From: Dimorphilus gyrociliatus
Taxonomy: Eukaryota; Animalia; Annelida
Direction: 5' to 3'
Assembly (NCBI GenBank): GCA_904063045.1
Contig: CAJFCJ010000008.1
Span: 1 to 64,000, forward strand
DNA: 64,000 nt
A program made the position numbers and the translations under genes. Positions 1 through 64,000 of the stretch are shown here, in pieces. The number at the start of each line of letters is the position of its first letter. The stretch's first letter is position 1. The notes below the pieces were generated by a model. It ran no database searches. It was not told where the DNA came from and saw only the letters and a list, made by a program, of their open reading frames with translations.

Positions 1-354
1 TATCTTAACACGCAAACGGTCGGTCACTTCATAAGAAAAAACGGTCGTTTTCCGTGACCTCTTTGTACACATAGATGAAAAAATTCAATCAACTCAGCTT
101 TTAGTGGTTTTGAACAAGATAGCAGATAAATAGAAGTTATATAAGTGTTAACGGAATATCATAATCAATGGCGCGTGCAATAGACAGCTGCGCGTACCAG
201 TGCCCAACTTTTTCTTGAGCAAATAAAGTAGTCATTATAGATTGAATCCAGCGCTCTATGATTAATTGCCACTCATTTTTAGATGTCTGGAGAGCTATTT
301 AAAGTTCCGCTTTGTTCGAACTATCATAATATACGACTGTATGCTCAATCTTAC

Positions 355-3300
355 CTCCAGCAAGTCGATCATTCGTGTCATTTGAGAATAGATAAGAACA
401 CGGTGATTTTCAGCTTTCAAGCGGGCCAACAATGCATCAAGTACGCCCAACTTTCCAGAATCTGTTATTAAAGTCTCCTTATCTGTAAAAAAAAGAAAAG
501 AAAGGAGTTGTTGTTAGTGTTCAAAGCCACATTCTTTTTTAATGGACAAGCTAATTCAGTCAACACCCCCTGACTACACGCCTCCCTCATCGACTTTATA
601 GAATTCGTGCATTCAAATCGCCGGCGCCACGCGTCAAAACTGACCGCGGCGTTACTGACAAGACGCTATTGTCACCTATACAGTACTCTATGGTCTAGTT
701 GGCGTCATGAACTTGGTCGCACGCGTGCCAATTCGCCCACTTTTCTATAAAAAACGCCAATTTTTTTTATAGTGGCACGCAAGAAATACTTATATACAGC
801 CAAGAAAATGAAAGTGCCACTCAACCTAGTTCAATTCAATGCTCAAGCAAAAAACACATTAACACATCATTTCTTGGCAGAATGTTATACTGGTGAGCAG
901 AGGAAATGCAAGATTTGGTTTAGAGTAACAAATATAAAAATAGCGAATTGTTACTAACATTACATATAAAGGCTATATACCGAGTATTTGTTACAAAGGA
1001 ATGAGTTGAAATTACTTAATAATTTATGACATTTTAAGACTAAAAGCGTCTGTTATTTCATAGGGTTTTTCAACCAACACCAGGGGGAGCTTTATACTGA
1101 TACAGTTATTATCTTTCCATATCTTTAATCAAATCAGTGCCAACTTCATAAAGGAGTCCGTACAAAACTCCAAAACAAAGACACTTTCAAAAAAAAGAAT
1201 ATTAAGCTTGCTCCAAGGCACGTTCCAAGACGCGCACCTTTCTTGACACATGATGTAAAACACACTGTATGGAACTCTACTTGAAACAATTTTCCTTTTG
1301 CACTCAATTATCAGATACGCAATGACATTTCATAACTACTTATCATCACAATTGTTTTTTACGCATGTACTAGAAACCGGAAAGGTCAAAGCCTGCAAAT
1401 TACTATCGAGAAAAACTTGAATGACCAAGCGTCAACACAACAAGCGTGAAATTACGTCACTTGTATGGTCATTTGGAAAGATGACCAACATCTGTTCTTT
1501 CCTTAAGGCTATTGACGTACGCTACTGACGTCAGTCAAGTTTCAAACATCCATTACAGGTCGATAAAGCGATGTTGTTGCTATTTTTTGTTTGTAACAGT
1601 TACAAATCAAATCCCAAAAACTAATCTGACATAATTTCTAAACTCCCAGGTACCATTCAGTCGTTGACACACGCGCATGACAGCCTATTATAAATTAGAG
1701 CGGTTAAAGGTTCTGAACTAATTCCAGAGTCCTTAATTTCTAAACAATTGTACAAATTAAAGAAGTCGATCGGTCTGATCCAATTTCGAACATCTTGGAC
1801 AAAAGGCTACTCTACAGGATATTTTTTAGATAAATAATATAATAACAGATGAATGGGTCACTTAGTACAACACTTTAATAAGAAAAAGACAATCAAATAA
1901 TCTTTTTTAATTAAGATTTTACACGATTCATTCTAATATCGATGGTAGTCATGTTTCTTTTTATTGTTGTTTTGTTTCGATTAAAAGTAGGCTAAAGTAG
2001 TTCAATATTCAGATAATGACTATAGCGAATTTTCAAGTTGATGTGCGAAAATATTAATGATTTTAAAGGGCTTTTTTTTGATAAGATACACGAATTTGAT
2101 AAATATAATTTTATAAGGGGAAAGTCCACTGATCTTAATTTAGTTTAAGGGACAAACCGAAACCATCAACATAGAAAATTAAAGTTGTAACAAAAACAGT
2201 CTTAACAAGCTAAGAACGCGTGCCACATATTTTCTAATCGTTCATCACACTATAAACAATGCTTCGTAATCTCGTCTAGAAAATAATACACAAACAATCC
2301 AAGAACTTATGTAATACCTCTTAACCTCTTAAGCGTAATCTTATTGCAGGTTAAATGATTGAGGCTTAAGTAACATTTGGACCCTTTCCAAAATCATCCC
2401 CTCAACAATAAGACAAATTTACAAAACTACTTACCAGGAATAAATACGTGAGAGAACCCGTGAACAGGATTAACAGCTAAAAGGCCCCGAGGTTCTGGTT
2501 TAAAAAGATATTGATGGGCAGTTTTCATCTATAAAATTTCAAAACAATGAAACAAAAATTAATAAATTTACTTAGGAATTATAATAATTAAAAAAAAACA
2601 GATTGTTTACTTCTTGAGCGAGATTCGTTGATCCGTAAAGTATACAGTCTTTTTCGTCTGTGTGAACAAGTGCTGCCCTCTGTTGTCTCATGAAATTATT
2701 GTCTATGCAATATTCTCCACATGAATATGCTGCAACCTGGATAGAAATCAGAATATTAATTGACTTGCTCTAGACAAATGTAAGATAATCTTACTTTTGA
2801 TATGTTGTTGTACAAAAAGTCAGGGATATCAACTAGTTCTTCGTCCAGTATTTTGGGTTCTCTATGTTTAAATTCAGATATTTCAATATCCTGAGAAACT
2901 TCATCAGCTTCATTTGGTAAATTGAGCGATGTATGATTTTTTAACTTGGAGTCATCAGTTGTGCAATCAGCTTCATTCAGTTTAGATTCTTCATCTTCCA
3001 CAGGAGATACTGAATTTCGTAATCGAATTTTTCGATGAGTGGCAGTCTCTCTCATATAATGCAAAGTAGGAACAGTATGTCCCAAGATAGGTTTAACAGG
3101 ACTTGTGAAACATAGTTTACTTAAAACTTGACTTTGATTGATGGACGTAGGATTTAAACAAAAATAAGATTCCATCATAAACAATGATCGAGTTGATAAA
3201 TCAGGGCTTTGCCAGTTAGTCTTATGATTTAAATTTTCGATTTCCCGTTCTCCCTCAACGATACTTCTCCATCTAGTTAGAAATTTTTTTAACAAAATGC

Positions 3301-6300
3301 TTAATCATACATAAAACAAATATATTCTTAATCGACTAACCTATATGAAATACTGTAAAACATCATTTTATAAAGCTCTGTTGGAGATATATTTACAAAT
3401 CTTGTAAAACCAAAAGTATTAGATTTTTCAGTTTTATTCGAGGAAAAGATAGACTTGTGAATATTGCCCTCATTATATATAAACAAATTATTGTATAATA
3501 GTTTTCTCCTTCCCCACGAAGACGTATCCAATATTCCTTGGATTATAAAACAGATATTAACTATTTAGCTATGAAAGACATTTGTGATCTATAAATACCT
3601 TCATTAAAAACGAGTTGAGGGATAACGTAGCTGTCTAGTTGTATGAAAAATGATGACTTGAGCTCTCTCCTCTCGAAGAGTTCTGGATGGTTGCAAACCT
3701 AGAGTTTTGTAAAATAAATAGTTCATTTTATGGATGGGTAAAATAATCGATAAAATTTAATTACTTTTCTAAACTGCATAACCAAATTCATCAAGCTAGA
3801 TGTTGATGATTGTGAGAGTGCCGCTGAGCTTTGCAATAAATCTTCTATACGAATTTTTCTTTTTAAAGCACTGTACAATTTTCTTTGGCGCGTTGTTAAA
3901 GGACAGTACGTCAAGACTTCGATCTAAAGGGATTATAAATATAAAAACGTTGCGTTAAAGAATTATTTCTAATTGATCGAGTATAAAATTTGCTTATAAG
4001 TTTAAAATTAGTCATCCGTAATAATTGGAGCTTACCTTATCGGACAATTCATTTTCAACATCTTTTTTAACCCTTCGTAACATGAAAGGTTTCAAAATCA
4101 TATGCAGCCTAGAAAGTTGATCTGTAAAGGAAGGTTTTAAAAAATGAAGTTTATGATTTTTCAAGACATACTTTCATCTATTCCCGACTGTTTTTCAGCA
4201 TGACTTTCAATGTCTTTTGAAAACCACTCATTAAATTCATCATGGGAATCAAAAAGTGTTGGCATAATGAAATGCAATAGGGCCCATAACTGTTAACAAA
4301 CATTTTCTGATTAATAAATAGTTTCCTTTAATTTGATAGTTTTACCTCGGCCATACTGTTCTGAATAGGTGTGCCTGTTAATAACAGGCGGTTTCGGCAA
4401 TTGAATTGTAATAAAATTTTCCAACGAGTGCTGAAAAAATTTACAGAACGTTAGTTTGAGAATTTGAGAGGCTGCTTTTAGACAGCTAATGTAAATTAGA
4501 AGTGAAGCTTTCACCTCGCAGTGCTTTTGATGGCCTGAGCCTCATCTAGAACCATATACTGCCATTTTATTCGCTGAAAATATTTTACGTCTTGGATAAC
4601 AATTTGATAGCTGGTGATAACAATATGAAAAGATGCATCAGGTGTATATAATTTAGCTGAATTCCAAAATGTTCTTAGAACTTTACGATCTTGTGTTGTC
4701 CCCCAATAGGGTACAACCTACAAATGTATGAAAAAGAATATTAATATAAAACTCATATTATTATATATGAACTGTTTTCACCTTTAAACGAGGTATAAAT
4801 CTAGCACATTCCTGTTGCCAATTATGAAGGGTAGACGCCGGTGCAACTACCAGAAATGGTCCCCATGTTCCCTGAGTTTCGCACAATAACGCTAACGTTG
4901 CTATGGCCTGTACAGTTTTTCCAAGACCCATTTCGTCAGCTAGGATACCATTTATGCCTTGATCATATAAACTCATCAACCAGTTCATTCCCCTCAGCTG
5001 ATAAGATTTTAGCTTTCCTTCAAACAATGTAGGTTGCGTATATTCGTCAGAGCATACAGGAACAGCTAGAGCCCCATCTTTATAATGAATATAACTTATA
5101 TATAATTATTTATTACTTTAAGTAAACACTCACCTCCGCCTGATAATAGCTTAACTTGCTCGTCAAATGATCTGGTCTAAATATGATTTTTTTTGGATAA
5201 GTATGGGTTAGTGTAAATAAAAAGACAAAACAAACTTTGGAATGTTGTGCTGCAACTGCTTCTTCAACATTCTGCAGTGCTTGATTTTTAACCATATCAC
5301 TATCTAAGAAATGAAAGAAATGTTGTGATAAGAAAATCCTTGAAGGTTATAGTATTTTTTCAACTTTACCATAATCATCTGTTAGAAAGCTTTGGATTAT
5401 CCCTTTAGTTACTGGTATTCCTTCTTTACTCTCTCCATTTTCATCCAACCTACTTAAGATTTCAGTTTGTTTTTCATCCGTATTCTTTTCCTCAGATTTT
5501 AACCTATTTTTATTGGCCATAAAATGGGCGTACAATTCAGTTTGGGTTATCAAAAAATTTAATTTTCTTTGTTGACGTTTTGCCTGACACCAAATAGAAA
5601 TTATAGAGTTTGCTTTATTTCTCAAATGAAACCTTACCTCTCTCATTTCTATATCTATCTTTCTCTGTTCAAGGGCTTCTTTTTCAGCCTTTTTCCTTGC
5701 ACCTTTCTCAACTTTATCGAAACGTTTCCAAAAAACATTCATTTCTTTGGCCAATCTTCTTGCTCTTACACCAGCATCTTTTGTTAGTTTTTGAGAGGTA
5801 AGAGCCATTTTTCTTCTTTCTCTCATACATCCTAGAGAGTGTAATGTAAGTGTCACTATTAAATATTAAATAAAAAATACAATTATTTCACAAACCCTGA
5901 GCAAGTTTCTTTAACATTTGCAAGTTTTCTTTCCGCTGATTAATTACTTGCTTTGAAGCTCTTTGAATTTCTTTTTTGGTAATGATAGCCATTGTCTTTC
6001 TCCTTAATACTGCTTTTTCGGTGTCATTCATTTTTTTTGATTTACCACTTCTAACAGGAATAGGTTGCTTTTGGGTATTCTCAAAAACAGCAACAGGAAC
6101 TGGCATTCTGATCTATAGGTAGAGAGCGGTTATACTGTATATAGTGTGAAAAAAAAATTTAGCAGAAAATTATTTACCTCGCCCTCTTCCACTTCATCGT
6201 TCATAATTCTCTTCTTTTTTAGAGCCCCTATTGTATATTTAAATAAAGAATATAAGGAATTAATTTATGCAATTGTTGACTATACAATAAATTATAATTA

Positions 6301-7145
6301 CGTTTTCGTTCTAAATTCCGCTTCTCTCTCATTACTTTAGAATCGAAAGATCCAGTTCCATCTCCCTCATAACAATCATTAAAAGATAATAAACCGGAGC
6401 TAAAATATGAGTATCTTTTAGGCTGTAAGAGATTTAAGGATAATCATGAGATAGACTTAGTCCATGTAACAATAAAATTTAACTAACGTTCTTAACATTA
6501 TCATTTAGGACCTTTTTTCGGTGTTTTAAGGTGTATTTTCTGATTTTAATAAGAGTTTTAACTTTTTCTATATTCCATTCATCATCGTCGTCATCTGATG
6601 AAGTTTCGGTTAGAAGCATATCCTGAAGTACTTCTCGATCTTCGTCAATTTTACTGAAGTTATACAAACGGATTTTGTCCATTTGACGTTCTATGTTAAA
6701 GAAAATAATCAAAAGTTTATAACCAGCAATTATATAGGGTGAATAAGGTACAGTTTTTTTTACCCACCAATTTTACTGATTGACAATCCATTATTGAAAG
6801 TTTTTGTTCCAGTATCTGCACTCTCAACACTACAAAAGTCATCCGCACTAGAAGAATCAGATTCTCCTCCACTATTTTATAAAGGCGAAAGAAAAACATT
6901 AAATCACATGCTAAATAGACAAAAATCTAATTATTAAAAACCTTGATCGACTTGTGTAATTATCAATGTAAGACAAGAGTGGTTCTAGTCTCAACGCATT
7001 TTCTAGCCGTTGTATATGTAAAGGTTTAGCTAAGTAGCCGTGGTCTTGGAGGGCGGCTGGTAATTCCTCGTCCATATCTAAAATAATCAAGTAGTCGATA
7101 TTTAGCATGAAATATGATTTTTTTGAATATTCCACTACCTTCCAT
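355..7145 (-). CDS. INO80: INO80 chromatin-remodelling ATPase, multi-exon; the 3' part continues beyond position 1
   Basis: Spliced translation gives the N-terminal [16 protein letters not shown], a DBINO segment ([22 protein letters not shown]), Walker [17 protein letters not shown] box, [20 protein letters not shown] and the start of the HELICc lobe ([36 protein letters not shown]). Exons checked in frame include 355-482, 2435-2528, 2611-2736, 2795-3272, 3341-3536, 3599-3698, 3765-3923, 4036-4121 and 4172-4289. Probable start is ATG GAA G|gt at 7145-7139. Confidence 0.96.
483..2434 (-). other. 1952-bp INO80 intron, about 30x the local norm, CpG-enriched with a motif cluster
   Basis: Donor GT at 2434-2433 and acceptor AG at 484-483 join CCT G|AT AAG ([10 protein letters not shown]) in frame. 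It contains CACGCG/CGCGTG at 628, 720-727, 1670 and 2217, and TGACGTCA at 1526-1533. The next intron (donor at 354) is also long and runs off the window. Confidence 0.9.
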
Positions 7146-7553
7146 GATCGGAAAACAGCGTTATCCCTTTCATCCGCCAATTATTTTGGGCTGCTTTTGG
7201 CCGTTTTCGTCCAACGCTTCCCGTTAAATTTATATGTATTGGAATGGCTGCCGCAATGCGTAGAGGCTGAAGCACACGAACGACTTTTTTGATTCGCCAA
7301 TTTGTATCGGCCATTTTTGTTACGTCAATTTTTTCCTCAATTTTAAGCTATTTTTTAATACTTTCTAGTAAAGTTAAAAATTATGCACAATTAAAAAAAA
7401 TATTTTAAAAAGATTTTTTAATTAATATTTCAATGCGAAGCTTCTCTCTCAAGAAACCGGAAGTTGTTGTTGCGGCGATTTGCTGTAGGTTTCATCACCA
7501 CGTGATAAACTATTTAGGCGGCTGTCAAATTGTTAAATAAACATATAGAAAGG
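7146..7553. promoter_or_regulatory. Bidirectional promoter shared by INO80 and EPRS
   Basis: Only 408 bp separate the divergent start codons. ETS consensus CCGGAAGT at 7457-7464, YY1-like GGCCATTTT at 7309-7317, local CpG enrichment. Confidence 0.7.
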
Positions 7554-10500
7554 ATGATTCCTTTAACGATTAACGAAAAAACCGCATCTGCAGGTAAGTT
7601 TTTAATGTCTTTATTTGTCATGTTAAAAAAGTCCTCTTTTCTATTATTAATCAATAGCAGTACTGCTTACTGCCGAACTTGTTAAAGATAAATGCTCTTT
7701 GGAAGTGAAAGAGGGTGAAAACACTGAGTTATGCGTCTCCGAGTAATTATTTTTTTGATTCCGATTTATTTAATTAATTAATACTGCTTTTGTTGAAGTA
7801 GTTCTACTTTTTCTTCTACGAACTCTATTATACGATATTTGGCAAGAGTCTGTGAGGACCCTAAACTTTATGGAAGTACTCCAATTGAATCAGCTGAGGT
7901 TTGTGTAAGGAAAACAACAGTTTATCTATAACTAAACTTTTTGGGCAATCAGGTTGACAATTACTTGGAATACGCTCATGAGCTACTTGAGAACAAGTGT
8001 ACTGATGAAATTTTGAAAACACTAAATTCTCGACTTGCTTCAAGAGCTTTCCTCGTTGGAAGATCTACAACAATCGCCGATTGTGCCATTTGGGATGCTT
8101 TAACAAGTATATATCATATGATTTTTAAGTTGATCAAAAATACGACATAATACTGATGTTTCAGGAAATTTGTCTCTAACTACTGGATTTCCCAACGTCT
8201 CTAAATACTTAAAGATGATGATAAAGAAGAAGGTCTTTTCAAATATTGGTAAGATTTATATGCCTATTATAATTATTATCGAAAAGTTACACATAGATTA
8301 CATCATATTTTATAATCAGTTATAAGGTTATTAATTTATGGATAAAATTCTAGTTATATCAAATATTATAGACCTAACGAAAATGCTAATACAAATTATA
8401 ACATAACCACTAAATATTTTTTAATATGAATGTATACTATGCTTTGTACGAAGATATTTTGAGACTCAAGATATTTGTTTACTCATAGCCTCGAAGAAAA
8501 ATATCACCCTTCCTGGTGCGGCTAACAATGAGGTTAAGAAAAACACTTATGAATTAAATATTATTATAAAAAACATATTTTTTATTTAGGGAGCTAAAAA
8601 AGAAAGAAAAGGGGAAGAAGGAAAATTTGTCCCTCTTCCGGGAGCAAAGAAGGGAGAAGTTGTTGTTAGATTTCCGCCAGAAGCCAGTGGATATCTTCAC
8701 ATTGGACATGCAAAGGCTGCTCTCTTGAACCAATATTATCAAATCTCATTTGAAGGAAAGTTGATTATGAGATTTGACGATACCAATCCGGCTAAGGAAA
8801 GTTCTGAATTTGAGCAAGTTATCCTTGAGGACTTGAAATTACTTGGTATTAAGCCTGATGTTTTCACTCATACCTCTGATCATTTCGATCTAATAAGTGA
8901 CTTTTGTGTCAAAATGATGAAGGAGGGTAAGGCATACGCAGATGATACCGAACCCGAGGAGATGAAAAAGCAAAGAGAAACTAGAACTGAGTCTAAGAAT
9001 CGTACTAACAGTTTGGAAAAAAATTTGTCAATGTGGGAGGAAATGAAAAAGGGTTCGAGTTATGGTAAAACTTGCTGTATACGAGCAAAAATTGATATGC
9101 AGTCTAATAACGGTTGTTTGAGAGATCCAACAATGTATCGCTGTAAGGAAGAGGCTCATGTTCGCACTGGCACTAAATACAAGGTTTATCCAACCTACGA
9201 TTTTGCATGTCCTATAGTCGATTCTGTAGAAGGTGTCACTCATGCATTGAGAACTACCGAATATCGTGATCGCGATGCTCAATATGAGTGGTTCCTTAAT
9301 GCCATGAAGATTCGTAAACCTATTGTGTATGAGTATGCTAGATTAAATCTGCAAAATATAGTTATGTCGAAAAGAAAACTTACGTGGTTTGTAGAAGAAG
9401 GTATTGTTGAAGGATGGAATGATCCTAGATTTCCAACTGTTAGAGGAGTTTTACGTCGAGGAATGACTGTAGAGGGTTTGAAACAGTTTGTTATAGCTCA
9501 AGGCTCTACCAAATCTGTAAATTTCATGGAGTGGGATAAAATATGGGCATTCAACAAGAAGGTTATAGACCCAATAGTTCCTCGTTATACCGCGCTTTTG
9601 AAAGATGATTTAATAAAAGTCAACATCAACGGCGTGACTGAGAACGAAGCAGTAGTTGACGCTCATCCTAAAAATAAGGAAGCTGGAACTAAAACTGTGT
9701 TTAGAACTAAAACTGTCCTTATCGAACAGGAGGATGCATTGCGATTCAAAGAGAACGAAAATGTGACGTTCGTCAATTGGGGTAATGTTATGATAAAGTC
9801 GATCAAGAAAAGTGGCGATCGCATAGTGTCTGTCGATGGCGATCTCAATCTGGAGGATACAAACTACAAAAAAACTATAAAGATTACATGGCTTCCCCAA
9901 ACTGAGAAGGAGGAAATAATTCCAATCACTGCTCACCATTACGATCACCTAATAACTAAAGGAGTCTTGGATAAAAACGATGATTTCAAAAATTTTATAA
10001 ACAGAAACTCGAAGAAAGAAATCCACTTTTTAGGTGAATCAATGATTGGTAAACTAAAAAAAGGGGATATTATTCAAGTCCAAAGAAAGGGATATTACAT
10101 TGTTGATGTTCCATATGAACCAATGAGCAGACACAGCAGTCGTTGTCAACCAGCAGTTTTGATACTTGTTCCTGAGGGAAACCAGGAAAAACAAGAAGGA
10201 CAAATCGGTTCAAAAAAAGTTAAAGAAAGCAAAGGAGGAAAAAGTAAAGAAGCAAATCAAGAGAAAAAACAGGCTGCTACAAGTAGTTCTGGCAACGCTG
10301 TTGATCTTAATGAAAAAATTTCCTCTCAAGGAAACAAGATTCGCGATTTGAAGAGCAAGAAAGCTGATAAAGGAACAATCGATGCCGAAGTTAAGATTTT
10401 ACTGGCACTTAAAGCAGAATATAAATCTGCAACCGGAAGCGATTGGAAACCAGGAGCAGCTCCACCAAAAGCTGCTTCTGCTTCAGCTGCTTCAACAGGG

Positions 10501-13104
10501 GGAGATGCATCAGCTCTAAATGATAAAATCACTGAGCAAGGCAACAAGATTCGTGACTTAAAGAGCAAGAAAGCTGATAAAGGAACAATCGATGCCGAAG
10601 TTAAGACTTTACTGGCACTCAAAGCAGAATACAAATCTGCAACCGGAAGCGATTGGAAACCAGGAGCAGCTCCACCAAAAGCTGCTGCTTCGGCTGCTCC
10701 GACAGGAGGAAATGCATCAGCTCTAAATGATAAAATCACTGAGCAAGGCAACAAGATTCGTGACTTAAAGAGCAAGAAAGCTGATAAAGGAACAATCGAT
10801 ACTGAAGTTAAGACTTTACTGGCACTTAAAGCAGAATACAAATCTGCAACCGGAAGCGATTGGAAACCAGGAGCAGCTCCACCAAAAGCTGCTTCTGCTT
10901 CAGCTGCTTCAACAGGGGGAGATGCATCAGCTCTAAATGATAAAATCACTGAGCAAGGCAACAAGATTCGTGACTTAAAGAGCAAGAAAGCTGATAAAGG
11001 AACAATCGATGCCGAAGTTAAGACTTTACTGGCACTCAAAGCAGAATACAAATCTGCAACCGGAAGCGATTGGAAACCAGGAGCAGCTCCACCAAAAGCT
11101 GCTGCTTCGGCTGCTCCGACAGGAGGAAATGCATCAGCTCTAAATGATAAAATCACTGAGCAAGGCAACAAGATTCGTGACTTAAAGAGCAAGAAAGCTG
11201 ATAAAGGAACAATCGATGCCGAAGTTAAGACTTTACTGGCACTCAAAGCAGAATACAAATCTGCAACCGGAAGCGATTGGAAACCAGGAGCAGCTCCACC
11301 AAAAGCTGCTGCTTCGGCTGCTCCGACAGGAGGAAATGCATCAGCTCTAAATGATAAAATCACTGAGCAAGGCAACAAGATTCGTGATTTAAAGAGCAAG
11401 AAAGCTGATAAAGGAACAATCGATACCGAAGTTAAGACTTTACTGGCACTTAAAGCAGAATATAAATCTGTTACAGGAAATGATTGGAAACCACCAGCAC
11501 AAAGTTCTTGTGGTAATAAGCCACAAAAGAAAGAAATTAGGAAGGAAAGTGAAAAAAAAGCTGCTACTGGCGCAGGTGAAAGTGGTGGAAAAAAAGTAAC
11601 TCGTTTGGGACTAGAGGTTGAAAAGGATGATTTATCAGAGTGGTACTCTCAAGTTATTACAAAGTCTGAAATGATTGAATATTATGATGTGTCTGGTTGT
11701 TATATTCTTCGCCCATGGGCATTTGGTATTTGGGAATCCATTCAAGCCTCCTTTGATACCTCAATCAAGAAACTAGGTGTTGAAAACTGCTATTTCCCTA
11801 TGTTTGTATCGAATGCAGCATTACAAAAGGAAAAAGATCACATAGCTGATTTTAGTCCTGAAGTAGCATGGGTAACAAAATGTGGAAGTTCAGAAATGGC
11901 AGAGCCAGTAGCAATTCGTCCTACAAGCGAAACTGTTATGTATCCATCATATTCTAGATGGGTTCAGTCTCATAGAGATTTACCTATTAAACTTAACCAA
12001 TGGTGCAACGTTGTACGATGGGAATTTAAACACCCTCAACCATTTTTGAGAACGCGTGAATTTCTCTGGCAAGAAGGACATACTGCTTATGCTAATAAAG
12101 AAGACGCCGTTAAAGAAGTGTATCAAATTCTTGAATTATATGCTGGTATCTACGAGGATCTTTTGGCCATACCTGTTGTCCGAGGGCGAAAGACTGAAAA
12201 AGAGAAATTTGCTGGTGGGGATTTCACTACAACAGTTGAAGCCTATGTTCCTGCATCTGGAAGAGCTATACAAGGAGCAACAAGCCATCATTTGGGACAA
12301 AACTTTTCGAAAATGTTTAACATTTCTTTCGAAGATCCAGTAACTGGGGAAAAACAATTTGCTTATCAAAATTCTTGGGGTCTTACAACTAGAACTATTG
12401 GCGTTTTGGTAATGGTTCATGGAGATAATAAAGGTCTCGTTCTCCCTCCAAGACTTGCCAAATATCAAGCTGTTATAATTCCTTGCGGAGTTACTGCCAG
12501 CTTAAAGCCGGCTGAAAAGAAGGATCTGTATGATACCTGTAGCAAACTTACAGATCAGCTGAATGCTTCTGGTATAAGAACTAAGTGCGATTTGAGAGAA
12601 AACTACAGCCCAGGCTGGAAGTTTAATAATTGGGAATTGAAGGGTGTTCCCCTACGTATTGAAATAGGACCTAGAGATATGAAAAATAATGAGATTGTTG
12701 TAGTACGAAGAGATAATTCCATAAAGGCGACAGTTAGCAATAACGGCGTAGAGAAGAGTTTAGCAAGCTTACTGGAGACCATTCAAAAAGACATGTTCAG
12801 CAAAGCTTTTAAAGAAATGTGGAACAACATCACTACAACAAAAAGCTTCGATGAATTCTGTTCAATGCTGGATAGGAAAAAGTTGATAATGTCACCATTT
12901 TGTGGTGAAATCGATTGCGAGGATACCATTAAGAAGTTGAGTGCTAGAGAGGCAGTCGTTGAGGAAGGAGCACCAGCAATGGGAGCCAAAGGTTTATGTA
13001 TTCCCCAACAGCAGCCAGCGGAGGTTCAATCGTCTGACAAATGTATTTGTCCGGGGTGCAACAAAAAACCAAAATTTTATACGATGTTTGGTCGATCGTA
13101 TTAA
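7554..13104 (+). CDS. EPRS1: Bifunctional glutamyl-prolyl-tRNA synthetase (GST-like domain, GluRS, 6 WHEP, ProRS), about 1673 aa
   Basis: Exons 7554-7593, 7658-7742, 7799-7898, 7953-8106, 8165-8248, 8489-8532 and 8590-13104 splice in frame. Motifs: RFPPEASGYLHIGH (class I HIGH), MSKRK, WHEP repeats, ProRS IRPTSETVMY and FLRTREFLWQEGH, C-terminal zinc cysteines and terminal GRSY. Confidence 0.98.
10294..11493 (+). repeat. Coding tandem array of six WHEP-TRS domains with 207/210-nt units
   Basis: Unit starts at 10294, 10504, 10711, 10921, 11128 and 11335 (spacing 210, 207, 210, 207, 207). Units 2-5 are nearly identical at the nucleotide level. Confidence 0.97.
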
Positions 13105-14078
13105 GAGCAAGAGATATTCTTCTTCGTCGAAAGTGCTGCTTTAGAAGTGTGACAACCTTATGACTTTTGTTTTTCGTCAATATTACTAAGATATAGGTTT
13201 TATATTCAATTTAAGTTTGAATAAAATTAACAAATTGAGGTCCACATCTACTACAATTCTCAGTTGGTTCAAGTCTTTTTATATAATATATTATTTGCAA
13301 CGCAATCTGCTGAACACCAGAAAAATTCTTTATTGATTATAATCATGAAAACAATTTTTAATTTAGAAAATGGATTAATTAAGAGGATTTACTTGATCAG
13401 ATTACGGGCGATAGTCCTTTTTAGTAGCATTTTATTGCGGAGAAAAAATCAGTCTAGCAAATAACATTCCGCGCTTTAGATAACCAATCAGCTATTTTAA
13501 ATTCTCATTACGCAATTCGCTGAAACTTACCCGTGAAAATATTGCATTTACTCTTCTAAATCAGTAAAAAATGCATCAAAAGTTTTTTTCCCAAGCACGT
13601 AAATTTAATAAATAATTTCAGATATTTTGTACTTGTTCTTTAATGATAACTAATTTACACGTTAACTTTATATTCTATGTATTTTATAACAAAATTGATC
13701 CAATCAGACTCTAAAACATATTTATTTATCTCTACAAAAATTACAGTTATTAAGCCTTGGAAAATTTGTTAATAAACATAACTTACAGTTTTGTTGAAAA
13801 TAAGCAATTTCGAAGAACATTGTCCGGTTACCAGTGTAACCTTGACCTCTAAGTTTTTCTAACTCTTACAGAATATTAATAATAAATCACAAAAGGTTAA
13901 ATACATTTATTACTTCATCTTTGCGGATTAAAATATTTTTTAAAATTTCAAAGTCACCGTTATAATCAGAGCTGCCCACCCTTAATAATTTACTGCGAAC
14001 CTCCTAATTTCACCGCCATTACGTAGAGCTTTCCAATTTGAATACACAACTTACACAAGTATAGTCTATACTTCTGCA

Positions 14079-16329
14079 ATGGCATCAATTTTGCAACTGG
14101 AAGAATTTGCATTTATATGTGTTCTAAAAAACTTTAAAAATCTGCAAAAAAATCCATGCTTTCTTCAGTTTATTGAGGACGGAAAACTTTCTCCGGGAAT
14201 GTTTGAAAGATTATTCAATGGACTCAACAGTTTCTATGCTGGAATACCTGAAGACTTCTTAAAACTATTTACTAAATATAATTATTATTTAAATGAAGTG
14301 AGATTCAGTGATGAAAACATGCAAAGTAAAGAATCTCTGAAAATTCTGAAACAAATACATATCCAAAATTTGAACATTGAGTCTCTGAAATTGGTAACGC
14401 TTGAGGAACTAATGGATTATGTAAATGAAGATGAATTAAAAGGCCTATCAATTCATGGATGTAGATTTTTACCTGACAAAAAGCTTGTGGAGCAAGTTGA
14501 GGGACAAGCAGGAATTTCGTATCCTGAGTTTCTGAAGGATTATCCTTCTCTTAAAAATTTGACAAAATTGAATGTTCAATATACTTGCATGAAAAACATT
14601 CAGTTTTTTTTCATTACAAAAGAAATTCGCAGCTTGACAGATGTTAATATTAGCGGTACTTTCATTTCTGATATTCGCCTCTTGAAAAAACAAACCAATC
14701 TGCAATATCTTAACTGTTCTGATCTGAAATCCAGCGCTAAAAAGCATTTTATTCATCTGCATTGTCTGAAGAAACTTGAGCGTCTAAGGTTTGGCAATTG
14801 GTCTATGTACAAGCGTGGAGGAAGAATTTCTTGGTCAAACGAGATCAATTTACAAATTGCAAAGTTTTTGACCAGAGAAGAAAAAGTAGAATACATTGCA
14901 GTTCCAGAGCGATTTCGATCAAAGCATAGTTGGGATATTTCTGAATTTCTAACTTTAGCTGGTTGGAAAAATTTGAAATTTTTTGACTTGGTAGGAGATT
15001 GGGAACCCTCCTCGTCAAGTGTTCTGTAAATTACAAATAATATATTTAACTTGAATAATTTATAATCGCTTGTTCTTTCACAGAAAATTTATTACCAATC
15101 ATAGTAAACTAAAATATTTCGGGATACCATCAACATTGGATAGCGTTTCAATTAACTCCGATATAAGAAGAAACATTTCTGATTATGGTGTAAGTTTAAA
15201 TAGATTTTTTACGAAAAAGAAACCATTGAAAAATTTTTTTCAATATCTTAGGACATTCGCCGTTATGAAAGGATCCATGGAAGAAATGAAATGTCACTTT
15301 TGATATTATATGATGAGGAGGGCCACCCTGTCCATAATTGTGAACTAAGAGACGCTTACGATGCTAATGCATTTGTATTTGACAATTATGGAAATATTGC
15401 TATTCCTGATTTAGAGAAGTTTAAAAATAATTATTCCAGCGAAAAGAATTTAGAGCTTTGTGAAGTAGATTCTTTGTTTTTTCACGTAAACGTATATTTA
15501 CATTTATCTCTTTCTCTTAATAGCAACTAGCAGAGGAATTGTTATTTGAAAAATACATTTACTTTGGTTCTAAACTTATTTTTGGTGAAGCATGTCTAAA
15601 AATTCTCTGTTTGGATATTATGAAATCAGAACACTTTTTGACAATAATTGAGCTGATTGCTGAAACATATTTACATAGATATAACTATTTGACTGAACCT
15701 ATAGATTTTTTATTTATAGTAGTTCTTGAAAAATATAACAGCTATTTCAAAATGGTTAGTAAAATAAGATAAGTTTTTATAAGGATTTAATAATTATTGA
15801 TTTATTTTTTAATTTTCCAAAGGTATCGAACGTTAGCCTAATCTATCGGAGGATATTTACGGCACCTGAATCATACGGAACTTTTCAATCCTATTATAGT
15901 CTTATTTACTATTTAACAAGCTTTCTTAGTCAATTAGACTTTGCTAAAGTAAGTAATTTGAATGATGAAGAAAAATAAAGATATAAAATAAATAAATTCC
16001 AGATATCAAAGGAAGAATTAGTTGGCCTTTGTGGAGGAATGAAAAGGATACAGTTTTGGAAGAGAATAGATCAATGTGAAAAATTATACAAACGGTTTTA
16101 TATTATATTAATAAATATACTTAATGCCTGCAAAGAAAGATTTGGGTGGAATATGAGAAATTTGCCAAAATACTTTGATCCACTCATAAGAAAATCATCA
16201 GATAGATATTTTAATCAGCGTTTACACCAACAAATAGCCAAGTATAATAACTACGATGAACATGAATTCGATGAAGAGAGCCCATCTGAAAGTGAAGATT
16301 CTATTGATTTTCTGTTAAACTTATTTTAG
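14079..16329 (+). CDS. LRR array copy 1: putative ZER1/ZYG11-like BC-box/Cul2-box LRR protein, 649 aa
   Basis: Exons 14079-15025, 15084-15189, 15252-15464, 15524-15754, 15823-15948 and 16003-16329 total 1950 nt with no internal stop. LRR core LKNLTKLNVQYT..LTDVNISGTFISDIRLLKKQTNLQYLNCS; acidic tail. The gene model is solid; the family assignment is inference. Confidence 0.85.
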
Positions 16330-17025
16330 ATAAACGCTTAAAGTATATGAAAATATAGTTTCATTTTTTATAACGAAAAAGTGTTTTTTAGTATCTTAAC
16401 TTAGTATATATAGTTTCTCTTTACATCTTTCACGACTAAACGATACTTTAATGATCGTACTTTATCAAAATACCATAAAAGTTACTTTATTAAGTATTGT
16501 ACTACATAATACCCCATGTTTATATTGCTCTTTCTATTTACACATTCTATGGAAAAAATAAAAGATCACGATGAGTCGACGACTTCATTTTGAAAGTACT
16601 TCAATGGTGTCAAACTTTCAAAAAGGTAAAATATTCTTTTTTCTCATAATTATTTAAGAGATATGCAAATTAGTATGGAATATACATTAAATATTAAAAG
16701 CTGTATATTTCTACCGAAAAATAAAGTTTGAAAAATTTAACCATTAAAAACCAGTTTACAGTACTGCCATCTAAAATTCGGATACAGTTTTTCTTGTACA
16801 ATTAATAACAAAGAATAGGTAAAAAGGCAAATTATACAATTAATATACGATTAATATATTCTGCATCTAGCAGTAAAATAAAAAATTAATTTTAAGATAC
16901 TTTTTTATATTTTTTTAAGAGAAAAAAATTTTTTTAAACGGAAATGTCAACGGTAAATATTCAATTACAGGACCAGACTATTCTATTGATAGAACGTTCT
17001 TCATATAGAAGTTTGGTGTTTCGCA

Positions 17026-19283
17026 ATGCCGTTGGTTCTAAGATTTGAAGATCAGGTGTTTTACTACATTCTAAGAAATTTTAGGAGTCTGATGAAGAAT
17101 TTATCTTTTCTTCGTTTGATTAAAAATAAGACAATTCCACCTTCAATGTGCGATAGAATATTTAACGGACTAAATATTTTTTATGCTGGAATTCCTGGAG
17201 ATTTCTTAGAAATGTTCACCGTTGATAAAATACAATTAACTCATATAAGATTTGGCGATCAAAATATCAAGAATAAAAATTTCATGAAATTTTTAATAGA
17301 TCAAAAGCTCCAAAATCTTACTATTGAACCTCAGAAAATAATGGCGGTTGAAGAATTGTTGGGGTTAATAGACAGCGAACATTTAGAACAATTCGCTGCT
17401 CATTATTGTGAATTTTTACCGATGAACAAATTATGCAAAGAAAATCGAAAGAGACAACTAAAACATACGCGAAAGAAGAGTTTTGTATTTTCATGGCCAT
17501 TTCCTCCACTACGAAATTTAACTGTTTTAAATGTTTCGGAATCTCCGGTAGACAATCTTCAATTTTTTTTTATTACTAAAGAGTCTCAGCATTTGGTAGA
17601 TGTTAATATTTCTGCCACAAGTATTACTGACCTTCGACTCTTGAAAAAGCAAACAAAACTCCAATATCTCGATTGTTCTGGAATGAATTCTTCAATAGAA
17701 AAGAGTTATATTTATCTCCATTGTCTAAAAAATTTAAAATGTCTTACTTTTGGACAGTACTTTCCAAATAAATCAAAATTCAGGTTAACGTGGTTGAAAG
17801 AAGTCAATCCAGTGATACAGAAATATCTTACTGTAGAAGAATTAGAAGCCTATAGAGAAGTTCCTCAGCAATTTAAAACAAAGCGTAGTTGGAATATATC
17901 GCAATTCTTAAGACTTGCTCATTGGAAAGATATAACTTTTTTTGAGCTAATAGGAAAATGGAATCCCTCTCCGAGTAGCGTTAGGTAGGCAACATCTAAT
18001 TCCATAAAATTTTATAAAAAGTACATTTCATACTATCTCTGTCCAGTGAATTCATTAACAATCATCCTAAGCTTGAATTTATAAGCTTATCAAAAAATTT
18101 TCCAGAATGTTTAAATACAAGTTTAAAAGTCAAAAAGAAAAAGATGAAAGACATATTTGTGAGTATGAAAGTATTCTCTAAGATTTTTTATTGAACTAAA
18201 TTTTTAACCTCTTTAAACATATAGAATATTCATAACTACGAAAAAGTGTATGGCAGGAATGATATGTCGTTTAGAATCATCCACGATGACGATTCTTTTC
18301 CTATTGATCGTCTAAATATTGATGATATCGATATTATGTACCATTCAATAGATTTCCATGATGAAATTGTGCTTCCAAAAGTAAATGAGTATAAAAAGAA
18401 CTTTCCAAGAGAAAGACGGGAGGAATTTTGTCAAGTATCTAAATTATTATGTTTTTCATGTTTCTAATTTAACTTAATTTATTTCTTATCAAACAGTACC
18501 TTGCAAAAGAGTTAACTTTTGAGAAGTTCAGCTTTTCTGGTATTGAAAATCTTTTGAGCGATGAATGTCTATTAATTTACTGCCTTGATATTGAAAAGTC
18601 TGATCATTTTTTGACGATTATTACTCTGATAGCGGAAAAGTTTTTACAAGCTTATTCTTATATATCCAGTCCATTGGGATATATCTTCTTTGAAGTTCTT
18701 ACGAAATATCATCAATATTTCAAAATGGTTTGTAAAATGATGCAGATACTTGAGAGTGATTTAATATATCTTATTTTCCTAAGACAACTAACATCAGCCT
18801 TGTTTATAGGAAGCTATTTGAGGATCCTGATTTATATTTTTACGATTTTGCATATCAAGATCTGATGAGATGTTTAATAAAATTTATTGATCATTTAGAT
18901 CTTGATAAGGTGAGCAACTTACGACTTCGTTAAAACTACTGATAACTTGTATATTTTAGATGTCCGGAAAGGATCTAGCTGGTCTTTGCAGAGGTATAAG
19001 GGACATAAAGAAATGGTCCAGAACAGAGTTGTTCAATGACTTTATTCCTAAACTTCACGATACACTGCAAAAAGTTATTAAGCACTGTAAGAACAAGTTC
19101 GGATGGGATATGACAAAAGTAGAAAAAAGTATTGACTACATAACAGCATATTGCACTTCGGGAGCTATTCCTGAGCATGATGACGAGATGACTGATGATG
19201 ATGATGATGATGATGAAGCTATTTTAAATACCACTATGTGCACCACTGATAGTGACGATTGGGATGTAATTGAGACGAATTGA
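17026..19283 (+). CDS. LRR array copy 2, six exons
   Basis: Same exon phases as copy 1 and intact when spliced. N-terminus LRFEDQVFYYILRNF..IPPSMCDRIFNGL; tail ends DSDDWDVIETN. Confidence 0.85.
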
Positions 19284-19921
19284 ATATAGAAAATATATTT
19301 GTTTGTATGTTAAATGTTCATATAAGTTTTTATTTAAGGAATAGTAATTTTACCAGATAACATCTGCTGATGATTCTACACGTGTGTTTAAATCTATTAT
19401 AGTGCCAAAAACAATTTTTCTTTTAAGGTAATGACTGTGGTATTTGATAACATTTTTAAATATTTTATTTCTAAATACTATCTTATTTAATTCAATTCTA
19501 TTTGTTGAATTTCATTGTCATCGGAAGGTCATACACGTAACAAAATAGTTCGAACTACTTTAATTATTTTTTGAGCCATTGCGCATAGTCCTATAAGCTG
19601 AATATACGATTTAAACCAAAACTCAATGGAGTAGGTATAATCTGCACACTGGAAAATTAAGTTGTTTATTGCATTTCAAGACTAGGCGGAATTATTATCT
19701 CTGAAGTAGATTCTTTGAATAATTGAATAATTTTTAACAGGAATAAGTAAAATATTTATTTTTGTAATATGGAAAAGTCCATGTATATCCTAGTTTTCAA
19801 AAATATCTAATAACACAAATTAAATTTACTTGAAACTCCCTGATAGTTTAGTCCCTGCACGAATATTCCTACGCAAGAACGTTAAATAGTTCCACTTTGG
19901 TTATTTTTTGTATTAGGAAAA

Positions 19922-22134
19922 ATGGCTATGTTAACACTAGAAGACGAGGCATTTGTTTGCCTTCTACGAAACTTTAAAGACTTGCAGAATAATCATACAT
20001 TTCTTCAGCTCATTAAAAGTAGAAAAACTCCAGTATTCTTCTGCAATAAAATATTCAACGGATTAAATAATTTTTACGGTGGAATGCCAGAATCATTCCT
20101 TTCTTCATTCTCTAAAGATAATTTTCAGTTAAGTGATGTAAACTTCGGTGATCAGAATATTAAAGATAAGAAATCCTTCGAATTTTTAAAAGATCATAAT
20201 ATACAAAATTTGAGTGTTGAATTGGTTGGAGAGATATCAGCTGAAGAATTTATTACTTTCATTAACTGTGAAAGTTTAAAGAGATTTTCGGTAAGCGCAA
20301 ATAATTTTTTCCGCGATCCAGACGTTAGTGAAAAAAAACGAAATAGGAAAAGAAAACGTAAGAGCTTTCCCGTCAAGCCTGAATTCATACGGAGTTCACC
20401 TCCATTTCGAAACTTAACAGCACTAAATATACCTCATGCATTGGTAAATAATATTCAGTTTTATCATATTACACGGGAAGTATTGCAGTTGGAATTATTA
20501 AACATCTCTGGGACACTTATAACGGATATACGTCTTTTGAAACGGCATAAAAATATGTACCATCTCGATTGTTCTGAACTGCAGGAAAGTTGCTATAAGC
20601 ATTACATTCATCTTCATTCCTTGAAGAAATTGCAACATTTATATTTGGGTAATTCAACTAAAAAAACAATTGACTTATCTTTTGGTTGGTCAGACAATAT
20701 ATGTGCATCATTATGCAGTCTTCTCAGCGAAAATGAACTTGAAGAGTATAAGGAGGTTCCTATCCAATTTCGTTCAAAAAACAATTGGGATATTTCAAGT
20801 TTCTTAGAGTTAGCCGATTGGAAAGATCTGACAATTTTTGCTATACTAGGAAAATGGAATCCCTCAAACAAAAGTATTTGGTAATCTATAAATTTTCTAA
20901 ATGTTTATCCTCAATAACTAAGAGATTTTTATTTTGATAGCAATTTCGTTAAGAATCATCCTAGGCTGGGATATTGTCAGTTTATAGATCAGTCAACGTC
21001 CTTTCTTGAATCAGATAATGCAGACGTTGACGTTCTTGCACGATTAAGTGTAGGTTATATACTTTTTATAATAAAAATATTGTTTAATGGTTGTATCTTT
21101 TCTATAGGATCTACATAGCTATGAAAGAGTTTATGGAAGGAATGATATCTCATTCAAAATTACTAATGCTATTGGCTTTTTGCCCGACAGTATCCTGTCA
21201 ATAGAAAAAGATAATGAACTTCAGGATGATTTTCACGAAGCTTTTATAGAACCAAAGGTAGATGAATATATAAAAGAGTTTTCTAAAGAAAATCATTGGC
21301 AACTTAGTAGAGTAAGTATAGTATTCCTCTTTTTTATTGCTCAAATTATCAGTTACTCATCCTAGCTCCTACTTGACAAATTGGAATTTGAAAAATTTAG
21401 TAACTTTTATTCAGAAAGTGGTTTTGGCCAAACTTGCCTTAATATTCTTTCTGTAGATATAGAAAACTCAGACTGTTTCTTTCAAATCATTCAAGTGATT
21501 GCTGAAACGTTTTTAAAAAGATTCTTTTATATTTGCTGTCCGATTGATTATCTCTTTTTGGAAATTCTAGAAAAATATCACAAATACTTCAAAAAGGTTT
21601 TAGCAAAAATTCCTCATCAACTTCCATTAATTCTTTCTATTTTTTTTAAAGGCAACAAACATTTGTCTTATTTACAAGAGAATATTTGTTAGACCTGATT
21701 TAATCGACTATACTTTTGGATACTATAGTCTTATTAAAGGTTTAACGAAATTCCTGGAAAATTTGGATTATGAAAATGTCGGTAATTTTTATTTTGAAAA
21801 CAGAAGAATAAAATAACTTTACCACTTACTTTAGATGTCAGAGATAGAAATGTACAGTCTATGCAAAGGTACTAAAAGAATAAAGCACTGGAAACAATGG
21901 AATGAATGCGAAGCGATAACCCAGAACCTTTATGTTGCTATATTAGCAATTATAAATTATTGCAATAAAAAATTTGGCTGGGATATGAAAAATATTGTAA
22001 AGAGTATTAGACCACTTCGCAGACGATTTGACAGCGAATGCTGTGGTCTTTGCGAGTACTTTTCAGATGATGATGAGGATAGCGTAAGAAAAAATAGTTT
22101 GTTTAGTTACGAGACAGCTTCAGAGAGTGAGTAG
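19922..22134 (+). CDS. LRR array copy 3, six exons
   Basis: Intact when spliced. LTLEDEAFVCLLRNF; basic insert KKRNRKRKRK; the exon 5 donor is GTCGGT at 21778. Confidence 0.85.
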
Positions 22135-22950
22135 CATCTAAAAGATACGAATAAGATGTATGAATATAAGTTTAGATTGTCTAATCAGTTGAAATAAATA
22201 GAAATTTTTACATTTTCTTATAATTTTATAGATTTATTTTCATACATTTAGATACATATGAACAATCTAAATCATTCAATTTGAAAAATATATACAGTAT
22301 ATATATATGTTTATTCTAAAGCAATGACGTTGAATAAAAGTTGTTTATACATACGATTCATTTCATATTTGGCGCTTTGTGTAAAAAACAATTTGTCAAC
22401 TCTAAAAGATACATAACTCAACTTTTTTCGTCATCTCTTTTTTGGGCAATTCTTAGGTTGCACTATAGTTTTACATAACAATTAGATAACAATGACGGAG
22501 CGAGTATCGGTAATCTACTTACGATCAGAGCTACTTTAGAAGTTTTATTCATTTATTACTTAACTGTAAAGTAAAGTTTGCTCATTATAATTGAAGTTTT
22601 CCTTATTTCTTTAGTTTTAAATGATAACGAGCAACCTTCGAATTGCCTCAAAAGCGAAAGAAAAATAGTTGGTTAATATATCCTCTAGTGTGCCCCAATA
22701 TCTATTGCCCAGTTAATTTATACTTCCGCTTCCGCAATACTATTTGAAGGAATATCAACGTAAAAAACAACAAATTTGTATGTTATAAGAGTAAGCTTAA
22801 TTAATTAAAATTGTTCAAATCAAATATTTGAAATATTTCTTTTAGCTACATCGTTTATTTTTGTTATTCAAGGCTTAATCAACTCGTTTCGTTAGTAAAT
22901 ATTATTTACTGGCCATTGAATTTAGCCTAATATGTTGCGCCTTTTTCAGG

Positions 22951-25203
22951 ATGGCCATAATCCTGAGACTTGAAGACCAAGTCTTTTATTACATTTTAAG
23001 AAATTTTGGTTATCTAAAAGATAAAACCATATTTCTCAAATTGTTTAAATTGAAAAATATCTCACCAATGATGTGTGAAAAAATATTTAATGGACTGAAT
23101 ACTTTTTATGCTGGAATGCCAAGGAATATCTTCGAAGCTTTCACTACTAAGAGTATTCCTTTAAAGAATGTAATTCTATGTGACGAAAATCTTGATCATA
23201 AAACTTGTAGAAAGTTCTTAAAGAGGCATAAATTTCAAAGTTTAAAAATTCAATTGCTGAAGCATATTTCAGTGGAAGAGTTAGTTGAACTAGTGGACAA
23301 TAATGAATTAAGAGTATTGGGTATTCATAATTGCTCATATATACAAAAAAGTGAGCTGAATTCTAATTTGAAAGGGAAGAAAGATATTGTTGAAAAGTTA
23401 AATCTTAGATTTTTGAAGAATCCACCTCAGCTAAGAAATTTAACTGTATTAAATATATCAAATACAAGCATTGATGATATTCATTTTTATTGCCTTACAA
23501 GAGAAGTATATCATTTAGAAGATGTGAATATAGCTGAAACTCATATTACAGACCTAAGACTGTTAAAAAAACAAGAAAATCTTCAATATCTCGATTGTAC
23601 CGAATTGAGTTCTGATGTTGGTAATAGCTATATTCATTTACATTGTCTTACGAGACTAAAACGATTGAGATTCGGCAATGCTAATCAAGCAAAAACCAAT
23701 CTAAAATTGGCTTGGTCACATGAAATCCATCCGTTAATTATGAGCTATTTAAATGAAAACCAAATAAAGCAGTATAAAGGAGTTCCCGATCAATTTCGTT
23801 CGAAATGTAACTGGGATATTTCAGCTTTCCTAGAATTAGCAGACTGGAAAGATTTATTGTTTTTTGACCTATGCGGATCTTGGGCACCATCTCCAAAAAG
23901 CGTATGGTAGATCATTTACAATTGTTCATTAAGTAAACTAAATTAGTATGTAAATGGTATTTTAATTTTCTATAGTGATTTCATCCAGAGACATGGTGAA
24001 CTTCGATTTATAAAGCTGTCTGAAGACTTTCCAGATATTCTATATAGGTCTATAGATTTCTATAGAACTCTCAAGGATCTATTTGTAAGTTGAACAGTTA
24101 ATCAGAACAGTATTCTTTATTGATTTAATAATAAAAATATTTAGGATATACATCACTATGAAAGGATCTATGGAAGAAATGAGATGTCGTTTCGAATTCT
24201 GTTCGACGATCAAACTTATCCGGTTGATCCTTTCGAGGTTGAAGGAGCCGGTAGTGCTTTTGATGACTTTCCTACAGATTATCACGAAACTGTTGTTATT
24301 CCAAAAATAATTGAATTTAGAGAGAGCTTTCCAAAGAAGAGTCGGCTGGAATTATGTCAAGTAAGATATTCAATTGGCGTTATTAACACCAATAACTAAT
24401 TATAAGCTTTATTAGTATTTAACAGATGAGATGATGCTCGAAAAGTTTAATTCAGACTATTCGGAGTATCCTTTGGGTGAAAAGTGCCTACAAATTCTTT
24501 GTATGAATATTGAAAGATCGAGCCATTTCTTAACATTAATAACGTCGATTGCCGAAAAATTCTTGCAAAAATCATCGTATATTGGCGGTCCAATAGATTA
24601 TACGTTTATAGATGTTCTAACTAAATATCATAGATACTTTAGACTGGTTTGTAGTATTATTACTTAATTAATTTTTATTCACTATTTCATTAATAAAAGG
24701 TTACGAATATAAAAGAAATTTATGAGAGACTCTTTACTGAGCCTGATACGCATGTTTACGGTTATGGATATTATTGTCTTATTAAAAGTTTAATATGTTT
24801 TCTTGAAGAGTTGAATATTAAAGAAGTATATTAATCTTATTTACAAATAATTGTTATCATAATATTCTAAAAATATCGATTTCAGATGCCAAAAGATGAG
24901 CTTCGCAGTTTGTGTAAAGGTATCAACAAGACTAAATCGTGGAAACAGTGGGCTGAATGTCAAGAATTAAGCGAGAGACTCCACTTTCTTATCATCAACA
25001 TTATTAGTTTTTGTAAGAAACTCGGTTGGAATATGAAACAGTTAGAGAAGAATATTAAGCCGCTTACACGAAAATTTGAAAAGAGAGGTTCTTTCTATGT
25101 TCAATATTATCCGGGTGAAGAACGTGGTTTGGATGAAGAAATTGAGTCCGATGAAGAATGTGAAACTTACACTGATAACGAAGATTGGGATGTGCATAAA
25201 TAA
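22951..25203 (+). CDS. LRR array copy 4, six exons
   Basis: Intact when spliced. LRLEDQVFYYILRNF..ISPMMCEKIFNGL; tail ends DNEDWDVHK. Confidence 0.85.
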
Positions 25204-25478
25204 CTTTTGTTAAAGTAATAGTAATAATATTAATAATTGTAATGATATAAATATTGATTATTGACAGAATTAATAAATAACTAGCACGAAAATAATAAAA
25301 ATTTAGAAAATTTGTATTGTTTATTAGTATCTTAATCTAATTACAAAAAATACTAAAATATGCAGTACATATGTAAACAAATTAATATTTTATGTTTTTC
25401 TTAATTTATGGCATTTTTCAACGTTTTAGCCAAATTTTTTTGGATATAAAACTTCAAAACCGTATTTTACCTTTTTAT

Positions 25479-25536
25479 CGGAAATGACTACACTTAAAAG
25501 TTTAGTCCGGAACTAGTTATTCCCGCCATTACGTAG
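25479..25536 (+). promoter_or_regulatory. Conserved promoter cassette of the LRR array (copy 5 instance)
   Basis: CGGAAATGACTACACTTAAAAGTTTAGTCC (25479-25508) matches 28602-28631 at 26/30 and 34985-35014 at 21/30. CCCGCCATTACGTAG (25522-25536) recurs with small variants at 14012, 32033 and 35021. Confidence 0.7.
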
Positions 25537-25576
25537 TAGTCCTTCGTCATTGTTTACTGCTTAACAAAAGTTGGTT

Positions 25577-27843
25577 ATGGATGCCATGTTATCTTTAGAA
25601 GATTTGGTTTTTTACTGCATAATTAGAAACTTTGAAGACTTGAAAGATAATCCTTTTTTCTTGAAACGCCTACGGCAAAAAATCATTCCGCCAGCTATCT
25701 GTAACAAATTGTTTAACGGATTGAATAGCTTTTATGGAGGAATTCCAGAAGTTTTCGTTGAAGCTTTTACCTCCAATAATTTTCAATTAAACAGTGTAAC
25801 GTTTAGTGATAGAAATATTGATGATGAAAAATGCATTGAAATTTTCAAAGATCACGAGATTAAGCATCTTAATCTGTTTCAATTGGGTTTGTTAACTGTG
25901 GAAGATTTTTTTGAATTTGTTGATTTTCAAAAATTAGAATCTTTATCGATTAATTACTGTCAAGCTTTATCATGCAAGCAATCGTTTACAAAACCAAGAA
26001 AGACTGAAACAGATGAACAGCCTGATACATCGTTCGTGAATTTTCTGGTAAAGTCTCCTCCTCTACACAACCTGACAAAATTAGACGTATCAAATACAAA
26101 GATAAAAGATATTCAATTTTACTTCATTACTAGAAAAGCTGAATTTTTGGAGGATATTAATATATCTGATACATATATAACTGATCTTCGATTGTTGAAA
26201 AAACAATCAAATCTTCAATATCTAGATTGTTCACAACTCAGCAGACTTGCAAGCCGCCAATACATACATCTTCATTGTTTGACGAAATTGAAACAATTGC
26301 GTTTTGGTTTCCATTCAAAGAAAATAGCAAAACTTCGATTGGGTTGGAATACTGAAATTAATCCTCTTTACAAAGATTTAATTAGTAAAGATGATTTAGA
26401 AGATTTTATTAGCGTTCCTGACGCATTCAAATGCAGACAATTTTGGAATATTTCAGAGTTTTTAGTATTGGCTGACTGGAAAGATTTGACCTTTTTCGAT
26501 TTAGTTGGAAGATTTGAACCTTCTGATAAAAGTATTTGGTAAGAATCATTAGATTAATTAAAATTACAAGTGTTTAATAGAATTAATGTTTTTTTAGCCA
26601 CTTTATAAGACAGCATGATAAACTGCTATATTTTGGGACACGTTACGATGAGTTAGATATTGACCGGCTGTCTTTGGAAACTAATAGAAATTTAAGAAAG
26701 TTAATGGTATGTCAACAACAAACAATTGTAATAAGGAATTAATATATTCTTTTTGTATTACTATATTAGGATATTAATTACTATGAGAGAAAGTTGAGCA
26801 GAAGCGAAATGTCATTTAGGGCATTGTATTCGAATTATACTCCATCGAAAAATCCGTTCAAACTATCGTATTTTGAACACGATATGGAAACAACCGAAAT
26901 TGTTTTTAAGCATGTTGTAATCCGTAAAGTGAATGAATACAAGCAGAACATTCCTAAATTGAAGAACTTGAGACTCTGTCAAGTAAATCGTATTAATTAA
27001 TTTTAATCTATTTATCCCTTATTTAATATTCATATTTTTATAGATACTTGCTGATGAACTTGTCCATTCGAATCGTTACCTAAGTTCTTTGAACTTTGAC
27101 CTAGGTAACGCATGCTTAAAAATTCTTTGCTTGGATATTGACAAATCAGAGTATTTTTTTACAATACTTTCGCAAATTGCTCAGATATTCTTACGCAAAG
27201 ATTTCCGTTTTGCAAGCTCCATACATTTTACTTTTATAGAAGTTTTGGCAAAGTATAAAAAATCTTTCAGAACGGTTTGTACAATTGATCTTTTTTTGCT
27301 TATTCAGCTCATTTGTTGATTATATATTTAGGTAACAAACATCAACTATATTTATAAGAAAATATTCAAAATTCCATGTTTGAAGAACAATGAAGGATAT
27401 TATCTTTATTATAGTTTCTTTGCGTTTATAAAAAGTTTGATCAAGTTTCTCGAAGATATGGATATTGAAAGTGTAAGCGGAATTTGGGAAGAGGGAAAGA
27501 GAATAATTTTGAATAATAAACATCTTCTTTTCAGATGTCGCCAAAGGAATTAAAATATCTTTGCTTAGGTATGAAGAATATAGCGAAATGGAGAGAGTGG
27601 GAGGGATGCGAAGATCTTATTAGGAGACTTCGCACTGTTGTTTCCAAGATATACAACTATTGCTCACAGAAATTTAATTGGAATATATCATCCTTAAACT
27701 ATGAATCAACCCCATTTAAACGAAAGTTTATTCTTAGGGGTATTCAACAGTGGACAACCGAAAGTGGAGAAGAGTACGATGATGAATTCTCATGTCTGGA
27801 GCAAAGTTCTAGTGAAGATGATGACTGGAGCACGGAAAAGTAA
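25577..27843 (+). CDS. LRR array copy 5, six exons
   Basis: First true ATG at 25577 (the ORF track starts at a TTG). SLEDLVFYCIIRNF..IPPAICNKLFNGL; intact when spliced; tail EDDDWSTEK. Confidence 0.85.
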
Positions 27844-28697
27844 TTTGTCGTTTACATTCAATATTATAGTGTATTATTTTATTGTTTTGAATTATATTTT
27901 GAAATTAATTGTGTCATATTGATCAGTTTTCCATTGTAGGTTGTAGACGTATTATGCAATTAATTCAATTTTTCTATTCAAAATTTATAAAATTTTCTCA
28001 AATATCATAAATAAACAACATTTTAGATATTCTAATGTTACTTTACGCAAAAAATATTCATTTTTTCATTCTATTCAGCACTTTTCTTTTCTTTTTTAGG
28101 AAATTTCCTTTATTATCAACTATTTTCTATTGTTGTTGAGCAATAAATGCTTAATTTATTAAAATATTTCACAGATAATAATTAATATTTAAAAAGTTGA
28201 ACAACAGCCATTTTGTTTAACGAGATTTTTCGAAAACTTCGTCACAACTTTCAAGGATTCTTCCGAGAATCCAAAAAATTTATCTGCATCAAAAACAATA
28301 TATAAATATTTTATTTAAAAAGATAGAAAGGAAAATAAAATATTAATAATTTATAGAATGTTCGGTAATTTTAAGTGAACTTTTTCTGTTGAGTACTTTA
28401 CATCACTAATGCCACCTATTTAAAAAAAGTTCCAGTTGTTGTCTAAAGTTTTATATATAGATATATGTTTTTTTTGCATTAATAAATTAAGTATAAATAC
28501 ATTTTTTTAATTTATAAAAAGTTAACAAAATAATAGAATTTAATTATTTATGTATCTTTTGTATTGTTTTATTGTAATATTATCTAATTAGCGGTTTTGA
28601 TCGGAAAAGACTACACCTAACATTTTAGTCCGCGACACCTACGAATCAAGGCACTTTTTTAGAACACGTCATGAGGTATGTATTAATTACCTAAAAC

Positions 28698-31571
28698 ATG
28701 CGGGCTATATTTAGACTCGAGGATCAAGCGTTTCATCATGTTATGAAACAATTGGATAATTATAAAGATGAATACTCGTATATTGAATATTTGAAGAATA
28801 GAAAAGTTCCTCCAGTAATCTGTGATAGATTATTTAATGAACTCAATGGTTTCTATGCTGGCTTACCTGATGATGTCATAAAAGTATTTGCCAATGATGA
28901 TTTTCCACTAAACAATATTAGATTTGGTGATACTAACTTTAGAAATGACGCGTCAATTGAATTTCTAAAATGTCATAAGCTCAGAGGTCTAACTATAGAG
29001 AATCTCGAGTTGACAACAATTGAAGAATTATTGGATCTTATAAATTGCGAAGAATTGAAGACGTTGTCATTTCATCATTGTAGGTTTTTGTCAAGAAATC
29101 AGTTATATACCGAAGTTCGGAAGAGGAAGAGGAAACGAACGTTAAAGTTGGATTTTGAGTTTTTGAGGGGTTTTCCACCATTACGAAACTTAACAAAATT
29201 AAATGTATCGAACACTGAGATAAATGATGTTCAGTTTTTTTTCATTACCAGAGAAGTTCATCAATTTGAAGATGTGAATATCAGTGAAACGTCTATCACT
29301 GATATTCGCCTATTAAAAAGACATGTCAACCTTGAACATCTAGACTGTACTGAGCTTATAGATAACGCTTGTAAAAGTTATATCCATCTTCATTGTTTCG
29401 TCAAATTAAAGAGACTGAGATTTGGTAATTCTTCCTCAAAAATAAAAAAACTACAAATGACATTGATAAATCAAATTAATCCTCTAATTAAAAAGTTTCT
29501 AACCAAAGAAGAAATTGAGAATTATAACGAACTTCCTGAACGATTTAAGTCAAAGAGAAAATGGGATTTAACTGAATTTATAGAATTATCCTATTGGAAA
29601 GATTTATCATTCATCGACATACTCGGTGAATCGATACCTTGTCCAAGAAGTGTTTGGTAATTTTACAACTATTATTAAATTCAATATGTTGAATAGTTTG
29701 TTCTATTATTATAAAATCTTTTCCATAACAGTAATTTCATCGCTAGACACGAAAAACTTGAATTTGTTGGCTTAACTGAAGAATTTCCAGATATTTTAGA
29801 ACGATCCGTAATTGAACATAAAAACGTGTATAACTTATTTGTAAGTGTATTAATCTGTAATAAAGAACAATATATTGGTTAATTTTATACTGTAACTTTC
29901 AGGATATTTGCCATTTTGAGAAGATTTATGGCAGAAATGACATGTCATTTAAAATTCTTTATACAAAAAAAAATTCTAATATTGACCTTCGTGAAATTTG
30001 GAATAGTAATGATATTTCTTATAACGAAATGAGAAGTCCAGTTATTTTTAGGAGATTGGCAAGAAACCATCATGATCATTATGTTATAGAATGCCATTCG
30101 GAATTAACAAGAGTATGTTGTCAATTTAAAAAAAAATCAATGATTTACTTATTATTTGCTTATACATATATATTTATATATAAATATATACTGTATATAT
30201 ACAAATACTGTATGTGTAATAGATTCTTGCGGATGAATTGGCGTTCGAAAAGTTTAGCTTTTACACTCGACAAACCTGCTTTGGTGAAACTTGTTGGAAT
30301 ATTCTTTGTACAGATATTGAACAATCGGAATGCATAATTGTTATTGTTAAATTGATTGCCGAGAGATTTTTACAAAGAGATTTTTATCTGAGTGATCTAA
30401 AAGATTCATCGTTTATGGATTTACTTACGCAATATCATAAATATTTCAAAATGGTTATTTCTTTTTCTTTTCCAATTTAAATTATGTTTCTTTATGTATT
30501 TATCTTTTGAAGGCTACAAATATTAATTATATCTATCGCAAAATCTTCGATATTCCTGAAAAGAATAAAGATGATCTTGATACATGCTTCACTAATTACA
30601 GTTTCATGAAGATATTAGTTATATTCCTTGGACAACTGAATTTAGAGCAGGTAAGTTACTCAAAAAAAATTCATTTAATTTTAATGAAAAAGTTAAATAC
30701 ATACATATTTTAGATAACGAGAAACGAATTGGATGGTCTCTTCAGAGGAATGAAGAGGATAAATAGATTAAAGCATTGGAAAGAATCTCAAGATTTACTT
30801 GAACAATTACATGTTACAATGTTGCAGATTATGACATACTGCTCAAATAAGCATGGATGGGACCTAACTGAATTAGAAAACTATATCGAGCGACGATTGA
30901 TAAGATGTAAGTTTATATGCACCGGTTCAACTTCAGTTTATTTGCAGGATGACAATGAATCGGATGATTCGTATGACTATAATTCTGAGTATTATGTCAA
31001 TGGGGGAGAAGAGGAAGAATATGGAGAAGAAGAGGAAGAAGACTACGAGGAAGGAGACTACGAGGAAGAAGACTACGAGGAAGGAGACTACGAGGAAGAA
31101 GAGGAAGGAGGAGTCGAACAAGAAGGAGAAGCCGACGTAGAGTTTGATGACGCAGATGAGGAGGGAGAATTCGAACAAGGAGAAGAAGAGGAAGGACAGG
31201 AGCAGGGAGGATATGAGCAAGAAGAGGAGGAGGAATATGAGCAATTTGAAGATGAGGAAGAATATGAGCAAGGAGAAGAGGAGGGAGAATACGAGGAAGG
31301 AGAAGATGAGGAAGAATATGTGCAAGGAGAAGAGGAGGGAGAGTACGACAAAGGAGATTTTGAGCAAGGAGAGGAGGAAGTACAAGAGATTATAGTTAGA
31401 GGAGTACAAATAGAAGTGATTGAAGAAGAAGCCGAAATTGAAGAAATGGAAAGAGAAGAGGGAGGTGAGTATATAGAAAACAATACTCACAATGGTCAAT
31501 ATATTCAAGAAGTGGAAGTCAGGGAATTACCATTAGACGGAGCCGAAAGTGATAAAGGCGATGTAGAATAA
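28698..31571 (+). CDS. LRR array copy 6, six exons, with expanded Glu-rich tail
   Basis: Intact when spliced. RLEDQAFHHVMKQL..VPPVICDRLFNEL; RKRKRKR insert; the last exon carries about 190 extra mostly acidic codons. Confidence 0.85.
30990..31550 (+). repeat. Coding low-complexity Glu/Gly/Tyr repeat expansion
   Basis: GACTACGAGGAAG(G/A)A x4 at about 31041-31100, followed by degenerate EYEQGEEEG-type units. The frame stays open to the stop at 31571. Confidence 0.9.
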
Positions 31572-32074
31572 TTTGAAGTAGAATTATTTGAATATGAATA
31601 GAATTACTAGAGTACGAATTTCAATTCATTTTTAGTATTAAAAATAGATTTATATACTTAGTTCAACTTGTCAAAAATTTTTAAACTATAAATTAATATT
31701 ATTCATAATCTATAGAGCAAGTTTAGTAATTACTATTTTAATATTATTTGTTTGTTCATTGTATGTGTATTAAAGTATGTGGTGCCATTTTCCCAAAAGA
31801 TTTCTTTGAATAAATATTTCTCTTCATATTAAAAAAAAACACAATCTCCACTTTTTTTTTATAAAAAGTTAATATATAGAAAGTGTTTTAGCTACTATTT
31901 TTGGAACAATTAGTATTCTATATTTAAACTATTCGAGAAGATTTCTATAATTTACAGAATACTCTTCTTTTATATATTCGATATGTCTAACAAATATTCC
32001 CGATTTATCCGAAAATAGTCGTCGAAACGTTTCCCGCCATTTCGTAGATTGTTATTGATTGCTGATATTTCGTA

Positions 32075-34423
32075 ATGGCTTTTATGATGAGATTGGAGGA
32101 TTTGGCGTTTTATAACGCTGTAAAGCTGTTTGGAAGTTTTAAAAAGGAATCATCTTTTATTGATTTTATCAAGGAGAAAAATATTCCGACTCTTATGTAC
32201 GACAGACTTTTTAATTCTTTATACAAACATTTTATCGGAGTACAAGGCGACATTTTGAAAATGTTTGTCGTTGAAAATTTCCCGCTAAGCAATATAAGAT
32301 TCGGCGATGCAAGACTAAAGTGTGACGAATCTATAGAGTTTCTAAAAGACCATAAGCTTCAACATCTTAGGATCGAACAACTCACATCGATGACCGTCGA
32401 GAGTCTACTTGAATTTATTGACGTTGAGAAGTTACAGACCTTATCTATAAGTAATTGTGCATTTTTACCGGAAAAACTCCTCGTTACAAAGTTAGCGAAG
32501 AGGAAAAGGGAGCAAAGAGAACAAAAAGAAACTAAAAAGTTTGAATACTTAAGAAAATTTCCTTGTTTAAGAAATCTTACTTCTCTCAATTTATCGAATA
32601 CTGAACTAAACGACCTTCAGCTATTTTTCATAACGAAAGAAGTTAACCTTCTAGTGGAAGTAAATATTGCTAAAACCAACGTAACGGATATTCGATTATT
32701 GAAGAAACAAACCAATCTTGAAAGTCTCGATTGTTCTGAATTAAAAGAAAGTGTTGGTCGTACACTCGTTCATCTACACTGCTTTGAAAAGTTGAGATTC
32801 TTAAGATTTGGTAACTCTACTCCAAGTCAGAGAATTGGTTGGTCCTATAACGTTAATCCCTTTATAAGGAAATATCTAAATCAAGAGGAGTTTTTAGCCT
32901 ATAGAAAAGTTCCGCAAAGATTTAAAACAAAGCTGAATTGGAGTATGTCCGAATTTTTAAGATTAGCCGACTGGACGGATTTAACATTTTTTGATTTACA
33001 TGGAAAATGGAGAATATCCCAAAAAAGTTTAAAGTATTATTTAAATAATTAATTATTCCATAATTTGAATAATTTATTCATAATTTTTTCTATTATTATT
33101 AATAATAGAGAATTCATTACGACACACACGAAACTACGATTTATAAGATTCTTTAAGGACTTCAGTCAAATTTTGAGAACAATTTTGCCAAGCGATAAAA
33201 TAGTTGAAGATTTACTTGTAAGTAAAATGATTGTTTATCATCAATAATCATCATTAATGATTAGTCCCCTTTCGTTGTTATAGGACATACGTCACTACGA
33301 AAAATTCTATGGAAGGAGTGAATTTTCCCTAAAAGCTCTTCATAGTAGCTATAAATTTCCAGTACAGCCGATTTTACTTAATGCGGACATTGGAATAGCC
33401 TATTGGTACGATTCGCAAATCTTTCACGAACAATACGCCATTCCTGGAATAAGCTTATACAAAGTCAATTTTCCAAAGGAAAAGAGTTTAGAACTATGCG
33501 AGGTAATTATCTTTATTAATTAGCATGTAATGAATAATAATATATACAGTAGATATTCAACTTTTCCATCTTTTTCCAGTATCTAGCAGACGAGTTAAGC
33601 ATAGAAAAATACTGTCAATTCCCCGAACAGTATAATTTTGGATACTTATGTTTAAATATCCTTTGCGCAGATATTGAAAAATCAGATTATTTTTTAATGA
33701 TAATCGAATTAATAGCTGAGAAATTTTATAATAAATTTCCATTTCCTAGTAGTCCATTAGACTACCTGTTTATTGAAGTTCTTGAGAGATATTTGAAATA
33801 TTTTAGAGTGGTTTGTTAAATGAATTCTTTATACGAATAATCTATATATATATATATATATATTTAAGTAACTAGTTTTTCGCATTTGCAGATAGCGAAC
33901 ATAAACTATATCTATAGTAAACTATTCGCCCATCTTACGTCTGATTATAGTGGATCCGACCATTTTACTTTTATTAAGGCAATGTCAAAATTTTTACAAG
34001 AAATTGACCTTGACAATGTAAATTATATCTTAAAAGTAATAACTAATAGAATATTCTCTTATTGATTAATTTTTAATCTTATTTCAGCTACCAAAACAAG
34101 AATTGTACTGTATCTTCAAAGGTTTGAGAAATACTGAAAGTTGGATACATTTAGAAGAATTTGATGTCTTAATCGAAGATTTATATGGTATTCTTTTAAA
34201 CTTTCACGCGTTCTGTAAAGAAAAGTTTGACTGGGATATGGTAAGAGCGGTTACCTACGTTAAACGAATTTACGATTGGAATGTTACCGGATGTCAAAGA
34301 ACATCTTGTACATTCGATAGCGATCTTGACGAAGAAAAATCTAATTCTAGCGGAGATTTGGAAATATTTGAGCCTAATGAAAATAATAGTCTCTTGGAAG
34401 ATGTATTTATATTCTCAAACTAA
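32075..34423 (+). CDS. LRR array copy 7, six exons
   Basis: Exon 1 ends AGT TTA AA|gt and exon 2 starts A GAA TTC ATT. All exons are in frame; KRKREQRE insert. Confidence 0.85.
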
Positions 34424-35068
34424 TAACTAAAAGGAAAACAAAACTTCTTTTCATGCATGTAGTTTATTTTGTATTGTTGTTTTTTTTCATTGTTTACAAA
34501 TAGAAAAATACATTGTTTTTACTTTGAAAACTTCTTAGTCGTTATCTTATTATAAGCTGTGCCGAATGCAAGTCATATGATAGTTATCATACAGTTCGAG
34601 AGTTTCTTATCATCTGAGCGACAATTAAGAGTTGTTTCTTTTTTCAAATATTTTACCTAAAAGAAATATAGACAAAAAATTAATTAATTAACGTTTTTAT
34701 TAAGAAGTCAGAATTTTATTTTTTAAATTAATAAAGAAACAAGAATTTGTATAAAGTGAATAAAAAAAATTAATAAAGCCATTTTTAAAATGTTTGTTTA
34801 AATATATAATAAATATTGCGCAAAATTTAAAAAAACGACATTTCCAAGTTAATAAATCTTTTTTTTAAAGACTCAATTTGTTCTTAGAATTAGTTAAGAT
34901 CAATATTTCATTTTAAAAGAAAATAAACACTAAAATATTTTTAATCGCCATTTTAGAAAAGCTAAAGAGTTGATCGTTAACTTTTGGAATAGTCTACGCC
35001 TAAAATTTTAGTTTCCAAGTCCCGCCATTTTTGGGGACACAGCCGGACAGAGTGAATGTTCTTTCGAA

Positions 35069-37336
35069 ATGCCTATTGTTCTGAGATTAGAAGATCTAGT
35101 TTTCTTTCATATTATAAGAAATTTTACAACTTTCAAAGAACAGGAATTTTTTCTACAACTTTTCAAACAAGGAAAAGTTCCTCCTGTGACTTGCGACAAA
35201 TTGTTTAATGGACTAAATAGATTCTATGGTGGAATACCTGATGAAATTCTCAAAATATTCACAAAAGAAAATTTTAAATTGAGAAATATTACACTAGATG
35301 ATAGTAATATTTTTAACAAATTAACTTCGACTTTCTTAACTGGTCATAAACTTCAAAGTCTAACTATAGAACGTTTGGCAATATGGACGGTTGAAGATGT
35401 TATCGATTTAATAGACAGTGATGAGTTGAAAACATTATCGTGTCATCGTGCTACGTTTTTGCCAGAAAATAAAATATATAAGAAAGTTTTAAAGAGGAAA
35501 AGAAAGCAAGAAACACAAAACTTTACATTTATAAGACAAAGTCCTCGTCTGATAAATGTAACATCTTTATATGTTTCAAAGACGAAAATGAACAATGTTC
35601 AACTATTTTTCGTAACAAAAGAAATGTTTCTAATAGAAAATCTCGATATTGCAGACACACGTATAACAGATCTTCGTCTCTTGAAGAAGCAATCTAATCT
35701 TCAGTATTTAGATTGTTCTGGGTTGAAAGAGTTTGCTGGTAAACACTATATTCATCTTCACTGCCTAAAGAAACTAAAGCATTTAAGATTTGGCAATACT
35801 GAGACAAGATTAACAATGTTACGATTGGGTTGGTCAAGTATAATAAATCCTGTTATAAGACAGAATCTCAATGAAGAGGAATTCAAGGCTTTCAGTTCTG
35901 TCCCTGAACAATTTCGTTCCCGATCAACCTGGCATATGTCAGAGTTTCTAGAGTTGGCTAATTGGAAAGATTTGAGGTTTTTTGATTTAATTGGAAAATG
36001 GAAATCTTCTCCAAAAAGTATCAGGTAAATGGAGTACTTGCTGATATTATAAATTTAATATATTAATTTATTATTATTAAAATAATTTTCTTTTTAAGCG
36101 AATTTATTCGAAACCATAAGAAACTGAAATATTTTGGATTTTCAAAAAACTTCACAGATGATTTGAGCGCACATATGGAAATAACGAAGGAGGTGAAAAA
36201 TTTGTTTGTAAGTTTTTAAGTAAAATCTAATATTTTTATAAATGATAGAAAATTTCAATTTGTTTCCAGGATATCAAATTCTATGAAAAGTCATACGGTA
36301 GAGATAATATGTCATTTAAAGTGTATCATAAAAAAATTTCGTTCCCTGTTGATATTGTTGATCTTCCTGTTGATACTTATGTATCAGATGTGGAAGAAAC
36401 TTTTTCTAATGAAATTATACCAAGCTTGAACCGATACAAAGAAAATTTTCCGAAGGAAAACCATTCAGAATTCTGCAAAGTAAAATATTTAAGCGAATGA
36501 AAGCCACACTCATTGAAATTTTTTTTACAATAATACCATTTTTACAGCTTCTTCTTGATGAATTAAAGTTCAAAAGTATGAACTTTCGCAATACTGCATG
36601 CGATATCGGTGAAATATGTTTGAGAGCTCTTTCTATGGATATTGAAAAATCGGACCATTTCCTACCGATTATTCAGCTGCTGGCTCATATTCTCTCATAT
36701 AGACATTCATATCCAAATAGTCCTTTAGATTTTATTTTTATGGAAATGCTAACGAAGTATTTCAGATATTTCAAGATTGTGAGTGAAGTATTGCTAAAAA
36801 CTTATTGTTTTAGGTCAGAAGCAATTCATAGTCATTTTATCATATTTTTAGGCTATAAATTTACCGGGCATTTTCAAGAAAATATTTATTGTTCCGAGAG
36901 AATCTGATCTACACAGTTATTACATGTCTATGGAAAAGATATTGGCATTTTTAGAAAATATCAACTTGGAAGACGTAAATAATTTGTCTTGATTAATGAA
37001 GGAAATTTTTTACAGTTTATTTTTTTTAAATAGATGTCGCAAAGCGAGCTTTCCGCTCTCTGTTTGGGAACTAAGCAAATTAAAAGTTGGCACAATGGCG
37101 TAGAATGTGAAGAATTAGCCAAAAAATTATATGAAACTATTATGAAAATTATCAATTATTGTACAAAAAAATTTGGATGGGATTTGTCAAAATCAAAAAC
37201 GTATCTTAAACCACTTACAAAGAAATTTGCTCAAGGATGTACTGGTGTCTATTCTTATTATTCCGGAGAGGAGGATCAATCAAATGATGAATTTCGTTGC
37301 TTTTATGATACGAGTACAGATAATGATGATTGGTAA
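35069..37336 (+). CDS. LRR array copy 8, six exons
   Basis: Intact when spliced. RLEDLVFFHIIRNF..VPPVTCDKLFNGL; KRKRK insert; ends DNDDW-stop. Confidence 0.85.
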
Positions 37337-38000
37337 TAGAAGTGTGTAGTCAACATATTGGACTTTCGTAAAAATTAATCGAATTATTTTAATGAGCCAA
37401 TTGAAAATTGTAACTTTGTCTTTTTGTTAAATGTAAAAATGTACGCTTTACCTTTTTGATTTTGAATTTTATATATAACAAATTTACTGTATAAATTAAG
37501 TAAAAAGCAACTAAACCTATTTATGTAAAATTACGTTATTGGCATTTCATTACTTTGAACCAAAGTCGATAGACAATCCTAATGGTTCTTCTTCAGCTTT
37601 AATAAAGTCGCAAAAATCATTAAAGTATATAAATCAACCCGAGTTTATTTTCCTTTGACGATTTATGGTTTACGACCAAATAGACTATTGTATCAACATT
37701 GCAGTTACTTTACACCTGGATAGGCAATATAGATAGAAAATCTATGGTATTGGCAGTAGTCCTGCTGATTATCAGGATTTTGATGATGGGAAAGTTGAAA
37801 CCGAAGAAGTTAGTGATAAAGTTAGATACCAAAGACTGTCAACTGACTCCAAAGCTTATAAATTTTACGGATAACAGGATCATGGGTTAAGAAAATGAAA
37901 TATCCTTAAACAAATGTATTACTCATTCCATATATATTATTAAAAGTGAAAGTACAATAAAAAAGTAAGATTCAATTGAATGGAATATACAGTATATAAT

Positions 38001-38633
38001 TTATATATAAACATTTTCTCCTCCAGATTCATCGTCAGTAACGATACTTAGTTCATCTGAACCAGAGGTGGAGGAATCTTGTGTTAGAATTCTTTTACGA
38101 ACTTCCATAAGTGCTTTTCCAAGTAAATTACGTCCTTTCCAATTTCTTTCATCAGCAATATTTGGATCAGTAATTTTCATTCCTATTCCCCAAATTCTAT
38201 CACTTGGACTTGCTTCTGCTAAATGAATATTCTTAGTTGATATAATGTAATCCTTTAATGTGTTGTTCTGACTAAATTTATAATAATTTCCTTGAACAAC
38301 AAAATCAAAACAATGATTCTTCCATATTTTATCATCGAAATTTTTCACTTTTCTTCCTAAAGCTTTTATCCTTGGAGGTGCTCTTTCCTTTAGAATTTTC
38401 TCAGCTATAGCATCATCTTTAAACAGACGAGCTTTACAATACATCATATACATTTCAGCACAAGTAAATTTATTTGCACCGTACATATCTTCGCCAGGAG
38501 CTTCGAACTCAGCATTGTAGAATTGACTAAATGGGGAAACTTTCGTATAGAAAAAGCCGTATTCTTTTCCATTTGTCCCTTTAAGAACCTTTAATTCGCT
38601 ATCATTGAGAGTGCAAATACCTCCTGTTGCCAT
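38001..38633 (-). CDS. NADAR-family (YbiA-like) N-glycosidase / ADP-ribosylhydrolase, single coding exon, about 210 aa
   Basis: Motifs FSQFY, AEMYMMYCKARLFKD, IKALGRKVKNFD, KFSQN, EASPSDRIWGIG and WKGRNLLGKALMEVR are characteristic of NADAR. Likely start MATGG at 38633. Confidence 0.92.
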   Translation of the reverse strand: MATGGICTLNDSELKVLKGTNGKEYGFFYTKVSPFSQFYNAEFEAPGEDMYGANKFTCAEMYMMYCKARLFKDDAIAEKILKERAPPRIKALGRKVKNFDDKIWKNHCFDFVVQGNYYKFSQNNTLKDYIISTKNIHLAEASPSDRIWGIGMKITDPNIADERNWKGRNLLGKALMEVRKRILTQDSSTSGSDELSIVTDDESGGENVYI

Positions 38634-38934
38634 ATTAGAGATGTTTCGATAACATATCAAGCAGAAATGAATATCGAAAGAAGAGCTATCAGATTATAAA
38701 TTCTTTTATTACACAACCTTTAGAAACACTTCCGTATCCGGTATGGAAGAATGATAGTGAAAGAAAAAGAAAGCATTATTCAACTAATAGTAAAGGGGCG
38801 TATAACGGATATTTTACTTTATGTTAACCAATATACAATAGATTTACGTTTCATTTTAAATAGAATGTATTGTATATACTGTATATATATATAGAAAATA
38901 AGATAATAAGATATAGAAGGAGAAAAATTGACAT

Positions 38935-38953
38935 TTTGAAATTTCCCGCCAAA
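38935..38953 (-). promoter_or_regulatory. E2F site abutting a CHR-like element, about 310 bp upstream of NADAR
   Basis: The plus strand reads TTTGAA-A-TTTCCCGCCAAA; the minus strand reads GGCGG-GAAA-TTTCAA, a CDE/CHR-like spacing. Function is inferred. Confidence 0.4.
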
Positions 38954-40451
38954 CGGAAATAGAATGTCAATAAAACTCTCTTTCTACTTTCATTTCGCAA
39001 TCTCGCGCAATTATTTTGAATGACCAATAGTTTGAAATATTTCGTAAAAATCCATTTATTAATCATCTAGTGTTGAAATAAACGTATCATATGAATTTGT
39101 AATAATGCAATTATTCAAAGGATTAGTACTATCGTTTATATTCAAGCTCTACTAGCTATTAAACTCCCTTTCTATCTTAGAGAAGTAGGGATATTTCCAA
39201 CTTATACATAAGACTTATCATAAATATCGGCTTAACGATTACAAGAACCAATTGTACATTGGATATTTTATAAACATGTCACATATTCTTATTGACAATA
39301 GTATGAACATCTCAGTCCTTTTAGAGCACGTGCTCATCACGCTGGCTTCCATTGTGATATTCTTCCAAAAACGCATAACAAGTATAGAATTCCAATAGAG
39401 AATTAAATTCTAAAAAGAAGACAATATAAACGTTAGAATCTCAGGAAATTAGATGATATTGTTTATGTCTGTGGATCAAAATCTAACAGACATAAATAGA
39501 CTTTCGTCTATTTTTGCAAATAGAATTTCTAATAGCGAAGTATGACCTAGTTGAATTAAAAAGAGAATTTGTATCATATATTATCGTATAATGTTTAAAA
39601 TACAGATTTTAAACGTAAAAGTAAAGCTTACTAATATCTATATATATCTATTATATCGTATATATTACAGCTGTCGAATCTATAAATAGATTTCTACAAA
39701 ATACGTAACGGTTAAGACCAGTATACAAAAACTTAAAAAACATGATTATTAGCTGTTTACCTAATCTATAGGATATGATTGTTATTACAAACGATAATTA
39801 TTAATAAATCTAAGAAATCGAGTAATAGCATCTTCTAAATAGTTTGTTTTTTCATTTATTTGTTTATAATAACATAGAAATGTAACACTTTTCTTCTTAG
39901 AAAACGGTGCAATCTTCACTTCTTTCACTTGTTGTAAAATTGCAATAGGATTTAAGTGAATATTAAGAGAATTTATACTAATTCTACTAAAAAGGTAAAT
40001 ATAGATTTATAATATTTTGGAGAAAGAAATGGCATCATTTTATAAATATACAACATTTCTTTAACATCTAAATTAAGTTCAACGTACAAAAGTCTTAGCC
40101 AACAAGGAGATATAACAAAGGACGAAAGACAATAGTTTTGTTTATTTTTTCTATAAATCTCTCTTGAATTAAAAGCTTAAAAGATAAGAATTTAATTTCA
40201 AACTACTTGAATAATGAATAGTTTTATAAAATTTATTCATATTTTCTTTTATAAATTACTTAATTAATTGTAAACTTTATTAAAAAATTATTCATTGACA
40301 TTGAAAGTATAATTTCAAGTAAACAAGATATAAAATAGTGTTCAAAGTTCACAAGATTTTCTGTTTAAAAGTATTTTATTCTTCATTCTAGACTTGAAAC
40401 TCGTATAATACAGAAAAGAAAATTGGAATTTACTTAATAAAACAAAAAACC

Positions 40452-41801
40452 ATGACTTTAATGTAAAATTTACGATTTTTCCTTTATATATTTCAATATT
40501 AAATATTATATTTTCATTGTTTTTCAGTTTAAAACTACTTATGATAATTAGTTTATGTAAAAGTTCATGTTCTTTATCTTTGGAATTTAGTAAGGCTTTA
40601 AAAAGTGAAATATTAGGAAAGTATGACGAATGTATTAAAATTCGTAATAATATAGGATATTGTAGAAATGAAATGAGTTTAGGTAAGTTTACTTTTTCAT
40701 TTTAATTGATTAATTAAAATATTTTATCAATTTCTTATCTATTTTTAGAAACATATTTATATATAACAAGGAAATGTTCAGCTATAGCTTCAGTAGGAAA
40801 ATATGATAAATGCGTTCATAATTTCTTCAAAGGTAATAGATCAAAGTAATATTATTAAATCTATAAATAACATTGTTCTATCTCAGATAAATGCGCTGAA
40901 AATAATGGCGGATGTTCACATATTTGTGTAGATGAGGGTACACATCATTTTTGTCAATGTAAAGATGGATTTAAATTATTATCGGATAAAAAGACTTGTC
41001 AAAGTAAAAATATCCTTTTTATTCATAAATGCCAAATTGGATATAGAGATAATAATAAAAACATATATAAATACGAAGACGATGACTGCTTGAATAGAAT
41101 TTTTAAAGTTAATACTTCTCCAAATACAACTAAAAGTTTTGACTATCATTTTACATTTAAATATAATCCTGGAATAAAAAGTCAACTACAAGTATTGAAA
41201 AGTTTTCCAACGGCTATCATATCTTACGGGATAACTAATTCAAATATAACGGTTTATAAGATCTCGTCCGATTCAAGTAAGTAAATATATTCTCTTCTTC
41301 AAGATTATATATGAAATTTTTAATGGATATAATCAATTTTTTGATACTTTATACATCTATTTATCTATCTATCTATATATATACTGTATATATATACATA
41401 TATATAGACTCTAAACAACGAATAATTTTACAAAACACACCAAATTGTCAACCTCAGCATTACGATAGGAAAAAACCATATCAAGGAATCATTTCCTGTA
41501 AGAGTCAAATCGATTTGTCAAATACTAATATCCGTATTAACGAGAGGTAAGTAATAAATACTTAACTTTTGATATTTTACTATAAATTATGATTATTATA
41601 TTTTATAGATTATGCGTTCGTTTATCAATTACAACTGGTGGAAGAGCTGTTTTTAGCTTAGGAAAGAGTAAATATAGAAATCCAAAATTTTTATTCAATT
41701 CAATAGAAGATACTGTTGAAAATTGTATTGAATATAAAAAGGACTTGTATCATATTGTCTTAGATAAGATATTAAGTATTATTAAGTATTTTAAAAGTTA
41801 A
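40452..41801 (+). CDS. Secreted single-EGF protein, paralog A, 323 aa
   Basis: Exons 40452-40462, 40528-40682, 40749-40832, 40887-41276, 41408-41546 and 41609-41801 splice in frame. Signal peptide [14 protein letters not shown]; [39 protein letters not shown]. Confidence 0.8.
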
Positions 41802-42286
41802 TTAAAAACATTAGTTTTCCTTATCTTCTCATTTGTTAAGTTGGATAATTATGTGTTAAAAGTTATGACATTTTTGTTTTCAAAATTAATACATTTCTCT
41901 TACAATACGATCGTCTTTAACTTATTGCTCTATTTGTTAGAATAGGCTTTTGAAAGACTATATATCCTAATGCTCATTAATATTCAAAATGCATATTAGC
42001 TTGAATACGAAATATTTCATCGATTTTATCATATAATATCAAAATAATGAATATTTTATAGCATTTAGGTAAAAAATGATTTAAAATTCAGGTAAACAAC
42101 TTATCTAATCTATATATTTATGCTGGCAGTTTATTCCGATCTTTTTCGACAATCGAGTATATCGACTATTAGCCTATTTGTTTTATTTAATTCATCGTTT
42201 AGAAAGGCATCAGAGGTAAATAAAGAGCTTTGTTATAGTTCATTAAAAATAGTAAACAATTTAAAAATAAACGTTTTTTCATCAAG

Positions 42287-43473
42287 ATGAAATTGTTAAT
42301 GATACTATTGCTCATCACTGGGATATGTGTTCAGTCTTCATTCTCTTCCAAGCATCGAAAAATTGTTTCAAACGCCTATAAAGACTGTCTTAGATATGAG
42401 AAACGACACTGCGTAAAACATATTATTCACGGTATAGATATATTTAACACAGTAGAAAGTATGTTTTAATTATAAAATTTCATTTAAGGATACAGAACTT
42501 GTTCAAGGCATTTACGCCTACTAGACTTCCAGAGATGCCTTGAAAAAGGATATAAAAGTTGTAAACATTATCTTTATTATATTATTTTATTAACAGAGTA
42601 TAATATAAAATAATTCAGATAAATGCAAGGATAGTAATGGAGATTGCTCACAGATATGCCTATCAAAGGGAAACAAGCATTTTTGTTCTTGTACAGATGG
42701 TTTCAAATTAATGGAAGATGGAAGAACTTGTAAAGGTTTGTATTTTTGTTTATAGTTTTATTGTTAGTTATATTCTTTTTTTTTATATAAGAAAAACTAC
42801 TTCCACACCTGTATAAATGTACTATTTCTTATGGGCTAATTAGTGAAGAGACAATGATGTTCGAACCTAATAGCTGTTCAGATAGGCCTTTCGAAAATTA
42901 TAGTATTTTCGATATACCTGAACTAGTTGACTACAACTTTGAATTTAGCTTCAATCCGGAAATAGAAGAAGAAGTAGAACTATACGAAACTATACCATCA
43001 GTGAAATCGTTTTATGGAGTGACTAAATCAACAGTATCAGTTTTAAAGAACAATGATTTATTAAGTAAACTTTAAGTTACTTTCATTGAACTTTTATGTA
43101 TAACTTTTAATAAGAGATTTTCTTTAAGATGCCATGGTTGAAGTAATAACTGATAGTTCCATCAAGTGTACATCTCAAGTTTACAATAGAGATAGTCCAT
43201 TTAAAGGAAAGATCGTTTGTAATAGTCAAATTAAATTGACTAGTTTACATCTAAAGAGCGGTGATAGGTAATTAAATTATCATTAATTAATATGTAAAAT
43301 ACTTAATAACTATTAATATTACTTTTAACAGAATTTGCATAAAACTAAATATAGTTACTGGTGGAAAAGTTAGATTTATACTTCATGATTCAGAAATGGA
43401 ACAACCAGAGTTGAGATTGAATTCAAAAATTGATAGAATTTCAAGATGCGTTACAATTGAAAGAGAACCATGA
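42287..43473 (+). CDS. Secreted single-EGF protein, paralog B, 294 aa
   Basis: Exons 42287-42431, 42489-42557, 42619-42735, 42792-43064, 43129-43267 and 43332-43473 splice in frame. Signal peptide MKLLMILLLITGIC; EGF CKDSNGDCSQICLSKGNKHFCSCTDGFKLMEDGRTC. Confidence 0.82.
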
Positions 43474-43931
43474 TTTAAGATTTAAGTCATCATCTATCAT
43501 AATCCTACTTATATTTCTTCTGATTGTACTTTGTACTATTTCTATAAATGTCAATATTTTATTGTTGATTTATTAAATGTTGATAAACTAAAGGAAACTT
43601 TGAGAAATTCTCTCCAATTAGCTTAATCTTTCGAATATCTCTGATTAATAATAATCCTTTTAAACGAACGTTTACCCAACTGATTTTGATTCGATGGATA
43701 ATTATCCATGTCCTTCAATTAGTCTAAACAGAATTATGTTATTCGATAAGCTGATTTATTGAATTTATTGTAAAAAGAAACTACTAAAAGTAGTTTCTTT
43801 TGAAAGAAGCGCCAATTTTACTCTTAGTGCATTCAATAGATGGCACTACTTAGAGGTGTTCCCATATATCGCCTCTTATCTAAATGTATTAAAAGAAATT
43901 ATTCTTTAATGATATCTACACATAATTAAAA

Positions 43932-45515
43932 ATGGCCAATAACGGTGTTACATATAAATATCTTGGTAAATCAGGACTTAAAGTATCAACAATATGTTTG
44001 GGTACCATGACATTTGGTCATAAGGAGGTAAAATATTTTTTACATTAAATAGTTTATTAAAACTATTCATGTCCTCTAATTGGCCCAATTAGAATTATGC
44101 TGTTCAATGTGACGAAGAACAATCGCACGCAATACTGGACAAATTCGTGGAAATGGGTGGAAATTTTATCGATACTGCCGACGTTTATACGGGGGGATCG
44201 TCTGAAAAGATAATTGGAAATTGGTTAAGCAGGTAATATTAGTATAATTAAACATTATAATGGTTTATTGCACAAGATGTGCTGGTTAAAGAGATAATTG
44301 ATAAATCTAATCTTATATTGTATTATACTAAAGGCAAAAGGATAGAAGTCGATTAATACTTGCGACTAAAGTTAGAGGCAACATGGATCCTTCAAACCCT
44401 AATGCGTTGGGCCTTAGTAGAATGCACATTATGAATGCTATTGACAACAGTTTAGAACGCTTACAAACTGATTATATAGACCTATACCAGGCATAGAAAA
44501 GGTGATTTTTAACTTAAGAAGTAGAGAATAATGAGCTTTTATTTTAGGCACATGCATGGGATGATGGAACGCCTATTGAGGAAACTTTTACGGCTCTCAA
44601 CGACCTAGTTTCAATGGGTAAAGTACGATACATTGGCGTTTCTAATGTAACTGGCTGGCAGTTACAAAAAATCGTCGATATGTGCAATTACAGACAATTA
44701 TCACCTATTACAACCCTACAGGTTGAATATAATTTAAAATCTTTTGTATTGATATACTAACTGATAAGGTACTCTTTTCTTCTATATAAACACAAAATAG
44801 CAACAATGGAGCCTGTTAACTCGGGAAACAGAATATGAGCTGGTTGATGTTTGCCAGAATGAAGGAGTTGGAGTTTTACCCTGGAGTCCATTGAAAGGGT
44901 AGGAGTTTTCTTTATTTATTCTTTGATTTGTAGCTTAGAGAATGGTCAAAGATTACCGATTATTATTGTTGTATTTGTTGTTATTATTTATAGAGGCTGG
45001 CTGAGCGGAAAAATACAAAGGGACGGTGAACTGGAAAAAGGAAGCCGAATTGCCTGGACATCGGAAGATCCTGCTAGACTAGTTCAAAGCCATCCCACTT
45101 TTGATCAATTCAACAACGATAGAGTCTGGAAACTATTGGATACAATAAAAACTATTGGATCTTCTCATGGTAATCAATTCATCAAGTTTTCCCCATTTTC
45201 CTTGACAATACCCCTTTTACAGGTAAATCTGTAGCTCAAGTATCTCTTAAATGGTTATTAGAGAAGGATGTTGTTTCCTCTGTTGTTATTGGAGCAAAGA
45301 ATTTGAAACAACTGGAGGACAATATGGGAGCCGGAGCAGAATGGAATTTATCAAAGGAAGATGTAAGAAATTAAACTATAAATCAATTTGAAATTTTCGC
45401 CTAATTTAATTTTTCTACATTTTAACAGATGAACATTTTGAATGATTTATCTATGCCAAACATTCCATATCCATACGAAATGGTTTCAAGGGTAAATAAG
45501 ACCAGAAAACGCTGA
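43932..45515 (+). CDS. Aldo-keto reductase (YajO/Kv-beta-like group), multi-exon
   Basis: [27 protein letters not shown] (catalytic Asp/Tyr), LATKV (Lys), [14 protein letters not shown]|AH (His), [24 protein letters not shown] and [13 protein letters not shown]. Requires a GC-AG intron at 44491-44547. Confidence 0.92.
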
Positions 45516-45698
45516 TTGATTAATGATTTCTGTTTATAACATATTTTGATTTTTATTATAAAAGAAAATCTAATGAAAATAATCAATTGATTAGTCGAAT
45601 AAAAAATAAACAAAACAAAAACAAAACAAAACAACAAAGAAAAGGAAAAAAAATGGAAAATAAAGAGAAACAAAAAACAAAAGATGAAGAAACAGTAT

Positions 45699-48600
45699 TT
45701 ATAAAACAGTTTTATATTTCATCTTTTCTTCACATAAACTCCTTACGTCGCCGTTGCATTCGTCGTATCGATTCCCTTGGCAGTGTTCCTGACGAAAAGG
45801 GGGAAGAAGATAGGTTATAATGATACTTAGAGAAATGGAATTATACTATTTTCTCCTACCTTCACACACTTCCATATATTAAACTCTAGACTATATTCGT
45901 CATATATTTTACACCAATTATTAAATTCCTGCCTCCAAATGCATTCTGCATCGTTAGGTATACAATCTGGAAAACGTTACACAAATAAATAGTACAATCG
46001 CATTATTTCTGTTTGTTCCTACCGCTAACTAAAACCTCCCAAACTGCTAGAACAACATTGTTCTGCCCAGTGGTACAACTATATATTCCTTGCTCCAAAG
46101 AAGATATTTCCCATATTATTAAGGAATTAGTCTTATCCATTGTGAATTTATTACTATTAAAGTTTATCATTTGATTACCCAAGAACCAGTTAACACTTTC
46201 AGTTGTATCACAAAATGATGAACAACTCAACAAAACGTTTCTGTTTGTACCGCGAATGGCTTTTTTCATTAATCTCACACGGTCTCTTTCTTTAATGCAA
46301 TAGTTTGAGCTTATTAAATTGTGAATAGATTCTAGACTATTCATATTTATAATATTATTATGGATCATTCCATTCGAGCAATAAAGCAACGGTGGAACTT
46401 TCCTAGACGATTCTTGTCTAAAGTTGCATTCGTTTAACTTTGGATGCCACGAGCACATTGGATCGCTTACGCAGGTTGTACATGATGTATAACTTCCGCA
46501 AAGCTTATCAATATTTAATTTACCAACATGAAAGTCTGTTGTAAAGTATAGCGTCTCTTGAACTAATGCTATTGTTTTAAAGAATTCGAAATGAATGGAC
46601 GGAGTGAATACAGCTATTTCAGCAATGAATATTAATTTATCTTCTTTTGTTGACACTACTCTTAAAATACTCCTTCGATTCGTTGTTATGTAATAAATAT
46701 TATAATCTAAATCCTGATCTATCGCCATCTTACTCCAAAAAGATGCTGTTTCAGAAATTAATATAATTTTGCCAATCGATTCTTCTGGTTTTAACGTCGA
46801 CTTCTTTAAAAATTTTAATATATTCCTTTCTTTAGACTTTCTAAACTGTTTAGGCCTGCAACGACCGGGTAGATAAGGTATATCCTTCCCAATTTCAACG
46901 GAAGTTTTCTCAAAATACCGAACAGAATCGACAGAAAAAGACTTGAAAAAATCTCTACTATCAAATATTTTTACTATATTTTCAACTGCAAAACTGCATA
47001 AGGCCGATTGTACAAGTTTTTTACTGCAAGTAGAAGAACTATATATTAGTATTAACTTAAAAATAGATTTAGGCAAGTTTCTATGTGAATATATATAATG
47101 TCAATTATTTAAAATAAGAAATTTTTTTGTATACATACTTGTTACCATTAGTTACAAAAAGACCGTAAAAATACTTTTTATCCTTACTTAAAGAAACGTC
47201 AACTGTCGAATTATTATATTTTTTTATAGTAATTAATATTTTAACAGTTTTTTTTTTTAAAAAAAAAAAAGACAAATAATTACCTAATCTGTTAAAAAAT
47301 ACTGTTTGATCTATTGAGAATTTATCGTCTGTTTGGCAAACTAGGCTTATTTTTACGAAACTCGACCAACTATCCAACTTTGCCGAATCTTTCTATAAGA
47401 ACAAAAGTTAGCCATTAATTATAATTTTGAATACTTTCCTTTGTATAATAAACATATATAAATAAACATGAGTTTTCATAAGTATAAAACATACTTTGCA
47501 TATCCTCGCAACTCTACTGACTATTCTCTGTGGTTGAGATTTAGGAAGAGATAATTCTATTGCTAATTCGTTGTAGAAGACAAATAAAAATTCGTCCATT
47601 TCCACCATCTTTATTACCGTCGAGTGTTCTTGATAAACGATGGAAAGACAACAAAGAGTATTATTTAAATTGTATAGTTATTTTTTTAAAAGGAAAGAAA
47701 CGTTTTCCCACAAAGCAAAACCGTGTGAAAAAGGGGCGTGGGTGGGAGATAGCGGAAGGGACGACTTGACATTTACAAAGTAAGAGCATTTTGTCAAGTT
47801 GATATGGACATTACAAATGTCGTATCCATTAGATTAAATAAAAGATTTCCTTTTTATCTTTTTTCTGTATCAGTTGATAATTAATTTAAATTAACTAACC
47901 TGACGGATAGATAAGGTGATTATTGTCTAATTTTAAATTTAATCCGACAACTCGATTTCTTCTATGATCGAATTGATATCTCCAAAGAACGTTATACACT
48001 CTAAAACTTTCATGCTCCAGCATTGAACCAGCCCGAAATACTGCTAAGCGATTTCCAGGCGTCTTCTTATCGCTAAGTAGGACCGTCATATTCCAATTTG
48101 GAAGACCAGAACAGAATACGTAACCAACTGGTAATTTTCTATTTAAATTTGTTTTTATTCTCAAATTCTCCTTCTGCATTAAACGATACTCAAAAAACAT
48201 CGGTTAGGCCTAAGTTGGTACTTACGTCTAAAACGTACAGCTGCGGATAGGCGTAATTCGTTCCGCAAGTTATAATTTCCTTATCATAGTTAACAACGTA
48301 CGCATCATTCAATAACTTTTCCAAAGGTACATCTAACCCAACAAAGTGGATAAGATTCATACAAAGTTGAGATGATTTATCTCCAGCTTTTCGCCTACAA
48401 TTTGATACTTTTGTTTCTCTATCGGATGTAATTTCGTCCGATTTTATAACATCCCTTAGCAGGTTTTTCATATTAAATCTATATAAATATCGCCTGGGCG
48501 AAAAATAAATAAAACACCGGTTAAAATTTATATACAAACTAGGCCTAAAACAACTTACTCTGATCCTACGTAAAAAATATTCTCTTCTGGAACAAACTTG

Positions 48601-49759
48601 ACGTAGTGAAAATATCTCGGTTTGTTTTCAGTATATATTTGTAGTCCTATACAATAAGAGGGAAAAAAAACATAAAAATACATAACAAATAGAGTGAAGA
48701 TTTTAGATGACGTTGTCTCGCCTTTCTAATCTTTTAAGCTTATCCTTAATTATTCATAAATAATTCATGTTGTCAGTAAAAACTATAGTATATAAAATAT
48801 ATATATATATATATATATAGACGTGTATCTACGTCTGTCAATGACGGCGTGTTATTATTTTCTTTTATATAGTAAAATAATATTACTATTTCAATGATTG
48901 ATTATGATAGAAAATAGACAGAGAAAAACATAAAAGATTATTGAATAACATTAGAATTAACGTTGATTTTTTTAATTATAATTAATATTTAATATTTAAT
49001 ATTTAAATAGATAAATGAATATTGCATATATATATATATATATATATATTAGTTTATACAGTAAATAGTGATCTACTACTATATGATACAATCATTGAAC
49101 TGCGAAGTAAACATAATATCGCTACTTGATAATATATTAATAAAACATTATTGTTTACATTCAGTTATTGCTGTCTGGGGGTATGATAATATATTAAAAC
49201 TGGAATAAAAGATATATTATAATCTTTTCAGCATATCTAATTGGCCGTAAAATATATTATGAAGAGAGAAAAGATAGATTTTCCTGTAATTATTAATTAT
49301 TAACTATATAAATCATATTCGATTTATATTTATTTATGAATTTACTGCTTTTCTTTTGTTTGTCTCTTTGTTGTTGTTGTTGCTGCTGTTTTTATTTTTT
49401 TGTCCTATTGACTAACTTGTTTTCAATCAATTCAACGAACCGCAAATTGATAATTTATTTAGCAGTAGCGATTTATCCTTATCAATTGTAATCGTTAAAT
49501 TATACTGTATAACCTAAAAAAGAAAGTAGGCAAAGTTTTAACTATAATTTTGTTATTTTTACTTTCTACTTTTTACGGATTACTGATTAGATAAGCTGAC
49601 ATTTTTTTCTATATAAAAAAGAAATATACACAATTTATACTGACCTTTTAAATTGTTTCTTTCTAAATTAAAGATATCCGGATTATTGTTGGACTGAGCT
49701 AAAATGAATGGTACTATATTTAATAACAAGCCATAAAAGTTAATAATACTAGTATCCAT
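45699..49759 (-). CDS. Divergent secreted semaphorin, class-2-like (signal peptide, Sema, PSI, Ig, no TM)
   Basis: Signal exon 49645-49759; exons 48559-48646, 48226-48493 and 47900-48173 checked in frame. Motifs CGTNYAYP, SRVARICK, WSSFVKISLVC, SALCSF, PYLPGRC, PSI CGSYTSCTTCVSDPMCSW, Ig GIYSC, then WRQEFNNWCKIYDEY like the Sema2 tail. Last exon 45699-45788. Confidence 0.8.
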
Positions 49760-51317
49760 CCTTCTCTTTCTTGTTATTATGTATGGTAAATATAAAGTAC
49801 AAAGAACTCGCCAAAACTCCACCTAATAATAACGTTTAACTACATGCTGCAAATTTAAATGCTCCTAGCGCCACGTAGTTATAACTTCTTTTTATCTGGA
49901 AAATGTAAACTTTTCCAATAGAGATAAAGATTTCGTCTAAATACGTAAGAGTACGTTAAAAGAGGAGTTGGATTAGGGGATGCTTGTGGAAATTCTTTTC
50001 CGTTCTATTCATTTGACCGAGTATGAACTTCCTGGTTAACAATCAATTCAAGTGATTATTGAAGTCTTCTTTTCATCTGTAAACATCAATTTCTTTTCGT
50101 ATAATAGATGTATTTCGTTATTACTGCTCTTACTTGTTGATTCTTTATAGAATGCATTAGATTCTCTTTTAAGATTGTTACTGAATTGTATTTTGTATAC
50201 TTGATCAGATCACGTATGCTTTTCAGGCTAATTTCATCAGTTGTTAATTGGCTGAAGCAGTGCCTAAATTCACTACTATTAGTGAAAAATCAATCTAAAA
50301 AACGCATTGTCTTTTTCGACAATGTAGAAATAACTGTACGCTTATTTATTTACATTACATAATACTTCAATTACTTAGCAGTCATCCGCAAATTTTACAG
50401 TTTTATCTATGTTTTTAAATAAAAAAAATAAAAGAATCTTTCCTTATCCAATTTATTCTAAATTTCTATCACGTGCTATCACCTTACCCTTCTCTGGGAG
50501 GGAAAGGTTTCCTCATATATCAGCATTAAGGAGATTCTATCTAAAATTCTTTTCCATTATAAAGAAGAGGGGAAAAAAAGGTAATTAACTACTTAAACAA
50601 TTATAAATGTGGAATATATTGGATTTATTTTAATTGAAGAAACCTTATTATTATCGTTTTCATCTTGGAAAATCATCATTCTTTCTCCCTTTTCTTGTTA
50701 TCTTATCTATAGAAATAAAAAATATTCTAACCCTTTGAAATGACCTTTTAACTCATTAAAAAATGGCTTACGAAAGTAAATATTACTTATAAAAAAATCT
50801 ACTAGAAGAGATGTTTATGCTTCTTCTTCTTCTTCTTCTTATGTATTCAATAGAGATTTTAATCTTCTGTTAACTAAAGATTTTAATCCTTCTACTTTTT
50901 TGTTTTTCCTTCCTTCCCTAATGAATTCAATAACTAGATGACGGATAACAGATGGCGTTACCAGAATGTTACAAATACTTTCCTATTCGAGTTAGAAAAT
51001 AATACAATATCCCGTTTCATTAGCAATAATAAACAAAAAAGAAGATACATTTGAGCCTAATAATAGTAACCAAGATAATAATTTCATAAACAGTAAAGGT
51101 TAAGTTTTCTTTCCCATTATATCATATTGAAAGATAAACAAACCTACATCTTAAAATTGAACTTGTTAAGGTAAAAATTGTCAATATTTGTTTCTTTTTT
51201 TTTTTAAAAAAAAAATAATGATGAAAAAATTTTCTTTATTATATTTCCTTTTAGTTACAGTAATAACTAAATAAAAAACAAATGTTTAATATTGAGAAAA
51301 TAAAATATGAAAAAAGT

Positions 51318-51322
<5 letters not shown>

Positions 51323-51352
<30 letters not shown>
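51323..51352. repeat. (TA)15 microsatellite
   Basis: Read directly. Similar TA runs occur at about 48797-48818, 49026-49048 and 54607-54634. Confidence 0.95.
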
Positions 51353-51355
<3 letters not shown>

Positions 51356-51526
51356 TCTTCTTATTCTTCTTCCTGTCATTGAAAATAGAATAGATGCTAT
51401 CACATAAATTAAATAGCAGAAAGGAAATAAGCACCATCTTAATGCAACAAATGTAAAAAATAAAAAAAAAACACAACAATAACACATCTTTTTATTTACT
51501 ATGATGATAGAATCTATAACAATTGA

Positions 51527-54500
51527 TTAGAAATATGTATCGCCTCTTATACCGTTTTCAACACCTAAAAATTCACCATCAAATTCTGGTTGATCGAAAT
51601 TTGGTCTAAATGTAAATCCATTGAAATAGTTGGGTGGTGATCTATGTAAATTAGCGCCTATTAAACTATTTCCTTGAACGTTTAGTACTCCAGAAAATGA
51701 ATTTGAAATTGACGTTTCGTTATTATCGGAACACGATTTCTTTCGGCAGGATTTAAAACAACATTTATATATTAAAACTCCACAAATTACTCCTAATAAT
51801 GCTCCAACTGATGCTGCTAAAACTGCAATAGCCCAATCGGGTAATTTAACGCACAATAATGAATCGCTTCTTGTCCAACCGTGTTTAGCCTTTAATGGAT
51901 TGCAAACAAGACAGTTATCGTAATGTGGTGAATCTCCGGATGCGTGACAGTTATATTTTTCATTTTCATCTTGACCTTAGAAATGAAAAACGGATTTAAA
52001 TGACACTTTTCATTTTTTTTAATGTTCTTAATGTAAAAAATTAATGATAGATTGTAATCCGTTTATCATTTCTACTTTTAATTGCACAGGCATTTTGTTG
52101 AATTTCACAGAGCAATGGTCTGCTATAACATCTTTGACAAGATCCATTATATATTGTATAGAGTAATGATGTATTGCTTCGTTGTCCACCATTAGTAATT
52201 GATATTACACAATTTATGCAATTTGTTGGTACTGGACATTCAATAGAGTTAAAATTCCTAAGGGTACCAACTTTCGTGTAAGCAACACCATCTGTTTGTG
52301 TTATCTTGTTATTCATCTTAGTATAGGGAGTAAATAAGCAGGTAAAATTGCTGTAGGGATCGAAACGTTTTCCATAGATTATCGTCGAAGTGCAGTTCTG
52401 AGTTAGGCTATCGCATAGACCGTTGTTGAAAATTTTCTGTAAAACAGGAATATCATTAATTTTAATAGAGCAATCCGTGCCTTTATATCCTTGATTACAA
52501 GCGCAAACTCCACCAGTACAGTTTCCGTTACCTAGACAAGCAAATTAACAAAAATGAGTGTATTAATTGAAAAGTTGTTTGTTTTTACAATCTATGTGTT
52601 ATATGCATCCTCCTGCATGATCTTATTACCTGAACAACTGTTCTGGCACATCATTTTAACCATATTCTTTAAATTTTCGCTACTTGAAGCGTTTCTTTCA
52701 ATAATTTTTTTACATTTATAATTAGCCGAATTTGTTGCGTCTATAAGCCAATCTTTCGATTGTGATACTCTTATATCTTCAATACAATTTTCTAATTCGT
52801 TGTGTGTACTGAATCCGTCAAGATTATTACAAATTTTAGCTTGAGCTGAATTAGCTAATTCGTCTTCGCAAATCTTTCTGGCTTCCTTCCTTGAAATTCT
52901 GCTATTTTTAGGCCAATCCTTTCCCTTTGAATTGTTTTTTTTTGTAATTGTTATTAATATATACGAAAGTCAAGGTAATAATTTATTTAAAAGTATAGTA
53001 TATTCACCTTTTTAGGCTTATAATCTTGATTAATTATTAAATTAGATCTTCCTGATTGATTTGACGAGATATGTCTTTTTAACCTGTAATATTTTTTATA
53101 ATTTACAATAACCGCATTGGCCAATAAGGAATCTGTTATGTCCTTTAAATCTTTATCGAAGCAATGATGGACCGATAAACTTTCTGAACATTTATTTTCC
53201 TTGGAACATAAACAAAATGTTTCCAAATCTAAATTCATCTTTGCAAGACTAGCTATTTCATTAAGAACGTATCCATTCATTAAACTATGTTTCGATTGGA
53301 TATCAACTCTCCAATTATTAATAAATTTCTCTAAGTTATTAGCCGTATTAGACTTCAAGTATGATTCATCACGAAGTTTGAGATCATTTTCCACATCATT
53401 ATCTAAATACCCACACAATCCTCTAGTATTGTTAAAATCATAGCCTCCCGGTATTATCCATACGTTGAGGAATTCTTCTGAAAATGCTTCTACGTTTACA
53501 GTTACCCCGTTGGGTAAGTAAACTTCAAAACGTTTACCGAACATTGATGATCTTATATAGGTTTCTTTTGTGAAATTATCTCGTAAATAAATTTTTGCAG
53601 TTAATACAGAAGCAGTTTCATAAACAATTGTATGATTGTGCAATAATACTGGATTTTCTGACAATCTGGAACATCTATCTATAGATATGACGTCATCAGC
53701 GCTCTGAATTAAAACCGCGCAGTTACAAGTAGCTGTAATAGTTTTCGAACATCTCTGATAAACAGCATGAATCTGTATGGAAGAAATTAGCTATGATGTA
53801 AACAACAAGAAGAAAGTAAGTGGGTGGCTTGCTGGAGATTGGAAAAAGAGACAAGTAAAGGTGATAAAACCAGAGGTGAAAGTCTCTATAATAATATATT
53901 TCGTGTTACCTTAAAAGGTAGGCTGGTATGACTATATAAAACGAATTCTCCTTCATTATAGTTGTTGTATTGCCTGAAAAATAATATAGGTCCTATTAGG
54001 CCTATTTAGCTTCTAAAAATAAAATGTTTACAATCCATCGAACGTCAGAATGTGTGGATCGTTTACAGATCTACAAATACCAGAGACATCGCCATTTTCT
54101 ACAGATACGTCTACGAATACAGATGGACCATTTTCCTTCTTTGTTCTAAGACCAATTTCAATTTGGCCTTTTCTCAAACCATCTAATGTTCCTTTATAAA
54201 TAAAAACAATAAGAATAATAGAAATTATAAGAAAACTATTGTAATTTGTTTATTAATATATTTGATATTACCATCAATTCTTGGATAAACAGCTATCTCT
54301 CTCGACATCCAATGTCCGCTAGTAAATTTATCTTCAGAAACGGATATACGACAAAAATTTTCGTTTATAGAGAATCTATTATATCCAAAAGCAACTTGAT
54401 CAACTTTTACAGAGTTACAGCTGAAAAATTGTATATAAAAGAATTATAATGTTATAGCACCCCCTTTTTTTTCTTTTAAAGAAACTTGAGAATAAATAAA

Positions 54501-54603
54501 ACAACAAATAAAATATGTATAAAATTTTTTCTTTTTTGTTTTTTTAAAAAAAAAAGAAAAAAATAAATAGAAAAAATCTTTTAAAATATTTACTCTATGA
54601 GTA

Positions 54604-54637
<34 letters not shown>

Positions 54638-56842
54638 TTAAATACCTAAAATTATCTAAATTCTTGTATATAATCTCTATATAGACTTGGCATCCTTGGC
54701 ACAGTTGATTTCTGTCAACCCATATAGAAACGTTTACGTATTCAATTGATAGCCATCGTTCCTTAAGTTTAATAGATTTTGCCGATTCCAACTAAAAGAG
54801 AAAAGTTTTATTGTTATATAATCAGTTATGCTTATTCATACTCTTATCTCCCATAAAGGCTTTTCTGGTTCTTTAGTTGATTCATGGATGCTATCAGATT
54901 GTGTTACAGTAGTTGCTGTTGTTTTATCTAATTCTGTTCCCGTTGCTGTTGCTGTTGCTTTTGCGTATGGTGTTGATGTTTGAAAAAAAAATTGACTAGA
55001 ATAAGCAAGACTAGGTGATGTTGAGGCTGTTGAGATTTCGGGTTTCGTTACAGTATCGGACGGTAAACTCCAAGTGGGAATTGTAGTTTTAGTAGCCGAG
55101 GAAGGGCATTGGTTTTTAATATACTTTGAAAGTCTTTGAACGCAACCCGTTCCGTATTCTTCGCATATTGCAAGAAACTCCTTGATTTTTGGGCATTTTA
55201 TATTCTTTCGAAACTTTTTTTCGTATAGCATTATGCAATTCTTTTCGCACCGATCCTTTTTCTCTATAGTACAATTATATTTCTTTCTTAATTATATGCA
55301 AATGATCTATAAATAGCTTATTTATATACCTTCGTCGATCATTTCAATGTGTTTATTAAGACAGGAATGAGAAATTTGTTCGTAATAATACGAATCTAAA
55401 TCATTATATCCACACAACCACTTATATTCCCATATTTTAAGTCCTCTTGTTGCATTTACTGTAGCCGTACAGATAGAGGAAAGACTATTATTGTTGTTAT
55501 TAAATAAATCAGTCCAACTTTGATTCAATAGAACTTTTTCTAAATGCTTTGCGCAGAACAGAGTATCATTCTTAGCTCCGTAGTCTTGTAATTTGATATC
55601 AAATTCGATGCCCAGAATATCGCGATTATTATCTTTGTAAGTTTCGTGTCCAGGCGAGAGAATAGTTATGTTTCTATTGTTCGGTTGGCAATTATTTCGA
55701 TAGGTTGGGAGAAATTCTGTCCTTAGCCACTAATTAATACAATAACCAATTGTTAATTTTTTAACGATTTTATATATAATGAGGAAATATTTTTAATTGA
55801 CCTAATTTTTAAAAACTCTTAACGTCTATCTATCTTTTAAGCATCTAAAGATGCTGGAGACAAACTAAGAGAGAAACAAGATAGAGAAAAGAGAGGATAA
55901 GTTCTATTTTAAAAAAAAATAAATTACAGCACATAGTTAACTTCGTTCAGCGTTTTGGCTTTTCCTCTTCCTAGTCACTCAATACCTTATCTATAAGAGA
56001 TAAGGAATAAAACAGGGAAGAATAAATGAAAATTACAGAAAGATCTAATCTACGGGGTAACTTATGGAGGGAAAGTATTAAAAAGATTTATAATAGACGC
56101 CATACAAGTCAAGATAAAGATGAGAAAAGAGTAATACGAAAAACGTGAATAAGAGAATGGTTAAACAAGGGAATAGGACAATATGAAACATTTATTAAAA
56201 CCTTATATACACAGTATATATACTGTAAATTTTTTTAGAGCACTACCGATATGAGTAGGCGTTGAAAAAAGAAATAAGGAAATTTCTTTTTTGTAGTGTC
56301 CTACTTCGAAAATCTTTAGAATATTGAAGAGAGAGAGAGAGAGAGAAAGAGAGAATGAAGAGTATGGAATATAATAATATTATTGGTCATACTCATTTAA
56401 TAATAGAAAATAAAAGATTATAAGAAACATATTTTAGATATTTTAGACAATTTGAAAATTATTCACCAGGATGTAAATATATACAAATAGTGTATACAAC
56501 TTACTTTTAATAGAGAAACTGTATAAAACGTTCGGCAATAGGCTGGATATTGTCCATTCTTATTTTCAAAATTTAATGAATAAATTGTATCATAATAAAT
56601 ATCGACTTCTGTTCGACATCTTGAAACTGCAATATATAAAATGTGAAGTGTCAGCAAAAAAAAAAATTTCTTCTATTGGCTAATACAGTTTAGTTTTATA
56701 GATTAATAACATAAACGGTTCTTAATATTGTTGAACTTAAACAATAGTTAAATATATTGAAATGAAGTAATATTAAATTGAAAAAAATACCTAGGAAAGT
56801 AAAATACAATGGTATCAAACCAAAAGCAGCTGTACTCTTCAT
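51527..56842 (-). CDS. VWD- and EGF-domain type-I membrane protein (VWDE-like) with a Thr-rich stretch
   Basis: Signal exon MKSTAAFGLIPLYFTFL (56842-56791). VWD start CRSVNDPHILTFDG, TCNCAVLI, TRGLCGYLDND; EGF CQNSCSGNGNCTGGVCACNQGYKGTDC; TM WAIAVLAASVGALLGVICGVLIY; cytoplasmic tail ending DTYF. Confidence 0.85.
56328..56353. repeat. (GA)n microsatellite in a VWD/EGF gene intron
   Basis: Read directly. Other purine runs occur at about 61757-61778 and 63181-63208 (GAG). Confidence 0.9.
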
Positions 56843-57159
56843 TTCAAAGAAATAATCCAAGATACTTAATTAATGAATGAGATAATATCCAATCCTTTAC
56901 ACCTAGAGATGACATCTTCCTTTGAAATAATACTTGTACCGGCTACAAATAATAGAAAAGTAATGTTGATTTATTTGGGCGTAACCACAACTGGTAAGAT
57001 CAGTGAACTTGTTGGACAGCCTAAAAACTTCACATCCTATCTAATGTGTGCGCAAGAAATCTCCCGTACATTTCGAAACTTTGAGGTCATTTTCAACGGT
57101 ACTAACTTTCCTCTCTAACCCATTTTGTTTCGAAAATGGCTTCCCTATATGAAATACAA

Positions 57160-57285
57160 AACAAGCGCCATTTTTATATTCTGTTTGTAGTTCTGTAATA
57201 TCAATATTAGGCCTTTAAGAGGCCTATGCGAGCAGAAATCCTGCTTCACAATCATCTTATGACGTCACGAAAGCAAAGCCAATGG
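57160..57285 (-). promoter_or_regulatory. Probable promoter of the VWD/EGF gene
   Basis: CRE palindrome TGACGTCA at 57260-57267, CCAAT near 57279 and YY1-like GCGCCATTTT near 57165, 300-450 bp upstream of the ATG. Confidence 0.45.
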
Positions 57286-57837
57286 AGAGAGTTTGAAAAG
57301 AATTGAATAAACGATGTTTAAGCAGATACATATATATACAATACAAATAATTTTAAGAAATATAGACATTATAACAACAAAATTCTTTGAACTCTTGAAA
57401 AAAAAAACAGTAATAATAATGCATATATTAAATATATACAGTATGACTTAATTTCAAGTATTCGTCATCATAAAACAGTTTACAGAATGAATACAATTTT
57501 TTAAAAACGTTAAAAAAACATCTTAATATGTAAAAACAAATAAAATCAATATTTTAAGTATTTTTTGATTAGAAAAACTAAATGAAAAAATATTTTCAGA
57601 TTCTTAAAAACATTTTGTTTTTTTTAAAAAAAAACAAACGCAATAGAAAAGTTTTTTTATGAAATTTTCATTTCGACTAAATTCTTGAATATCAAGTAAT
57701 TCAAATCCATATACCAAATAGCTTATCATCAAGATTAAATGGACAAAATGATAAATAAACGATAATAAATGAATTAAAAAGAAAAAAAATATGTTTAAAA
57801 TTATGGATAATGATAGAAAGAATAGTTGTAGAAAGTT

Positions 57838-58611
57838 TTAATGAGAGGTTGGTGCAATAATGTTATCTTGACTACTTCCGCCGGATAATCTTCTCTTTAG
57901 AAATTTTCCAAAAGTTTCATTCTTTTTTGGAGGAGCAAAGAGTTTTTGTTCTTTTGTCTTGGTATCAGTTGTTTTTATCATATTTTCTTGTTCAACATTG
58001 GATACTTTTGGCTGAACGTTTTGTACTGAAGTTTCTAAATTATTTGCAGTTTTGGATATTGCTTTTTCAGCTGGAAAGCTCAAAAATGATTTAATTATTT
58101 CTGCGTCGCCCGCTCGCCTTTTATTATAATTTATAACTTCGGGACCAATTTTCTTAAGAACTTCATCACTGGAAAGCAGTCCCGTTCGCTTATTTATCGT
58201 TCTATTTGGTAACTCTACTTTCTCGTTCTTCGTCTGTAATGCCGTTATACATGGTAAACTTTCAATTCTTGAAAGACCCTTTTTCGGCTTATTTTCAGCT
58301 AATATTTTGATATCCTGCAGGCTACCCCGTCTAGGCATTACATTTTCGGGAATGACTAGTTCAACTGAAGATGGCGCCAATGAAGATATTTTTTCTCGAG
58401 TTTTCGGCGTTATGTAAACTGCTTCAGGAGAGTCTATTTCTCCCGCCGACTCATTTCCAGAATCATTATCATGGTCATGCTTTAGTTTTTTTTCATAAAT
58501 GGTATCCAAACGCTTCAGTTGCTTTGCAGTTAGCATGAGCGAAGCAGTATCAACACTTAGAGCTCTTGCTGAACGAGGCAGCAGACTAAATCTATTCACC
58601 GAGTCAGACAT
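57838..58611 (-). CDS. Uncharacterised, predicted disordered Ser/Lys-rich protein, 257 aa, single coding exon
   Basis: 774-nt ORF in AT-rich DNA, preceded by acceptor TGTTGGCAG (58622-58621) and ATG at 58611. Basophilic motifs RALS, RRGS, RIES and RRLS; no recognisable domain. Confidence 0.7.
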   Translation of the reverse strand: MSDSVNRFSLLPRSARALSVDTASLMLTAKQLKRLDTIYEKKLKHDHDNDSGNESAGEIDSPEAVYITPKTREKISSLAPSSVELVIPENVMPRRGSLQDIKILAENKPKKGLSRIESLPCITALQTKNEKVELPNRTINKRTGLLSSDEVLKKIGPEVINYNKRRAGDAEIIKSFLSFPAEKAISKTANNLETSVQNVQPKVSNVEQENMIKTTDTKTKEQKLFAPPKKNETFGKFLKRRLSGGSSQDNIIAPTSH

Positions 58612-58717
58612 CCCTTGAATCTGCCAACAGATTAAAAATGCTATGAGAAACAAGTTCAATAAACGAACTAAATACTATTTACTATATGTCCGTCATCGAG
58701 GCGATATTTTCCCATTG

Positions 58718-59672
58718 GCGCATGCGTTTCGGTGAATCCAATTTTAAACAACCCGGTTAAGTTATAATAAATATTGACCTCTAGTAATAATTACATTATA
58801 CGCGTGTATATATACAGTATATATACAGTTTTTTTTTAAAAAAAAAAACAAGTAAAGGATAAAACTGTAAAAGAATCCATTTAAAACTAATTATAACTCA
58901 AAACATTCTATTGACTGTTTAGTAAGTTTCATCGAACAATTCTTCATATATTCATTCAAAACATTTAACAATTCAAAAGGTCATTTTTATGAATGGGGGA
59001 TAAGGTTGAAAAATCATATATATATATATACATGTTTACAAAATAGCCTTAAAAATACATTCATATACAATTTAACTAGTTTTTTTTTCCATCTAATTAC
59101 TTATTAATAACTTTTTAAATCTATTATACAAATACCCTCCATTTTAATGGTATGATTTTTTTTTTAAACTTGTTTATGTATCTTTTGTTCATTGATTTAT
59201 GTATTTTTTTTTTCTTTATATAGAAACCTTATGCTGTTTATCGCACAAACAATATTCAACTTTACGAATTGAAAGCTTGAATTATCGTTTATACTACGAT
59301 CATAATACTATTAATATTCATGACGATTTTATCGAATTATCACTTTTTTGATTGTAATTTTTATAAATTGAATTAACTTGTCAACTTACCAATAGAGGTG
59401 AAGAAGGATCGTAAATTTAACACAACTTGATTTTGTCCAAAATGTAGGTATCAGCAAGAGCATTCTAATAGATAGACCATCTTTTTCAGACGTTTGTCTC
59501 TAACGTTACTGCGCTTTACGTCAATAATTTCACATCCGATACTCTAATTCCTTTCAAAATCAATTGGATGTTAATTGTTAATTAGCTAAATATAGCTGAA
59601 TACTTACGTTTTGAATGGGTTTGCAGGAAGTACAGTGTGTTATGTTTTCAATACAAGCAAACTGCGCATGCG
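58718..59672 (-). promoter_or_regulatory. Two NRF1-type GCGCATGCG sites, each just upstream of a minus-strand splice donor
   Basis: GCGCATGCG at 58718-58726 with donor GTAAAT at 58682; TGCGCATGCG at 59663-59672 with donor GTAAGT at 59607. YY1/ETS-like motifs at 59710-59800. Confidence 0.5.
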
Positions 59673-61924
59673 TAGTTTTCATTATACGGTATTTTGGCAC
59701 CTAAGACTTTAGATGGCAGCACGATAGAAAAAAAAGTTTCACAAATTCGTCAATTCCGGAAAATAGGAAGAAAGTCACGCATTAGATCGGAAATGACACG
59801 CTTTTGTTAAATATAGTAGGCCTATTAAATTATATGACTAAGCAAGTTTTCCAACGTCTATAGGGAAGTCAGCGTAATATGAGAATTTTATACCATTAGC
59901 ACGGTAAAAGGAAAGAAAGAACCCTTCACTCGAACCGGTCATTTAGATTTTTTTGAAGGAACCAAAATTCTCTTATTCTATTGCAACAAGTTAATTTTTT
60001 TCTTTCTCTCAAAAGTCTATAAGAAAATAAAATCAAAGTTATTATTTTTTTTTATAAAAAAAAACCCAAATTACGTAATAAAAAAGTAAATTTTTGACAA
60101 GTTTATTTTTGTTAGAAAGCGAAAAAAATTTTTTATTACTGAAACAACTGCAGATTGATTTGTTCAACAATGAATTTATACAGTATATATACTAATATAT
60201 ATATATATATTGTACATCCATACAGTATATTTATATACTGCAAAAATAAAAAGAAAGAAGAAACCATTAAAAAGAGAAAAAAAAGGGAAATATTAAACGA
60301 AATACGAAGCGTTTTTTGTTGGTGATAAAATAGATTATAAACAACAAAATAAAAAGAAAGAAGGAAAACAAACAAAAATAAAACACACATTTTGCAGTTT
60401 TTAATTACGTCCTATAGTCCTATAATCTGAATTCTGTTCTGTCTGAGTTTTTGCAGACGCCCCCGCTTAATAAAGCAATCCGCCTTAAAAATTCATAAGA
60501 CTTCGACCCTTATCTCCCCTATTCCTCAATAAGTTTTTGCTTGCTATGTTGTTTTTTTTGTTTTTTTCTTTTGGATTATTATCATTTTAATTATCCACAT
60601 TTATATTATTTATATTGTTTTATATTGTTTCAGGTCTTTGTAATTCTATTGGATTTATCATGTTTTCTTTTTTTCTCTCTATCGTTTGTATATAATGCTC
60701 TCCTTTTTCCCCCTTCATTCCATCTCTTTATTCTTTAATAAATCTATTAACTCTTTATCGTTCGGGATTTACTGACATAGTCATTGGAGAATTATTACTA
60801 CTCTAAGTCATCCTCGTCAGGTAATATGATCAAATGTGCAAATGGAGATTCATTCTGATGAAAGACAAACAATTAACGATTGTCTAATTAATTAGATTCC
60901 TTCAGAATATATCTTATTTTTTTTTCTTTTCTGGTTCAAATGACGATAAAACATGCTTTTCCTATTAATGAAAAAGACAGGTGGAGAAGCGGAATAGGAG
61001 ATCAAACGAATTTAAGATTATGGTCATTTTAGAGATTTTGGATTTTAGATTTGATAACGTTAAAACTTTTGATATACCATAGGTTACCTAGCTGTCGCAT
61101 AAACGGAAATAAGTGTAATATGCAAGAAAGAATTAAGAAAATCCGTATTATTCCTGGGCCAGACGATTTCCGAATATAAAGTTCACATGAATTATGCCTG
61201 AAAAGGTCAAGACAAAATGTCTTGAGAAGTTTGTATGTATAGAAGGTAAAAGGTCTATTGAAGAGATTATAGAACAAGGGATAGACTGCCAATTTGTAAA
61301 GTAATAGTCTTTAGCACGAAGGCCTTTTCAACGTTAAAGGCAAGTCGTAGATGTATGAGCTGAGATCAAAGATGCACAAGGCTATGAAGTAAAACAAACG
61401 CTTATCTCTATAAACTTATTTTTTCTTCGAGGTTTGAGTAAAAAGTATCATGTCGATACAATTCACAACTTCCGCTTTTAATGTAAAATATTCCATATAC
61501 CGCAATGTAATAGCACGATAATTCCTTGTTAAAAAGCATCTTTCACTCTTTGTTCTTTCCTAGTAAAAATAGAATATGAAGCATTGTAACATTTCTCCAT
61601 ATGCAACTCTTTCCTGAATGTCTTTTCTTCTTTTATCAAGTAATTAATTTTTGTAAAACAGACTCGGAAGATTTTCGAGTAGATGGTAAAGTGAGATAAT
61701 TGATGACGATGAAAAAGAGAGAGAGAGTTGGAGAGAAAGATGAGAGCGCCAATGAGACAGAGAGAGAGAGAGAGAGAAAGAAGAACAATTGTATGTAAAT
61801 CATGAGTGGAGAAGATTTCTTGCTAATCCAATATTGGAATTAGAGATATAGACTCTTCGTTTTGGTTTTTCCAATGATTTTCTTCTTGAAAAGTTTGTTA
61901 CGATGGACGATACTTCCTTAATAG

Positions 61925-63019
61925 TCAGCTGTTCCTATATAATTGTATAAAATTGTGCTCGTTGGAATTCTGACTTCCTGAATAGTGTGTGACTAAAGTA
62001 TGGTCGTGACCAAATTGTCCTCCACGAATCCTCAAGAAAGGACAACACTTGGAGCCAAAAAAACGAAAGAGAGCTTTAAACGCTCTCCTATACGACCTGT
62101 TGAAAAAATAATAGAGAAATGGTGATACGGCTGAATTAGCGTAACCGAACCATAAAGCCGTTTGCCAAAAACCACTGCCAATTGTATAATCCAAGAAAGG
62201 ATCAAGAACATTCAAAATGAAGAATGGACACCAACAAGCGCAGAAAACACTCATTATAATACTTAATGTTCTAGCTGCCCTCGTCTCTCTTCGAAGTTTT
62301 TGTTGCCTAGTATCTGAACCTACACATGTTGACCTGATAGCTTTCGCTTGTTTTTGTGCAACGACGAAAATTCTAGCATTGAGCAATCCCATGAATACAG
62401 CAGGAGCGTAAAAGGCTAGGGTTGAGCATATTACTGCGTAAACCTTATTGACGAGAAACACGCAAGCCTCTCCGTGGTCTGGAGTCTTTTCCCTAACCTT
62501 TTTCTCAATACCAACGACATGCCAGTTTTGGGTTAATGGTAGGAAGCTCATTAACGTAGGCATAGTCCAACAGGCAAAGAGAAGGCAAACGACGCTCTTT
62601 TTAGTAATAATAGAAGGATATTTAAAGGGCGTGCAGATGGCAGTGTACCTGTCACAGGCAACGCAGCACAGATGCAAGATGGAAGACGTGCATAGCCAAA
62701 CGTCAAAACAAGTAGCCAGAACACAAGCAGTTTGACCCAGTTGCCACCTAAGGCCCGCCATCAATTGATAAGCTCCTACTGGCATAACTAAAACCGCAAC
62801 TAAGAGATCGGTAACGGAAAGGCTGGCGACGAAGGCATTCGTCAAAGTTCTTAATGAACGAAATCTGCAGATTGCGAGTAGAACCGTGAGATTACCGGCG
62901 ACTGAGATGAGCATAACGATCAAAACGAGGAAGAGAATGATTATGGAAACGGCTAATCCATAGCGGACAGGAAGTTCGCCGGGAGGAGACGTTGTCCAAC
63001 TTCCGTTTTCCGTTTGCAT
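61925..63019 (-). CDS. HTR4: Biogenic-amine class A GPCR, 5-HT4-like, intronless, 364 aa
   Basis: TM3 FDVWLCTSSILHLCCVACDRY (Asp3.32), VNKVYAVICSTLAFYAP, CWCPFFILNVLDPFLDY and WFGYANSAVSPFLY..NRSYRRAF closely follow the 5-HT4 pattern. The subtype call rests on motif recognition, not phylogeny. Confidence 0.8.
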   Translation of the reverse strand: MQTENGSWTTSPPGELPVRYGLAVSIIILFLVLIVMLISVAGNLTVLLAICRFRSLRTLTNAFVASLSVTDLLVAVLVMPVGAYQLMAGLRWQLGQTACVLATCFDVWLCTSSILHLCCVACDRYTAICTPFKYPSIITKKSVVCLLFACWTMPTLMSFLPLTQNWHVVGIEKKVREKTPDHGEACVFLVNKVYAVICSTLAFYAPAVFMGLLNARIFVVAQKQAKAIRSTCVGSDTRQQKLRRETRAARTLSIIMSVFCACWCPFFILNVLDPFLDYTIGSGFWQTALWFGYANSAVSPFLYYFFNRSYRRAFKALFRFFGSKCCPFLRIRGGQFGHDHTLVTHYSGSQNSNEHNFIQLYRNS

Positions 63020-63974
63020 TATAAGTCAAGTGGAAGGAAATTTCTGTTTCATGAAACATCTTTTTAGAATCTGTATCATACACATTCCTATATTCTACAC
63101 AAAATTCTAACGGTATTCCTAAAAACACTCCTTACAAAATTACATATAATATTGATTTTATCGTTGTAAAAGTAGGGAAGGAGGGGAGGAGGAGGAGGAG
63201 GAGGAGGTGATGGTGAGGAGTCGAGATAAAAATATTGTACGATAATCGCCTCCGGCTTAAAAGGTATATAGAGACGTAAACAAAATTATATTTATATTAA
63301 ATAATTTATCGTTATACGGCATAAGGTCTATGCTTTAAATGGATAAGAATACATCCTCTTTACATATTTATAAATATTAAAGGGTATTTTAATCTATAGA
63401 CCGAATATAAAAATAGATTTTTGTTTCTTTCGGCATCTTTTAGGGAAATAATATTTTAATTATAGTTATCTGTCTTGAAACTTTAATAATTAATAGCTTA
63501 GAATTTACTTATTATTGATTATAGCATTAAAAAATGATTAAAATGTACATATACAAATATACAGTATATATACAGAGACTATGTTTACTATTTGCACAGT
63601 AAGTCCTGTATTATATACATTCGAATAAGCAACATATAGTTTATATATAGTATATAGATATATTATATTTATGTATTTGTATATATAATTGGAAAAACCT
63701 ATTGAATTCAAAGGTTATTCCATCCTTCGGCAAATAGAATCTTACAAATAACGTAACTATATCGTGTTACAAAAGTCTGCTATATTTTCGCTTTTAACTG
63801 TTGAAAATATCGTTTGAAGTGGTTAGATAGAGACTAGTCTACGCCCTTTTCCTTACAAATCTTATTAAAACAATAAGAAACAATACTTTCCTTTATACCT
63901 CTAAAGGAATATTTTGCTCTAATCAAAAGCGTTATATAATATTTCTATATATTTGTATACAAATGAATATACTT

Positions 63975-63994
63975 TACTGTATATATACAGTATA
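63975..63994. mobile_element. Putative Tc1/mariner excision footprints, TAC(A/T)GTA in TA runs (this double copy represents 11 perfect TATACWGTATA sites)
   Basis: Perfect 11-mers start at 6131, 22291, 30187, 37986, 38875, 41380, 49501, 58811, 60177, 63558 and 63984, all in non-coding DNA. The footprint interpretation is inference. Confidence 0.6.
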
Positions 63995-64000
63995 TACATT

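Follow-up and report, generated by a model that had tools for sequence, protein, structure and literature searches.

Organization of the Locus

Positions 14079–37336 of the window, the 64,000-nt stretch of DNA from the tiny marine annelid Dimorphilus gyrociliatus analyzed here, contain eight paralogous genes on the forward strand, each consisting of six exons. Their first-exon open reading frames, all eight on the + strand and 316–325 aa long, start at positions 14079, 17026, 19922, 22951, 25577/25586, 28698, 32075, and 35069, and the genes are therefore spaced 2.6–3.4 kb apart. Spliced models were obtained gene by gene by searching for frame-compatible GT..AG pairs. In all eight models, the introns are 50–110 nt long with GT..AG borders and phases 2,0,0,0,0, exon 4 measures exactly 231 nt, and the frame is free of internal stops and closed by a stop codon. 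These models confirm the arrangement described in a first-pass annotation, namely eight same-strand genes with this spacing, exon number and phase pattern and with neither stop nor frameshift after splicing, and the last stop codon ends at 37336, as claimed there. No further copies outside the array were found elsewhere in the window.

Gene 1 (14079..16329, +; exons 14079–15025, 15084–15189, 15252–15464, 15524–15754, 15823–15948, and 16003–16329 of the spliced model) encodes 649 aa which align over their full length with the other seven proteins; it has no counterpart among the deposited proteins returned. Gene 2 (17026..19283, +, 653 aa; exons 17026–17984, 18047–18158, 18225–18434, 18497–18727, 18784–18909, and 18960–19283), gene 4 (22951..25203, +, 651 aa; exons 22951–23906, 23976–24084, 24145–24360, 24416–24646, 24700–24825, and 24886–25203) and gene 5 (25577..27843, +; exons 25577–26538, 26598–26706, 26770–26982, 27044–27274, 27332–27472, and 27535–27843) match DgyrCDS6795, DgyrCDS6796, and DgyrCDS6797, respectively, with 100% identity; these three deposited proteins are all unnamed. 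Counted from its ATG at 25577, gene 5 encodes 654 aa, and its 652-aa model from 25583 corresponds to residues 3–654 of the deposited protein. Gene 3 (19922..22134, +, 642 aa; exons 19922–20880, 20941–21049, 21108–21311, 21366–21596, 21652–21777, and 21835–22134) lies between DgyrCDS6795 and DgyrCDS6796, and no identical deposited protein was returned for it.

Gene 6 (28698..31571, +; exons 28698–29656, 29732–29840, 29903–30112, 30223–30453, 30513–30650, and 30714–31571) encodes 834 aa and is 91% identical to a deposited 778-aa protein of unequal length. Its acidic tail is much longer than usual and is lengthened by an in-frame mini-satellite rich in E, G, and Y (31000..31390, +), identified by Tandem Repeats Finder and in the ORF translation with periods of 15, 27, 30, and 54. 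A spike in GC skew coincides with this mini-satellite. Gene 7 (32075..34423, +, 659 aa; exons 32075–33033, 33109–33217, 33284–33502, 33580–33810, 33892–34017, and 34088–34423) and gene 8 (35069..37336, +, 643 aa; exons 35069–36024, 36099–36207, 36270–36479, 36548–36778, 36852–36974, and 37034–37336) are fused in the deposited protein DgyrCDS6799 (1276 aa), from which exon 4 of gene 7 is omitted; residues 596–1237 of this protein are identical to residues 1–642 of gene 8.

At least two array copies, genes 2 and 3, are transcribed and spliced. The evidence consists of assembled contigs from one public run of unrecorded type and is direct for these two genes only. All five predicted introns of gene 2 are removed in a spliced contig spanning approximately 16923–19555, which also lacks a 100-nt 3′-UTR intron with GT..AG borders (19425..19524, +), while a 2218-nt spliced contig starting at 19636 lacks all five predicted introns of gene 3.

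Age and Selection

Pairwise protein identity among the eight paralogues is 34–43%, with dN values of 0.48–0.63 and saturated dS. The copies have thus been under long-term purifying selection, as suspected in the initial annotation, and its remark that introns and spacers do not align was borne out by a self-comparison of the region with exons masked, which revealed no nucleotide similarity beyond one 30-nt chance match. An array of decaying pseudogenes or transposon-borne ORFs is effectively refuted, since all 48 exons are open, all 40 introns are of the GT..AG type, dN lies far below the saturated dS, spliced transcripts exist, no shared or terminal repeats were found in flanks or spacers, and no transposase-type Pfam match was obtained; nothing was found in favor of this explanation.

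Relationship to ZYG11 and ZER1

Human ZYG11B, ZYG11A, and ZER1 (structures 9bid and 9lk2) are CRL2 substrate receptors for Gly/N-degrons and share a common order of N-terminal helical box, leucine-rich repeats (LRRs), and helical-repeat domain. A family profile built from 26 sequences and searched against PDB sequences matches human ZYG11B (E 5e-11) in a collinear manner, with query residues 38–253 aligned to ZYG11B 55–260 and residues 300–337 to 270–307, including the proposed Cul2-box helix. No other non-generic family was matched in this search. The Pfam family LRR_Zer-1 (PF25013) is matched by 10 of the 26 members, none of which attains the 27-bit gathering score (best E 2.4e-4), and is the second commonest Pfam family across the members at this sub-threshold level; the only Pfam model to attain its gathering score in the family is LRR_4, in a few members.

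Structural comparisons were based on an AlphaFold model of the gene 2 protein (pLDDT 81.6). The Foldseek check against ZYG11B proposed in the first-pass annotation placed the full-length ZYG11B–EloB–EloC complex at the top (E 1.9e-7, 638 columns). The best VIA match is likewise ZYG11B–EloB/C, with 418 residues aligned over model residues 2–617 and a Z score of 18.9, as compared to 15.5 for the best LRR-only protein. A shape search of the ESM Atlas returned a ZYG11A cluster as the best match (TM 0.55/0.52, 496 residues, query 3–633), and the top neighbors in the Atlas language-model feature search are all ZER1/ZYG11 clusters (0.92–0.93, 184–194 shared features). According to the predicted model, box, LRR arc, and helical-repeat domain are arranged as in ZYG11B, and the whole-chain fold resembles those of ZYG11B and ZYG11A. 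The ZYG11/ZER1-like identity originally proposed for the array is therefore borne out by profile, model structure, and language-model neighbors.

Many of the PDB matches are internalins, ANP32, and designed LRRs (E 1e-11 to 1e-5), and profile scores are inflated by repeat proteins, which could indicate generic LRR proteins whose likeness to ZYG11 is convergent or an artifact of LRR repetitiveness. However, the match to ZYG11B is one long collinear stretch beginning before the first LRR, a second collinear piece lies downstream of the LRRs, the helical C-half is included in the whole-chain structural match, and the sequence-feature neighbors are exclusively ZER1/ZYG11. A generic LRR identity is thus very unlikely, and the profile alignment identifies the N-half as homologous to ZYG11B at the sequence level. 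PRAME chains were absent from the sequence and fold matches (PDB profile search, Foldseek, and VIA), and the LRR-only body of PRAME/LRRC14-type proteins is at odds with the conserved helical C-half of approximately 300 residues.

BC-Box-Like and Cul2-Box-Like Motifs

The motifs quoted in the initial annotation, LED..F....RN(F/L), (I/V)PP..C(D/N)(R/K)(L/I)FNGL, ITDLRLLKKQ.NLQYLDCS, and YIHLHCL, as well as the acidic tail, are all present in the alignments. The BC box, (S/T/A/P)LxxxCxxx(A/I/L/V), binds Elongin C. The array family exhibits the BC-like consensus (S/T/R/K)L-x3-(A/V/T/S)-x3-(I/L/V) at residues 6–15, with the relaxed form of the pattern in 27 of 31 family sequences and the strict textbook form in 10 of 31. 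The Cys of the BC-box consensus is replaced throughout the family by A, V, T, or S, whereas L7 is near-invariant in the 31 sequences and is the sole such residue in the first 60 positions. A Cul2-box-like consensus, phi-P-x-x-phi-x-x-x-phi, is found in 23 of 31 sequences, constantly 21 residues downstream of the BC-like motif. In gene 2, the two motifs correspond to residues 6–15 (RFEDQVFYYI; codons 17041..17070, +) and 37–45 (IPPSMCDRI; codons 17134..17160, +), the latter supported by both motif and HMMER alignment.

HMMER aligns the Cul2-box-like motif to ZYG11B 55–66 (PQEVADRLLRTM), so that motif and alignment identify it as a putative Cul2 box of the ZYG11/ZER1 family. The same stretch, IPPxxCDRLFNGL, bears some resemblance to the LPxE(I/L)L..I with which F-boxes start, and could be read as the beginning of a degenerate F-box in F-box/LRR (SCF, CUL1) receptors. 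FBXL17, FBXL2, and SKP2, which like the array proteins combine an N-terminal three-helix adaptor box with a subsequent LRR arc, are indeed the next-best structural matches (VIA Z 13.8–15.5). Yet these matches are confined to the LRR part and end where the LRRs end (model residues to ~390), FBXL proteins are devoid of an ARM-like C-half, and ZYG11B matches residues 2–617 with a higher score. Furthermore, HMMER places the motif on the Cul2-box helix of ZYG11B, and of the 29 Pfam families with matches to the 26 members at E values of 10 or below, the 25 listed include no F-box family, neither PF00646 nor PF12937. An F-box origin is accordingly considered extremely unlikely.

The proposed N-terminal Elongin-BC and Cul2 boxes are matched at the level of motifs, which occur at fixed spacing; the BC-box Cys is replaced, however, and a 72-residue N-terminal profile searched against the PDB retrieved no VHL-box, SOCS-box, or ZYG11B chain. 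Together with the scarcity of the strict BC consensus, the F of gene 2 at the key BC-box Leu position and the lack of the Cul2-box Pro in gene 1, these observations would fit ZYG11 descendants which no longer work with CUL2 and serve as LRR-ARM scaffolds in another role, the motifs being mere structural remnants. A precedent is ZEEL-1 of Caenorhabditis elegans, which does not require its ZYG-11-like part to act as an antidote (PMC3144186). Conversely, L7 is near-invariant across sequences just 15–57% identical, the spacing between the motifs is fixed, and the N-terminal helices superpose on those of ZYG11B solved with EloB/C, from model residue 2, aligned to chain residue 13, onward. Loss of the CUL2 partnership is therefore regarded as rather unlikely, and by analogy to ZYG11B the array proteins are probably CRL2 receptors.

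A Shortened C-Terminal Domain and an Acidic Tail

In the AlphaFold model, the C-half forms a shortened ARM/HEAT-type alpha-solenoid of approximately 220 structured residues. Its profile returned nothing significant from the PDB, where the ARM domains of ZYG11B and ZER1 are present (best E 0.087, unrelated), and even with E values up to 10 admitted, none of the 26 members matches the ZER1-like second domain (PF22964, ZER1-like_2nd). The C-half model alone retrieves generic ARM/HEAT proteins only (Z at most 8.5), and its language-model similarity of 0.78 is to be read only as a lead. Of the original description of this domain as “novel or highly remodelled,” the second term is supported by the missing sequence match to ZYG11B/ZER1, but the predicted solenoid does not represent a new fold.

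Conservation along the chain peaks in the central LRRs (0.49–0.60 at residues 176–250), ranges from 0.17 to 0.47 in the structured C-half (residues 326–600) except for a window of 0.56 at residues 451–475, and drops to 0.13–0.21 beyond residue 600, in the disordered acidic tail, which often ends in DDW. In comparison to human ZYG11B and ZER1, the family is further distinguished by this tail and by its own basic loop inside the LRRs, and at 642–659 aa the array proteins are approximately 100 residues shorter than the 720–748-residue ZYG11B chains.

Proposed Function and Parallel Expansions

The array is best interpreted, with reasonable though far from full confidence, as eight paralogues, old and intact, from a lineage-restricted, divergent branch of the ZYG11/ZER1 family, with a mechanism like that of ZYG11B. 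Each protein comprises an N-terminal helical module with the BC-box-like and Cul2-box-like motifs, about ten LRRs, a short ARM-type alpha-solenoid, and the disordered acidic tail. As in ZYG11B, the N-terminal module may dock on Elongin C/B and CUL2–RBX1, and the LRR-ARM body may present the substrate for ubiquitylation. The eight copies would differ chiefly in the more variable C-half and therefore in recognition. By this analogy, we infer that the proteins assemble into CRL2 ligases, act as substrate receptors, and have diversified in specificity. A role in innate immunity or degron surveillance, as suggested in the first-pass annotation, is hypothetical.

The family also occurs beyond the array locus and not strictly in D. 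gyrociliatus alone, with at least 14 copies per genome as opposed to one or two. It is possible, if doubtful, that in dinophilid annelids a ZYG11-like ancestor independently gave rise to at least 14 CRL2 receptors, in which the degron-reading ARM domain was cut short and rewritten, an acidic DDW tail was added, and the paralogues came to recognize new, diversified degrons or foreign proteins. If so, this CRL2-receptor repertoire would count among a small number of families that have grown in a genome that is otherwise streamlined, and would parallel the nematode zyg-11 expansion.

This nematode precedent, invoked in the first-pass annotation, is real: the zyg-11-like expansion in Caenorhabditis amounts to 19–37 genes, some in tandem arrays, and includes zeel-1 (Seidel et al., 2011; PMC3144186). 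Most relatives within the phylum of an expanded lineage are expected to carry one or two copies (PMC3144186). As D. gyrociliatus is an annelid with a streamlined genome of 14,203 genes (PMC7854359), its expansion is independent of the nematode one, and given the one or two ZYG11/ZER1 genes of most animals, the array represents a second, independent expansion besides that known in nematodes. Both expansions are lineage-specific, partly tandem, and made up of ZYG-11-like LRR proteins. In contrast to Caenorhabditis, however, no D. gyrociliatus member has a transmembrane domain, and at 34–43% identity with saturated dS the annelid copies are much older.

Gene structure, annotation and transcription

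A scan of the AT-rich window (about 30% G+C) identifies eight ORFs of 316–325 aa on the + strand, spaced every 2.6–3.4 kb between positions 14079 and 37336. These ORFs, the first exons of genes 1–8, align end to end at 43–46% identity, and each is followed on its 3′ side by five shorter open segments between which the frame changes. Enumeration of the frame-compatible GT..AG pairs downstream of each long ORF gave a single consistent solution per gene, with six exons in all eight cases. The introns are 50–110 nt long with phases 2,0,0,0,0, exon 4 measures exactly 231 nt in every gene, and internal stops are absent from all models. The proteins comprise 642–659 aa (834 aa for gene 6) and share 34–43% pairwise identity over their full length, with a dN of 0.48–0.63 among the eight copies and a dS that is saturated or undefined. 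With exons masked, the non-coding DNA of the array shows no other alignable similarity within the region; a search of the whole window found no ninth copy, and an Rfam scan of it was empty. The array had been described in the first-pass annotation, and its account is correct in every checkable detail (genes and their spacing, exon number, phases, intactness and unalignable spacers).

When a profile built from the first exons of all eight genes was run against 1.84 billion representative proteins, it retrieved 25 proteins at E < 1e-30. Three of these match models 2, 4 and 5 letter for letter and correspond to the unnamed Dimorphilus gyrociliatus proteins DgyrCDS6795, DgyrCDS6796 and DgyrCDS6797, and the deposited protein of gene 6 (P0005) is 91% identical to the model (778 aa vs. 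834). DgyrCDS6799 (1276 aa) is a fusion of genes 7 and 8 that lacks exon 4 of gene 7 (33580–33810), while positions 32075–37336 are modeled here as two distinct genes with the six-exon structure of the rest of the array. Among the deposited proteins returned by the search, genes 1 and 3 have no identical counterpart. Gene 3 (19922–22134) is intact, covered by transcripts and located between the consecutively numbered DgyrCDS6795 and DgyrCDS6796, and therefore seems to be missing from the deposited annotation. The present models thus correct that annotation for one seemingly absent gene and for two genes fused with a skipped exon.

One public run of 2017 (X1; library type not on record) contains two spliced contigs from which exactly the introns predicted here, five in gene 2 and five in gene 3, have been removed. 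Furthermore, a 100-nt GT..AG intron in the 3′ UTR of gene 2 (19425–19524) is absent from the transcript contig. The simplest reading of X1 is a transcriptome assembly, and at least two copies, gene 2 and the apparently unannotated gene 3, are therefore transcribed and spliced as modeled; the contigs carry no information on expression level. A pseudogene or transposon origin of the array was considered and rejected in view of the intact spliced models, the spliced transcripts, the dN values against saturated dS and the spacers without shared similarity.

Probable homology to ZYG11 and ZER1

Pfam yields only weak LRR_4 matches for the eight proteins. Across 26 family members, LRR_4 is matched in 25 and LRR_Zer-1 (PF25013) in 10, the latter always below threshold, and none of the 26 matches the ZER1-like_2nd domain (PF22964). 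Word-indexed homolog searches with DgyrCDS6795 and with the full-length family profile of these 26 sequences recovered, apart from the family's own members, just two LRR proteins, so that no family name was gained. When compared to all PDB chain sequences, the same profile matches human ZYG11B at E 5e-11, besides generic LRR proteins. This alignment is collinear, with query residues 38–253 corresponding to ZYG11B 55–260 and a second piece, 300–337, to 270–307; its start, ahead of the first LRR, lies at the IPPxxCDRLFNGL helix, and this helix is paired with PQEVADRLLRTM.

The AlphaFold2 model of DgyrCDS6795, built on the family alignment (pLDDT 81.6, pTM 0.81), consists of N-terminal helices followed by some ten LRR units of the beta-strand/helix type that extend to approximately residue 335, a poorly predicted linker (376–383), eleven helices within residues 401–613 and a disordered tail. 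Its best solved match in Foldseek, the comparison proposed in the first-pass annotation, is monomeric ZYG11B in complex with EloB and EloC (9lk2_A, E 1.9e-7, 638 columns). VIA-align places ZYG11B at Z 18.9 over 418 residues spanning model positions 2–617, compared to 15.5 for the top LRR-only protein, FBXL17. That the array encodes F-box or generic LRR proteins retains only small residual odds. The best hit of an ESM-Atlas shape search is a ZYG11A cluster (TM 0.55/0.52, 496 residues across 3–633), and a language-model feature search ranks only ZER1/ZYG11 clusters at the top (0.92–0.93, 184–194 shared features). The profile, the fold and the learned-feature searches thus concur, bearing out the kinship claimed from the sequence alone, and the array proteins are very probably true homologs of ZYG11/ZER1. 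One defining feature at the sequence level, PF22964, is missing, and the proteins are therefore classed not as orthologs but as a divergent ZYG11-like variant.

Possible ligase docking and the N-terminal box

The N-terminal segment was compared across 31 family sequences that are 15–57% identical to DgyrCDS6795 over this stretch. Here, L7 is near-invariant, the pattern (S/T/R/K)L-x3-(A/V/T/S)-x3-(I/L/V) occurs in 27 sequences and a strict textbook BC box, the Elongin C-docking motif, in 10. The Cul2-box pattern phi-P-x-x-phi-x-x-x-phi is found in 23, almost always at a spacing of 21 residues from the BC-like element. At the level of the motif, the family thus carries a Cul2 box, and its BC-like element is a candidate BC box. 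The canonical BC-box Cys is absent in all 31 sequences, gene 2 has Phe in place of the Leu, and the Cul2-box Pro is lacking in gene 1. Used alone as a profile, residues 1–72 retrieved no VHL-box, SOCS-box or ZYG11B chain from the PDB, only chance matches, which may be due to the shortness of the segment. The ZER1 N-terminus (SLMALC...CLRNL...LPSEICDRLVN) may resemble that of the array proteins.

On balance, it is somewhat likely that the array proteins continue to serve Elongin BC-CUL2 as substrate receptors and have diversified in specificity. That the ZYG11-like fold was kept and the link to the ligase lost, a reading on which the missing Cys and the empty 72-residue search bear on one side and the recurrent motifs and their spacing on the other, is rather unlikely. 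Roles in immunity, degron surveillance or the germline can be envisaged as an idea.

The C-terminal half

The C-half is kept across the family, including distant members at other loci. Its profile finds nothing meaningful among PDB sequences, and the half modeled alone (pLDDT 73) matches only generic ARM/HEAT solenoids in Foldseek against the PDB and in a wide VIA search (Z ≤ 8.5), namely designed armadillo proteins, importins, beta-catenin and PUL domains; there is therefore no new fold. An Atlas shape search with this model gave no specific match. The nearest feature neighbors are ZER1-like_2nd clusters, at only 0.78, which constitutes a lead at most. Assignment to the specific second domain of ZER1 was rejected as unproven, the structure searches having returned generic ARM/HEAT or spurious helical matches. 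According to the model, the C-half is a predicted shortened ARM-type domain of rewritten sequence in the position of the degron-reading domain of ZYG11. Of the two terms offered for it in the first pass, "highly remodelled" stands and "novel" does not.

Conservation among the eight copies peaks in the central LRRs (0.49–0.60, residues 176–250), is mostly 0.17–0.47 in the C-half (326–600) with one window of 0.56 at 451–475, and is lowest in the acidic tail (0.13–0.21). Such a profile would be expected if the scaffold were constant and the recognition end variable. The combination of a conserved N-half and a shorter, rewritten C-half would offer a natural experiment on how the specificity of CRL2 receptors changes.

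Family size, age and known expansions

A further cluster, of the kind for which the first-pass annotation had proposed to search, exists in the genome: a second run of adjacent members comprises DgyrCDS11468, 11469, 11471 and 11472. With DgyrCDS8608 and DgyrCDS7398 added, the D. gyrociliatus family numbers at least 14 genes, in two or more clusters, and the N-terminus of DgyrCDS8598 is possibly another member. Tandem members are also present in Logan contigs from the source of runs SRR23372215-231, which is more AT-rich than the window (24–28% G+C) and shows no nucleotide match to it. At least five lie within 13 kb (L004 1–12714, SRR23372229) and at least six within 24 kb (L006 1–20957, SRR23372228), all built like the window genes, with a long first exon and, after it, pieces in shifted frames; a thrombospondin-type-1 repeat gene sits within the L006 array. 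Maximum-likelihood analysis groups all eight window genes with seven sequences of this source in a single clade (support 95/92), in which gene 1 pairs with sequence P0010 (99/96) and gene 6 with P0007 (100/99). Should these contigs stem from a different species, part of the array would be older than the species split.

According to Seidel et al. (2011, PMC3144186), one or two zyg-11 orthologs are the rule in most metazoans, and the sole expansion they report comprises the 19–37 zyg-11-like genes of Caenorhabditis species, partly in tandem arrays. An expansion of this sort thus has a precedent in nematodes. The annelid family is a second ZYG11/ZER1 expansion, independent of that in Caenorhabditis and, in contrast to it, much older, which suggests that a ligase receptor scaffold has repeatedly been recruited for diversification. 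The D. gyrociliatus genome holds 14,203 genes and just nine expanded families, mostly immunity-linked local duplicates (PMC7854359); no zyg, zer or LRR term occurs in its text or in the supplements searched, and a literature search found no paper linking Dimorphilus with zyg11. The array genes are deposited yet unnamed, and undescribed among the papers searched.

Loops, tails and neighboring genes

Basic runs of the KRKRKR type occur around residues 139–150 in genes 2, 3, 6, 7 and 8 (e.g., 17440–17475). They lie in a family-specific, low-confidence loop within the LRR arc, where ZYG11B is gapped in the HMMER alignment, and resemble a classical nuclear localization signal; a nuclear signal may be considered as an idea. 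Tails ending in D-D/E-D-W a few residues before the stop are found in four of the eight proteins (genes 2, 4, 5, and 8; e.g., 19240–19283), and the remaining four acidic tails end with acidic and then hydrophobic residues. The DDW tail could conceivably be a regulatory element.

Upstream, the array is preceded by a gene for a bifunctional Glu-Pro-tRNA synthetase (8725–13104, + strand), a 1459-aa open frame without introns that contains six WHEP-TRS repeats. Downstream and unrelated to the array, the - strand carries a NADAR-domain protein (38001–38660, E 8e-52), a semaphorin-like exon (Sema, PSI; 46003–47076), a VWD-domain exon (52987–53664) and an intronless rhodopsin-family GPCR (61925–63019). 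Within gene 6, an in-frame E/G/Y-rich mini-satellite (31000–31390) adds about 190 residues to the acidic tail and accounts for the GC-skew spike at 30–32 kb.
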